Shown here piece by piece: positions 1 to 64,000 of a stretch of DNA of 64,000 nt. The translations under genes were made by a program, and so were the position numbers. The DNA is from Asterias rubens (taxonomy: Eukaryota). How positions within the stretch are numbered: position 1 is the first letter of the stretch; every line of letters begins with the position of its first letter. The stretch spans positions 4,340,001-4,404,000 of the forward strand of contig NC_047062.1 of NCBI RefSeq assembly GCF_902459465.1, written 5' to 3'. Under the pieces are notes generated by a model. That model did not search any database, was not told where the DNA came from, and saw only the letters and a list, made by a program, of their open reading frames with translations.

Positions 1-493
1 TTTTTCAAGGAAGAAATTTCATGCTAAACAAATTTTTGTGCTTAGCAGCTCTATGAAGTTGGGCCCTGGTGGTCTTGTATGTGTTTTGACGCGTTGTTTT
101 ACAGTCTGAATACATTCTGTTGGTTTGGAAAAATACATACCCATGAAACAAATCAGATAAATCTTCTTTAAATGTGCCTTTTCAAATACAAACAGTTCAA
201 TTCTTAAACTGTGTAGGCATTTTTTTCCACATTTGAATTATGTTCTTGTTGACAAAACTCTTGTCCAGTTTTATTATTTTGAGCTACATGCCCTGCAGTC
301 TTGTGGGTTCCCCTAAATTTGAGCAGTGAATGAGTGACGACTGAGATCACTTTCTTAAACAACTATTTGTGTGCCAACTTATCATCTGCCAGTCCATTTG
401 CTTTTCCATTTCTCACAATAGCTCTCTTGGGCTTAAAGTATAAAATGAACCGTAAGTTTCTCAAATGTTTAATATTGCTTCCCTGCCACACAG

Positions 494-3400
494 AATAAAC
501 ATAAACGTCTTCATACGACACCAGAGAATCCAACCAACAAGAGACTATTGGGTCAGAATAGTGTGACGTTTTCACCATCAAGTTTCTCACCTACAGTGTA
601 AGTCAAAGTATGTGTCCTAGGCCTAATTTCATAGAGCTGCTTACTTATAAGCAGAAAATATTGCTTTTAAAACAATTTTCTGCTTAGCAGAAATGAGCAG
701 GATACCAGTCACATGTTGTACGTGTGACATGGTAGTTTGGCTGCTTATCATATTCTGCTGAGCAAAATTTCATTGTGCTTAGCTACTTTTTGTGCTTTTA
801 AGCAGCTTTATGAAACTGGGCCCAGCTTTGAAACTTGTAATATCCGATATCTTGGGTGTTTAAAACGGCGGTCCATCATGAATACTTTCGATGATATCCA
901 TAAATTATGGGTTGCAGGTGCGTTAAGCGCTCGCTGCTCACCACTGTTGCCCAGGTTCCATTCCCGACTAAAGCCATGCATTGGTTCTCTCCTGTGCTAC
1001 AAAGTTTTTACTCAGGACCTTCAAACACTTTAGAACTTTGGCTGTGTCCCGTGGATGTTTACGAGTCAATGTGGCTAGCTGCCAAAGGCGCCCTTGCATG
1101 CTTGCGGTTTGAGCATGAGCATGCTGTAGCTGTATCCTTCGCAATTCAGCTTCTCATCTGGGAGTAAGGATGATTTTATCATTGTAATTATCAAGAAACA
1201 TATCATCGAAGTAATCAGTTGAAGTTTTAGAAGGAGCTTTTTTTTTCTCAGGAAAACAGTCTACGGAAAGGATTAACACTTTGTTTTATTCTTGGAGCAA
1301 ATCAACAGTTACAAATATTTAAAAACTGTTTTGAATTATTTTTTTTCTTTTTCTGCAAACAATAAGTGCTACACCGTCACAAAAGTATGGCAGTCGGACC
1401 AATAAACGAGAGGTAGTTGCAAAGTTTGGTTCAACAGAAGGGACAACTTGGAAGGGTACCAACGCAGCGACGTGTTCAGTGGAATACTACGATCCTGAGG
1501 GCACACTCAAGCAGAACTACAAGTATATGTTCCAGAAATTTACAGACAAAGCTAGTAGTAAGTTGCTCTAAAGACAATGAACCCTCGAAAAACAATATTA
1601 ACTAAATAATAGTCGGGATTGTCAAAATTTGGAAAGTGGATTAGCTCTTTAGTGCGAAAAAAATGGAAAATATTTGATGTCATTTGTTAGGGGTTCATAG
1701 TATTAAATGAAGGTTGCCAAATATTTTTCTTGAAGTTTTGAGCAAAAAATGAACACTAGACTGCAGGCCCGAGGCAAGTTTTTTAAGCATCCGGAAAGTA
1801 GAGTCATGACTGGACAAGTCTGGCGGTCTTGCATTTTTCGTTCAAATGGTGACCTTCAATCTTGTAACAATGCCCATATTAACTAATTTTGCTGAATATT
1901 TTTGTTTTCAGTATTGAATGATATGATTGAGAGTATGGGACAGCAAATTCAAGATAAATACAACATAGAAAGCTTCACACACCTAGCTCTTCCAATCCAG
2001 GTAGGGAGGTCATGTCTATTTCTTACATCAAAATGGTTGTCTTAATTCAAATGCATAAGAAAGTATTGTTCGAGGACACAAGAGCCACATACAAATTAAT
2101 ATTTACCTCATTGGGTTTACCCCGAAACAGAGAGTTGGGCCTGGATGAACTGAAATTTTGTGGTGATTAACCAAAAGTTCATCAAACAGAGACTTTTCTT
2201 TGAATCGTATTTCTAATTGTGAAGAAAAAAAACCCCACAGAGCAGTGATATAATCGATAGTTGAAGTGCCACCAGCCCTTCCTCCTGTCACCCCAAGAAT
2301 AAAAAGTTGCAAAACTGTGTCCCACTCTTTCGAAATGGCTGTTGAATCACACCACCTATTGAAAATATATGTACCTAACTTTGTGAAAATTCGTTTTGCT
2401 TTGAAAAATGTTTTACTATTCCAAGGAACCAGTGACGGTGGTAGGTCGAGTCTGTTGCGATACCAGCAGTGGGCGTCTAAATTCCCAGTCTGTGATCCTC
2501 GAGGGATCGGTGGAGACGTCAGCGGGCAAGCAAGTCATGTTGAACCTGTCCGAGATCAAGGAATATTCCTTGTTTCCCGGTCAGATTATTGCCATGGACG
2601 GAATCAACAGTAAAGGCGTCAAACTGGTGGCTTCTAAAATATATGAGGTTTGTAAATATCTTGTCTCTCTTAAATTAAAGTAATAAATCATGTGGGAAAC
2701 TGACTGGGTTTCTGTAGATAATTTTGGGTTGAACAAAGACAAGTTCACTAGAGCGGCACTTGAATATGTGACTTTCGGCACATTAATCTGGAGGTTCTAA
2801 TACCGCTGTAGTAAATTGGTCTTGTTCAACCTAAAATTTGAAAAAATATAACTAAAAGATTCATGGGAGTTTTTGCCTATGCTAGGTGCCCGCCAACAAA
2901 CTTACAAAGGAAATCAATTAGCACTTAAGCAAAAATTAACAGAAGTCATTTACTTACTGAACAGAGCAGGGGAAGTTGAAGTGTCTTATAACTATAACAT
3001 AACTTCCATTGTGATTATTCATTGCCCTGTACATACTTGTGCAAAAGAAAATGCAAAGTGAATGACGCAGAATTCAGCGGTAAAGCAGAGCACTGAAATT
3101 GGGCCCAGGTCCTTTCAACCTCTATGTGAGGGTGCCCTACTAAAATAACATCACGTACATTGGGTCCATAACCAAAGTTACCTTTCAGGTTAAAGAACAC
3201 TTCAATACTTTTTTCTGACAATCACCAAAACTTTATGTAAAGATCGACCCCTTATTAGATAAAAACAAGTAATTTTATTCCTGCCCCTAAATTTTGAACA
3301 GCAGCCCACCTTCACTCCCATTCTTCTACAGCTAAACTAGACCCCAAGCAGTACAGCCAGACTGGGTACTGTAGATGCTTTCTGCCCAGTCAGCCACATT

Positions 3401-6400
3401 GTGGGTGACTGCTTGTGTGAAGAGCATTAAACACATTTGATTCACCAGAACAATCACCAAGACTTCATCTTCCGTCTCTTTCTTCTCTTTCTTAGAGTGT
3501 TCCTCTACCTCTCTGTGAGTCTGAGGATAACTCACTCTTAGACTACGGTTCATTACATGTCATGGTGGCTGGTGGACCATACACAACGGCTGATACTCTG
3601 AGTTATGAGCCAATGAGCGATCTAGTCAGAGTTCTACTTCAAGACACACCGGATGTCTGCATTCTTGTGAGTGACTCTTCGCAAATTTATCTGGACTTTT
3701 CTTGACAAAATTTAGCAGGAAAAAAAACAAAAAAAAAAGCTACTGTTTTGGGACCACTTCAGGCCTGGAATTTCATCTTTGTGTGGGCAAGGCCATTATG
3801 ATTTTGCAAACGGCATTTCCATACGAAAATGTGCATGGGAATCTTGAAGGGGCACCACGGCCAAGACCACGGCATCGGAGGCCATCGTGTAACTCCAGAC
3901 CTCTTGCTTAAAAAGGAAGTACTTTATTGATATTGGAAGAGTTAAATTCAAAACAAAAAAATTCAAAAAGTCAACTTTTGTTAACCCCTCCCCCCCCCCC
4001 CCCCCCCCTCACAAAAAAGGAGAAAGACCTCCGATTAATGGATCTGAAGTCAACATGGTTTTAATTAATGCTCATTTCTGGCATAGATTTGCCAACATAA
4101 ATTCATCAAATGTTTTTCATTCTGTGATTTCTCTTCATAGTTTGGGCCGTTTGTGGATGTACATCACGCAGAAATCAAGGTAGGTTATTGTAAAATTACT
4201 TCACACCCCATCTTATTTCCACATTTAATAGTATAAAAAAAAAACATTTTCATCAATTTGCCATCAATTAGAAACCTTTAATTTACTCATTCTCCTTATT
4301 TGATAAAAAGACTTCTTCTTAAATTGGACATAATTCCTAAGGGAAATCACTTAGAGTTGAAATCATTTACATACAAACAGCCAATTTCAAAGCTCACACG
4401 GGGTGTCATATCTGGGCTATAAAGGGCGATGCACTCAAGTTCTATAGTTTACAGAGTGTTTGTCCAAAGTTTTTTATGAGTGATTGTTTTATGGATTAAC
4501 TTCTAGAAATCCCTCATGAATTATTTTTGTCTTTATCTAGGATTACGCGCAAGATCCTGAAGATTTGTTCAAGAAGCAGATGACAAAACTAGTAGAAGCC
4601 ACAAGGAAGTACGTCGGAGATTATTTGTTTTAAAGTTCACAATTCTTCTGAGTTTTCCTTATTCTTCCATTCATGAGAGTTCTCCTTGTGAAGAACCTTT
4701 AGTGGATAATACAGGGTTTTTCCATTGTCCTTAATTTGTCTAATGACCAGCCAGTGGGACCATTGGGTGGATTTCAACAAGGGTTAAAACTAGTCTTATC
4801 TCAAGTTAGGACGAGTAACTCGTCCTAACTTAGGACTAGCCACACATTTTGTAAATCTCCTAGCACTAGTCCTAAGGTAGAACTAGTCCTAACTCTTTGT
4901 GAAATCAACCCAAGGTCTCCTAGCTTTTTCACAAGTTCATAATTTATAGAATATAAGGATATTTGTCGATTTGATTTATCTACTATTTACCCAGCTCAGC
5001 CAGCTGACCACTGTTAACGGGACAGCGCTGTGGACAGTTTGTCTTGCAAAAGGAATTAAGCCGTCGATTTCACCCAACTCTTCCTAACTTAGGATTCATC
5101 TTAGGACTTAGGACGAGTTGAGTTCCGTATCCAAATACGTAGGACGAATTGAACCCATCCTAAGGTAGGACAGGTTACTCGTCCTAACTCGATTTAGGAT
5201 TAATCCTAGCGTTTCGTGGAATCGGCTGCAGGCGTGATATACTTCCCACTTAAGTTTGATTTCCGATTGTTTTTGCCTTTGGGAAAAATCAGACAAGTTA
5301 TGATTAAACAGCCTGAAAGGTCCACTAAAGGCATCACCTTGTGTACATATAGGTCAGCTCTTGTACTCGATAAAATATTCCTACTTTTTTTCCAAAGACC
5401 AAATATGCCTGAGTAAAGGCGTGCCACCCTCCAAATCCAGCAAAGTTTGATGTCACTATACACACCACTGTGGTAATATTAACAATTCATCTTAAGACCA
5501 AGCACTGTAGTGCTTGGTAAAATCAATCCCTGATGTTATTTTGAAGTACTTACAATGTGGCCTCTTTTCCTTCCCCTGTTTCTAGAGCCGGAACCCACTT
5601 AGTCTTTGTGCCATCTCTACGCGATGTTCATCATGAATTTATCTATCCACAACCTCCTTTCCCAACGCCAGATAATTTCCAAGACAAACATGTGAGTAAC
5701 GTAACCTTTCATATAATGCAGCACTTGCGCTTTGTGTTGCCAATTGGGGCCAACTTCATGGAGCTGTTTGAGCTGGAAATATTGCTTAACTCAGTCTGTT
5801 TGAGCAGGCGACCAGAAAATTGTATTGGGCTGGTATCCGACACCCTGTAAAACGCAGAGTTCTGCAGTAAACATTAGTGCCATTCAATCGGGCCCAGATA
5901 GCAAAACTATCATTTAATATTGTTTGATTTTGGGTTGACTAAAATGACTAATTACTGTTTGGTTTAAAAGAAAAGAAACTTACTGCAAAAAATCGAATGT
6001 GACATCGATAAAGATGGAAATATATGTTAACGAGTACAAATTTTACAAAAAAAAAAGGAAAAATATCATTGAGATTCTTGAATTAATGAAAAGGCAACTG
6101 AGAGTGAATTTCTAGTTATTCTGATTTTAAATAAAAAAACCCAAACAAATCAAAGGCACCAGTCTACAATGACAAAAGCCTCATTTTAGTTATCACCGAG
6201 TTGAATTAGGGAATACCAATATGGCCGCTTGTCAGATGATTTTTAACCCAAAGATATATGTTTGTTTTTCTCATACAGAGAGTACATCTGGTACCCGACC
6301 CCTGTACACTCGTTATCAATGGCATCGTGTTTGGATTGACATCAAGTGATATTCTCTTTCATTTAGGGAGTGAAGAAATATCCCAGTAAGTTTTAATATG

Positions 6401-8106
6401 TTTGGGGAATGGTGAAGTTGGTTCCCTTTAATAGTTGTATCAGACTCTCATTTTAAGGAAAAATAGAATCGCAAACGATCAGGTCATAAATAAAACCACA
6501 ACATGTCTCTTCTAGTTTTGGGGTTCAGCGAAGACAAATTTACTTGAACTTGACTTGAACCTGCGACTTAAAGGCAGTGGACAATATTGGTAATTACTCA
6601 AAATAATTATTATCATAAAACCTTACTTGGTAACAAGTAATGGGGAGAAGTTGATAGTATAAAACATTGTGAAAAACAGCTCCCTCTGAAGTGACGTAGT
6701 TTTTGAGAAAGAAGTAATTTTCCACGAATTTGATTTTGAGACCTTAGATTTAGAATTTGAGATCATGAAATCTTTATAAACAAAAGTTGTAGCAAAGTTA
6801 ACTAAATCACTAACTTATGATTAAAAAACCCTGTTTGTAGATTAGGTTTTTATTCCCTATCTGGTTGCATAGGTTTTTCCCCGGATTATTTCTCTGAGAT
6901 TTTTCTCCAAAATATAAAACTGAACCTTCCTTTTTTTGTCTTCTCTCTTTGGGGTTCTTAGCTAGTGTAATGATTAAGTTCGCTGAGAAAACGTGGCTCC
7001 ATAACCAGAATTAATCAAATTAAATGAAACTAAACTCATTCCTCCCCTCCTCAGTCCTCCAGGTTCGTCGGATCGTCTTGGCCGTCTAACGAAGCACATC
7101 TTAACCCAGCAGAGTTACTATCCGCTGTACCCGCCCCCAGAGACTATGCCGATTGACTACGAGCACTTTGAGCGTTATTCTCACATGGAGGTGACTCCCG
7201 ATGTCTTCATCAGTCCGTCGGACCTCAGGTGGTTCATTAAGGTGAGGGGATCAGAGTTGGGTTTTCGACTCAAGGATCTGAGAAAAAAAATCCTCAGTCT
7301 CATGACAACCAGTTTAAATCACTGACACAATGCTCATGTTGGTTCCTTTGGTCACTTTATATTCACCAATAACCCTGGTCAATACATGCACAATGGCAAA
7401 AACTCTGACAAGGAGCTTACCCATAAATGTGTAGAAACCGAATGACTGCAAGTGTTTTATGGTTTTCAAGTCAACAGGTTTGGGGTGTCCTTGACTAAGT
7501 ATAATCTCTAGAGGTTTGTGGCTTTAAAACTTTCTCATTGGCTATGGATTCTTATTCTTTCTGAACTGGTACTTTTTGGGGTTTCATTCAATGAACAAGT
7601 AAGTCAACAAAGTGTTATTTAAAATATTTTAGACCTCTTTGAAGATACCAATTTTTCGTACAATGTCGTATTTAAAGATCGCATTTCTCCCACAATATTG
7701 CAGGACTGGAATTACATGAAGTTCCTGCAGGTCATGGCCTCCATGAACTGTTCTTTGCCTTGATGCCCCTTCAAAAATTACCATAGACTTTAAGTTCCGA
7801 TGGAAGTGCCCTTTGCAAAGTGAAAATGATCTTGCACCCTCAAGAATGAAACTCCGTGCCTGATATTGTTGGCCCCCCCCCCACCCTTCAACTTCTTCCT
7901 AACTGAGCCATTAAGTAACCTTTCCCCCTCGCTCTCTCTTTTTTCCACAACAGGAAGCATGCGGATGTCTCACCATCAACCCAGGTCGCTTGTCGAGAGG
8001 TCAAGTCGGAGGGACGTATGCCAAGATTGTCATTGCACCTTCTAAGGAACCCACTACAGGCAGTGGAGTCGCTGCACGATCTACAGCCCAGATAATGAGG
8101 ATTTGA
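494..8106 (+). CDS. POLA2: DNA polymerase alpha subunit B, 3' 11 coding exons (5' exons lie upstream of the window)
   Basis: Exons 494-597, 1367-1557, 1912-2000, 2426-2647, 3496-3666, 4141-4179, 4541-4608, 5586-5691, 6279-6385, 7055-7241, 7954-8106. All are AG/GT bounded and phase-consistent. Peptides include SPSSFSP-ATPSQKY, EPVTVVGRVCCD, YSLFPGQII, GGPYTTAD, FGPFVD, HLVFVPSLRDVHHEFIYPQPPF, SYYPLYPP, TPDVFISPSDLRWFIK and INPGRLSRGQVGGTYAK...QIMRI-stop, matching the Pol alpha B-subunit family. Confidence 0.97.
619..823. mobile_element. MITE family E (TIR GGGCCCAATTTCATAGAGCTGCTT-like)
   Basis: Inverted termini. Partial copies at 1-66 and about 20537-20590; a composite copy at 8138-8520 lies just 3' of the POLA2 stop. 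Confidence 0.75.
4763..5228. mobile_element. Two adjacent MITEs with internal TTAGGAC/GTCCTAA repeats
   Basis: 4763-4913 (TTGGGT.GATTTCA ... TGAAATCAACCCAA) and 5060-5228 (GCCG.CGATTTCAC ... GTGGAATCGGC) share the GTTAGGACGAGTAACTCGTCCTAAC core. Confidence 0.7.
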
Positions 8107-8786
8107 AGTAGGATTTAAGAGATTACTTAGGGATGCAGGGCCCAAAATCATAGCGCTGCTTAACGGTAAGCAAATTTTCATGCTTACTGTAGCAGAAAAA
8201 TTTGCTAAGGTGTTAGGTGGTCTTTTTGCGCATTCACCATGGATTTGTTATGTTACGTCATTCATTTTTGTGCACTAAGCACCAGAAGGTTAGCATGCAT
8301 TTTTGTCTGCTTACGGTTAGCAACGCCTTGAAATGGAAATCGTACAGTAAGCAGAAAATCAGCTCTATGGGGCCCAATTTCAAAGCGCTGCTTAGTGGCC
8401 GATTTTGTGCTTGCTGTACGTGCTATTTCTATTTCATAGTGCTGCTAACCGTAAGCACTTGAAAAGGCATGCTAACCTACCGGTGCTTACCGCACGAAAA
8501 TAAATAATTTTGAAATTGGGAAAGATTGTAAATAAAAATAGCATTGTAAATAAAATAAAGTCGTCTTGAATCTCTTCACTGCCTCTTCCGATGTTGTTTC
8601 ATAACTTGGCAAATATAAGCAGAAATGAGATTTTGGAATTCAAACGTACTCTTTATAAGCAGAACTCTTTTTAACAGGGCTATTTATAGTGAAGGATGAA
8701 CAATTGATTAGATTTGTGTATCTAACACAAGTGTATGAAACGGTGTGAAGTCAGTGTAAGAATTTAATCAACAATTGACTAGGTAT

Positions 8787-9050
8787 AAAAGGAACACGTT
8801 GCCTTGGTCGAGTTGGTCTTCGAAATTGCGTGGTTTTACTTTTACTTTGCGAACTAACACGGTCGACCATTTATAGGAGTCAAAAATTTGATTCCTGTAA
8901 ATGGCCGACCGTGTTTGTCGACGATGTAAAAAGGAAAACCACGCAATTTCGAGTGATACTTGTGTGGATCGTTATATTCTACTTTTAGAATATCTTTCAT
9001 ACGCTTTTTAAAGGCCAACTCGACCGATCCAAGGCATTGTGTTCCTTTAA
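8787..9050. mobile_element. Kolobok-like palindromic MITE family B
   Basis: AAAGGAACACGTTGCCTTGG ... CCAAGGCA.TGTGTTCCTTTAA; a longer copy lies at 37965-38352. Confidence 0.8.
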
Positions 9051-11230
9051 GGGTGAATACTTACAAAATGGGAAATATAAGAATATTTGCAAAACTTCAG
9101 CACACTAAAGAAATACCTTTACTCATAACGTGCGTTTGTAAAGAGCTTATGGATATTTAGTAATATTCTAACTGCCTGTTCTGGTTTCACGCACATGAGG
9201 TTTTTAAAGTTTTGGCTTATATTTATTGACCTTTTGAACTCAATTGGTCGTCGAAGTTGCGAGATAATGAAAGAAAAAATACCCTTGTCACACACAAAGT
9301 TGTGTGCTTTCAGATGCTTGATTTCGTGACCTCAAATTCTAAATCTGAGGTCTCAAAATCAAATTCGTCGAAAATTACTTCTTTCTCGAAAACTACGTTA
9401 CCTCAGAGGGAGCCGTTTCTCACCATGTTTTATACCATCGGCCTCTCCAAATTTCTAGTTTCCCAGTAAGGTTTTATGCGAATAATTATTTTGAGTAATT
9501 ACCAATAGTGTCCACTGCCTTTAATATCAGTTATGGAAATCCTATCTTGGCAGGTCAACTTGTCGTTTTTATTCAGCCACTCAATATAAAGATAAAGAAA
9601 TCCATATTAGAATATAATTTTGATAAATTGATATCAACTAAAAAGAAAAAGCGGAAAACAGTTCTGAGGTTTTTTGAGCACTGCAAACTTTATTCAAAAT
9701 TCCACACACTGCAATAAGTTTATTTCAAAAGTATAAACCAAACAGATTTACATATAAATGTATCCAATACAAATTTCTCTCCCCACAGTAATAACCTTTG
9801 AACCTTTGGTAAAAGATTTTCACCAACTTTATCTTGAGTCAAAAAAGAAGCCCCTCTTTAAGAACACAATGCCTGTTTCAAGTGTTAGAACCTGGAGTCA
9901 TGCTTTTTAAAGTACAATTTTAAAGTGTTTAATAAATTTCTGCTCTTAGAAAACAAGACCTCTGGCCTTCTCTTTATTTTGTATAAAATTGTATTGCTAT
10001 TGTTTAACAATGTATCGCTGTTAAACAAAAATGAATCTTGGATAAAATTTAATATGTACATACTAATGAATAAGCTCTGTATTTGTACCATAATATCAGG
10101 TCAACGTGTCCTTATTTCATGTTTGGACGGAATTACATGTGGACGGAATGTATAATGCACTTTGGTTCTTTTGGTTTTACCCTAATACACCAATGTGTAC
10201 TTTCCCGAGTCCTGTTTCTTTTGTTCACAGGACTTGAAAACGTACCGAGTATATAGTGCTTTACACATTAGTGTTTGGGTAAAACCAAATATAAGTCTCT
10301 ATCCCGCTTCAAGTTTAACGTCTAACACCTAAGTTATGTCTAATAATAAATGCCCAGGAAATATTTTTACTCCAACTTTCTGTCTCACTGTCTATTAAAT
10401 GACAAACTCTTTGAATCTGTGGCTGTCCGATCAACTTCAACAAGATGTAATTAGGAACAGACCAACGCAATGCCAGAACACATTACTAGAGAGATCAGCA
10501 ATGCTAGTAATCAAAAAATTATTTCAAAATTGTAAAATATGTAAAACTTTTCTTCAAATGTTACACTTACATCCTCCCAAAGTGAAAAAAGAACAAAACA
10601 TGGCAAAAGTATTCAAACTTGCTTTCAGTTTGATTTCTTCGTTTTTATCCCTTGCAAACTAAATGTATATCTAGCAGTTGAATCTGCTAGTTTGAGACTT
10701 GAACATTATTACCCCTTGCCATTGGGACTTGGTTGTAAATCCTTAAACAGCTCCTCCCTACAGTCTGTACTGCCAAGAATGTAGTGCATTAAGCTAAATG
10801 AAAAGAACCACTTTTGCCCCTTACAGGTACCCATTTACCGCAGGTGAGAAGAGAAGCTGTTATAAACAAATATGCCCTCAAGGTGTTTTCATCGGCAACC
10901 AAACCAATAGACTGTATTGAATAACCCCTTTTTTGCTCTGTAAGTCGCCATCTTGTAAGGCGAACCGCATGCGTGTCCAAATGCGTACATCAATGAAGCA
11001 CGCAGCACACGACATTCCTGGTTTGATTTCTAGGGCACATCCACGCACTCACGCGCACAGACACCATGTAGAAGGGAAGATATTTAAACAGTGCTGCATA
11101 TTCAATACGGTCTACGTATATCCCAGAACTTGAGTTGGGTCAGTGCATTAGAATGCCGAGACCTGACACCCTTCAGTTCTTCAAAACGTGTCCATTAGTG
11201 TTCTCTCACTGAGTAGCATAAACTTGCTTC

Positions 11231-14200
11231 TCAAAGCCACATTTTGAATTTGAAAAATGCTTGCATATCTGGGTCCTCCACCGTCTTTCGATTCACTCCC
11301 GCGTAGACAGTCATCAAGAGCTTGGACTTGAATTTAGCATCCAGGATTTCAACATACTTCTCCAGACATCCTAAGGGGGTTGGGGTGGGGGGAATGGGGA
11401 AAAAACATTATAATATGAAGAACAATAAATCTCATGTAGAATTCCTGAATAACAGTGTGAGCACAAAGTTAGTGTTCATTGCATGGTAATGACCCGTGTT
11501 AGGGTTGACCTGACTTGACTCGGACCAATGTTTCCCACATTAGTATAATTTCTATGTCCCTAAAACAAAATCAATTCTAGGTTATTAGGTGACAGAAAAA
11601 AAAATTCTTGACAAGAAATGAATGGTCTATATAGATGATGTGACCTATATTTTGTTAAAACCGCCCTCTGTTGATAAAAAAAACTGTATACGTCATGTTT
11701 CACCGGCCGAAAAGACGCAATGTCATGGTAAGATTGCATACACTTTCTAGCTGGTTGCCAAAATACAAAGGTTTTGCCCGGCGGTATGAGCGCGAATCAT
11801 TTTATGGTTTTTGAGTGACGTAAGAGGTCACATTAAAGAAAACCCTTTTGTTACCTTCACAAGTTACAATGTAGCTCGGACAACAATGTTTGAATACGTG
11901 TGGTGGTTCCACGCTCTTTTTACCAAGTTCATAAAAAGTCTACTATTTGTGAATTCTTACCATAGAGTTATATATAAGAACTAGAGGGCGCACGAGTGAT
12001 GCTTCGTGCACAAACGCCACGGGACCGCAAGATGACAAGCGCGTCATTCTGAACGCGCGTTGAATATGAAATACATGTTTGATTTTTTTTTTATTGAACA
12101 CTCACGCGATGCTGTTCAACTTACAAAATGGCCGCACAAACACACGCTGTGAGATGCAAGTTTTGTCAACTTAGAAAATGGCCGCCTGCGCGCATGCCGG
12201 AGCGCAGATATAGGCCAGTGCGCCCTCTAGTTCTTATATATAACTCTATGATTCTTACCGATTCCCATGACCCTCCCCCAGGAGATCATGTGCTTTATCA
12301 GCCTGGTGTCATCGAACTGTTCATGCTTCATCAGAAGTCGTACAGCCTCACCGTGTAGGTACGCATCGTCAAACGAGGACTCCTCAGGGAAAGGGAATCG
12401 GTCGTAAACATCTACTGCTTTTAAGGGTTCAGTCTTGACCACAAGATCAGCCAGCTCAATGTAAGCATCGTGGACCTTCACAAAGAATGCAAGATTTTTA
12501 TGAAAAAAAACACAAAAAACTGGCAGCACAAAGCTGAATTATGTGGTATTACAAGGTAAAATAACTGTTAAAAATTACACAGAAAAAAACATAAAATAGC
12601 AAAACCGCAGTATGGGGGTACAGAAATGGGGGTACATTCTTTAAAGATGACATTAAATAGGAGTCTAAAATTGTTTTGACAATTTACGACTGGTTACAGC
12701 ACCCTCTCATGATGAGATCAGTGAACAACAAGTGAAAAGTTGAATCTGGGGAAACTAAAAGAGGTCCTTTGATTGCTGAAATGAACTACTTGTGGTTAAT
12801 CTTGCTCATAAGTCAATTATTCAATTAAAACACTTCTGTTAAAGGCAGTGGACACTATTGGTATTTACTCAAAGTAATTATTATCATAAACTTTCTTGTT
12901 TATGAGTAATTGGAAGAGGTTGATAGTATAAAACACTGTGAGAAACAGCTCCCGCTGAAGTGACGTAGTTTTCGAGAAAGAAGTAATTTTCCACGAATTT
13001 GATTTAAAGACCTCAGATTTAGAATTTGAGGTCTCGAAATCAAGCATCTGAAAGCACACAACTTCGTGTGACCAAGGTGCGACAAGGGTGTTTTTTTTCT
13101 TTCATTAATATCTCGCAACTTCGACGACTGATTGAGCTAACACAAACTGTGAAGACTAGTCTTTGACAATTACCAATAGTGTCCAGTGTCTTTAAAGAAC
13201 CTGGATACAAATCTGTTTTCATATTGAGGACAGAGATGTGTGTTGTGAAACACATATGGACTGGCATTCAGTCCCTAGTTAACGTCTTTCCCTCCTCGGG
13301 CCTCTGTGGTACCAGAAGATGGTCCAATTTCCTTGGGATGAATATAATGTCCAGTAGTCAACTTATTTATGTGTATCAAAGTCAAGGATATGGTTCACCG
13401 TTGGTTTTATTTTGTTTTTCAGTTCTTTCATATCACTTCATGCACTTTTCTAATTTCACACTTATGAACTTAGTGCATAACTACCGACTTTCCTGTCCTC
13501 CAAAATGAGGCTTTCTCCAAGACCAAAGTGGCCTTGCCCTAAAAATGTTGTAATTCCAGGCCTGTATACTTGATATTTGACAAACCTGAGGAGCCATTAC
13601 AATGACATCATTATACAGCATCTGAGCTTCGGTAGTATCGTCTGCATCTTTAGCAAGGGCTCTTGCGAGTCCAAGTCGTGCTGGGTGTGTGATGCGATTC
13701 AGCGGACCATTGCTTGAAACAGGAGCTGCCTGCTTGGCTGGTTGTATTACGAGTAGATTATGAAATAATACAAAGGGGTTAGGTTTATGTTTAAAACCAA
13801 TCCAAAGTCAAAGTACCAGATTGGAAATTTTTAAAGATTAGTGCCCATCTGAAAGGCAGTGGACACTATTAGTAATTACTCAAAATAATTATTAGCATAA
13901 AATCTTACTTTGTAACTAGTAATGGGGAGAGGTTGATGGTATAAAACATTGTGAGGAACGGCTCAAAGTAGTGTAGTTTTCGAGAAAGAAGTAATTTTAC
14001 ACGAATTTGGTTTGAGACCTCAGATTTAGAATTTGATGGCCTCGAAATCAAGCATCTGAAAGCACACAACTTCATGTGACAAGGGTGTTTTTTCTTTCAT
14101 TATTATCTCCCAACTTCTGATCGATTGAGCTCAAATTTTCACAGGTTTTTTTATTTTATGCCTATATTGAGATACACCAAGTGAGAAGACTGGTCTTTGA

Positions 14201-17200
14201 CAATTACCATAGTGTCCATTGTCTTTAATGTTGATAAATTTCTCACTTCTCCTTCAGTGTCCAAATTAATGGCTTTGAGATTGGCTATGGCTGGATCACT
14301 GAAAATGCATATTCTTCAGCAGCCAGCAGCCATAGCCTAAGCGGAAGACATTATTATGATCATATATTTCTGGTAACCCTGTAGAGAAATACATTGTAGT
14401 ATCTTCTGTGTCGCCTCGAATAATCTTTTATTAGAAATTGCACTTTACAAGTTTATATTGTTAATTATTATAATTATATAAGAAATGGTGTCACTGTGGT
14501 CAAGTGGTTAGACTGCAGGACTTGCAATCACAAAGTTGTGGGTTTGAATCCCTCAAGCTAACCGCTGATTTCACAATGACTAGAATCGTTATTGTCTTCT
14601 AGTTACTGAATCACAATTTCTTGATTTGTGCAACTCATAATTGTGTAACAAATTAATTTGTATGGGAGAGATTGCCTGTTGCGTTTAAAACCCCTTTTGG
14701 GAGTTTGCCGAATTCCCTTGATTGGGAAGACCATCTAAACAAGTTCATTGCACGTACTATTCACACCATTACCTGTATCAGCAGGCTTGACTTCTGGTGT
14801 CTTGGCAGTGACTGTTCCATTTGCTTTTGCAGGGGTTGCTACTTTGGTTGCACTGTTTGATGGGGATACTTTAGGGGCTGCCTTAGCTGGTGTCTTGGCA
14901 GCTGCACCTCCACGGGCTGCTGCACCCCCTCTTGCTAGAGTGGAAGATCCCTTGGGTGCAGCGGCCCCTCGTGCTGGATGCATGAAGTTAAGAAGAGATG
15001 AGTTTAAAAATGAAGACAGAAATGAAGTCAAACTGTAGCCATACCCGGTTGGCTTTATAGCTGTGCAACTTTATGGTTACTCAATTGACAATCACAATTG
15101 GTTGATTTGTGCAATTCATAATCACAGACGTTAAACCAATTTTTGAATTCATACAAACATTGGTTTGAGAGAGAATGGCTGTTGCCAGCTTGCGTTATTG
15201 TATCACCCTTGTGGTAGCTTTTCCAGAGTTTCTCTTTTTTACCAACCCCCAAAAACAAATAACGAACAATCCCTACCTGCTCCCCTGGAAGCACCCCTTG
15301 CTGCAGCACCCCTTGTAGTTGCCCCTCCTCTTGTAGGTGCACCCCTTGCTGCAGGTGCACCCCTTGCTGCAGGTGCACCCCTTGCTGCAGGTGCACCCCT
15401 TGCTGCAGGTGGCCCTCTCCCTCTTGCTGCAGGCGCTCTACCCGCTGGTACCTTAGTCGCTCCTGTTGCAGGTGTTTTGGCTTTCTCAGCTGCTGCTTTC
15501 TTGGCTTCCTCTTCTTTCAGTTTGTTCTGCCACCAAGCTTGATCTGCAATCAATGTCAAAAAGGTATTGTTTTAACAAAAATATCCAATGATAAATTTAA
15601 AATGGATAATTTTTTTATACAATTTTCCTGAATAAGCTTGCACACCTTGCACTTTTTTAAATACTCTTCACCATGTTTATATCACACATTCATAAATACC
15701 TCAGACAGTTTCGCTGTTCCGATTGGTATAGAGCATGTCGCGTGGGGGTGTTTAAATGGTCGATAATGACCAGCTGGAGCTCTGTTTATAACCTGTTGTT
15801 TTCGTATACTACGCACTAGTCTTGGTGCAAGACATTTCTTGTTACGGGCAATGCAGGCGCTGTCGGTGAGTTGGCCACGCTGTGTGTGAAAGGAAAACAA
15901 GAATGTCTTACACCAACGCGCATGAACGGATCCGCAAACTGTCTTCTCAGCCATAACAATGCAACACACGGACGTACAGAGCTCAATCACGTCGGAAACG
16001 AATCAGTTTTACAGAGTTTCTTACTTTATTACGCCTTTTACCCAAAAAGGCATTTATGAATGGGAATAAAAGAGTAGCGACTCATTCTTTAACGGCCGTG
16101 TAAAACCTTGCAGGGTCATTGCCGTGCGATAAAGGCCTTTTTCACACGGCAACGACCCTGCTGGTTTTAAACGGCCATTTAAGAAATCGTCGCTACCCTT
16201 TTATTGCCTTATTTAAACATGCCCACGTGATCTCCTCTCAACTAATCAGGATAGATAACCTTTCCATATACATATGTTTTTACAGGAATTCAGTCAATCT
16301 CACCCTTGAGTTGCTCCGGGATGTCTCTGCCAGTGATGGCTTTCCCTTCCTGTGCTATACTAGCTCGGTATGACAGTCTAGCATCAACCAGCGCCTTCTT
16401 GCCAGACTCTGCAGCTGGATCGTTATCATACATAGCAAGCTGAGAGTTTCCAAGTTGGCACAGTGTCTGGCTGGATGTAGGCTGGGCTATCACACCCTTC
16501 TGGCACGTCTGTAACCAAAAAAAGGAAACCACACACTTGTTGTAGTTGGTATGGCACTGCTCTAGAATTGCAAATGTCGTAGGTTCGAATCCCATCCGAG
16601 TAATATGCCTGTGATTTTTTTTCTTCACAGAACTCGGTAAAGTACTGAGTATACAGAGCCAACACACATTGGTATTTATGGGTAAAAACAAAAGGAATAT
16701 TCTTTATCCCGATGCAAATTAAAAGTCACCTGGAAGTGGTATTTTTTCAAAATAAAGCTTTTGACACTAATATATGTGTTTTGATGAGTGGAATGTGAAT
16801 AAACAGTTAACTAAGGTTTTAAAAAATTAGTTATTATGTTATGTACAAATTTAAGAGTAGACCCCGACATGAGAGGGCGCTGTTTGTGACGTCAATCGAG
16901 GCAGACTTTGCCTGTAATGCGTAGAGTAAACACAATTGCAAAGTACATCTACGGACCAAGTCGTGAGTTTGTACGTTTAAAAAAAAAAAAAAAAAGGGTT
17001 TTTTTCCGGCAATGGCGACCAGGTGTATTGCTGCTGAATGCAGAAAAACACTTTTTGAAATGTACCAACTCACGACTTGGACGAACATGTACTTTGCACG
17101 TGTGTTTACTATACGCATTGCAGGCAAAGTCTGCCTCGATTGACGTCACAAAAGGGGTTGGCGGAGTCAGCCCCCAAACAACTTTATATATTTTTTAAAC

Positions 17201-20200
17201 ATATAAATCGTAACAAACAATTACTAAAAAAATTGTTTTATTGTCCGTAAGCATATACTCTTATGTTTGAAAGAAAACAAAATTCTATTTCCAGGTGACT
17301 TTAACATCTATTAAAAAGTGTTCTTCTTTCTTATTTCACATTCACTACTTTCTGGAGAACGAGAACAAAACAGAAAAGAGAACACAAAGGTCTCCATGGG
17401 ATAATTCTAAAGACTGGAGTGCTCCACAAGGAATTGTGTGTACAACGTCTTTGGGAGGCGGACCAAGGAAAGAACAAAAGATGTCTCAACGGGATGCAAA
17501 TAACACTCATTTTTGAAAATGAATCAAATAATTAACAATGTGGGTGGGTAGCCTAGTGCACCAAGCTCAAGCTATAATCAGCAGGGGTTCAAGTCCCGAT
17601 CTTGGCAAGACACCTGACCATTATTGCTTCGCCCTTCAGATGGGGATGCAAAGCCACTAGTTCCATGTGTTGTGTTATGCATGTGAAAGTACCAAGATAC
17701 ACTTATACAGTTCAGAGAAGTGGTTCACCCCGGTGCTTTCTGGTATGGTCTACTGAAAATCGCGCCACAGGACCTTGCTGCTGTATGGGTCTTATAATTC
17801 GAACATATAGCCTCTACAAACTTTGTAAAAAAATAATGAGCGCTTCGAGATGCCCTTCCGTATGACAAAGCGCTAAAGCGAAAACTGCCTATTATTATTA
17901 AATAATACCTTCTCCTGCAACTGGAGTATTTCAATGCTTTGGGGTAGGGATGAACATCTTATAAGAGCAGTGACTTGCTGACATCGTTGAGCAATCCAAG
18001 ACGTATTCCCTGGATTGGTCTCTTGCAGCATCTCAAGGAGATTGGAGTGACAATCCAGGAGGATCCACTCCAAGGATTGATAAGTGTCACCTCGAGACAC
18101 CAGAGAACACAGGTTTTGGGACGCAAGTAACGCTGTACTGTAGTGGTAACAAAATGAAATGCAAAAGAAATGAAGAGCAAAGCAAAAATAGCACTGAATA
18201 TACTCAGTACTTTCTTGTGAAATAAATATCACAGGCATATTGAACACATCACCCTTGCAATTCTAGAGCATTGTCTTACAAACTTTTTAATTTGTTTATT
18301 TTTTTCACAGGACTCAGGAAAGTCATGAGTATACAATGCTAACACACATCGGTGTATGGGTAAAAACCAAAATTAATATTCTCTGTCCCCGATGCAACTT
18401 TAACATCTTCTATAAAATAATAATGCTGTTTACATGCAGTCTAGCTTTCCACAGAATGTTTGTATGAGAACAGAACTGGGCGCAATGTCACAAAGCCTGT
18501 AAGCATAAACAATTCCCCAACTGAATGGCTCACCCATGTTGATCAAGAGCTACATGAATGAATGGTGTTTGAGTCACTTGAACAAGAATCGCATTGTCCT
18601 TAAGATGGTACAATTTTGCAGCAAGATGGGCAGTTGATACAAAAACATGGTCGCAAAAAAACTAAAGCAACAACAAATATTATTTGTCTTTTTCCCTTAC
18701 ACTGATGTGCGTTGACGGAAAAAAAATCTTCTCTGTTAGTAAAAACAAATAAAGTTGTCCCCCAAGAAGGGTAAAACTTTGCTTCACACTGTTTCTGGAA
18801 ATAAGCATAACCATGCACATACCTGTGGAATACATTCTGTGCTGCCATTTTGTTTGGCAGTTGTGATATCTTAAGGAGTCCTCCCAGTGTGACACACCCA
18901 CGATAGAGTTGGATGTTGCTGGATCGCCAAAGATCCTCAGAATGCAGAGGAAGGTCAACGACACTGTGTAAATATAAAAACAGATTGCATTTAGTCTTGG
19001 GGCAAAGCATTGTTATGCACTTATTTCCATCACTGGGCATTGAAATCGCAGTGTTGCATTCCATATGTAACTCGGGTGTGCGGCTGTGTTCACTACCATT
19101 CAATTAAGTATTTTTATTTACTTGAGCCAGTGTACAACACCTCACTATAATAATAATAAGAATAAGTAAAATAAAACCAGCTCTTATATAGCGCAATTCC
19201 AAAGAATCGATCGATGCGCTTTACACACAAACAATAGCAAATATACTACACTAGAATAAATAAGTTTTGAGGTTGCGTTTGAAAGCTGAAACTGTTTGAG
19301 AGGACCTTATGGTATTTGGTAATGTGTTCCAGAGAGTTGGCCCGAAAACACTGAATGATCCATCGCCTATCCGCCTGCTACTCTTAGGGATGGAAAGACG
19401 AGTAACGTCCCGGCTCGATCGCAGGCCTTCCCTAGATGGTACATGGGTGGCAATGCAGTCTTTCAGGTAGACAGGCGACAGATCATTCAGAGCTTTGTAG
19501 ATGTAGAGTAGTGTTTTGAACTTGATCCTTTTGTCAATTACTAACCCTGAGGGCTGGTAACACCGAGTCATGGCAGATCTGATTTATTTCACTGTTTAAG
19601 TTCAAATGTCCTGGGAGAGTCAAAGTCCTTCGTAATATTGACTAGACTGTTTCACATCTAAGAGGGGGTCAGGTCCCAGAGCTTAGAAGTATTTTTTTTT
19701 GAGAGACTGAAATTTATTTCACTCATACACTTTGTGCACAAAATTGTACAGACATAGAGTGTAGAGCAAGTTTTTAGATTTGGAAGCAAATCTTGTAAAT
19801 ATAGCATCAATATCATAGAAGTATGTTGGGTTTTGTTGTAGCACATACTCTGATTGTTCCAACTTTGACATGTATCAGCACCAGTGTGAAAAAAAGAGTT
19901 TAAAAGAAATAAACTGATAAACAATACAATGGTGTAGATATAAATTCTGTAGAGTTAAGCCCAGTTCATACTTGCAAATATGATGCGTTACAAATTTTGA
20001 CGCCACAAATTCACAACGATTTGTTCACAACAGTTGAAATGTGCTCAACTCCTGTGAAACACTCGCTGCAGAAACAGCCATGTCATGTCAAAATTTATAT
20101 CGCATTCGCATTTGCAAGAAGTATAAACCAAGCTTTAAGAGCCCACACCAACCTATCGGAATCGGACTCCGCCTTTAGTGTAACACACTGCAGGAGATAC

Positions 20201-23200
20201 ATCCAGCCATCATGGAGATATGTGATGGCTTCTTTAGCTCGATTTCCAACTCCTCCTTTCTGCTGAGCAAGAGCAAGGCCGAGGTAAAACCTAAGTGAAC
20301 AAAACAAAGATGAAGAATTTATACTTCACAAAACAATAATGCAAAAGCCACCATCATGCGGCCCACCCTCGCTCATGTCACATTAGGCATTTTACAGGCA
20401 ACCCGTCCGAAGCAACATTAAAATGTTCACATTAAGTTCCTTTGTGCATGAAGTGGAGTTGGTTGCCTCCAAGTAACCTGGAAATAATGCCCTGTGTGAT
20501 AAGGCCCTAATAGAATTCTCGTATTGACTGTACTTGGGCCAAATTTAAATTTCATAGAGCTGAAAAATATTGCTTAAACATTTTCTGGGTCTAGTCATAA
20601 CCAAGCATTAAAACCTCTTCATTTTCTACAAGGCGCCAGGTCTGAGGTCTCCACCTGCCTTGTGCTACATTAAATTGATCCTTCATTAGTTCACTCCTGT
20701 ATTAGAATCATTCACTCTAAAGTACATCAGAATGTACAGATTAAAATGCAAAACTTTAAACAATTATTTCCATGGTGCTATGGCAAGCTTCTTATTTTTG
20801 TTTAACCCCAACATATTTAAATCATTTTCCCAGTCAGTTTCCCTTGTCGTTTATTACTGGATACTCTAATTAAAATCAAAACATTGACTGGTAAAATACA
20901 AAAATTACTGCGTTATCAAATGTAGTCAAGGTGCTCTTAACACAAAAATTGAATAAAGACACAAACAGAGGGGGAACACAATTATTTAAAGCCATTGGAC
21001 ACTTTCAGTACAGAAACAAAAAAAAGTTCACAGATTTACAATAGGGTTTACAGAAAGTAATGGTGAAAGACTTCTCTTGAAATATTATTCCATGAAATGC
21101 TTTACTTTTTGAGAAAACATTAAAACATATCAATTCTCGATATCAAGAACTACGGATTTATTTTAAACACATGTCATGACACGGCGAAACGTGCGGAAAC
21201 AAAGGTGGGTTTTCCCGTTATTTTCTCCCGACTCAAATGACTGATTGAGCCGAAATTTTCACAGGTTTGTTATTTTATATAGAAGTTGTAATACACGAAG
21301 TCTGGGCCTTGGACAATACTGTTTACCGAAAGTGTCCAATGGCTTTAAACATCTATTAAGCTTTTATTGAGCCCCAGCAACCCACCTTGCAATAGTTAGA
21401 TTGGGTTTCAATCCCACGGCTAGCTGAAGTCTGATCAAGGCCTCATCAGGTTTGCCTTGTAGGAGAAGTAGGCGACCCACATGGACATTGTAGATGGCAT
21501 TATTCTGATCAAGGGACAGGGCATCTAGGTATTTGAGGTAAGCTTGCCCGAGGGGCGTCTCTTGATCGGAGGCTGCCTGAGCTGCCCGCCCATCCTGCAT
21601 AGAGAAACAAAAGAAAGCATTAAATATTATTTCATTTGATTATTACTACTTTTATTTTTTGCAGCCTCCTCGGAATAAAAAACAAAAAGTCAAAGCAGGG
21701 TTTAAAAGAAGTTAATTTATAAGGAATAAAAACTTTTGTATTGTACAGGATTGGTAGAGCTGACATAAATAGTCGCAGTGTTCATGTTTTGTGTTATCAA
21801 CCCTATACATGAAATAACAAACCTGTGAACATTTTGGCTTAAACTGTCGTGTGAGTCAGGCAAAAAGAGTAACGACTCATGCCCAACATTCAGCATGTAA
21901 TTACATTGTCCTTTAGATTTGGTAATGACAACCGAAATCAGCTGTTGCCCTATTTTAGGTTTTCAAATATAGTTTTCGTGAAAATGTCTTCATTTCAAAC
22001 AATTGTGATGGCACTAAGGCTGCAAATAGACTGGTGCCTTTTAAACAACTCATAATGTAGGCCTACTGCTGATCACCTAATGGAGATGCAAGGAACCCAT
22101 TAACGATGATGCCCAGCTTTACCTGGAGAGCTTGTTTAGACTTCCATATATACAACCCCTGGACGTAGTCTGCTTTCCCCGACTGCCCAGAATCCAAGAG
22201 GAACTTGTACTCTTCATCGATGGCTTGTAGTTGTCGAGCCAGTGGAGCATTGGATCCTGCCCCTCGCTGTACGCAGATAGCCTGGATGTCATCCTCTTTG
22301 CTGCTTGCTTTGGCATCCAAGCTAAGGGAAGCCATTCCCAGGCCAACATCATCTTCCTACAAACAGTAGTTAAACTTGATTCTGTTAATATGGGTTTGAA
22401 CATGGTGTTATCCGCAAACCAATCTTAGTTATACTTCCACCATTGGGGAGGTAGTTCTTTCTGCTCTACCTGCTCTGATGGATGATACCCAAGCCTGCAT
22501 CCATATATGAAACCCTGTTTCAGCCTCAGGAGTAGGTGGCAACAGCCCCTAGAAAAAATAAATTGTAGCCCACACCTTAAGGCCTCTGGCGACTTGCATA
22601 AACAAAAAACATGCAAAGTTTTAAATCCTACCTAATATGGGTTTTAAGACTTTGCATGTAGGGGTATCAAATGTATGTTTAGTTTGCGGTAGCATCAAGT
22701 GTACTTTGAGCTGTAGATTGGTCTTGAGAACATGGGTCTTGCTGCGAAGTTAGATTTAAGATTTTGGGAGATTAATTAGTTTTTAATAATAATAGTAATA
22801 CAAATAAAACCATAATAAAAGATCTGTTTTGCTCACTAAGTCCTACCTGATGGGGGAGGTAAAACATCGACCGGGACTACTACTTTTGCTTAGTGGATTA
22901 AGGAAACTTCTAGTTGTTAAATGCACTGCCGTGCAGTGAGTTATTAAAACACTCCTCAAAAAATAAGTTTTCCAATGTTTATGATATCTAGTATTGAAAA
23001 ACCCACTTAGTAAGGAAAACAATACCTTTTGTTTCCATCTACTCATTTCTCAAAAAAATATGAAACTTGCAAAATCTTACAGCAAATGTATTACAAGTTT
23101 ACAGCAAAAGGTATGAGAAGACCTTGGCATTAATCCTTCACACTTTCCATATTGCAACCTGAAAACTTTCTCAGTTAAAATGTCCTACTTTTGAATCGCT

Positions 23201-26200
23201 TGCATTTAATTTTTTAAGGGGTTCACATGCTGCTGCACAAACCTCAGTTTTGTAGCCAAACATATCTTGTGCATAATAATGCTCCTCCAAAACGAGTCCT
23301 AACTGGAAATGATGACTGGCTTGCTTAGGGCTCTGCTTCATGGCTAGAGCTAGATTGACGGCAGCTACTTGCAAATAATCCAAGGGAGATTTCCCTCCCT
23401 GGATCCTGCCTGCCTGTCCTGATAACAAGAAACAAACAAAGTTCCAGTTGATTATCTGTTTGGCATGTGTCGTAGCTGAGAAGTCTAGTTCACCGATCCA
23501 AGCTCTGGTGTTGTCAGCAGCAGAGTATGGGTTTGAATCCTGGTCGTGACACTTTTTCCCTTGAACAAGGCACTTGTTCATAATTGCTTCGTACAAATTT
23601 GGGGAAGGTAGTGCATACTGCTTTACCAGCCAGGCTCCTAGTGGATGATACCCAAGCCTACATCCTTCTGGACTGTGAAGGGGGGGGGTAACCCTGTTTC
23701 AGCCCAAGGAGTAGGTGGCCACAAGCCTCTGGTGGCAGTTGATTTGGGTCTTTCTCTCCTAACAGTGGTCCGCAAGCCAAATAAAAGTTAAAACACCTGA
23801 GCACCAGTCAAAGTTCTCTTCAAGTGGTCCGGCTGTCTTGTTTAATGTTGAAAAGCATCCTTATTGAATATGGACTAGTGAAAATCAATCGGGCCTGGTG
23901 AAATGTCAAGAAATTTGGTCATGCTGGTTAGTAACTGAAAAGGCTAAGAGCAAACCCTGCCAACGGTTAAAAGCACCTAGCATTCATCAAGTAAATGTTT
24001 TTAATACTGAGCAGAATGATGCTGAGAGCTTGCTCTTTGCTCTTGTAATACATCAGTGAGATGATTAAAGCATCTTTATACTGACCTTGTTTTGGCAGGC
24101 TCTTCCTGTATAGTCCAATCTGCTTCTTAGCCTCATCCTGGCTGCCAGATCCTCCAGTCTGATGAAGACTCTTCTCCCAAGAATGATCCTGAGACACACA
24201 AACATAAATACATGAATTGATCCTCAGGAATTCTTTAAAGACACTTGACACTTTGGATCAATTAGTCATTGTAGTTTCCAATTAAAAGATCAGGGTTGAG
24301 GTATTTCTTTATTTGAGTGAGAAATTAGCCTTTCTCACAATGTTTTATACTATCAACAGCTCTCCATTGCTCATTACCAAGTAAGTTTGTATGCTAATGA
24401 TTATGTTGAGTACCAATAGTGTCCAGTGAAAACCAAAACTATTAAGACAACAGTAACTTTTAGACACAGATTTTATACAAGAGTTTTACACAGCATGGCC
24501 GAGTGGTCAAACGCACTGTGTTTCTAATCAGTGGGGTGTGGGTTCAAGTCCCTGTTTTGGCACTTGTGTCCTTAGGCAAGACACTTAACCACTATTGGAT
24601 TAGAAAAAAACCTTTAGGGATGATTACCTTAATTGAGTGTTTGATGTCTCTATCTGAGTGCTTACTGGTACACAAGTTGGCTTTATGCCAGTCACTTTCA
24701 CCCTTCAAAACCTTCCTGCTGCAATCTCCACATGTGTCTGCTTCTCCCTAAAAAAAAAATTAAAATTGTTTAATTACTAGAATAATAAACTCTCCTATAG
24801 ACCCCTTGCATTAGCCGCCTTCTTGGTGAAACAAGCATGTGTAAAAGGCTATCATTGACTGAGAGTTGTGCGCAGCGCACACACTTTTACATTGTTTTAC
24901 ATCAAAGAAGGTGGTCAATGTGCAAACCATTTACTGGTAAGTCATTTCGTCTGATGAAGCCATACGTTTTCATTACTTCCGGATCCAAATCTGGCATATA
25001 TTTGTGTGTAATTTTTGAACAAAATATCAGCCATTTTATTGCTTAAAAGAATCTCTTACGACAGAAACTTACAGATCTGAGAAGAACCTGAGTATTTGAA
25101 GAAATATCTACAAGCCAAGTCCACCGATTAAACTTGTCTCACTTCAATCCTCCTACAATTAAAAACTAGCTCAATGCAATTCCGATTGGCCTGTGGTAAT
25201 TGTTAGATCCAGATTGTGTGTGAATTGGACAGAGAGGGACTCAAAAACATTCAAACCTGAGAAACAATTCTGCATGCAACATTGAATTGGGTAGTCCAAT
25301 TACAGATTATTCCTGGTGGACATAACCGCTCCAGATCTTTGGCAATATCTAAAAAATGCTACCAACTTTTGAAAGTAATTTGCACAGGTTAGTTCAAAAA
25401 TCAAAAATGCAGTACTTTCCCATTAAGGTGAGTGAAATGGGTGAAGCATGACCAGTACACTTTTGTCAAGCATTGTGGTATATACTTACAGGGACTTCTG
25501 TATCAGTCTTTGGTTTGAGGGTGCAACTTTTCACATGGCTGCCAAGTTCAGACAATTTGACTTTTGACTCGCATCCTGTAAAATAAATTAACAAAAAGTT
25601 TTGATGACAGTTTTGAACCTACATGTATGTTTTGCATTGCTGCTGTAATAAAATAAATAAATAAAATAGTTTGTTGTAAAAAGTCTCTCTGTCATTTGAA
25701 TTTTGTAAAAAAATTCATTCACACAATTAATCTTTAATTTTGGAAGGAAAAAGACAAAATGACTAGAGTTGAACCTTTGACCTCAGGATTAGCATGCCGT
25801 TACTCTACCAACTGAGCTATCTAGCCCTATATTGGCGGTGTCCCTATTTTGTCAGTATCCTTGTTCAGGTGTACCAGTCAGAAGCCATACAACCTGTAAC
25901 TTCCGAATAGCTAGGGATCAACACCCAAGTTTACGACACAATCTGGACAGTGGCCAACTCACGGGAATGCAAGTTCTTTCATACTAGCTCAGTTGGTGGA
26001 GCACCAAAAATGTAACCAGAGGTTGTAGGCTAAAATACTGCTCTCTAGTCAATTTTTCTTTGTTCAAACCAAAATTAAAAAGAATTTACCCAGTCAGTTC
26101 CCCTTATGGTTTATAATTGTAAATATTTATCTATAGCAAATTGTTAAATAAATCTGATTTACCTAGAAAGCTGTACGGGCATTTTACAATGGCCCCGGAG

Positions 26201-28694
26201 ATCTCCTTGTCTAGCGCCCTCTCTGTGACCTTCCACTCAGGGTCAAGGGGAGTGGCATCTAACGGATCCTGCTTTGATGTCTTAGTGAGTTCATCTATGA
26301 TGGGTTCGCTGAAGACATGCTTAGGATCTGAGCCCGATATGCTTACGGGACGGTAGAGGGGGGCTAAGGTGATGGGACATTCAAACTTCAGTGCTTGGTT
26401 CGGATCAATGAAGGTGACTGCTTGACTGAACCACTTTCTGATTACGCTGACTGAGTAGACCTGGAATACAATTACACAATAATTAAAACTATTTAAAACC
26501 CTATTGTCGTAATTGCACATAATTTTTACATTGTAAACTGAAAATACCGTTTTGTATTGTCCATTTTATTGATCAGTATTTATGACTTTGACATTGTTCT
26601 GTTTTACTTTTGTGAATCTCATCTTTTGAAATGGTTGTTTAGCTTTTTAACTTTTTGCCAGCTTTATGTATCTAGATTCCTTAAATTATTTTACTGTATA
26701 ATACTTTGCTTTGTATAAATTTTGTCTGGTCCAGACTTTTATTGTTGTTCTTTTCCAGCACCTTGAGGCGGATTCTTTCTGCTATTGTTTTTGCGCTTTA
26801 TAAATTTCTCTTTATTATTATTTTTTGTGTTCTATATTATTCAACATTAGGTTGACTTGACTAGTCATGCCGAACCATAAACTAACCTGTGCAAGTTGGC
26901 AATAATTATTCTAAATGTTTTGATGTAATTCTGAAGAAAAAAATGTTGGGAAAAAGAAAAGAAAAGCACAGCCAATGCTTCTATATAAGCCTTTTTGAGG
27001 TATGGTGGCCACTATAGGAGTGAAATGTTTGGGTGTATAGCCTATCCAAACTAAGTTGTGTTATAGTAAGGTGACTCTGGCCTGTGTCGGGAAGAGCTGC
27101 GTACAGCAATGGAGGACCATCATCATGGCCATCATTAGGCGCTTTACAAATGTCTTATTAATATTATTATTATTATCATCCGATGCTCCGCACCGACTGA
27201 ATGAATGAAGGTGTCCACCATTACAGAGATGAAATCACATTAGAAAAATTCAAATTTGTTATATATGCTGACCTGCTTATTTGACCCATCAACTGAAGTG
27301 ACCTCAATGCTGACCTCTGTCTGCCCAATATTGAGACTGACCTCTGACCCTGGATCTGACCCACACACTTTGACCCCTGTCTTCTTATCAGGAACAATAG
27401 GGGTCACAGTAATAGTTGTTGTGGAGCTTGGAACTGCACCTTTAGATTAAAAAAAGAAGAAGAGGTTTTTTTGAGTGATGTGCATCAACAGATACTTTTG
27501 GGCAAAATGTCATTGATTAAAAAATAAAAAAAAATTTATTGAAATTGTGAAATCTACAAATTCCACAGATTTTCCTTTCTTTTTCAGGGATTTCATGGCC
27601 GAGCGGTTTAGAGCATCCTATTTCTGGTGCTTTAGTCATCAGGTTGTGGGGGTTTGAATTCCAGCCATGATACTTGTGTCCTTGAGCAAGAAACTTTACT
27701 ACAATTGCTTCTCTTCACCCAGGGGTATAAATGGGGTACTTGTGAGGGTAGAAGATGATATTGTATTTTGAAAAAGCCTTCTGAGAGCGCCACAGCAGTC
27801 AAGAAAGAATACAGGCATACAGGTTGCTGAGAAAGAATACAGGAATGTTATTGGCCCAATGACCAGGGCACTACTGTAAAGCACATTGATATGTTATTGT
27901 AAAATTCGCTATATATTTTAACTAGTTATTTTAATAATAATATTCTAGACCAAGTAACCGGGGCACTATTCAGCGCCCCAGTTACTGGATCTATTATTAT
28001 TCCAACTTACAGATATACTCCAAAACATCGCAGCTAAACTCCGGCTGTAAGGCACCACTGGATACTTTGATTCCTGTCAAAGAAGCGTCACTAGCTGAAA
28101 GTCTCTTTGCGTTAATCTGGTACAGTTTGGTTGTACCATCTTCAGCTGACACCTCAATCTTTATGGCAGTGACATCCCCCTCTTTAAGTGGAAGAGTCCT
28201 CTCTCCACCACTTCCCTGTTTAAAATTAGTATTTCAGACAAATCTTTGAAATTTTATTATAATAAACCTGTTGTTTAATACAAAGTCGGATAATACCTAC
28301 TCCTAGAACTATGAGGTTCCTTTTGCTACCGGATGTTGTACTATTAGATAAGACGAAGAATGTGCCAGGTGATATAAGGGTAGCTTCGAAGGAGATGGAG
28401 AGAAGTACCAGGACCTGGCCAGGGAACTTCGTAAGAGTTGGCAGGTAAAGGTAAAAGTAGTCCCCGTGGTGGTTGGAGCACTTGGCACCATTCCCAAAGC
28501 ACTGGGGAAACATCTAGATGAAATAGGGACAAAGGTGAGGGTAGATCTGTTACAGAAGGCAGTGCTTTTGGGAACAGCGAGGATCCTGAGAAAGACCCTT
28601 CAGATCTAAGCCTACGGGACGTAGCCCGACTCGAGGAGCTACCGGCACAAAGGAAAATGAGATCTTTCTTTTGCATGCTGTGATAAAATAAAAT

Positions 28695-28751
<57 letters not shown>

Positions 28752-30759
28752 CATTTCTATGGCGCTCTACAATTAACACAGCGCCTCACATGAAAAACAA
28801 AATAACATAAGTAGAAAACAAAACAAAAGAAAATTACAAGAGGCTCTCAGTGGGGAAACAAAAACGTTTTGAGAGACCGCTTGAAGATCGAAGTAGACTC
28901 TGCTTCTCTGACGTCACAAGTCAGTTGGTTCCAAAGCTTAGGAGCTGCATTGAAAAATAGATTGTCTCCAGCCGTTTTATAGGAGCGAGGAACAACCAAG
29001 CGTGTGACATCAGAAGCAGAGCGGAGCCTTTTACGGTCTTCAGAATGACCAGTATTGTAGAGGATGAAGTTTACTGTGAGGTATTTTGGTGCTTGACCAT
29101 GAAGACCATTTGTAAACATACAGGAGGATTTTGTATTTGATTCTTTCTCATACTGGCAGCCAGTGAAGAGATCTCAGCAGGTCAGAGGAATGTTGTTCTC
29201 TGCCACAGGCAAACACAAGACGAGCAGCTTTGTTCTGAAGGCGCTGTAGACGCTTGAAATCAACTTCTCTGACACCGTACAATAGTGTGTTGGCGTAGTC
29301 AATGCGAGAAAGAACCAAAGATCTGACAGCATGATGGCATGACGACTGAGTTAGAAACCTGCGAATACGCCATAAATTGCGGATATGAAAGTTAACACTC
29401 TTACATACAGAATTTATGTGACTGGTCATGGAGAGGGATGAGTCGAGATTTACACCCAAATTTTTAACAGTAGCAGAGGGGTTGGATATGTCATCTAAAT
29501 CGAGCTGGATGTTGGGAAGTGTGTTAAGAACCCTCGGAGAGGCAAACACCATAAATTCAGTTTTGGCTTGATTTAGTTTCAACCTATTACTACTCATCCA
29601 GGTGTTGATTTGGGAGATGCAAGTAGAAAGATTTCTAAGGGCACGTTGGCAATCACCTAGAACCTTGGAGTCAAACTCAGTATAAAGTTGGGGGTGTCAT
29701 CGGCATATACATGAAAATTAATATTGTGGTTTCTTATGATGTCGCCAATGGGATGAGTGTACATGATAAATCCCTGTGGTCCTATTACAGAGCCCTGTGG
29801 TATGGAGCATTTAAGAACATGGTTATCAGATACTGCATTTCTAATGGACAATTTGGTACAGCGATCATGTAGGTAAAACTGGAACCATGCAAGGGCAACA
29901 CCTGTGATACCAAAACGGGTCTCAAGCCTATCCAAAAGAATATGATGATCAATTGTATCGAAGGCTGCGGACATATCGAGTAAAACCATGAGAACAACTT
30001 TGTTTTTGTCAAGAGAATGTGAAATGTCACTTTTAACCTTGAGCAAGGCCGTTTCTGTACTGTGGTGTGCTTTATAAGCGGATTGAAATTTCTCATCAAA
30101 GTTGCTGTTGTTGACGTGGTTTATGACTTCACATGAGGCAGCCTTTTCAGTAAGTTTGGCAAGGAATTTAACATTAGAAATCGGGCGAAAGCTATTGAGT
30201 ACTACATTGCAATCCATGGTTTCTTGAGCACAGGTGTGATGATGGACTGCTTTAATGTTTCAGGGCAAACACCGGACGTGAGCGAGGCATTGACAATTCT
30301 GGTTATAACAGGTAGCAGGATGGGTAGACACTCTTTGATTAGCCATAACGGAATAGTGTCAAGTGAGCAGGTTTTGTTGGTGATGGACTTAAAAGTAGGC
30401 ATAATTAAAACATAAACAAACAAACAAACAAACTTAGTTACAGTCAACATTTAAAAAAAGTATACTACAAATAGTACAAACACAAACAATGTGTTGGTTT
30501 TCTTTTAAGGGAACATGCAAAGAGTAGAGGAGAACTACAAACGTTCAAGTTACTGCTACATCTATGTCCAAGCTTGGAGGAAAGAACACAGTTTTACCAA
30601 AATTTGACAAGACGCATTGCTGTCACTTGTTAAACAGTCGACAGTCAACTTCTCCACATTGCAGGGAAGGGTCACTCCATATTCTGTTGTGTTGACATGA
30701 AATTTAGGGCTCAGCACACCCGGTTTTATCGACAACTTTTCCAAATCAGCATTGTCCAT
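11231..30759 (-). CDS. Uncharacterised ~1149-aa protein: tandem cadherin-like beta-sandwiches, U-box/RING-like module, TRAF-type Zn fingers, TPR-like repeats, RGA-rich disordered region, compact C-terminal domain
   Basis: 19 phase-consistent exons: 30598-30759, 28011-28215, 27273-27439, 26163-26460, 25490-25575, 24628-24747, 24086-24188, 23243-23418, 22123-22356, 21386-21594, 20153-20290, 18823-18963, 17909-18137, 16304-16508, 15277-15543, 14773-14973, 13586-13737, 12259-12475, 11231-11370 (3450 nt, TGA at 11231-11233). Motifs: LSPKFHVNTTEYGV...IEVSAEDGTTKLY and LQPEFSCDVLEY...IEVTSVDGSNKQVY (cadherin-like); FECPITLAPLYRPV...HVFSEPII...DPL (U-box-like); CPYSFLGC...H...C and CGDC...H...C (TRAF Zn). 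Domain names are inferred by eye. Confidence 0.88.
11961..12250. mobile_element. hAT-like MITE with 33-bp perfect TIRs and 8-bp TSD
   Basis: TIR CATAGAGTTATATATAAGAACTAGAGGGCGCAC and its reverse complement; ATTCTTAC at both 11953-11960 and 12251-12258. Confidence 0.9.
12839..13195 (+). mobile_element. Kolobok-like MITE family A (~360-400 bp, TTAA-flanked), near full-length copy
   Basis: TTAA-AGGCAGTGGACAC ... GTGTCCAGTGTCT-TTAA. Related copies at about 6568-6775, 9238-9524 (-), 13852-14228, 24240-24430 (-), 32268-32617 (-), 41061-41335, 46394-46721, 49600-49720, 50930-51301 (-) and 53794-54169. Confidence 0.85.
15295..15440 (-). repeat. Coding 18-bp tandem repeat encoding (AARGAP)n
   Basis: GCACCCCTTGCTGCAGGT repeated about 4-5 times within exon 15277-15543. 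Confidence 0.95.
16719..17304. mobile_element. Kolobok-like MITE with long internal inverted repeat, nested in a tRNA-derived repeat
   Basis: TTAA-AAGTCACCTGGAA ... TTCCAGGTGACT-TTAA; internal inverted repeats at about 16883-16975 and 17053-17150. Confidence 0.85.
19147..19548 (-). mobile_element. L2 LINE 3' fragment
   Basis: ORF IKFKTLLYIYKALNDLSPVYL...GLRSS...GDGSFSVFGPTLWNTLP...FKRNLKTYLF, followed by GCGCTATATAAG and a (TAT)n tail. Confidence 0.9.
19958..20134. mobile_element. PIF/Harbinger-like MITE
   Basis: TTA|AGCCCAGTTCATACTT ... AAGTATAAACCAAGCT|TTA (imperfect TIR). Confidence 0.65.
20986..21348 (+). mobile_element. Kolobok-like MITE family C
   Basis: TTAA-AGCCATTGGACAC ... GTGTCCAATGGCT-TTAA; second copy at 39659-40042. 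Confidence 0.85.
25752..26062. mobile_element. Element with two outward-facing degenerate tRNA-like heads
   Basis: Minus head TAGCTCAGTTGGTAGAG...GGTTCAACTCTAGTC and plus head TAGCTCAGTTGGTGGAG...CTCTAGTCAATTTTT. Partial relatives at about 44940-45120 and 63830-63925. Confidence 0.65.
27590..27900 (+). mobile_element. tRNA-headed SINE with conserved central box (GTCCTTGAGCAAG...CACCCAGGGGTATAAATGGG)
   Basis: Head CATGGCCGAGCGGTTTAGAG...GGTTTGAATTCC. Related SINE fragments at about 14495-14590, 17540-17750, 22440-22590, 23480-23730, 24495-24600 and 51700-51930 (-). Confidence 0.7.
28270..28696 (+). mobile_element. 3' fragment of a non-LTR retrotransposon with a restriction-like endonuclease (R4/Dong-like)
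   Basis: Degenerate PDVVLLDKTK...VPGDIR, then the open frame 28400-28609 EKYQDLARELRKSWQVKVKVVPVVVGALGTIPK...LQKAVLLGTARILRKTLQI-stop. This is typical of the PD-(D/E)xK REL domain. A short 3' UTR ends at (TAA)n. Confidence 0.75.
28697..28750. repeat. (AAT)n microsatellite, about 18 units
   Basis: Directly visible; lies between the R4-like and L2 elements. Confidence 0.98.
28751..30412 (-). mobile_element. 5'-truncated L2/CR1-clade LINE (reverse transcriptase, frameshifted) in intron 1 of the TPR gene
   Basis: ORF pieces: FRPISNVKFLAKLTEK, QSAYKAHHSTETALLKV, LLDMSAAFDTIDH, IPQGSVIGP, YADDT, LKLNQAKTE, LGVNLDSSLSM, LHWLPV, APKLWNQL...FKRSLKTFLF. The 3' end runs into an (ATT)n tail. Confidence 0.95.
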
Positions 30760-31068
30760 TTTTGCAGTTGAATAATGTCACTTGGTTGTCAGTAGTTACT
30801 TGACACTTTCACAGGGAAGGGTGGGCGCTCTCGATCTTCAGCACTACTTTTGACTTCAGTCTAGTCTTTGAGTGTTGATCATTTTTTATGATCATGAGTC
30901 GAGTGTGGCGTCCTTAGCAGCGACTGGTCGTATGCTGAGCTCTTGAGGGCGGTACAACTTCAATAAAAAAAAGTCAAACGTTTTGGGAAAAACAGAGTTC
31001 ATCATTTTGCGTTTTTTTAAAGTCTCCAATTACTTCATATTTACTGTAAAAGAGGCAAATCAGAAACC
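30760..31068. promoter_or_regulatory. Bidirectional promoter shared by the cadherin-like/TPR gene and SDE2
   Basis: Divergent start codons only 309 bp apart (30759 on -, 31069 on +). Confidence 0.8.
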
Positions 31069-34000
31069 ATGTCTGTGTTTGTGAGAACATTTAGAGGTAA
31101 CACGCTGTGTCTTGATCCAGATGTTTGCTGTAACAGTGGAGAAAATCTGAAGAGAAAAATATGCGAATTAGAGGTATCAATGTAATTGTAAAAACGTATG
31201 ACGCATTAGTTAGACAGCATTGCGCAGAGCATGTAGATTGTACACATGAAGGTGCATTTCTTCGGTGTTTTTTGCGCAATTGATTTCAAGCCCAGTTTTG
31301 CGCAAAGTAACTTTTTTAATTGTAATGTTTAGTAATGTGGTTCTTTAAGTTTATATAGCCTACCTAAAGTTTATAAGTAATATTAAATATAAAAAGTGAA
31401 ACTGAAACTGAAAGAATTGTTTATAATGTGAATGTCATTTTAAGATAACTATTTTGAGTATAATTTAATAGTAATAATGAATAGTCAATGCGAACATGGC
31501 TTAATCTTAAGACTAGAACTTAGAAGGGAAAAGTTTCCGTATGGCGCCACCACTGGATAACTTTCCGTATGGCGCCACCACTTTTTCACTCATATTTACA
31601 GAAAGGGATATCTCATTGAGGTAAATTAAATACTATATTATTTCATATCGAATGAAAAAGTGGTGGCGCCATACGGAAACTTTTCCCCACCACTTTTTCA
31701 ATCGATATGAAATAATATAGTATCTAATTTACCTCAATAAGATATCCCTTTTTGTGTAAAAATGAGTGAAAAAGTGGTGGCGCCATACGGAAAGTTATCC
31801 CTTAGATTAGAAGGCCTAAGCCGTGTTTGCATTGAATATTCATTAACTTATCGCCACAAATTGTTTTAAACTTACTGGTATTATTAATGATTAAGCTGTA
31901 AAAGTCAAAGTGCGAACAGCCGGTAACATAGCGGGGTGGTAAGTTACCGCCACGGCGCTGTTAACTTTAAAACAGGCCAATTTGAGCCACGGTAACTAAA
32001 CAATGAATATTTACTTTACAGGGACAAGAAGTCCAATGCGAACACACCATTCTGGTAACTTAACAATACTGTCATGTGACTATATAAAAGGTCTGCTGAT
32101 GTTTGAACTACTGACTTTTATCGTGTGCCATCTGCGCTTCTCCGGAAATTCAGGTTAAAAGCTTACTGCGTATGCCGGGCTCATAAGTAACCAGACCCAA
32201 AAGTCCAATTTACGAACACGGCTTTAGTCTTACCTCTTCTCAAGTCGCTAGTCTTTTGTTACTCTTTATCAAAGGCATTGAACACGTTTGGTAATTGTCA
32301 AAGACCAGTGTTCTCACTTGGTGTATCCCAACATAAGCATTTAATAACAAGCCTGTGAAAATTGGGGCTCAAATGGTCATCAAAGATGTAAGAAAATGAT
32401 GAAAGAAAAAACACCTTTGTTGGACGAATTTGTGAGCTTTCAGATAGAAATAAAAGACTTCTGGCTAGAAGTCTTATAAATTTTAGTGAGAAATTACCTC
32501 TTTCTTTAGAGGGAGTCGTTTCCCACTAAGTTTTATACTATTAACAGCTGTGCAATGCTCGTTACCAAGTCAGTTCATATTTATTTTGAGTAATGACCAA
32601 AGTGTACCTTCCCTTTAACTTTGTTTTTTAAAAGTTATTCTAAACTTTTTGTAGGCCCCCAATTGTTTTTATTTTGGTAATGTTATTTATTGCAATTGCA
32701 AGGTTGTTTCCCTGTTGATCGGACCTTCTCTTGAAGACTTGGGTAAAAAACTTCTTGTTGAAGATTGCACTTACAATGAATTTAAAAAATATTTGTTTGG
32801 TTTTCCATTTTGTAGGGAATCCCTTCTCCGTTCTTGCATCTTTATCATCAAGGGCAAAGAGTTTGCAATGACGACATCATTGTACCAGGAGCAAACTATC
32901 AAGCACTGCTATGTCTCAATGGTGGCAAAGGAGGTAAGATCTATGACACTCAGTAATTCTGGTGAGGCTGCATATTCCTCATATTTAACCCAGGGCTTTA
33001 TCCTTGCACCAAACATTGTGGCCGGGAACTACCCCACGAGGCACAATAGACCATGGTAAATTATTAATCAACCTTTCGGCCCAATTTCATGCTCTGTTTT
33101 AAAAGCAAATAAAAATACTGCTTTGCTAAGAATGGGTGGTTTGTACCAGGTCATTCTTGTAAAGGTGAGGCAATGTTTTTAGAGGGCATCTTCTAAGAGG
33201 TAAATATTAATTTGTACCGAAATAAATCACAGGGCATCAGAGCAATGACCAGGGGCAGGGAGGCAATTGCCTCCACTGGCTCTGTGAAGTATCAGACCTG
33301 CTGTACTGTAGGCCTACCATTTATAAACCTGAAAGAAAAAACAAGTTTGGATCTTTGGACAGCCGCTGGACAGATGAACACCAATAGACCCCTTGCATTG
33401 GCTGCCATCGCTGAGGTCAAACAATGGAAATGTGGAAGTGCGTACGCGCCACGCACAACTCTGAACCAATGATAGGTCTTCATTTGATCTCGGTGAGGGC
33501 GCTGGTTGAGGGCTCTGTGGAATTATGTGTTAAGAGCTAAATAGTTTGATTTGATGTTTCAGGGTTTGGATCCATGTTGCGGATGATTGGAGCACAGATT
33601 GATAAGACGACCAACCACGACGCATGTCGAGATCTCAGTGGGCGGAGAATGAGGGACGTGAACAATGAAAAGAAGTGAGTTGTGTACAGGGTTTGCCCTT
33701 AAAGTTTTTAGTCTCTAGCCAGCAGTCCTGTTAGTTTGTCATTTCACTAGTCTGCCAGCTTTTTCAATAGTCCATATTTCAAATAAAATAGGGATGCTTT
33801 CAATATTGAACATTGAATGTCTGTGACCTTGGAGTCATTATCGCAAGCACCTCACCTTCAACGAACACATCAAAAATATCTATTCATTCTGAGAGTGGCA
33901 CAATGCCTTGAATTTTTTTTTTTGAGACGACTGTGATCTAAATCAAGATGTGTTATTTTAGCCTTTATTTGAATTCAACGACAATGTCTGGATGTTATTA

Positions 34001-36508
34001 TTGTAATCCAGCCATGCATCTGAATTGTTAAAAGGTTGAGCGACTGGATTGGCAAGAAAGCTGAGATGGAAGAGGAGAGAAAGCAGAAACGAGAAGAGAA
34101 GTTGGAGAGACTGAGACATCAACCCAGACACATCTTCGTTGACCCTAAGTATGATCAGCAGAAGAAAGAGGTGGTGGACAATCTGGATGATGCCATATCA
34201 CAAGGTAAGAGCAAAAGAGGTAATCGCTCCATAAAGCCTTTCACTTTTGACATTTAAGACTTTCCTCTTCCCAAGATCTGTAACAAAGAAATCCATGTTC
34301 CAAGCATTCACCAGAACAAGTATTGGCATTGGTGAGATGTCTGTAGGTGAATTGATGCCTTGATGTCAGATTGGGGGGTGGGGGGGTTCCAAGCTTCGGC
34401 CTTAATCAACAAGTTGTGGCCTTGGTTGATATTTTCCTTTACTGTTGTAATTTATCACTCAGGCATCCAAGCTTCCGCCTCTGTCGACACCGGTGCCTCA
34501 ACATCAGGAACAAGGGCTACCAAGAGGAAAGCACAAACCTCCACTAGAGGCAGCAAGAGGTCTACTACCCTATGGTTAGTGTGTGGGTTGATAGTAATGT
34601 GCCAACAGTAAACACTAACAATGATGATGCTGTGCATGGCACTGGGTTAATATGGGTTCGGTTTACATCCAAAAGTGTACCCATTGCTCTAAGATTGAAC
34701 ACAAACAAGAAATGTAATTATAATTATAAGACAACTATGATCAGTTAAAAAAAAGATTGCATTATAAAAGGCACCATATGCAAGAAACAATATTCTCATT
34801 ACACTTTTAAAAAGTTTGTACTAAACCATTTCTTCAGACACGACCTTAATTCAGGTTTGGGTAGTAGATTTAAGGCCTGGTCACACAGGCCCCGATAACG
34901 AGAACGAAAACGAGAACAATAAAAATGCACGCTCGCGATTGGTTGAATTGCTCCCAGCAGAATACGCCCACGCTCATTCAACCTATCGAGGGCGTGCATT
35001 TTTATCTTTCTCGTTTTCGTTCTTGTTATCGGGGCCTGTGTGACCAGGCCTTTAGTCTCTTAATCTAAGAAGAAAAACAAATTAGCCTGGTCTAGTTTTT
35101 TTCAGAAGACTGAAGATAGTGACTAAGTTATACTTTGTCAAATTTCACATTCATCTCTTCCAGCCTGGTGAGCATTTGCTGAACCTTTCGTTCAAACTGG
35201 ACTTTATACAACAATCCAATGCAGAATGGAGACATCAGAAAGAAATTTTCAGGCATCTCTTTATCTTGCCTCGGTGGACAAACTTCCCTAATCGCTTACT
35301 TTTGTGTGTGTATTGATTTGTTTTTCAGGATGGGAATAGAAGGAAGCGAGAGCGAAGAAAGCGATGACGAGGAGAGAGCAATGGAGGCTTCTTCAGACCC
35401 AAGCAACGTATCAACGAGCAGTCGTGATGAGAGAGACAGCCCATCAAGTACCTCGGACCAAGAGGCACTGCCCGACCCTCAGCCTAGTACTAGTAGGATT
35501 GATGTACAGGCATCAGAGGATTGCAAAGGAAGTAGTTCAACAGAAGCTAAGCATCCTTTATTGGCTGCTCTTCCCGTGCCAGGGGAAGATAGCAGTGGAA
35601 GTGGAGGTGACGGTAGTAACAAGTCAACAGATAATGTAAGTGCAGATTATTGCAGTATTGTCAATGCTTCTCATGCCCGGAAATTCATCCTAGAGAGAGG
35701 GCAAGGCCATTTTCATTTTGCAAAGGGCACTTGCACTGGAAAATCTTAAAGTCAATGGGAAACTTTTGAAGGGGCACCAATGCCAAGACCAGGGGCAACC
35801 TCCGTGTACTTCCAGGCCTGACTTCTATTTCAGCAATCAGACTGCCTGAAATTATTCTGGTTAGCCAATCCATGGGTAATGGACAAAGTCAATAATTTTG
35901 AGCATTATTTTGTTCAATATGGTTTTAGCTGTTCAAGTATGTCTCATTCACATTACAGGTATGGGATTGTTTCACAGTACATATAGAAATTTTCATGCTA
36001 CGAGCTCTAAGTTTTCGAGAAGCATTTTGTAGAAGGAAAGATTTTCTTTGTGATAGTGATACACAGAAAAGCCTCTCATCCTTAGTTGTTAATATGTTTT
36101 GTCTTGGTACTTATTCCGATTGATTTGTTTTTTTAGTTTTACATTTGACATCTTTTACAGCTCTTTATTTTATCTAACATACAGCTCTTTATTTTATCTA
36201 ACATGAACTTTGGGTGCATTGTTTTAATTCTCTGATCCTGGCTCATAAATTTTTATCTCAAAATTTATGATAATTCTTTGCAGGAGAATGGACCATTGGA
36301 CTTGGAGAACTTCTCGTCAGTAGCGGAGTTAGAATCAGTCGGGTTAGACAGCCTGAAGTCAGCTCTCATGGCTCTAGGAATGAAGTGTGGTGGTACCTTA
36401 CAGCAGAGGGCAGAGAGATTGTTCCTAGTGAAGGGCGTCAAACAGGAAATGATTGACCCAAGCCTGTTGGCAAAGCCAAGCAAAGGGAAGAAGTCAAAAG
36501 GAAAGTAG
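31069..36508 (+). CDS. SDE2: SDE2 splicing / replication-stress regulator (ubiquitin-like fold, SDE2 domain, C-terminal SAP-like domain), 382 aa
   Basis: Exons 31069-31173, 32816-32933, 33563-33674, 34035-34204, 34463-34574, 35329-35635, 36284-36508 (1149 nt). N-terminal ubiquitin-like [10 protein letters not shown]...EGIP, then the LCLNGG|KGGFGSMLR cleavage motif, [22 protein letters not shown], and C-terminal [28 protein letters not shown]. Confidence 0.97.
31524..31803. mobile_element. Palindromic MITE with repeated TTTCCGTATGGCGCCACCAC motifs
   Basis: The motif occurs twice in each orientation; outer ends AAGGG..A..TTTCCG / CGGAAAGTTATCCCTT. Confidence 0.8.
31819..32223. mobile_element. 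PIF/Harbinger-like MITE in SDE2 intron 1
   Basis: AGCCGTGTTTGCA ... TACGAACACGGCT|TTA. Confidence 0.6.
34873..35051. mobile_element. PIF/Harbinger-like hairpin MITE (TTA TSD)
   Basis: TTA|AGGCCTGGTCACACAGGCCCCGATAAC ... GTTATCGGGGCCTGTGTGACCAGGCCT|TTA. Confidence 0.85.
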
Positions 36509-37964
36509 AACATTACAACTTCTTCACCCTAATTCCTACTGAAGCTGGAAGGTAAAAGTATATCTATTTTCAAGGGAGAAAACCTTGATGCCTTGACTGC
36601 CAACATTGATTTTACTTCGAGCTAGCAATTACAGTTATAGCCCAGAAATTTATCAAACTTAACCACATCCCAATGTTAGCCTGGGCGACTCGTGTGACTA
36701 ATGTCTGAGTCGTGACTATTGACTGCTAAGTCGAGTCGTGACTACCATTTTAAGACTTCCCGACTACCAATTGTGCTGCTCTAGACTAATCACGACAACA
36801 TAGTTAACTTCTGAAATGCAATCAGACGTCAGTGACACAATCCCTCATTTTTCAGCTTGAATTTTGCTATATTGCGCCTTCGCCACACAATATGACGCAA
36901 TGCATCTTGGGAGTTAAAAGTTTGTCCTGACTAGTTGAGTAAAGCCAACTAGTCGCTGAGGCCTATTCCAGTGTAGTTTGAACTGTGCCAGCTGGCATTG
37001 CCAAGAGTACGAGTAATCTCAATAGCATTGGAAGTACTGGATTATTAGATGAAAACACCATCTTGAGCTCAGAAAGAATACATAGGAATACATGTTTTTT
37101 GTTCACGGCTAAAATGTGCAAGTACACGCCAACTGCTTTGTCAACAAAATGGGAGTGGAGCATTTATGTATGTGCACCTGTCAGTCAATTTATGAAAACC
37201 GCAAAACTTGTTGAAAATTGCATTCTCTAAATTCTCAATGGTTAACATTGTATTTTTTCCCCATCTGATAAAATGTTGTACTTGTCAAAGTATGTGTGTG
37301 ATTTTCGCGGAGATCATGGGCTAATGGTCCATTGTACCACTTTGGTTATAATTTTGCTGGAATTCTTTTTTTTCCAATTCTGTATTTTTTCTTTCCTTTT
37401 TAATGATAGTTTTAGAAATGGGGAGGGGGGAACATTTTAAAGTTCTTTATTTGTAAATTTTAAAACATAAACTTTTTATGTATTTAAATTTGTTTTAAAT
37501 TGTTACTCTACGAGTCTGCCGGAGTGAAGTTATTGCTAGATACCATTTTTTTCTAAATACTGTTTACTTCTCCCCATTGATGAGCCAGTTTTTGTGTCTA
37601 AACTTGATTGAGATTTCGTTAAACATGAAGTTCATATTTGTAATGATGGAAGTAACAACCTTCAATATGTTAGAAAGAGCAGAACTTGTTCTATTTAAGT
37701 TCAGAAGTTATGACATTTTAAACTTTTTAAACAGTCTTTGATTTGTTGTATCTTGATACCTGATGAGGTCATGATTGGTGTAAGTTATTTTTAGAGACTA
37801 AGACAAGAAATAAGCTTCAATATGACGTATCATTTTTCTCTTAAATCTGTTAATGCCAAGAAGTACAGTTGTCGCCAAGAAAAGTCATGTGTTATTATTT
37901 AAGTGAATAGAGTTTTGATGAAAACAATACCCGTTCTGACAGCTAATAATTGCTAAATGCTTTG

Positions 37965-38352
37965 AAAGGAACACGTTGCCTTGGAACGGTCGAGTTGGTC
38001 TTTGAAAAGAGTTTGTAAACGTTTGTTATGAAATGCATATGGTTAGAAAGATGGTTAAAAAGTAGAATACAATGATCCACACAAATTTGCCTCGAAATTG
38101 CGTGGTTTTCCTTTTACTTTTCAAACTAACCTGGTCGGCTATTTATGGGAGTCAAAAATTTGACTCCCATAAATGGCCGACCGTTTTAGTCGACGAGGTA
38201 AAAGGAAAATTACGCAATTTCGAGTGATACTTGTGTGGATCATTGTAATCTACTTTTTTACAATATTTCTAATTGTATGCATTTTATAACAAATGGTTAC
38301 AAAACCTTTTCAAAGACCAACTCGACCGATCCAAGGCAACGTGTTCCTTTAA
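37965..38352. mobile_element. Kolobok-like palindromic MITE family B, long copy
   Basis: The two halves are long inverted repeats centred near 38150-38160. Confidence 0.85.
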
Positions 38353-39658
38353 TATTCTTTGAAATTAAAGTTCACATCAGCAGTTTTAAAAATAATTTTA
38401 TGAGTATTATCATGGGATTGTTAATTTCTGAACTTTTATGATGCTTCCAAACTTTAATTAACATTTCAGTATCCCCGTCACCTGAAAGGAAGACCTTTTG
38501 AGCTCCTGAACAATTCCAATTTGTCCTTGGTTAATTGGTTTTCCTATTTGCAAACTTAAAATAGCAGTTGACAGTAAATTTATTTACAACAAAAGAAGTT
38601 CTACTATCTCTCAATGCCATACTTTGATTTCAACAAAATTCTTTGCTTAGTTTATTACTTATCATGGCAACATTTGTTCGTTACATTGTATATAAACCAC
38701 ACACACTTAGATCCTTGTCATTTGATTGGTGGAACACATGTTATGTGTCATCCTTTTTGCATTGTACAGTTACAGCGACACTCCAAAATTTAATATCAGA
38801 GTCCGATTCCAAAATAATCATTCAGGCCCGATACTTCATGGAGGGAAAAAAGGCATTTGCCAACATGCCCCCTGTTCATTGCCTTAGTGCCCTTGAAGTA
38901 ATCATGTAGACATTTACCAAGTAGAAAATGCCTTGGTGCCTTTGTACTTTCAAAAACGAAGCATACAAGCCTGATCATTCCTAGCCGATTCGTCCAAACA
39001 AGGCAAGGTTGTGTCATGACAGACAAGGTCAGTGACCACATGGAGTTCTTCACATTGTTCAGAAGGATTTTCAGAGTGTGGGGTGGATAAGTTTTCATGT
39101 CTTTTTTGTGTTTATTGTGAAAAAAAATCAAATGACAAGGATCTATGAATGTATTTTGTGTTTGCATTGTCACAGAATAATAACACTCGGTGAAATCTGG
39201 GTTTTCAATTTCAAAATGAAAAAATCCCTTGTGAATTTTTTCGGCCACAATGCACTCATATACATCTAAGATTAGTATAATATTTAAATATCATATTAAA
39301 TACTGATAAATAAACATCAAAAGTCTTTTTTTTGCATACAGTTATTTAGTTATTTTGTTCAATTCTTACTTTAGAAATCAAAAGTATACATTCCATTTTA
39401 TAGTTCATACCAAAAATCACGACCGTTTCAGACAAGACTTTTATCGTTTTGTCAAATTACAATAAACTACATTTTGCCTCAGTATACAGCTATTTTATTG
39501 CATTTGTTAACTCTATCTTCGGCAATCACAAAATTGCAAAAAAATGGTGTTTGGTTTTCAAGCACAGGGCCAACGCCACAAAAAACCTTGTTGCTTGGAA
39601 CCAAATCAAGTTTTTTTAGAGAAGATAAACACATTTCAGAAAGTAAGATTTGATCTTT

Positions 39659-40042
39659 TTAAAGCCATTGGACACGTCTTTTGGTACAGAAAAAAAATAA
39701 ATAAAAAAAAATATCACAGATTTACAAATAAGTTACAGGGTTTACAGAAGGTAATGGTGAAAGACTTCTCTTGAAATATTGTTCCATGAAATGCTTTACT
39801 TTTTGAGAAAACATTAGAACAATATCAATTCTCAATATCGAGAATTACGTATTTGTTTTAAACACATGTCATGACACGTGAAACGTGCGGAAACAAGGGT
39901 GGGTTTTCCCGTTATTTTCTCCCGACTCCGATAATCGATTGAGCCTAAATTTTCACAGGTTTGTGGTTTTGTATAGAAGTTGTGATACAGGAAGTGTGGG
40001 CCTTGGACAATACGGTTTACCGAAAGTGTCCAATGGCTTTAA
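39659..40042 (+). mobile_element. Kolobok-like MITE family C, second copy
   Basis: Same termini and internal sequence as 20986-21348. Confidence 0.85.
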
Positions 40043-40462
40043 ACTGATTTATATCAACTGGATACCACAGGCACCAATACTGAAAATTCATTCTTTTTTT
40101 CAGTTACCGAATCAAAACATAGTACCAGTCATTGAAAAACTATAACAGTGATATTTACACAACTCTTGCAAAAATCTTGAATAGAATTAATAAAAAACTT
40201 TTTATATTAAGCTTTGAACATTTGTAATCAATAAATACGTTCCATGTACAATAACATACAATGTTTGATTTAATTCATTTTGATGCAACTTTACAAGCTG
40301 CCATAAATGCAAACTTTGAAATAAATAACCATCCAACTTGGACAAATCTGTAAACAAAACAATTTCATTCTCTTTAAAAAACCTGAGCAGGGAAGGACAC
40401 TGTTCTACAACCCATGATGTTTAAATTTGGCATTCTGTGATCACAGCTGGATCGAAATGTAA

Positions 40463-40808
40463 AGCCGGCCTCAGGTCGACCTTGTGCAACAAGAAACAGT
40501 CAGTGACTCACTTTTCAGGATCACAATGCACCTGAGCTAAGACCCTTTGGAACTTTTCAGTCGGCGTATATTTACGACCCGAGCGTAACTGCGATGATAT
40601 ATAGACAATCTGAAACAGCCGCCGCTCGAAACAAATGAACAGTGGCAAGAGTAGAACAGTTTTAACATGTAGGACGTGATCCCGACGAACGGTAACCAAT
40701 CTTAGGCGCAAGATTTCTCAGTTGTTGTGGCCTGGGCATACGTTGTCTGCGCGTTGCCGACAGTTTGTTGCGGGCGCAAGAAAATCGCAGGTCGACCTGA
40801 GGCCGGCT
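40463..40808. mobile_element. PIF/Harbinger-like MITE (TAA TSD)
   Basis: TAA|AGCCGGCCTCAGGTCGACC ... GGTCGACCTGAGGCCGGCT|TAA. Confidence 0.8.
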
Positions 40809-41399
40809 TAAACCAGACAGTAGTGTTAGACAGTAGTGACTGGAAAGACATCAGTCATCACACACTCTGCATATATCACATTATGAAAACACTGCATCTG
40901 GGATTGTCTCCATAATATCTGTGGGGGAAAGAAGGAGAACAAAAACCATTACTCTTCACAATGAACCAATAACAGCAATTTTTTTTCAAACTCAGAGCAA
41001 AATGTGATAACTATTATTTACAGATAGCCTAATATGTATATTTTCCATTCTTAGTTACTTTAAAAGGCACTGGACACTATTGGTAAAACAATTGTTAGCA
41101 TAAAATCTAACATGAATGAGCAATAGAGAGCTGTTGATAGTATAAAACATTATGAGAAACAAATCCCTTTGAAGTAACATAGTTTTTGATAAAGAGGTAA
41201 TTCCTCACACAAATAATAAAAGATTCAGGCCTGAAGCCTTTGCACACAAAAGTGTGATATTTTATGCATTTGTTGGGATACACCAAGTGAGAATACTGGT
41301 CCTTGACAATTACCAAACGTGTCCAGTGTTGTTAACACTTGTGTCAAATTTGTGAATCTTTCTCTATTTTGCGCTTTTGAAGTTTGGAGTTTGTGAAAT

Positions 41400-44300
41400 T
41401 TAAGGGCAATGACCTTGCGGCATATTCTTTATCTTCTCATAGTCTTCAACATCATTGCTGACATACTGCCAGAACTTGGCTGGTTTTAGGGGTGATGGTC
41501 CGAGTCTTGAGATGATGCATTCTGGTAGGCCGACTGCTTTGTCTGCAAACTCAAGTTTCTTCTTCTGGATGGGAAGGTTTTTCTGCGTGGCTCGGTTGCA
41601 GGTTACTGGAGGGGACACCTGGAAAACAAAAGAGTACCCTGGTAAATAGAGTATGCTCAGTGTAATGCGGCATGCTGTATCAACCTTAAGGCCGGTTTAT
41701 AGTTGGTCGCCCGATGGTCGCACGATTAAAATTTTGACACGCGACACAGTTTATAGTCATCGCTGAGGCCTAAAATCTGTGGTTTTTTTTATCACGCGTC
41801 AAGATTTTCATCACCCGACCATCACGCGACCGACTATAAACCAGCCTTTACAGATGTACATTACTGTAGTAGTTTAGCTTCCAAGTGTCAAAAATACTGT
41901 TTAAATTAAACTGGGCATGAAATGGTAGTGTAAACACTAGAAACTAACTTATTACAAAAATGAGCCTTTGGAAGAAACAACGACTTTATCAGATAAATTA
42001 AAGGGGACAATCTACATGTAAGCAAAGTCAAATCTAACACTCAAGAAGGTTCCAGTTGATTTGGTCTAGTGAATAGGGTACACAAAAGTTGGGGTAGGTG
42101 GTTGGAGAATCTTGTCCTGGTAGTGGGACAGGAATCCACGGTTTATTAAGTCCATCACATTCTTGATTTTGTGGGTCACTAATCCATTCCAGAAATGGGA
42201 ACGGAAATCTAGATTGTGCTTAGCGGCGAGCTCACTCAGAGAAAAAAACATCTCTTTGCTTAAACCTGTTGGGGAAAAGAAAACGTGTACTTTAAGCCTC
42301 TTTTCTTATTAACACTAATGATTCACAATTTAGATTTGTGTTCCTGCTGCCTCAAACATTACAAAAGATAACAACTACAGAGATTAAGTTCTCGTCAAAT
42401 AAGTTCTCTGAATTGAAACCACCAAATAGATAACAGTAGAAAAGGAATTACTGAACATCTTTTCCAGTAACTCTACTTCTTTTACGACACAATGTCAAGA
42501 ACTTTCCCACACTACCTTACCATTGGCGTCAGCTGATTAGCGACTTCCAGCTTCCATTTGTCCAGAATTCTCTTCTTGTTTGGCTTTCCAGGATACCCAC
42601 TGCTTGGGCTGCTTCTCTTGAGCTGCCCCCTAGGGGTTGCATGGCCGGGGTGTTGGGTGACTGGGTGCTGGGTGACTGGGTGCTGGGTACCTTGCTGCAC
42701 CTCCTCAGGGGTGCTGGTGGTTGGCTTCAGGGTCTCGTTGGACAATGAAGTGGAAATTTGAATGGGTTCGGGCTAGAGAGAATAATGGAGAGGTTTGCTT
42801 TAAACCAGTAGCAGTTTTATGAATTTCATGAACAGAATACATCCAATGTTTAAACATCAAGGCTACCGATGCCTAACAATTAAAATTAAAATCAGACTAA
42901 CTTCCATAACAATGCACCCTTTAAAATACTTTGTTGACTCGTTTTGATACTTTCGTATCAAATCAAAAAAGGAATTTTTAATCAAATCAGCATCAGTGAT
43001 GAGTGAAATTTAAAATTCAGTTACATCAAAATCCATGAGTTCTTGTGTGCTGTGCCCCATTGCCGGTGTGGCTTGTGTGCTGTGTCCCACTGTCGGTGTG
43101 GCTTGTGTGCTGTGTCTCACTGTCAGTGTGCTGTGTCCCACTGCCAGTGTGTTTTGCCCCACTGCTGGTGTGGCCTGTGTGTTGTGCCCGACTGCTGGCG
43201 TGTTGTGCCCCACTGCCGGTGTTGCTGGTGTGTTGTGCCCCACTGCCGGTGTTGCTTGTGTGCTGTGCCACACTGCCGGTGTGGATGGTGCCTCCTTCTG
43301 GTGGGTCACACTAGACGTAGCCTTGACTTGTAGTTGCTTTGGCGCATTGATATAAACCAAGTCATCATCACTGCATGATGGGAGATCTACAGCCGACACA
43401 TCAAACTGCCAAGGAAGAAAAAGTCAAACAATAAATACATCTTATGTTTTGACCAGATCCATTTGCTCACTTTTACTTCAATCCTTTTCTGAGAAAATAG
43501 AATTAGCCGTTGCAAATGTTGCTTTATATCATCCAAAAGGACCGATGGTATAAACGCTAAAATTAGTTAATGGGCAGTCTGAGTTTCCACCCTAGCAGTC
43601 TTGCTGGAAAGCTAGGGTCAAAATGTTAGCCCACTAACTTTTTTTCAATCCTATTCTGTTACATTCCCTTTACACTTTTAGATCACGCAAAACAATGACA
43701 GCTCAGACAAAGCACTAAAAGGTAGGGTCACATAATTGGTAAATACTCCAAATATTAATCACCATACAAACTTACTTGTTGGGAAGCACTGCAGCTGTTG
43801 ATAATATTAACTCTTTTGAGAAAGGAGTTCCTTTGAAGTATTGTGGTTGAATAAATTTTCAACCAAAAACATTTTAGTCTAGGTTGGTGTCCATTCATGA
43901 AATGCTGCAGCCAGAGATGCGGTTGGTACCCACTAAAATACCATGAGTTTTTTTGCTGTATTCAGCTGAAACTTTCACATGTGACATTTATTGTATCTCT
44001 CTTGAAAATTTGGCCTATAAATCAGCATTTCTTTGACAAAAACCTCTCTAATACCCTACCTTTAAAAAGCACTCAGTTACCAAGTCACATGAAGGCTACT
44101 CACGGATAATGCTAGCATATGAGCTCCCTTAGTTTTTCTTGATGGTCTCTGAGGTGTGCTGGTCAACCTTGTACCTCCTCTGCTCTCTTTGCTTATTGAT
44201 GATCTTAAAGTGTCATGATGCTTTGACGTTTCAAAGGAATGTGTCTAAAGTAAATTTGACAAGATTCAAACAAATAGTTTCATTATTTGTATTCTTTCCT

Positions 44301-47300
44301 ACAAATAGTTGTTACATCTACCCATTTTAAGATTTCTACGTCTGAATTGTTGGCCAATTTGACCATAAGATTTAGATTTAAACTTTAGATTGGGCCTAGA
44401 TTTTGTATAGATTAGAGAAAAATACAAGCTTTCATTTCAGGTATTGCAATGGAAAAAGCACCAATGTTTAAGGGAAATTAGTTGAAACAGCATCATCTAT
44501 GAACAATTTACACAGAGAAACAAACACACACAAAAAACAAAAAAACCACCGAACTCCCAAATTAGTTGTGATGACTTGATGTTACTTTCCACCTTCCATT
44601 TTACTTTTTTTCAGAAATGTTGTTATCAAAGAGACAATTTCTTACCTTCTTAAGGATGCTAGGAGATGGGCACAATTCTGGTATATGTATCACCGCACAA
44701 GGTACAATTGAGGCAGGCTCGCTGAAATTTTCTCGGGCTTTACTGGACAAGAGGAACTTCACTTGCTTGCTGCTGCTGCTGTTCCTAGACACGCTTTCCT
44801 AAAAAAGAAGACAAAACAAAATAAGAAAAACCCACCAAAAACACAATTTTTTTTTATTAAACTATAGTAAATGTTTTCTGTTTCAAAATTCAATTTCCAG
44901 ATGAACCAAAACAAATTTACTAGAACAGTATTTGAACATGCGACCTCCGTGTTGAGCCCCACCAATGCACTCTCCCTATGTTGTCAATATTTTTGCTAGG
45001 TAGGGGAAGTCAGTCAAAGGCAAATCAACTCAAAACTGCCATGTAGCCAGGGATCACACCCGAGTTTAAGATACAACCCAGGAAGCGGCAGCAGAGGGAT
45101 CACCATAAGGGGATGCAACTTTCAAATCTCAACAGGCATTTTTTCCTTTGGAACATTTTCGAAGGCACAACCCAAGTACGGAGCGAGGCAGTCGAAATGC
45201 CACGGGACATGAGACTCAAAATGGTACCCTAGAAAATGTTGAGGTTTATTATGCTCCAAGGTGCATTGTTAGCATATACTAGGCTTACATTATTGTAGTT
45301 GTACATTGTTGTTGCCAGGCATATACTAGGCATGCATACTTTTTGAAACTTTTTTTTAGCGCCGATCACTTTGTTTTTAAAATGCGGAATTCCGCGGAAA
45401 CGCAGAAGAGTTGCATGCCTGTATCAACCAACAAACCACAAGGGAAACTGACTGGGTACATTTGTGGTTTATTAGGAAAGCTTTTATCTTAATTTAAACA
45501 TTGATGAACTCACAGTTGAGACCATTGCAGTGTTGTTTCTGAGGCTGCTCGATGCCGACTTGGGGTATTGCCTGAACGAGATTCTTGGAGACATCTTGGG
45601 GGAGGACCTCTCCAGTGTTTGAGCTTTCTTCCCCTGAATGCCGAGTGGTGTGCTCACTGTACAAGTCAAAATTTTAATACAGTCAAGCAAAAGGTGATTT
45701 AAAATGTGTTTGTGTACATTTTTAAAGAGCATAATCTTTGCTTTAATACTGTTAAAATCCCCTGTTGATACCACACTTTAAAATAAGGTTAAAGTAGAAA
45801 CACCAAGAAGTAGGAGAGCATAAAACTGAGAAAAGGTGGTTTAAAGTTGTTAATTGAAAACAAATTAGCACATTTTATTTCAATGCTAATTGTAACCCTT
45901 TTTTGATTTTATTCATCAGGAAGGGGGTAGTTGCCAATATAAAATAAAATAAAATTGTGCATTTAAATTTACACAAAAATATTTGTGAAAATTTAACCCC
46001 TGTTGGCTTGTTTTGGCTTGTTCTGACAAAAGACTCAATTAGCTTGGTTGCATAAAAAACTACATCAAACATTAATATAAACAAATCCACCGAATACGGT
46101 ATATGAAATACAAAAAACTACTATCAAAAATAAACATATAAACTATATGGAATGAACAAAACGAAATAAATACTAACTACTTCTAAAAGTCGACGAGAGT
46201 TTGACTGATCTTGGAGCAGAGGCAAGCTTCTGTTCAGACTGTTCGGCTGGGCCCAAGGTTTTCTTAGTGCCTGGTCTCTGATTACTTGATGATGCCATAT
46301 AGGACTCACTGAATAAGGATGAACTCAATGTCGGCATAGCTTCAATGGTTGGAAGTGCACATGCATCACCTAGCAGAGATTTACAGAGAGTGATTAAAAG
46401 CACTGGACACTATTGGTAATTACTCAAAATAATTGTTAGCATAAAAACTTACTTGGTAACGAGCAATGGATCAGAGCTGTGGATAGTATAAATTGTGAGA
46501 AACGACGCCCTCTGAATTAGCGTAGTTTTTGAGAAAGAGGTAATTTCTCGCTCAAATATTGAAAGACTTCAAGCCTGAGGCCTTTTCTCTCATTATTATC
46601 TTGCAAGTTCGATCAATAATTGAGTCCAAATTTTCACAGGTTTGTTATTTTATGCATATGTTGGGATATACCAAGTAAGAATACAGATCTTTGACAATTA
46701 TCAAAGGTGTCCAGTGCCTTTCAGACCATTTGCCCCATGATTAAGTGCAAGATTTCCAGTTACACCAAATGCATGGTAGACTTCTGGATAGTGTGAATTG
46801 AAAATAACTGGTGGCATTTACAGGGCCTATACACCATTCAAAAGAGATTTGTCCCCTCAGGGTGACAGGGGTGGTACAGCAAATCTTACACTATACTCAT
46901 TCCCAATATAAAAAGTATATAACCTTGACATCCATAATCGTATAGTGGAAAAGCCTTAGAGATATTTAACAAATAATTTATATTTTCTTTGCTCTAACTG
47001 ACATTTATTTACAATTTGTTTGTTTGTTAATCCGTTGAAATGGCTATTTGTAATCTTGTGTAAATTCTTGACTGAAAAAGGAAAAGAAAAAAGTATGATT
47101 GACATTTGCTCTTTTCCTAAATAATGCAAGAAGAATATTAATATTACCTTTGGTTTTACCCATACACCGATGTGTGTTAGCACTGTATACTCAGTACTTA
47201 CCCGAGGCATGTTACTCGGGTGGGATTCAAACCCACAAACCCTTGCAATTCTAGAGCAGTGTCTTACCAACTAGACTTCCAAGGTTGCCCGATAGCTAGA

Positions 47301-50300
47301 GGCAGTTCGAATCCTATGTTTTGGCAGGGGGTACCGCAACGATAAAAGAGATGTTAAATTTGCATCGGGGATTAAAGAATATTAATTTTGGTTTTACCAA
47401 TACACCGATGTGTGTTAGATGTTGCAAGAAGAAGAGTTAGATTGATGTAATCCTACCCTCAATAGATGACGTGTCCAGCATGAACCTGTTGTGAATCAAT
47501 GTGTTCCTGCCTTTGCTTGTTGGTGTTGATGTTATCTTGCTGGTTGCAAACTTAGCCCTGGAGTTATCTTCTAGAGACGATGAAATGATACAAAACACAA
47601 ATTAATGTAATGAAAATGTTAACAACTGCATGGAAAACAGCCCCAAGACCTAACAAATAAAAAGACTGTTCAAGGTGCTTGAAATTTCAGTTTTCTTTTT
47701 CCTAGCACATAATTACTTTCCCCGATGCAAATTTAACATCTCTTATTATCGTTGCGGTACCCGCTGCCAAAACATAGGATTCGAACTGCCTGTAGCTACT
47801 GGGCAAGCATGGTAGTCTAGTTGGTAAGACACTGCTCTAGAATTGCAAGGGTCGTGGGTTCGAATCCCACCCGAGTAACATGCGTGTGATATTTTTTCAC
47901 AGGACTCGGGAAAGTACTGAGTATACAGTGCTTAAACATCGGTGTATGGGTAAAAACCAATTAATATAATTACTTTCCTCTATCTTTGTACATTCTTTGT
48001 GCCTTCTTTATATTGCAAGGGAACATTTTTATGAAACATAAAGCTACAGCAATCCCCTTGTTTCTCAGAAAACCCTAGGAAACCATTTAATTACATTTTT
48101 AACAGCAATTTTCATATGTTCTAAAAGTTAATAGCAACCACCATGCTGACTTTTGCTTATTAAACTTGAGTCAAGTAGTTCTACTGTTATTACCAGATTT
48201 TTTAAGATACCCACCTATGGCTGAACCAACACTATAACATGTATACAGGCATTTTTCATTTCGCCCAACAAAGATCAGAGCACTTAAAAAAAAGCTAACT
48301 TATTAATAAAGATACAAGTAAAAAATGCATCTGTACAGGAGATACAAAAAAATATACAAGCAAAGTAATGTATGGCATGATTACACAAATAAATGTGTTT
48401 TGAGTCTAATTTGGAAGAGCTGAAGTATGTTCCCAAAAGAGATTTACACATGATTGTACCTACAAATTTACTAGTAATAGTTACATCCAATTATCCACAC
48501 CATGCAAATCTTCAAGCATCACATAACCGAACTCCTTCTGAGAGTTTTCTTATCTATTCCATACCTTTGATTGCTGATATTTCCTGGATGGGGTCGTACT
48601 CCTGGATGTTCAATGCAGACACATCTTCTGCCAGGGTGGAGTTCTTCCGACCTGTGACAGGCTTTTTGTTGAGCCATGCTGAAGACACTTTTCTAGGCAT
48701 AGCTGTAATAACAAGTATGAAAACAGTTATGAAAACAGTTATAAGGTCATGCAGACCTTAGCACTGCTTAATTGTCCTATAATACCTTCAAAAAAATTTG
48801 TAATTGAACATAGATCAGGCATGAAATTTGGTTCTGGGAAAAAAAGTAGGAAACATTATTCTAATAAATAGACTTTTCAGGTATTTAATCACAAAAAACA
48901 CAACAATTAGTATTCTTTATCCCGAGTGCAAATTTAACATCTTTTATATCGTTGCGGTACCCATTGCCTAACTTAGGATTCGAACTGCCTCTGGCTACCA
49001 GGCAATCTCGATAGTCTAGTCGGTAAGGGTCGTGGGTTCGAATCCCAACCGATTAATATGCCTGTGATATTTTTCTCACAGGACTCAGGAAAGTACCGAG
49101 TATACAGTGCTTAAAACAGATCGGTGTCTGGGTACAAAACCAAAAAATAATATTTAATCACGGTTTTTCTCATTTTTCCAATGGTAAAAAAATCAGAAAT
49201 CAGGCTAAGAATAATATGTCTGATAGATGGAAATTTACTCCTCATTCTTTCACACCACTACTCTCTCTCCCCATATAGTTCATGCAGTACCTTTGGTTGT
49301 ATTGACTGCATTCTTTCTTTGTGTAGCCATGGATGCATTGGGTAAGAACAACTGGGCTACCTTGGGAGTAAGAGACTTCATGACCCTCACTGCTGGGTCT
49401 GTATAAAAGAATCAAATCCATTCCAGATATGAAGAAACAAAACAAGGTTGTTGTTGTCGAAATTTATTGGCTGGAAACCATGGCCTCTGTTTAATTGTCC
49501 AGTTTAATTGAACATTATACATTTTTAAATATACTCAAATTTCCGATGCTTTATCAAACCCCTGCCCTGGTTTTTAACTGCCTGCTGGATTCAATTGAGC
49601 ATTGTTTCTAGTGTAAAGCAGGCCTGGAATTAAGTAGAAATGATTCTCAAAATGCTGTATACTATCGAAAGCTGCCATTAATTTAAGAGCAATTACCAAA
49701 ATATGCACCTTCCCTTTAAATGATACCCCCCCCCTTCAAGTGGGCAAAACAAGTTAATCCAGAAAACAGAGTGACATCAAAACACTTGGGCACAAACCTG
49801 GAACATCTCTGAGTATTTCAATGTCGGAGTAGTCTTCCTCCATCAGGGTGTCTTCTGTCGTGGAGTATCTACTTCCCGTGTCATCAAACATCATCAGGGT
49901 AGAGTCATCAGATGTTACCTCTGATTGATCAAATTGTACAAAATCAGAACATTAAAATAGTAAATTTGAAAGCACAATTTGAAAAAATTACCAGAGCTGA
50001 AATTTTGATTTATTTGATGCTTCACTGAGTCCTTGGCCATTGCCTTGCTGCCCATTAAACCTAATTCTAATGATAATTTACAGTTTCCTCATAGAAGTAC
50101 AACAAAGAGCACGCCTTAGTGCCCTTGTGCTTTCTAGAACAAAACATCAGGCCTGGTGAGTTTTTTTTTTTTTTTTCTTTTTTGTAATATTTAGTATTGT
50201 CTAGCTAAATGGAATACTTGTTTTAATAGACAAATAGAGAATCAGCAAATTAGGGACACATCTTTCTACGATAAGTTCCTCACCATTTTCCCCAGTGTAT

Positions 50301-53300
50301 GCAGCAGTACTGCAGCTATCAGTATAATATGCAGTAGATCCACTGAGCTGGGAGGAACTTTGCTCTTTGCCTCCTCTACAATGTGGACTTGAGAAAACTC
50401 CTCTGCCTCGTACAAAGAATGGTACGTGCAGCTTGCCTCCTCTTGGCTGTAGAAACTAAACAGAAAAAAAACCTCAATGCATAAAGTAAATTACCATACA
50501 GTAATATCAAAGAAAACAAATGTATGATATAGATGGAGAATTGCAGCTGGGATAAAGAATGTTAATTTTGGTTTTACCCATATACACCGATGTGTGCTAG
50601 CACTGTATACTCAGTATTTTTTACTGTCCAGTTGTAAGACACTGCTCTAGAATTGCAAAGCTTGTGGGTTCGAATCCCACCCGAGTATATATCCCTGTGA
50701 TATATTTTTTCACAGAGCTTGGGAAAGTACCGAGTATACAAATGAGGAAAGTCCAAACAAATCAACTTTGAAAGGATTAGTGTTTTTGGAACCTGATTGT
50801 GCTGACGGTTTTTCTTCACTCCGCCTCTTCTTTCTTGACAATCCTCCATCTCAACATCCTTTGGGTCTTGAGCAGCAGTCTTCCTGTATAGATGAATAAA
50901 TGTAAAGATGAACTAAGATGCTGTTTCCTAAAGGCACTGGACACCTTTGATAATCGTCAAAGACCAGTGTTCTCAACTGGTGTATCCCAGCATATGCACA
51001 AAATAACAAATCTGAGAAAATATTGACTCAATTGATCACTGCAAGAGAATAATGAAAAAAAAGTATCCTTGTTGCACAAATTTGTGTGCTTACAGATGCA
51101 TAACAAAAGGCTTCAGGCCTGAAGTATTTTATTGTTTGAGTGCAAAATTACCTCAGTTTCCCCAAAACTATAATTACCTCAGAGGGAGTCGTTTCTCACA
51201 ATGTTTTATACTATCAACAACTCTCTGTTGCTTGTTACCAAGTAAGTTGTTTATGCTCAAAATCATTTTGAGTAATTACCAAATAGCGTCCAGTGCCTTT
51301 CATGCAATATTAAAGCAAAGCAGTGAAAAAACAACAATAACCATGAGCGCATTACTTTCTATTATGCATGCCTCAGTCTAGTGTAGGTTAGGAGCTTGAC
51401 ATCAGTATCTACCATACAAGCTAGTCTACATACTTTTTGGAATCAGCCGCTTTCTGTTTGCCTCTGGTATCAGTCACACATTCAGAATCATCACCTGAAG
51501 AGGATTCCAGATCCGACTCTTGTATTGAGTCTAGCTGGGCACGTTGTTTGCTCTTGGTGTCTGTAATAAATAATTATGGTGGTTATAATCAAACCATAGC
51601 AATATTAGAAAACAATATTTTTTTTTTTTTTTTTAAATGAGATATTTGGCGTACTCACAAGGCCACTTCAAGGTGAGGGTTACTCTTAACTGATTTGGGC
51701 TATCGACCCAGATCAATTGTCACCAGGGACACATTGCCACCCACTCCTGGGGCTGAAACAGGGTTACCCCCTTCACAGTCCATAATGATGTAGTCATGAG
51801 TATCATCCACTAGGAGCCTGGCTGGTAGAGCAGAATGCTCTACCTTCCCAACTTTATATGAAGCAATGGTTACGTGCCTTGCTAATTAAAGGGCACAAGT
51901 TCCATGATCATGATTCGAACCAACACTCTGCTGCTTGCTACAATAATTTACAATCAAACCCACAAAGGCTATTTTGGATGCAGTTGAAATGTTGACGCCC
52001 ATCAAGGAAAGTTATTCCCATCCTACAGACTTTATGTTGAAGAAAGAGCCAATTATTTTGTACCACTTACTCAGCCACATGAAGGGAGCTCCTGTCCGCT
52101 TAGGTACAACCTTATTAGAATGCCTTTCATTGATGAAGTTACTGATGTTCTGCAACGGGGTAGAAGACTTCTTCTTGGTGTCAATCTTCCTGTAGTTTGT
52201 CAAACATAAATGAAAATACCAAGTGTTAAAACTCATGAAATGTAAAAGTTGTTTTAATCTTTCTTGAATCCAGCCATTACATACTCAATTTTTTTTTTAA
52301 GTTAAATTAAGTTTTTATATAAATATGACAGCATATTTAGTTAACAAGCACTATACATGGCATGCAAGAGTGCACACCACAAACCAACATGACATGCCGG
52401 ATATTTTGGAGATAAAAAAATGCAAGTAAAAACATATTTCAGGTCTGTAATAGCGCTAAGTCCCTAGCAAGTATTGCCCAGATCTTAGCCTAGACAGGCA
52501 TGGTTTTGATTTAACAAAGAGTTAACTGCTAAGCAAAGTGTGATGGCAGAATACAAAGCACTATGGTAGTACAGACAATTCATCCAACGGTGAATGTTAG
52601 CACTTTGTGAAATTGAGATCAGACACTTTATGGAGAAGCTCCAGTAGAAATTTAAATTTCCCTCAAAGGATTCAATTTTCAAAGTAAAAACTGCCTGGCC
52701 CTTAAAAGAACCAAGTCTCCGGCCTGTCTAATGTACCTTTAGTAGGTGGTTGTTCCCTGGCATTTAAGCTGTTGAAAGTAACTTAAGAGTCTTCAAAAGA
52801 ATAAACTTGCATGCCTGATCCTTACCCATGGGAACTAGTTGGAGTCAATTTATTTTATTTATTTATTTCCAGGCAAGCAGGACATACACAGAATAGGCAA
52901 TACAAACATGACTACACAGAGAACAAGCCTGCGGATAACCAAAAAGCGAAAATAATCACTATCTAAAGGCGATCCAGACAATAAAAATAACAAAGGCACA
53001 AAAGGGTACAAAGACAAAAACGTCATAACAATTTTGAAAATAGCACATCAGATAGCAACAAAGGTGATTGCCTCCATGCCCCTGGTCATTGCCCTTGCAA
53101 TGCTCCAGTAAAAATTTACAATTTCCTCATAGGGTGCCCTTTACCAAGGACAATATGCCTTGGTGCCCTTGCCCTTTTAAAAATGAAGCAAACAGACCTG
53201 AGTTATCCTCTCCAGTATATTGTTGGCACTCACAGACTTAGTTAGTTCATTCTTTAATTCAATTCCAGAAAATGTTATGAGTGAAACCCCAAACCTACTT

Positions 53301-54516
53301 AGATTTCTTGGCTCCAGGAGTAAGAGTAACAAACGATTTCTCATCTTCTTCCTCGGTCGCACATTTATCCGCTTCGCTTGAAGGGATTATCTCAATGTCC
53401 AAATGATCTGAACAGGAAGAATCTGAAGACGGTGAGTTAGCAGGAGCCACGGTTGGTGCAATACTTGGCGGTAAAACACAACGGAATGGTGAAGCTTAAA
53501 GAGAAATAAAAATAAGACAATTGTATCACAACAGTGAACAACTGCATTCTAAATGAACCCGATTGGAGAACAAACAAAACACCAACAAACCCTGAAATGT
53601 TAACCTTTGAAAAGAGGAGTATCTCATGGTTAAACTTCATAGACAGGGGGGTTTAGACAGATTTTGAAATAAATGGAACCTTCATTGTTTACTTATAATA
53701 ATGTGACATTTTAACATTGGATATAACTCAGTGTTCAAATTCATTTGAGGTTCATGGATAAGATGTGAGATGTCAAAAAACAATTTCAATCTGTTAAAGA
53801 GAGTGGACACTACTGGTAATTACTCAAAGTAATTATTAGCATAAAACCTTACTTGGTAAAGAGTAATGGGGAGAGGTTGATAGTATAAAGCAATGGAGAA
53901 ACGGCGCCCTCTGAAGTGACATAGTTTTCGAGAAAGAAGTAATTTTCCACAAATTTGATTTCGAGACCTCATGTTTAGAATTTGAGGTATCGAAATCAAG
54001 CATCTGAAAGCACACAACTTCGTGTGACAAGGATGTTTTTTCTTTCATTGTTATCTCGCAACTTCGATGACCAATTGAGCTCAAATTTTGTTATTTTATG
54101 CATATGTTGAGTTACACCAAGTGAGAAGTTGTGTCTTTGACAATTACCAAAAGTGTCCAGTGTCTTTAAAGAATGCTGCAAATTATTAGTTTACCGGTAC
54201 ATTAAGATAATATTAAGTTCTCCAAGAACATTGTTTTAGTTTTAATTTCAATAAATAATACATTTTAGTATTCAAAAGGTTATCACATTCTCATCAAAGT
54301 TGTGTGCTTCTCTTCTTCAAGGAAAACAAAAAAAAACAAAATACAAATTTTAGTATACAAGTTGATGTATTTAGCTGTACTTGACTGAATACCTGGTAAT
54401 GAATTTCCAGTGTTTTTGGATGGTGGGAAATGTGGTCTGAAGGTCTGGAGCGGTCGGACTTTGGAGTACGTCTTCACAAAGACACTCCTCTTTTTAGTGA
54501 ATGGTGAATCTGTCAT
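41400..54516 (-). CDS. Orphan ~927-aa Ser/Thr/Lys-rich, largely disordered protein with multiple S-T-P motifs
   Basis: 17 coding exons: 54393-54516, 53299-53494, 52071-52189, 51434-51560, 50793-50883 (weak donor, uncertain), 50284-50446, 49798-49920, 49291-49398, 48565-48702, 47457-47570, 46178-46369, 45514-45656, 44646-44798, 44104-44244, 43025-43405, 42521-42772, 41400-41618. They chain in phase without stops. The ATG exon has an upstream acceptor at 54555 and a likely non-coding first exon ending at a donor near 55612. No family recognised with confidence. Confidence 0.75.
41689..41847. mobile_element. PIF/Harbinger-like MITE
   Basis: TTA|AGGCCGGTTTATAGT ... ACTATAAACCAGCCT|TTA. Confidence 0.75.
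43040..43290 (-). repeat. Coding 30/21-bp minisatellite encoding (ATPAVGHSTQ)-like units
   Basis: CCCACTGCCGGTGTGGCTTGTGTGCTGTGT-like units within exon 43025-43405. Confidence 0.92.
47128..47418 (-). mobile_element. tRNA-derived repeat family D (~250-270-bp unit), copy with terminal direct repeat
   Basis: Contains A-box-like TAGTTGGTAAG and B-box-like sequence. The segment TGGTTTTACC.ATACACCGATGTGTGTTAG occurs at 47151-47180 and again at 47389-47418. Confidence 0.85.
47711..47968 (+). mobile_element. tRNA-derived repeat family D
   Basis: GTAGTCTAGTTGGTAAGACACTGCTCTAGAATTGCAAGGGTCGTGGGTTCGAATCCCACCCGAG. Other copies at about 10165-10290, 16536-16718, 18195-18410, 48910-49150 and 50540-50740. 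Confidence 0.85.
53794..54169 (+). mobile_element. Kolobok-like MITE family A, full-length copy
   Basis: TTAA at both ends; same internal sequence as the 12839 copy, including the hairpin GATTTCGAGACCTC...GAGGT.TCGAAATC. Confidence 0.85.
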
Positions 54517-55612
54517 GGTTTATTAGATTTGTCCATTAACTGCATTGTAGGAGATCTGTAGAAAAGAAGTAAAAAATAAACTGGATAGCATTAAAATAAT
54601 GTTATTTTAAACTAGATAATAATTATTAGGGTTTACCATACATTGGGTTTTGTCAATGTTTGTAAGCCTATACAGCTGATTTACAGCCAAATCTTCAATA
54701 TTGATAATTATTATTGTAAATACAAAAGAATGATTCGTAAAGCTTTTTTACGTCTTGGAATTAGGTATATTATTACAGTGTCTACTTTTTGAGAATTAAC
54801 AGAAACAAAAACTGTCCCAGACTTTTCTTTCTCAGCAGAAATCAGACCACCATACAGGTAGATTTCTACCTCCATGCTCAGACGGTCACGCAATTATGTT
54901 GTTAATGTTTAATAGTAAACTAACCTTAATGTGATTTAACGATTGCAAATCAAGTTATCCTCAAGTTACCCTGCAAAACTATTGAATATAAATATAATTA
55001 TAATAAGGGCCTTTCATGCCCCTTGCCATGTTTGCTCATTGCTGTCACTGTCAGTGTCAGTCATGGCTGTTGTTGATCCCAACCAAATCACGATTTCAGA
55101 CGTTTCTTCTGGCTTTTTTTCATCTGTTAACGAGATTAAAATTGTTCAAACATACACACAAAGTCAAATCGTACATACCCACTGAACTTGCACTTTTAGA
55201 TGATTTTTCAATCCTTCCAAGTATTCCACAAAAAATGTACTAAAGAACCAATTATTTTCTGCACCATTTTAAGTAAAAAATCTCCAGGGTCGTCCGGTCG
55301 GTCAAAATTAAAATGCAGACTATTTGTACATGACACCACGCTGAGCTATGTAAAATTAGGTCGACCAGAAACGATTACACATAATACTTGCTTCCGAACT
55401 ATTGCAGTACAGGAACAAGACTTGTTAATCGGAGGGGTGGCAAAGTTTTTGAAATGCATGTAGTAAACAAAACAAATACACAGACAGAATTCGAAGGGTG
55501 CAAGACAAACATTTATGCAAGTGCAAACATAAACTGCTTATTTTAAATTAAATATACGATATATTTTACAAAAGTAACGGTTCAGAAACTTTGGGGGCTC
55601 CCTATCGTATTA

Positions 55613-55710
55613 CCTTCTGCAAAATGCAGTGGTCCAAATTCCTTTTTGCAAACACGTACACAAAATAGCCGCGAAAATCGATGTTGTCGTCTGCTCACGT
55701 GAAACTTTTT
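55613..55710 (-). promoter_or_regulatory. Putative promoter / first non-coding exon of the STP-rich gene, with an E2F-like site and an E-box
   Basis: Donor-like AG|GTAATA on the minus strand near 55612; TTTTCGCGGC (revcomp of 55668-55677); CACGTG near 55696. Confidence 0.45.
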
Positions 55711-56228
55711 GACTTTGTTTTGTGCTTGACATTACAACATAACGAGAATATTGGCAAGGAAGTACTCGTATCAACTCCTGTAGTTCTATAAAAGGTATTT
55801 ATGAACAGTTTTTGTAAAGAACAATAAATAAGTAGGGAGTGAAAACACGACTGCAACTTATTCACTTTTTTATTTATGTGTGACTGTGTGACTGACTGGT
55901 GGTGTGTGTGGGGAGAGTTAGCTGACGTTGTGATTTATTTACACTGACACTCTAGCACACTCGACTCGCCATATTCAGAACCACGGCTAGCTAGAATGCA
56001 TGTAATGTGACAGTGTGACAGTTTGTAATACATTTTATTTCATTACCATCTTGTCGGATGGTTCTGGGGGGGGGGGGGGGGGTAATAATAAAGTGCTACA
56101 CTGAGTAGCTCGGCTTTACCATGATGGGTGGATGGGCTGAATACGTTTTCGATTACATAAATTTTAAAAAGTGAGAAACTATTTCAAGAAGCCCCACCTC
56201 GCTGCTCATGCAGGGTTGTGAGATGAAT

Positions 56229-56773
56229 GCTGGTCATCTCGCCACCTGACAAGGGATCGCCCCCAACAAAGTCGCCCCCTGCAAAGTCACCCCCTACCCG
56301 GTTCGCCCTGGGTGAAAACAAAGTCGCCCCCCTGGCATAAGTGCCCCCAGCAAATGTCGCCCCCAAGCAAAGTCGCCCCCAGATGTTGTTCGGAAAATAA
56401 TTAAGGCTGCAGTACAATACTTATGGTAAAAACAATATAGTTAAAACATTAACCCTAACCGTAACCCTAACCGTAACCCTAACTAACCGTAACCCTAACC
56501 CTAACCCTAACCCTAAACCTAACCAATACAATAATTAAGCCATTATATTAGCGAAAGAATCCTTAATTATTTTCTGCGGGCAAATTTGCTAGGGGGCGAC
56601 ATTAGCTGGGGGGGCTACATTGTCAGGGGGCACCTTTGCTAGGGGCGACATTGTTTGGGGGCAACATTGTAAGGGGGCGACTTTGTAACAACTCGGGGCG
56701 AGCCGATTAGGGGGCGACTTTGCAGGTGGCGACTTTGTTGGTGGCGAGCTTGCTAGGTGGCGAGATGACCAGC
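56229..56773. mobile_element. MITE-like element with 18-bp TIRs, subterminal AAAGTCGCCCC arrays and a central telomere-type repeat
   Basis: GCTGGTCATCTCGCCACC ... GGTGGCGAGATGACCAGC; (CCCTAA/CCGTAA)n at 56450-56524. Confidence 0.85.
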
Positions 56774-57202
56774 CCCCGGTAAGATACGTCAGTCTCTGTA
56801 CAACGGATAGTACATCAGTAGTGATACCACTACCAGCCAGGGCTAAAACAATGATTAATGAAGTATTAATGAGTGCCCTAACCTAGTATTAGGCCTAAGT
56901 AAGACGATTAAGACCCACAGGTGAATGTTGTTACAGATAGTTTTAGTTTTTACAACAAATGAGATTGACTAATTATTGAAATTGTGGTTTGGTGCCTAAA
57001 TAATTATTTAAATTGTGGTTTGGTGCCTAAACGTGTATATATAAAATAAAATAAAAGAGACCTACATTAAACGTAACTGTTAATTTTTGCCTACTGTGGC
57101 TGTGGTTCATGGATTGGTGTTTAAAAAATTATAATGTTAAATGTACTTGTGCCCCCAAATCTTGTTCACAGATGAGTCAGGTCACAAAACGCCTGCGTGA
57201 CC

Positions 57203-58930
57203 ATGGCAACAAGACCCACAACTTTGTTTGACAGCTCACCATTTCACCATGTTCCATGCTCACCTTTCGTTGGGACAACACTATCATCTGGTTCTCCAGC
57301 CCAACGAGCTGTGCCAGATATTGGAGAGATGAACCCATCATTTGTGGTAGACAGTCCACAGTCCGTTGCTGGTAACCTTTGCTCTAATATAAAAATAATC
57401 TTTCTTTTGTGATACTTGAAGTCATCAAAAACTACACAAGTACAATTAAGTTTGGGTGGGGTTCTTGGTTCCCAGCCTGTTGGTTCTCGGTTCTTTTTCC
57501 TCCAAAATACTCCAGGGAAGAGTTATGACTGGAGGGGTACCTGGGGTTGGACTAAGGAAGAATTGACTCTGAGAACAGCAGCTATAAATGTTGTTGGACA
57601 GGATTGAGTAATAGAGTTGATATAAACTTGTGAGTAGGAAGTTTGAGGTTGTGGAACGAGAGCAGTGGCAGAACTAGATATATTCCTATTTGATACATTT
57701 CGAAACATTCATTTGTTTGTGGATATGACGTTCTCATTTTGGGGGGAATGTGAAAGGGGGGTCAAGGTATCAGAGCCTGCTGGAGTGTTATCAATCAAGG
57801 ATGGTAAGGGAGAAGGGAGTTAAAGTGGGTAGGTCAACATGTATGCAAAATCACATTTGTTCACTCTTCCCTTATGTTTCATATTGGCCTAGCTTTTCCA
57901 ATATTTTTGTTTTAGTTTTAATATCCGATTAAAATACTCTTCACGATGGGTTCAGGAGACAAGAAATAGCACACAGGGTGACAAAACTGCAATAGGAAAA
58001 ATTAATGTCAATCGGCTTTTTTAATACAAACTCAGTTTGTATCAAAACAAACCTTGTTTCGTACTAAAACCAGAGAATTGTGTATTTACTTTGGTAGGTC
58101 AAGATGTTCCTCAAACTCCAACATCTGCTCATATTCGACGACCTTCACATATGTCTCTTCGGACTCAATGCACGCCATGCAGTGCATCACACCGACCACC
58201 AGCAACACCCGGTAAAATACTACGTTTTTCCACGGGGAAGAAAAAAACTAGCTGTTGTAAAACTTAATTTGGCAAAATGTGCCTACATAAAAAAAACCAT
58301 TGTTACAGCTTTACTTATTATTTGTGACACATTTTTTTCAAAGTGTGTAGGGTAGGGTCTTCATAGCAAAGGGTCACAAAAGTCAATATATTTAGGAGGG
58401 GTCGAGGATCAGTGATATTGGGATGTAGTGATTTTAGTTTTGAAAAGAATTTAACAGTCCCCCACAACACACTTTAAAAACAGATTTTAAAGTATAAATC
58501 GAAAAAAGAAAGAAACAAAATGTGTGAAAACTAGTAGAGTGTAGATGTAACTTGTGCCATACGGATTTCTTGGCACTTGCACCCCCTCCCATCCCTGAGA
58601 CAATGTTCCTTGTGCACTTTAGTTTTGACACATCTTACTGTTTCATTCATCTTTTGCGAATATGAAACTGTTTCCCCAGTAAGATATAAGGCTGTTCTTC
58701 TTCCAAAAGTTACCCTAATACATAAAAGTATAAATCCAAGTTCTTGATTTTGTTTTAATGTTTCAGAGCAAGAGGTGCCACAGACACCGATCAAGAGAGA
58801 TGTTTCAGCAAAAAAAACATCACACCTCAAAGTAAAGTTGCAGCAGGAAAACAACAGAACAAAACTAGTTTCAAGAAAAGGGGAGTCAATGGAAATTAAT
58901 CTTTTCCACGGTGATGACATTTTCGGATAG
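57203..58930 (+). CDS. Small (~148 aa) SP/TP-rich orphan protein, 3 coding exons
   Basis: ATG in gaccATGg at 57203. Exons 57203-57371, 58098-58211 and 58767-58930 have pyrimidine-rich acceptors, GT donors and phase 1-1 continuity. Protein: MATRPTTLFDSSPF...SPQSVA-GQDVPQTPTS...PATP-EQEVPQTPIKR...NLFHGDDIFG-stop. Confidence 0.65.
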
Positions 58931-59599
58931 GATTTCCGTATTGTTCATGAGTGAGTGCAAATGCAGACAAAATAGTTTTATTTCGAGTTTTCTTTTTGCT
59001 CTCAGAAAAATCTGCAAAATTGTTATTGTAATAAACCGTAGACGTATAGACGTATGTAAAAGTTGCAGCCAATATAGGTCAGCTTTTGTATGTACTCAAT
59101 AAAATGTTCCTACTTTTCTCCAAAGGGCCAAATATCAATCCTACTAATGATTTGAATTTACTCATGTGTAGTAAAAGCATGAATAGAACTGTGATTAGCG
59201 GTTCATATTAAAGAAGTTAACTTAAGAAAAGTTGGAAATGATTGCAATAGGAAGTATTATATTGCATAGTTTTAATCAGTGAGATCCCGCAAGTTAGAGT
59301 GAGTAGAGAACTCTAGTGAGTAGTTTTTGATTTGAGTCCTACAAAAAAAATATTGAGAAAAAAATACTGATGCCCTCCTTTATTTTGTTAGCATCATGGA
59401 CATATAAAAGCAGTGGAAGCAACTCGTATAAACTGTCTATCACCGCCGTGCGTCTATTGTTTACTTTTTTATAAAAAATAAAAAAGTGGTAAGTTTACCG
59501 AAGGTCATCAGTACTTACCTCGCATCTTCTTCTAAAGAGTTCATTTGCACTTGTCCCTTACACAGCTGTTAACATCTTGAGGTTGCTCTTGACCAATCC

Positions 59600-60230
59600 C
59601 TATTAATGAACAGTCACATCATTGTCTGCAAAAGTGGTTATTTTCAAATTCACAATTTGGGGAAATGTTGTTCATCACTCAAAATGCATGCTGTCAGAAC
59701 GCTGTCAGATCATAGGTACTTTCAGGCATTTACTAAATCTGCCAAATCATTTATGTACGGTGCTAGGGAAGTGGATCTCCCAGGTCTATCTATAGCTAAA
59801 TTTTTGCGTTCACTTCACCACTGGCTCCCCATCAAGAAAACAATCGTGTTTAACAAATTTCTATTTGTATATAGATCCTTCCAATGGCAATTTCCTAGTT
59901 TGTTACTTTTCTGCCAATCTTACATTGTATATACAGATGGGCTGGGAGGTCACAGGTTGCTCCTCTTCCGATTTCAACCGGCTAGTTGTTTCAAGCTCCA
60001 AAGGGAAGGGCTGAGGACAGCTCATTCTTTGCTGTTGTCCCTTTTAGGAAACAACCAGCCGTGTGATATCAGGGAAACCCGCTACTACTGCGACATACAA
60101 GCGCAAATTCAACTCACCCATTTCCTAGCCTGTGATTAGGTTTGTTGTTATGTATTTTCTTCATCTCTTTGTGTAATTCTGATGGTGATTACAAGTCGCT
60201 GTATTCTTGTAGGGCGCCATAATTATACAT
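59600..60230 (+). mobile_element. Highly degenerate L2 LINE 3' fragment
   Basis: Remnants IVCKSGYFQIHNLGK and LHHWLPIKKTIVFNK, parallel to the L2 peptides at 29148-29597. Confidence 0.7.
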
Positions 60231-61428
60231 GCTCTGTTGTGTAATATTATTGTTAAATAGCCAATAATTGTCAGTACATTGGCGTTAATTTATACTAAAC
60301 ATTGTATGATGGCAAATCTGCACCATCAATCAAAGATGATGAACACACCCAAAAACCAACAAACAGCCTTATTGTAATTTTGGACGTTCTATAACAAGTT
60401 GTGAAAAGTTCAGTTATCCACTCGAGTAAGGAGAATCACTCAAGTTTATAGCCACTATTGTTGGCCCCCAGGATTTCTTAAGACACTTTCAGGCGAGTGC
60501 AACTTGTTCAGACTTGTTGATTTGGTTGTATCACGACAAGCCCCATCTGAAACGGGTACACAAAGATGTTTGTGACGCCCTTAATGGCTCAGTTCACACA
60601 TTCACCAAGTGACAGTCTGCAATGATATCGCTTGTGCGCATGAGTGCGTCCACTCACGTCAACCATTTTACTCTCCATATTGCTAATTAATGTGTATACA
60701 TGTAATGTATTTGGTAAGAATGTTTTAAACTTCAGAAATAACTGAATTGTTGTATTTATGGTGTTGGAAAATGAAACAGCGAAACATAAACGTGATCTAG
60801 ACCCATTTCCTGCTGTATCTTTACTGTTGTAGTATCTTCAAGACAAAGTGTAATAAGGTTCTATCTGAATAATGTCAATCCTCCAGAGAAATAGCCTTGA
60901 AAATGCCCGACATAAACATGCATGTACTATCTCTGACAAAACTTAGGGAATAAACCATACTTCTTCTTTTACCCGATAATGATTCTCAAATAATTTTTAA
61001 AAGATCTGGTCATACACATTTTTCAAGCATGGAGATTTGTCTACAGGGGAACGACCGTGGCATGTGAAACGCAACTTTAATCGTATACTTTATTATCATT
61101 TAATGAACATGAAGTTTGACATTAATGTTGCTTTTGTATGAAAGAATAACCAAAGTTCAAAGGAATTACTTAGCTAAATTTTAAATGCAACCAACAATGA
61201 CCATCACCGCTCAACAGTTTTCGCGAAAACATATAATGGTGTTCGGCCTTGAGATTTATGAAGATACATACCTAACTGTTCATTGACTCATGGCGGATTT
61301 GATTGTTTGTTTTGGTCAAGAGAAAGGATCCATCTTTGTGGGTCCTATCTCTGTATGGTTTTATATAGACGTATGAAATAGGCACATGGACATGCCTCAG
61401 AATTAATAATAAACGCAACCCCTTGTAC

Positions 61429-61714
61429 TGACGTCAGCAGATCAATTTCAAGATGGCTTATTTTGTATTAGTACGTCTAGTCGACCATGTTTACAAACAC
61501 ACACCACACAAGATGTACACTATTCTTTTACCAATTATGCCCGTCCGAAGGAGGCATTCTTCTATAATTAGCACCACGCGAGTAAAACTGACCCAAGAAC
61601 AGTCAAGCCCTGTTATACTGCAAAGTCTGCCTCCCCGAAAAAGTCTGCCCCTCTCAACGTCCTCCAAATGCCAAGTCCATCGGATCCTGCTTTGTGTTTG
61701 CACACAGACCAGAC
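61429..61714 (+). promoter_or_regulatory. Lefty proximal cis-regulatory cluster: CRE/bZIP palindrome plus four Smad-binding elements
   Basis: TGACGTCA at 61429-61436; GTCTG at 61625 and 61643; CAGAC at 61705 and 61710. All lie within about 550 bp of the ATG. Confidence 0.5.
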
Positions 61715-61974
61715 GGCATAATTGAGCCCACCGTCAGCCTGTGTAATCACGTAGCGGGGTTATCAATGGATTACGCCGATTGTGTTAACCTGATCATTCA
61801 TGCTACTGGATGAACCGTCTGGACTTGTTCAGCTCATCGGCAATCATAAAAAGCTGGGATAACCAGTTTACAACATCAGTGTCATCTCACTACCTCTAGC
61901 TGTTACATTGTACCTCTATTGCTCTACCTCGTCATACCGTATTTTCACAAGTCTTGGAATTTCCTGGAGATATC

Positions 61975-63481
61975 ATGGAAGCTCGGCTCTTCTCTTTCTG
62001 GATTATTATCGTCGTTTCCGAGGTGCTGCTCTGCCTTGGTGCCCCCTTTCAGCCAGACCCGTTCCGGGGGATGGACTCTGAAGTAGACCCATTTGAGATG
62101 GACTTGATGGAGAGACTCGGTGTTAAAGACCCTTCAGCCACACCCAGCATCGACAGAAAAGACATAGTCATCCCGGATCATATTTACGCCAAATATTCAT
62201 CGCTTCTGAAACATCACCGTATGAAAAGGAAAACTATCACACAAGGAGTACGTGAGAACCCTGGTAAGTAAAATAATATTTAAATTATTTTATTCTTTTT
62301 GTACTATGATTTAATCTTTTAATCAACGGCCCCTTTTTATTTCATGATTATATGAACAAGTCAAGAGTTGAAATGCGCCTGAAACAATAAATAAAATTCT
62401 GTCTTATTTTGATACCAAGGGCAAACCATCAAAGTTCTTCAATTCACTTTATGCAAGCTTGCAACTTTTCGGCTGATCAGCCGATTTACACTTTATTCAT
62501 TCATTGTACAGTGCCATAGAAAACTGAAACCCATTTTTGCAAAAGTTTTGTGTGAGAGGCAGTCTCCCCTTTCTCCTAAAACAAAGTTACATGTACATTT
62601 CCGCAAAAACTGGACTTGTCAATAATATAAACAAAATATGTGTTTACAAAAATCAACAACTTAAGTTTAATCTGTTCATCTAATCAAGGTATCCGCGGTC
62701 GAGTTGTCTCCGCTTCTCAGTCTCGTCATGTCTACACCTTCGACATGTCATCCCTGCCGGCAGGTAGCGAGGTAATGATGGCTGAACTCCGGATCTACAA
62801 GGAACTACCGAATCATTCCATCCATAAGCCGAATGCAACCCATCGCCACGGAGTAACCGGAGGCCTCACCTCTCTCCATCAGGTGACTACCAACAACTCG
62901 CAAGGAGGTGGCGACAGTCCAAGTACACTATGCAAAGTTGATGAAAGGTTAGTATTTCAGAGAAACATTTTCAAAGAAAATCTTTTCAATAGGAATTCAA
63001 CCTGTTGATTTTGTGCACATTTTCGACTTCGGACATTGTCTTTTGAAATAGATCAGTTTTCTTCCGAGTTGAAATGGGCTTTTTTTCAAATAAATCTGTC
63101 TTTATTTATACATCACCGTAATTCGTCACCAATTGCTGCTATGATGGATGCCAAAAACAGATAGTTTGATTGCATATAAACTATACATTCATAATAGTGT
63201 ATTGAATTGTTCTCTAATGGTATTAAATTGTTCTGTCTCAACAGAGTAATCAACTTGGACTCGTTCGGTTGGAAGAATTTTGACGCCACAGCCCCCGTGA
63301 CGCAATGGTTGGAGACACCATCGACCAACTTGGGTCTGGAACTGCACGTGGACCCAGTGAGATCCGGGTCTTACGCCAGGAGGGTTGCCGAGCGTGTGCA
63401 CTTCAGTCCGGAGGAAGAACCAGATCACGAGGAGAGAGGTGTGCCGATGCTTATCGTCTACACAATCAAATACGCTCCAAT
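61975..63481 (+). CDS. lefty: Lefty/antivin (TGF-beta family Nodal antagonist), exons 1-3; the final exon with the cystine knot lies beyond the window
   Basis: Exons 61975-62263, 62689-62947, 63245-63481. Signal peptide MEARLFSFWIIIVVSEVLLCLGA; IVIPDHIYAKYSSLL followed by furin site RMKR; HVYTFDMS.LP.GSEVMMAELRIYKE; VDER|VINLDSFGWKNFDATAPVTQW. Motifs and intron positions fit the Lefty prodomain as I recall it from vertebrates. Confidence 0.92.
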
Positions 63482-64000
63482 GTAAGTGTTATATCACCAT
63501 TTTCCGGTGCAACTTATTCTAAGAGAATCGGTCGTTTACTAACAACCTTAATTTGATAATTTCTTTCAAAATGATTTTAGATTGAACATTTTTGAGTGAC
63601 TTTGTGTTTGTTTGAATTACAACAAATATCAATCTGAAATCATTTTAAAAGAACTGATCAAATCAAGGTTGTTGGAACTCTCACTAGCGAAGCCAGCACA
63701 TTCATAAACAAAACAGAATATTTAAATACTATGGGAATTTTAGTTTGGGCTCATCAGAACGATAATGACATATGACATGATGAAAGTCTTTCTTACGTGA
63801 ACGACACATAAACCACTTTTGTACAAAACAAATTGACTAGTTGAACCATTGAGGAAGGAAATGACATTCCTCCATCATTGAATCTACCAACTGAGCTATC
63901 TAGATGTTGACGGTCTCCCATATTTCGTTTTCCTTGTTGCTTTTTACTGAACAAAATAATTCAGGTACAGCAAATTTCTACTCCCTGTCTCAATATTACT

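What the first reader, a model, noticed from the sequence alone, without database searches (positions are those of the whole stretch)
11231..30759. Uncharacterised cytosolic E3-ligase-like protein with bacterial-type cadherin-like domains
The assembled 1149-aa protein has no signal peptide, yet starts with tandem cadherin-like beta-sandwich repeats of the kind usually seen in bacterial surface proteins (PF12733-like). These are followed by a U-box/degenerate RING (CPIT..PL..PV...HVF....I....DPL...PL), two TRAF-type zinc fingers, TPR-like helices and a compact C-terminus (YAGVNRKTVEDPDMQAFFKFKMWL). RING/U-box plus TRAF-Zn is the architecture of TRAF-type ubiquitin ligases; TPRs suggest chaperone or adaptor binding. 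I know of no functional study of this combination. Domain calls are by eye.
Basis: partly seen in the sequence, partly recalled or inferred. Interest (0 to 1): 0.72.

Follow-up and report, generated by a model that had tools for sequence, protein, structure and literature searches.

The report
Uncharacterised animal U-box ligase-like gene
This is a real, expressed 19-exon gene for a 1149-residue soluble protein that joins two bacterial-type beta-sandwich domains to a zinc-less, TRAF6-like ubiquitin-ligase module and long TPR arms; it belongs to an unstudied family found from sponges to amphibians but not found in amniotes.

Summary
The protein aligns end to end with orthologues from sponge, coral, molluscs, echinoderms, amphioxus, tunicates, fishes and amphibians. 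Spliced RNA contigs confirm several junctions.

The protein has:
- no signal peptide or membrane segment;
- two PF12733 Cad-L domains, about 30-34% identical to bacterial tandem arrays;
- a RING-derived, zinc-less U-box-like domain in exon 4;
- two CCHC fingers;
- a TPR superhelix of about 500 aa and a C-terminal TPR domain.

For exon 4, all 50 best of 48,161 PDB representatives are RING or U-box domains. Its closest solved relative by profile is TRAF6 RING+ZnF1 (E 7e-6).

- a conserved RG-rich disordered linker;
- mosaic loss of zinc sites. RING site 1 survives only in sponges, coral and a hemichordate, so RING became U-box-like several times within one orthologue family.

Every relative is annotated "uncharacterized". 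A 2010 paper noted only the Cad-L domain of the sea-urchin orthologue.

The most likely function is a TRAF6-like U-box E3 ligase, inferred and not shown. It is not a TRAF family member.

The parts
30598..30759 (-). Exon 1 (aa 1-54): start codon and first half of Cad-L domain 1
   Evidence: tblastn of six orthologues begins at residue 1 here; weak PF12733 hit on the exon alone; donor TTG|gtaaaa
28011..28215 (-). Exon 2 (aa 55-123): rest of Cad-L domain 1, start of Cad-L domain 2
27273..27439 (-). Exon 3 (aa 123-178): Cad-L domain 2
26163..26460 (-). Exon 4 (aa 179-278): end of Cad-L 2; zinc-less RING-derived U-box-like domain (about 26409-26191); first Cys of ZnF1 (codon at 26181-26179). The second ZnF1 Cys (aa 279) is in exon 5.
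   Evidence: AF2 model with RING/U-box-only fold matches; TRAF6 alignment; 62 homologues found with this exon
25490..25575 (-). Exon 5 (aa 278-306): remainder of ZnF1, overall C-x6-C-x11-H-x3-C
   Evidence: PF18574 zf_C2HC_14, 25.1 bits against a cut-off of 25; splice sites
24628..24747 (-). Exon 6 (aa 307-346): ZnF2, C-x2-C-x11-H-x4-C (24732-24670)
   Evidence: Cys/His pattern conserved in echinoderms, coral and Saccoglossus; no Pfam or PDB sequence hit
24086..24188 (-). Exon 7 (aa 347-381): start of the helical/TPR region
23243..23418 (-). Exon 8 (aa 381-439): TPR superhelix
22123..22356 (-). Exon 9 (aa 440-517): TPR superhelix
21386..21594 (-). Exon 10 (aa 518-587): TPR superhelix
   Evidence: TPR_17 E 9.5e-4 on the exon; consensus-TPR PDB hits on profile positions 520-606
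20153..20290 (-). Exon 11 (aa 587-633): TPR superhelix
   Evidence: donor chosen from orthologue spacing, without RNA support
18823..18963 (-). Exon 12 (aa 633-680): TPR superhelix
17909..18137 (-). Exon 13 (aa 680-756): TPR superhelix
   Evidence: RNA contigs join it to exon 14
16304..16508 (-). Exon 14 (aa 757-825): end of the TPR superhelix
15277..15543 (-). Exon 15 (aa 825-914): conserved Q-x-W-W-Q-x-K motif, then a repeated RG/AP-rich disordered linker
   Evidence: 18-nt tandem repeat; acceptor supported by an RNA contig; RG repeats conserved in orthologues
14773..14973 (-). Exon 16 (aa 914-981): RG/AK/P-rich disordered linker
   Evidence: RNA contig joins it to exons 17 and 18
13586..13737 (-). 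Exon 17 (aa 981-1031): start of the C-terminal TPR domain
   Evidence: OGT-TPR profile hits
12259..12475 (-). Exon 18 (aa 1032-1104): C-terminal TPR domain
11231..11370 (-). Exon 19 (aa 1104-1149 plus TGA stop): conserved C-terminal helices

Best explanation
What the locus encodes (shown). It is an expressed, intact 1149-aa soluble intracellular protein. It is the echinoderm orthologue of an old, apparently animal-only, unstudied family.

Anatomy from N to C terminus (shown):
- two Cad-L beta-sandwiches of bacterial type;
- a RING-derived domain that has lost its zinc ligands and looks like a U-box;
- two TRAF-spaced CCHC zinc fingers;
- a TPR superhelix of about 500 aa;
- an RG-rich disordered linker of about 130 aa;
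- a C-terminal TPR domain of about 165 aa.

Proposed mechanism (inferred). The U-box-like domain binds an E2~ubiquitin conjugate through the conserved E-C-P-[IV]-x-L and D-P-L-D loops. These correspond to the TRAF6 residues that contact Ubc13. The linker helix and ZnF1 would assist as in TRAF6, so the protein would act as an E3 ubiquitin ligase. The Cad-L pair and the TPR arms would select substrates or partners. The RG-rich linker would give RNA, condensate or arginine-methylation-dependent contacts.
For: Gene and expression.

Cad-L domains: and PMC2824669.

RING/U-box fold of exon 4:
- the AF2 model has pLDDT 65;
- the Foldseek top hits are U-box/RING domains and spliceosome chains;
- all 50 best of 48,161 PDB representatives are RING or U-box, with Z up to 5.5;
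- in the full-length orthologue model the region has pLDDT of about 77-94.

TRAF6 RING+ZnF1 is the best solved sequence relative: E 1.2e-3 with the exon profile and 6.9e-6 with the family profile. RNF125 RING+C2HC follows at 1.6e-3.

Conservation of the equivalents of TRAF6 Ubc13 contacts in 36 orthologues (contact list from PMC5346735):
- E69: 33/36;
- P71: 33/36;
- I72: I, V or M in 35/36;
- L74: 33/36;
- P106: 35/36.
The TRAF6 linker-helix Arg that contacts ubiquitin (PMC5702613) corresponds to K or R in 28/36.

Residues 201-250 are the most conserved 50-aa block of the whole protein, with mean identity 0.62.

TPR regions.

The RG linker is conserved from sponge to vertebrates.
Against: - No activity data exist for any family member.
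- The Pfam U-box, RING and zf-TRAF models are not reached at their curated thresholds.
- The fold-match scores are modest (Foldseek E about 0.3, Z at most 5.9), and the stand-alone model is only of medium confidence.
- All eight RING zinc positions except C1 and H4 are replaced in the window protein.
- ZnF1 and ZnF2 have lost their ligands in several phyla. A TRAF6-like role for ZnF1 therefore cannot be universal in the family.
- M75, A101, Q54 and D57 of TRAF6 are not conserved.
- No basic residue occupies the U-box 'linchpin' position. This comparison is from my own knowledge of CHIP and E4B.
Confidence: 0.58

Rival explanations
1. Non-catalytic scaffold or pseudo-ligase. The RING-derived domain survives only as a structural, dimerisation or E2-sequestering module. 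The protein would then act as a TPR/Cad-L adaptor without transferring ubiquitin itself, possibly pairing with an active RING partner as Bmi1 or BARD1 do.
For: Zinc ligands are lost in a mosaic way in the RING, ZnF1 and ZnF2. The best structural matches by Z are Bmi1/PCGF, the non-catalytic partners of RING heterodimers. Curated RING and U-box HMMs are not reached.
Against: The residues that are best conserved are the ones that contact the E2 in TRAF6. This block is the most conserved of the whole protein. True U-boxes are zinc-less and active, so zinc loss does not imply inactivity.
Confidence: 0.3
2. Secreted or surface carbohydrate-binding or adhesion protein, like the bacterial proteins that carry Cad-L arrays. 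The intracellular reading would then be an artefact of a missed 5' exon.
For: Cad-L domains are typical of bacterial surface proteins and were proposed to bind carbohydrate (PMC2824669). CPED1, the other animal carrier, has a signal peptide according to that paper.
Against: An in-frame stop lies 18 nt upstream of the ATG. The six orthologues laid on the window start at the same Met, and every orthologue in the family alignments starts with that Met and the same first residues. No hydrophobic segment exists anywhere in the protein. RING/U-box, TRAF-type fingers and RG-rich linkers are intracellular modules.
Confidence: 0.03
3. Decaying or mis-assembled gene: the ORF is a chance chain of exon-like pieces or a pseudogene.
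For: The introns carry many transposon insertions (RT fragment, MITE, SINE-like copies). RNA depth over exon 15 is very low.
Against: The frame is intact across 19 exons and all introns are GT-AG. The protein aligns end to end with orthologues at 37-59% identity. Spliced RNA contigs exist.
Confidence: 0.02

Closest known systems
TRAF6 N-terminal RING-ZnF1-ZnF2 module (PDB 3HCS, 3HCT, 5VNZ, 7L3L)
   Same: The order of the parts is the same: RING-like domain, linker helix, then a CCHC finger. TRAF6 is the best solved sequence relative (E 6.9e-6). Equivalents of the Ubc13-contact residues E69, P71, I72, L74 and P106 are conserved. ZnF2 spacing, C-x2-C-x11-H-x4-C, equals that of TRAF6 ZnF2; the TRAF6 spacing is from my own knowledge.
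   Different: The RING has no zinc site left in the window protein. There is no coiled coil and no MATH/TRAF-C domain. Cad-L domains lie upstream and a TPR superhelix downstream. D57, Q54, M75 and A101 are not conserved.
U-box E3 ligases (CHIP/STUB1, UFD2/E4B, PRP19, plant PUBs)
   Same: Both have a zinc-less RING-like fold. The C-P-I-[ST] and D-P-x-x-x-x-P-L motifs are present. Structural matches include OsCIE1, GmPUB13, Ufd2, CHIP and Prp19 U-boxes. Like CHIP, the protein combines a U-box with TPRs.
   Different: The Pfam U-box model does not hit. Within this family the domain visibly descends from a one-zinc RING that sponges, coral and a hemichordate still keep. The domain order is the opposite of CHIP (U-box before the TPRs). 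An EEVD-binding clamp was not tested.
RNF125/RNF114-type RING + C2HC finger ligases (PDB 5DKA, 8GBQ)
   Same: A C2HC finger directly follows the RING. Exon 5 reaches the PF18574 threshold. The profile match to RNF125 has E 1.6e-3.
   Different: The match is much weaker than to TRAF6. There is no UIM or C2H2 finger, and the flanking domains differ.
CPED1 (C7orf58) and bacterial Cad-L (PF12733) surface proteins
   Same: They share the Cad-L beta-sandwich family. The sea-urchin orthologue LOC580673 was cited when the domain was defined (PMC2824669). Identity to bacterial tandem arrays is 30-34%.
   Different: Those proteins are secreted or surface-bound and pair the domain with esterase, glycosidase or cell-wall modules. 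Here the pair sits at the N-terminus of a protein without signal peptide, in front of a ubiquitin-ligase-like module.

Membership tests
Cad-L / Cadherin-like beta sandwich (PF12733) | Match to the Pfam model above the gathering score | tested here: met
   Orthologues that align end to end score 91-110 bits (cut-off 24.2) with two stretches each. The window's single exons score only 14.6 and 19.2 bits, because each domain is split by introns. Window aa 3-186 match bacterial arrays at E 1e-25.
U-box | Match to the Pfam U-box model (PF04564) | tested here: not met
   There is no U-box hit at E up to 1 on exon 4 or on the orthologue segments. Only zf-Nse and RING models hit, below threshold.
U-box | RING-like fold without zinc ligands | tested here: met
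   All 50 best PDB representatives are RING or U-box domains. Only C1 and H4 of the RING ligand positions remain in the window protein.
U-box | E2-dependent ubiquitin ligase activity | not testable with these tools
   This needs biochemistry. Only conservation of the E2-contact equivalents is shown.
RING finger (C3HC4/C3H2C3) | Eight cross-braced zinc ligands | tested here: not met
   Site 2 is D or N at C7 in all 36 orthologues. Site 1 is complete only in sponges, coral and Saccoglossus. The window has C, T, S, I at the site-1 positions.
TRAF family | C-terminal MATH/TRAF-C domain and coiled coil | tested here: not met
   No MATH hit appears in any Pfam scan. The model shows TPR helices and a disordered linker instead.
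TRAF family | RING followed by TRAF-type CCHC fingers | tested here: inconclusive
   The profile alignment to TRAF6 RING+ZnF1 has E 6.9e-6. Pfam zf-TRAF scores only E 0.17 on an orthologue. ZnF2 is supported by spacing only.
TPR proteins | Tandem 34-residue helix-turn-helix repeats that form a superhelix | tested here: met
   Pfam TPR_11 and TPR_17 exceed their cut-offs in several orthologues. A consensus-TPR structure matches at E 1e-11. The helical solenoid spans 348-850 and 986-1136 in the model. Structural matches are to Ctr9, Ski3, SPINDLY and OGT.
CHIP-like chaperone-dependent E3 | TPR carboxylate clamp that binds Hsp70/Hsp90 EEVD tails | not tested
RPAP3 and Tom71 appear only as generic TPR matches with TM below 0.3.

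The most novel reading that the evidence does not exclude
The protein is a cytosolic 'lectin-type' ubiquitin ligase. The Cad-L pair, of bacterial origin, would bind glycans that should not be in the cytosol, such as lumenal glycans on ruptured endomembranes or bacterial cell-wall polymers. The TRAF6-like U-box-ZnF module would then build ubiquitin chains on or near them. This would be an ancient animal surveillance system that amniotes and ecdysozoans replaced.
Probability: 0.1. Interest if true: 0.8.

Novelty: new variant of a known kind. Interest (0 to 1): 0.55.

Why it matters
An animal-wide, highly conserved ligase-like protein has escaped study, probably because it was not found in mammals, flies or worms in my searches. 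It does occur in tractable species: Xenopus, cyprinid and other teleost fishes, Ciona, sea urchins, amphioxus and corals.

Its architecture puts a domain otherwise known from bacterial surface proteins in front of a ubiquitin-ligase module, which is unusual.

The family also gives a natural series from a one-zinc RING to a zinc-less U-box-like domain. The zinc site was lost independently at least three times, in molluscs, echinoderms and chordates. The old proposal that U-boxes are RINGs that lost their zinc therefore becomes testable within a single set of orthologues.

Tried and rejected
- Pfam on single exons gave only sub-threshold hits, because the domains are split by introns. I used orthologues instead.
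- The ESM Atlas search on exon 4 pointed to RING clusters only (score 0.92, 169-173 shared features). Its recognition value, 2215, was under the tool's 2300 mark, so I treat it as a lead only.
- The ZnF2 exon has no PDB or Pfam sequence match. A weak zf_UBZ hit (E 0.027) on the coral orthologue was not pursued.
- Literature searches for the architecture, for PF12733 and for six LOC identifiers gave one relevant paper, which covers only the Cad-L domain.
- Fold searches with the full-length orthologue model found no characterised protein with this architecture. They returned only generic TPR proteins, family members and bacterial Cad-L proteins.
- The Cad-L domain tree puts all animal d1 domains in one group (100/96) and all d2 domains in one group (90/92). 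Its backbone is unresolved. It therefore cannot say whether the pair came as a tandem from bacteria or arose by duplication, and no donor can be named.
- My recalled idea that TRAF6 D57 is conserved was wrong: the equivalent residue in the window is V.
- A word search of the scan's earlier findings returned nothing.
- The assembled 1149-aa protein has no reference id, so it was not sent to Pfam, structure prediction or the database searches. Exon references and orthologue ids were used instead.
Full report
**1. The observation**

ORF listing and composition show a multi-exon eukaryotic gene on the minus strand. I searched 1.8 billion representative proteins with the exon-4 translation. This returned 62 relatives, among them full-length proteins of 858-1241 aa. 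All are named "uncharacterized protein", from a crinoid, sea urchin, acorn worm, amphioxus, scallop and fishes.

tblastn of six of them against the window lays their residues in order from 30759 down to 11234. Splice-site and frame analysis gives 19 exons:
- all introns are GT-AG;
- the CDS is 3450 nt and encodes 1149 aa;
- the stop codon is at 11233-11231.

The assembled protein aligns over 1-1149 with the Lytechinus (59%) and Antedon (56%) orthologues. It aligns at 37-47% with mollusc, coral, sponge, frog and fish orthologues.

Contigs of public RNA runs skip the introns at 17909|16508, 14773|13737 and 13586|12475. One contig ends at the exon-15 acceptor, 15543. Exons 15 and 16 have little sequence homology to the orthologues, and this shows they are transcribed. 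The E11/E12 junction rests on orthologue spacing only.

**2. Anatomy**

*No export signal.* The maximum 19-residue hydropathy is 1.08, and the N-terminus is hydrophilic. An in-frame stop lies 18 nt before the ATG, and the six orthologues laid on the window start at the same Met.

*Cad-L domains, aa 1-188.* Orthologues score E 1e-26 to 1e-32 on PF12733, with two stretches each. Window residues 3-186 align with tandem arrays in bacterial and metagenomic proteins at 30-34% identity, with E down to 1e-25. Outside the family, the only database hits are such bacterial proteins, and they cover only the N-terminal 19%.

*RING-derived domain, aa 196-268, exon 4.*
- The AlphaFold model of the window exon has pLDDT 65.
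- The Foldseek top hits are U-box or RING domains and U-box-bearing spliceosome chains: Prp19, OsCIE1, TRAF6, LNX2, RAG1.
- An aligner that scans 48,161 PDB cluster representatives without Foldseek returns RING or U-box domains in all 50 top rows. The Z values are modest, at most 5.5.
- The family profile finds TRAF6 RING+ZnF1 as its best solved relative. E is 1.2e-3 with the exon profile and 6.9e-6 with the full-length profile. The alignment runs through the linker helix into the first finger.
- In the full-length model of the Lytechinus orthologue (pLDDT 78, pTM 0.71), this region has pLDDT of about 77-94.

*Zinc fingers.* ZnF1 has the pattern C-x6-C-x11-H-x3-C and spans exons 4 and 5. Exon 5 alone reaches the PF18574 C2HC threshold. 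ZnF2 has the pattern C-x2-C-x11-H-x4-C and lies in exon 6. It is supported by its pattern only.

*Helical regions.* A helical solenoid spans about aa 348-850, and a second TPR block spans about aa 985-1149. Evidence comes from Pfam TPR hits, matches to consensus-TPR and OGT structures, and structural matches to Ctr9, Ski3 and SPINDLY/OGT.

*RG-rich linker, aa about 825-981, exons 15-16.* This stretch is disordered. It is 32% Ala and has 13 RG dipeptides in the window. It starts with a conserved Q-x-W-W-Q-x-K motif. The RG repeats recur in almost every orthologue, from sponge to vertebrates.

**3. Zinc sites across 36 orthologues**

- RING site 2 is gone everywhere: the C7 position is D or N.
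- RING site 1 (C-x2-C ... C-x2-C) is complete only in two sponges, a coral and the hemichordate Saccoglossus. Molluscs, echinoderms (including the window), amphioxus, tunicates and vertebrates have S, T or other residues at those positions.
- Hemichordates are the sister group of echinoderms (established phylogeny). The site was therefore lost at least three times.
- ZnF1 is intact in coral, echinoderms, amphioxus and vertebrates. It is lost in sponges, molluscs, tunicates and Saccoglossus.
- ZnF2 is intact only in coral, echinoderms and Saccoglossus.

In contrast, the equivalents of the TRAF6 residues that contact Ubc13 are almost invariant. The contact residues are E69, P71, I72, L74 and P106 (PMC5346735). 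They are conserved in 33-36 of 36 orthologues. The linker-helix Arg that contacts ubiquitin in TRAF6 (PMC5702613) corresponds to K or R in 28 of 36. Residues 201-250 are the most conserved block of the whole protein.

**4. Distribution and prior knowledge**

Members come from these groups:
- Porifera, Cnidaria, Nemertea and Mollusca;
- Echinodermata, Hemichordata, Cephalochordata and Tunicata;
- cartilaginous and ray-finned fishes, coelacanth and amphibians.

No amniote, arthropod or nematode appears among the 212, 93 and 15 hits. This suggests loss but does not prove it, because the tool filters candidates by shared words and by length. No non-animal protein shares the U-box+TPR part.

All names are "uncharacterized", apart from a few evident mis-annotations.

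The paper that defined the Cad-L domain cites the sea-urchin orthologue LOC580673 as one of a few animal examples. It proposes bacterial origin and carbohydrate binding for the domain, and it does not mention RING, U-box or TPR (PMC2824669).

Fold searches in AlphaFold DB found only family members, bacterial Cad-L proteins and generic TPR proteins.

A domain tree groups all animal d1 domains together (100/96) and all d2 domains together (90/92). Both domains therefore predate the animal radiation. The backbone is unresolved, so no donor can be named.

**5. Interpretation**

The anatomy, its conservation and its expression are shown.

The mechanism is inferred. The zinc-less RING/U-box would recruit an E2~ubiquitin through the conserved loops, assisted by the linker helix and ZnF1 as in TRAF6. 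Cad-L and TPR would bind substrates or partners, and the RG linker would add RNA or condensate contacts. I put this at about 0.58.

The main rival is a non-catalytic scaffold or partner subunit, at 0.3. It draws on the zinc-site decay and on the Bmi1-like best structural matches.

A secreted adhesin and a pseudogene are both unlikely.

The protein is not a TRAF family member, because it has no MATH domain. It does not reach the curated U-box or RING HMM thresholds. It works like, and descends from, a RING-ZnF module.

**6. Verdict**

It is a new variant of a known kind (RING/U-box E3-like), in a family that is sequenced in many species but unstudied. Interest is moderate.

Noticed in passing
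window 11953-12258 (minus strand, intron 18): A MITE with long terminal inverted repeats sits immediately after the exon-18 donor. Its 8-bp target-site duplication, GTAAGAAT, is the 5' splice site itself: exon|GTAAGAAT-[MITE]-GTAAGAAT. Splicing still uses the upstream copy according to RNA contigs. The scan already noted this as s1-151118.
   Followed up: partly
window 28850-30450 (minus strand, intron 1): A frame-shifted, 5'-truncated non-LTR retrotransposon lies in the same orientation as the gene. It has a reverse-transcriptase domain (RVT_1, E 1e-20, at 29660-30259). A related C-terminal ORF fragment lies at 19254-19583 in intron 11.
   Followed up: partly
window 12841-13079 and 13852-14087 (introns 17 and 16): Two copies of a short interspersed element lie about 1 kb apart, 80-92% alike. 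RNA-run contigs cover them at summed depths near one million, so the element is very abundant and transcribed in this and related species. An inverted partial copy lies at 24331-24412.
   Followed up: no
window 23529-23590, 24540-24601, 27650-27711; also about 25780-25850: Several copies of a tRNA-derived SINE-like tail lie in the introns. ARAGORN finds no intact tRNA gene between 11000 and 31000.
   Followed up: partly
window 16304-16508, 15277-15543, 14773-14973, 13586-13737 (exons 14-17): Exons 14, 15 and 16 all end in phase 1, and exons 15, 16 and 17 all start in phase 1. Skipping either RG-rich exon would therefore keep the frame. RNA depth over exon 15 is very low, perhaps because its 18-nt tandem repeat is hard to assemble. 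Alternative splicing of the linker is possible.
   Followed up: no
orthologues P0079 (coral), P0088 and P0259 (sponges), P0007 (Saccoglossus) against the window, aa 206-232: Within one orthologue family the RING keeps one complete zinc site in early-branching animals and a hemichordate. It has lost that site independently in molluscs, echinoderms and chordates. This gives a natural RING-to-U-box series.
   Followed up: yes

Follow-up and report, generated by a model that had tools for sequence, protein, structure and literature searches.

In the starfish Asterias rubens, SDE2 lies about 25 kb upstream of lefty on the same strand, and we judge it probable (roughly 70%) that this linkage is a remnant of an ancestral neighborhood also kept by vertebrates, one that has survived passively, without lefty enhancers in SDE2. 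The pair was found in a window of 64,000 bases (LR699092.1:4,340,001-4,404,000; 100% identity to this record over 12 kb), which is the whole stretch of DNA analyzed. Gene identities, order, strand and spacing, conservation in Patiria, and the neighbors of lefty within ±10 kb in ten other genomes were observed directly. During axis and left-right patterning, Lefty inhibits Nodal by feedback; how Lefty arose and how it is regulated are matters of debate. Taken alone, the starfish pair adds one more data point to a published class of conserved microsynteny and is of modest significance; two side results, a lefty-GSTZ1 pair and a small gene directly upstream of lefty, are more useful.

Identity of SDE2 and lefty

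SDE2 occupies positions 31069-36508 on the plus strand. The gene model, which was built from sequence and splice sites, has seven exons (31069-31181, 32860-32933, 33563-33674, 34035-34204, 34463-34574, 35329-35635, and 36284-36508) and a 370-amino acid coding sequence; all introns are GT-AG and the frame is open throughout. ORFs of its exons match the Pfam families SDE2 (PF22782, 3e-6) and SDE2_2C (PF13297, 1.1e-28). All of the features of an SDE2 protein are present: an N-terminal ubiquitin-like part ending in GGKGG, followed in the spliced model by FGSMLR, then the SDE2 domain, an acidic/Ser-rich middle, and the C-terminal SDE2_2C (SAP-like) domain. POLA2 and a large Cadherin-like/zf-Nse gene lie upstream of SDE2 in the window.

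The first three exons of lefty (61975-63479, plus strand; exon 1 at ~61975-62265, exon 2 at ~62691-62948, exon 3 at ~63246-63479) encode the signal peptide and propeptide, amino acids 1-261 of 375, and are identical to XP_033642777.1, "left-right determination factor 1-like [Asterias rubens]" (375 aa; hereafter P0001). The splice between exons 1 and 2 (62262>62688) was confirmed by an RNA contig from a close relative. Because exon 4, which carries the cystine-knot mature domain, is expected at 64204-64542, beyond the window end, only the propeptide can be read in the window; its exons match the Pfam family TGFb_propeptide, and the complete P0001 carries both TGFb_propeptide (PF00688, 3.7e-16) and TGF_beta (PF00019, 7e-14).

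The initial annotation had identified both genes correctly, naming lefty from its propeptide alone. In a search with full-length P0001, the relatives were all named Lefty, with a score of ~200 bits to bird Lefty and at most 49 bits to any solved TGF-beta ligand (e.g., GDF8 and TGF-beta2). The named TGF-beta relatives of exon 3 that were looked up were likewise all Lefty-type; the one exception in labels, a short nemertean protein tagged "BMP2-like," nevertheless ends like other Lefty-like propeptides. All 12 aligned Leftys, that of A. rubens included, have C336 alone where canonical ligands have CC, and the Gdf1/3-like gene adjacent to amphioxus Lefty keeps CC at this interchain-disulfide position. 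A tree of Lefty sequences only mirrors the species tree and separates Ambulacraria from Chordata (support 98/97). Judged by sequence, the A. rubens gene at 61975 is a true Lefty ortholog, and starfish SDE2 and lefty are true orthologs of vertebrate SDE2 and LEFTY. Nodal antagonism and Nodal-dependent expression have been shown in the literature for the Lefty orthologs of sea urchin and amphioxus.

The interval between SDE2 and lefty

The SDE2 stop codon and the lefty ATG are 25,466 bp apart, with both genes on the plus strand, and NCBI calls two genes between them, of 723 aa (minus strand) and 148 aa (plus strand), neither with a Pfam match. The initial annotation had described this arrangement accurately, as a gap of about 25 kb containing two orphan genes. 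Both genes are also found in Patiria, and searches of their exons in Pfam and the ESM-Atlas gave no match. A sequence scan of 36509-41400 found repeats and short ORFs only. The 723-aa gene extends over 41400-54516 on the minus strand, with a provisional 3′ limit. Its 5′ exons are kept in Patiria miniata, where the called length is 1060 aa, and tblastx against Patiria recovered collinear exons at 49764-54516; a 30-bp tandem repeat (43007-43313) lies within one of its exon regions. A non-coding element of 34 bp at 55670-55703 (94% identity in Patiria by blastn) is probably a promoter element of both intervening genes, because it is placed between the two, which are divergent; it contains a putative E2F-like motif, CGCGAAAA, and a putative CACGTG E-box.

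The small unnamed 148-aa gene (57203-58930, plus strand; CDS 57203-57370, 58097-58210, and 58766-58930) is documented by the NCBI call and by a spliced RNA contig from a close relative (depth 347), with GT..AG joints 57370>58097 and 58210>58766. Transcription of the gene begins near 57170-57198. RNA-contig coverage goes on past the gene with dropping depth, across 60643 to ~61574, and so reaches to ~300 bp short of the lefty start; these are separate contigs, and transcript continuity may at most be inferred. The long 3′UTR has no sequence conservation with Patiria. Orthologs occupy the same site upstream of lefty in Patiria (155 aa), Diadema (132 aa), and Glandiceps (unannotated), and have in common the motifs VPCSPF, EQEVPQTPI, and LFHGDDIF. 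Asteroids, an echinoid, and an enteropneust all have the small gene oriented like lefty and 3-4 kb upstream of it. For Glandiceps, the claim rests on the exact 9-residue match to EQEVPQTPI and on matching termini, because the chain score, albeit above 200 of 200 shuffles, was not above all real-sequence controls. Searches upstream of lefty did not reveal the small gene in Holothuria, Amphiura, or amphioxus. Its presence next to lefty across Ambulacraria is a new finding, and a conserved gene abutting the lefty promoter marks where to seek the lefty control region.

The lefty proximal promoter and 5′UTR (61437-61974, plus strand) are ~70% identical to Patiria overall by blastn and MAFFT, with several perfect blocks. 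Pattern searches in this region predicted a forkhead-like TGTTTAC block at 61487-61505, a tandem Smad-box-like AGACCAGACGG at 61706-61716, and a TATA-like CATAAAAAG near 61850, to which the corresponding factors may bind; the lefty start site is near 61876, the first base of RNA contig X2. The initial annotation had suggested looking for conserved non-coding DNA across the whole interval. Our comparison with Patiria spanned the 10 kb upstream of lefty, a reach outside which the SDE2 introns and 36.5-52 kb lie, and there, exons aside, only the ~0.5-kb promoter and the 34-bp element were conserved. On this comparison, the visible conserved cis-regulatory DNA of lefty is proximal. Counts of the FoxH1 core (AATMMACA) upstream of lefty showed no enrichment in echinoderms, and FoxH1 is not known outside chordates; a FoxH1 reading was therefore set aside.

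GSTZ1 downstream of lefty

GSTZ1 lies directly downstream of lefty on the opposite strand (tail-to-tail) in A. rubens, Patiria, B. lanceolatum, and Lingula. Its best PDB matches are maleylacetoacetate isomerase (3e-19), and its exons pair one-to-one between species at 55-70%. The adjacency is kept in three phyla (echinoderm, cephalochordate, and brachiopod), and the tail-to-tail pair in starfish, amphioxus, and the brachiopod Lingula is a new finding. It provides positional evidence for lophotrochozoan "Lefty-like" genes as true orthologs. A more far-reaching proposal is that the whole neighborhood (SDE2 ... small gene > lefty > < GSTZ1) dates to the origin of Bilateria and that cis-regulatory constraint holds it together. 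In that case the "Lefty-like" genes of brachiopods and nemerteans, which are short and encode a propeptide only, would be positional orthologs, and the Lefty lineage would have started as, or been reduced in Lophotrochozoa to, a prodomain-only secreted protein. We regard this proposal as rather unlikely.

Ancestry and persistence of the linkage

Human SDE2, LEFTY2, PYCR2, and LEFTY1 presumably share one orientation, all being on the complement strand by NCBI Gene coordinates. Their order, as given in the initial annotation, agrees with Kuraku 2024 (PMC12344233), which describes a Tmem63a-Lefty-Sde2 linkage across vertebrates with the order Lefty1-Pycr2-Lefty2-Sde2 and figures the chicken Lefty locus. 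According to the same source, cartilaginous fishes through mammals share the SDE2-Lefty order, with SDE2 broadly expressed and Lefty developmental. As in vertebrates, the next conserved gene beside starfish lefty is SDE2; unlike in vertebrates, the two are separated by a pair of lineage-restricted genes, GSTZ1 rather than TMEM63A forms the other flank, lefty is present once, and PYCR2 is absent. PMC12344233 covers vertebrates, not invertebrate synteny. A loose deuterostome "lefty" microsynteny block, common to ambulacrarians and chordates with at most five intervening genes, is listed by Simakov 2015 (PMC4729200, Extended Data Fig. 6c). That study required at least three species, included no asteroid, and regards lefty as specific to deuterostomes, in contrast to the GSTZ1 link found here, which reaches a brachiopod. 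No mention of SDE2 or LEFTY was found in the published synteny supplements searched.

Our comparison of gene order reached ±10 kb around lefty in ten other genomes, less than the 25 kb between the two genes in A. rubens. No SDE2 lay within this reach at the lefty loci of Patiria, Diadema, Holothuria, Amphiura, Glandiceps, B. lanceolatum, Grus, or Scleropages, or at the loci where Lineus and Lingula carry Lefty-like genes, and tblastn for SDE2 was negative too. These negatives are weak, both because of their reach and because the crane was negative despite the published vertebrate linkage. Since the other genomes lack SDE2 within ±10 kb of lefty, the link among invertebrates is seen in one species. 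This check of gene order, which the initial annotation had proposed, yielded the GSTZ1 and small-gene adjacencies rather than SDE2. In B. lanceolatum, a Gdf1/3-like and an SLC35-type gene occupy the 10 kb upstream of Lefty; in this compact genome at least two other genes would separate SDE2 and Lefty, if they are linked at all. A search for SDE2 homologs saw proteins 0.55-1.75 times the query length, and the longest piece of SDE2 free of stops has 188 aa, compared with 370 aa for the model. Matches to the SDE2_2C exon were exon-sized ORFs on short contigs only; the longest, on ENA metagenome scaffolds, had a Forkhead ORF upstream of SDE2 and no TGF-beta ORF within 5 kb downstream.

The pair is linked in one ambulacrarian, A. 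rubens, and in vertebrates (PMC12344233). Common ancestry of the two is likely, given the published Tmem63a-Lefty-Sde2 linkage and the deuterostome block as listed by Simakov 2015; with both already published, shared ancestry is not new in kind. An origin in the deuterostome ancestor, as the initial annotation had suggested, is plausible, because chance would rarely match a pair in both order and orientation and because of the Simakov 2015 block, although within ±10 kb SDE2 was near lefty in no other invertebrate. The ancestral neighborhood would have had SDE2 upstream of lefty, head-to-tail on the same strand, and the starfish would retain a remnant with 25 kb and two genes in between. SDE2 would be one loose link of this old neighborhood, other links being seen in other lineages: the small gene upstream across Ambulacraria, and GSTZ1 tail-to-tail downstream in starfish, amphioxus, and brachiopod. 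Survival was probably passive, through few breakpoints in a short interval and not through enhancers housed in SDE2; freedom from regulatory constraint by SDE2 is what we infer.

Genomic regulatory blocks with bystander genes, reportedly described by Kikuta in 2007, would explain the persistence differently: lefty enhancers in or next to SDE2 would select against breaks, with SDE2 a housekeeping bystander. The starfish pair resembles such blocks in being a developmental gene long linked to an unrelated housekeeping gene, in an order (and, presumably, an orientation) that starfish and vertebrates share. It differs in that conserved elements of the target gene in or beyond the bystander were not found in the 10 kb compared, SDE2 itself lying outside that span. 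Mouse lefty enhancers, which Saijoh is said to have found in 1999/2000 to be proximal, also count against a block, as do the two conserved genes that separate SDE2 and lefty with a probable promoter element of their own; detectable non-coding conservation otherwise stays, in the 10 kb compared, within 0.5 kb of the lefty start. In sharks, one Lefty copy lies within an Sde2 intron (PMC12344233), and Irimia 2012, as cited in PMC4729200, put much ancient microsynteny down to regulatory blocks, both of which favor the idea. However, a 4-kb upstream fragment is enough for Lefty-like reporter expression in amphioxus (PMC10794066), where a Gdf1/3-like gene has been inserted upstream of Lefty, and PMC12344233 describes no coordination of Sde2 and Lefty expression, a working marsupial Lefty retrocopy >300 Mb from Sde2, and teleost Lefty paralogs on separate chromosomes. 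Linkage is therefore not unbroken where the target keeps its expression, as amphioxus, the marsupial retrocopy, and the teleost paralogs illustrate. We consider a regulatory block very unlikely, and the suggestion of lefty enhancers in or near SDE2 in the initial annotation found no support.

Independent meeting of SDE2 and lefty in the starfish and vertebrate lineages, by chance or convergence, would fit a pair seen in one invertebrate genome, with SDE2 within 10 kb at none of the ten other lefty loci, and neither POLA2 nor the Cadherin-like/zf-Nse gene upstream of starfish SDE2 is known as a neighbor at human 1q42. Yet SDE2 would fall within three genes of lefty by chance with a probability of ~0.5% (at ~1000 genes per chromosome) and less with order and strand matched, so that the value stays far below 1% even with both genes on one chromosome. 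The lefty locus has also demonstrably kept further adjacencies of great age, those with GSTZ1 and the small gene, and the block in Simakov 2015 (PMC4729200) argues the same way. Such a coincidence is quite improbable. It is doubtful, albeit conceivable, that the constrained unit is instead the trio small gene > lefty > < GSTZ1, with a lefty control region that would overlap the small-gene transcription unit, an overlap that would hold them together, and with SDE2 simply close by. The close, same-strand position of the small gene in three groups, its RNA contigs ending ~300 bp before lefty, and the retention of GSTZ1 in three phyla are consistent with this; the lack of a detected small gene upstream of lefty in Holothuria, Amphiura, and amphioxus, its unconserved 3′UTR, and the unexceptional Glandiceps score speak against it, and short intergenic distance by itself reduces the chance of a breakpoint.

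The amphioxus Gdf1/3-like-Lefty pair, which shares a 4-kb intergenic enhancer region (eLife 2024, PMC10794066), resembles the starfish locus in having a Lefty control region immediately upstream that a neighbor can use, and in the same lefty > < GSTZ1 flank. The amphioxus neighbor is a cephalochordate-specific insertion arranged head-to-head with lefty, whereas the starfish neighbor is an unrelated small gene in tandem with it.

Identity and structure of SDE2 and lefty

Both SDE2 and lefty had been correctly named in the initial annotation. SDE2 starts at 31069 on the + strand, and its exon ORFs match Pfam SDE2 (PF22782, 3e-6) and SDE2_2C (PF13297, 1.1e-28). A seven-exon model with exclusively GT-AG introns (exons 31069-31181, 32860-32933, 33563-33674, 34035-34204, 34463-34574, 35329-35635 and 36284-36508) predicts a 370-amino acid protein that carries a GGKGG motif with FGSMLR right after it, an acidic and Ser-rich central part, and a C-terminal SAP-like domain. 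The name is borne out by the two Pfam families and the GGKGG motif. Directly upstream of the gene, 28847-30450 (-) holds reverse-transcriptase ORF fragments of a non-LTR retroelement (RVT_1, 1.2e-20). A compact SDE2 gene, with an exon 3 86% identical to that of the starfish, is also found in four host-derived ENA metagenome scaffolds (L011-L014), where it is preceded, at a distance of a few kb, by a single-exon Forkhead ORF (346 amino acids) on the other strand.

The window corresponds to 4,340,001-4,404,000 of A. rubens chromosome record LR699092.1, and the lefty locus used for comparison (L004) is 100% identical to it over 12,026 bases (51975-64000). When the ORF of exon 3 was searched against the whole protein library, the first match was XP_033642777.1, "left-right determination factor 1-like [Asterias rubens]" (P0001, 375 amino acids), followed by Paracentrotus Antivin/lefty and the Leftys of amphioxus, lamprey and Glandiceps. 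Residues 1-261 of P0001 are encoded exactly by exons 1-3 (~61975-62265, 62691-62948 and 63246-63479, + strand). Exon 4, encoding the mature cystine-knot domain, is expected at 64204-64542, past the window end; the original Lefty call was therefore made from the propeptide alone. Grouping of this gene with another TGF-beta subfamily was not seen in bit scores, cysteine pattern or a Lefty-only tree. Full-length searches returned only proteins named Lefty, with bird Lefty at ~200 bits, and no TGF-beta ligand of solved structure scored above 49 bits, the highest being GDF8, TGF-beta2/3 and inhibin. At the CC pair of canonical ligands, which includes the interchain cysteine, A. rubens Lefty has a single Cys that is common to an alignment of 12 Leftys; the Gdf1/3-like gene adjoining amphioxus Lefty keeps the canonical CC. 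A maximum-likelihood tree restricted to 17 Leftys reproduced the species tree, separating hemichordates and echinoderms from amphioxus and vertebrates with 98/97 support.

The interval between SDE2 and lefty

A distance of 25,466 bp separates the SDE2 stop codon from the lefty ATG, with both genes on one strand, in agreement with the ~25 kb first estimated. The two orphan genes placed between them also held up: NCBI calls both, and a Pfam search of the two gave no match. The first encodes 723 amino acids on the - strand, its 5' exon ending at 54516; the second encodes 148 amino acids on the + strand (57203-58930). Patiria miniata has a 1060-amino acid (-) gene and a 155-amino acid (+) gene in the same places, with collinear exon matches. 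Thus, both intervening genes are real and conserved. In RNA contigs of a closely related species, splicing of the small gene (57370>58097 and 58210>58766) yields exactly 148 amino acids, and in one RNA run it is strongly represented (depth 347). Coverage continues with falling depth across ~60.6 kb to ~61.57 kb, just short of the lefty promoter, in separate contigs from which one single transcript cannot be read; a further contig places the lefty transcript start near 61876.

Elsewhere in the interval there are interspersed repeats, two tRNA-like elements in inverted arrangement and a coding tandem repeat with a 30-bp unit. The tRNA-like Rfam matches (47212-47285, -; 47806-47878, +) make up the two halves of an inverted repeat with 93% identity. 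Because ARAGORN calls neither, they are probably heads of tRNA-derived SINEs within an intron of the 723-amino acid gene. The tandem repeat (43007-43313, at least seven copies) encodes a repeated ATPAVGH-type peptide on the - strand, and possibly sits in an exon of that gene.

Age and maintenance of the SDE2-lefty linkage

We favor common ancestry of the linkage in starfish and vertebrates, with a probability of roughly 0.7-0.85. By our estimate, on a ~1000-gene chromosome a specific gene would by chance be no more than three genes away from lefty in ~0.5% of cases, and less often with order and strand matched. In human, the SDE2 and LEFTY genes have a common orientation, as given in the initial annotation, all lying on the complement strand. 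The adjacency given there has published support: the human array is Lefty1-Pycr2-Lefty2-Sde2, with SDE2 directly adjoining LEFTY2 (Kuraku 2024, PMC12344233). The same study, which also figures the chicken Lefty locus, describes a linkage of Tmem63a, Lefty and Sde2 for marsupials as well as a caecilian, reports it across vertebrates, and finds shark LeftyB nested inside an Sde2 intron. The starfish linkage is a further case of conservation of an already published kind. In the searchable literature, we found no paper on an invertebrate that names Lefty alongside SDE2 or C1orf55.

The proposed origin in the deuterostome ancestor fits the linkage in A. rubens and vertebrates, and Simakov 2015 (PMC4729200, Extended Data Fig. 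6c) counts a loose micro-syntenic "lefty" linkage as one of the deuterostome-specific blocks, its genes unnamed in the text. Against it, gene calls and tblastn found no SDE2 within 10 kb of lefty in eight of eight genomes (Patiria, Diadema, Holothuria, Amphiura, Glandiceps, Branchiostoma lanceolatum, Grus and the teleost Scleropages), nor over the same distance around the Lefty-like genes in Lineus and Lingula. These negatives weigh little because the A. rubens distance is itself 25 kb, and because the crane Grus is negative despite the linkage reported across vertebrates (PMC12344233). Amphioxus is the only informative case among the compared genomes: a head-to-head Gdf1/3-like gene and an SLC35-type transporter lie in the 10 kb upstream of Lefty, so SDE2 is several genes off at best. 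In A. rubens, POLA2 exons lie further upstream at 2408-5850 (+) (DPOA2_OB, 1e-31; DNA_pol_E_B, 1.5e-5). POLA2 is presumably no 1q42 neighbor in human, so shared synteny would stop at SDE2.

The suggestion that lefty enhancers housed in or near SDE2 hold the pair together found no support, and we regard it as very unlikely. An asteroid alignment for conserved non-coding elements had been proposed; over the 10 kb upstream of lefty, A. rubens and Patiria share only the intervening-gene exons, a 34-bp element (55670-55703) and the ~0.5 kb that immediately precedes the lefty start codon, and nothing else non-coding. The lefty-side conservation is thus proximal. In amphioxus, a 4-kb upstream fragment is sufficient to reproduce Lefty expression (PMC10794066). 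Kuraku 2024 (PMC12344233) notes no coordination between Sde2 and Lefty expression and describes a Lefty retrogene far away from Sde2. The 34-bp element (94% identical; E2F-like CGCGAAAA plus a CACGTG E-box) is flanked by the two intervening genes, which point away from each other, and is probably their promoter. Perfect blocks in the lefty promoter comprise a forkhead-like TGTTTAC (61487-61505), AGACCAGACGG with two Smad-box cores (61706-61716) and a TATA-like box; with factor binding predicted from these motifs, they would agree with local Nodal/Smad feedback.

GSTZ1 and a small ambulacrarian gene beside lefty

Two other neighbors of lefty offer fresher leads than the SDE2 link. Downstream of A. 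rubens lefty, on the opposite strand and just past the window end, lies GSTZ1 (L004:17856-22571), which among solved structures best matches maleylacetoacetate isomerase (3e-19). The tail-to-tail pair recurs in Patiria (GSTZ1 at L003:17030-22379), in B. lanceolatum (L002:14298-21891) and, with a Lefty-like gene in place of lefty, in the brachiopod Lingula (L015:15403-20449), with GSTZ1 exons corresponding one-to-one at 55-70%. This lefty-GSTZ1 adjacency spans three phyla; we found no synteny link between the two genes in the searchable literature. The last GSTZ1 exon matches twice downstream of amphioxus Lefty (L002:14310-14426 and 16068-16175), suggesting either tandem duplication or an additional copy of this exon, and the product called there also has a weak MADF match.

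In Lingula, Lineus and Tubulanus, the Lefty-like proteins (P0033, P0010 and P0017) are 200-230 amino acids long and end directly after the propeptide, at the position where deuterostome exon 3 ends. No exon for a TGF-beta mature (cystine-knot) domain was detectable in the 10 kb downstream of the propeptide-only genes of Lingula (L015:10001-11172) or Lineus (L005:10001-11823).

The second lead is the small Pfam-less gene, which precedes lefty by 3-4 kb in the same orientation in both starfish (57203-58930; Patiria, L003:6208-7695), the urchin Diadema (L007:5393-7093) and the enteropneust Glandiceps (L001:4564-6679). Its products of 132-155 amino acids share the motifs VPCSPF, EQEVPQTPI and a C-terminal LFHGDDIF. 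The Diadema protein (132 amino acids) has the same termini, and the unannotated Glandiceps gene has an exact EQEVPQTPI, similar N- and C-terminal motifs, and the right order and strand.
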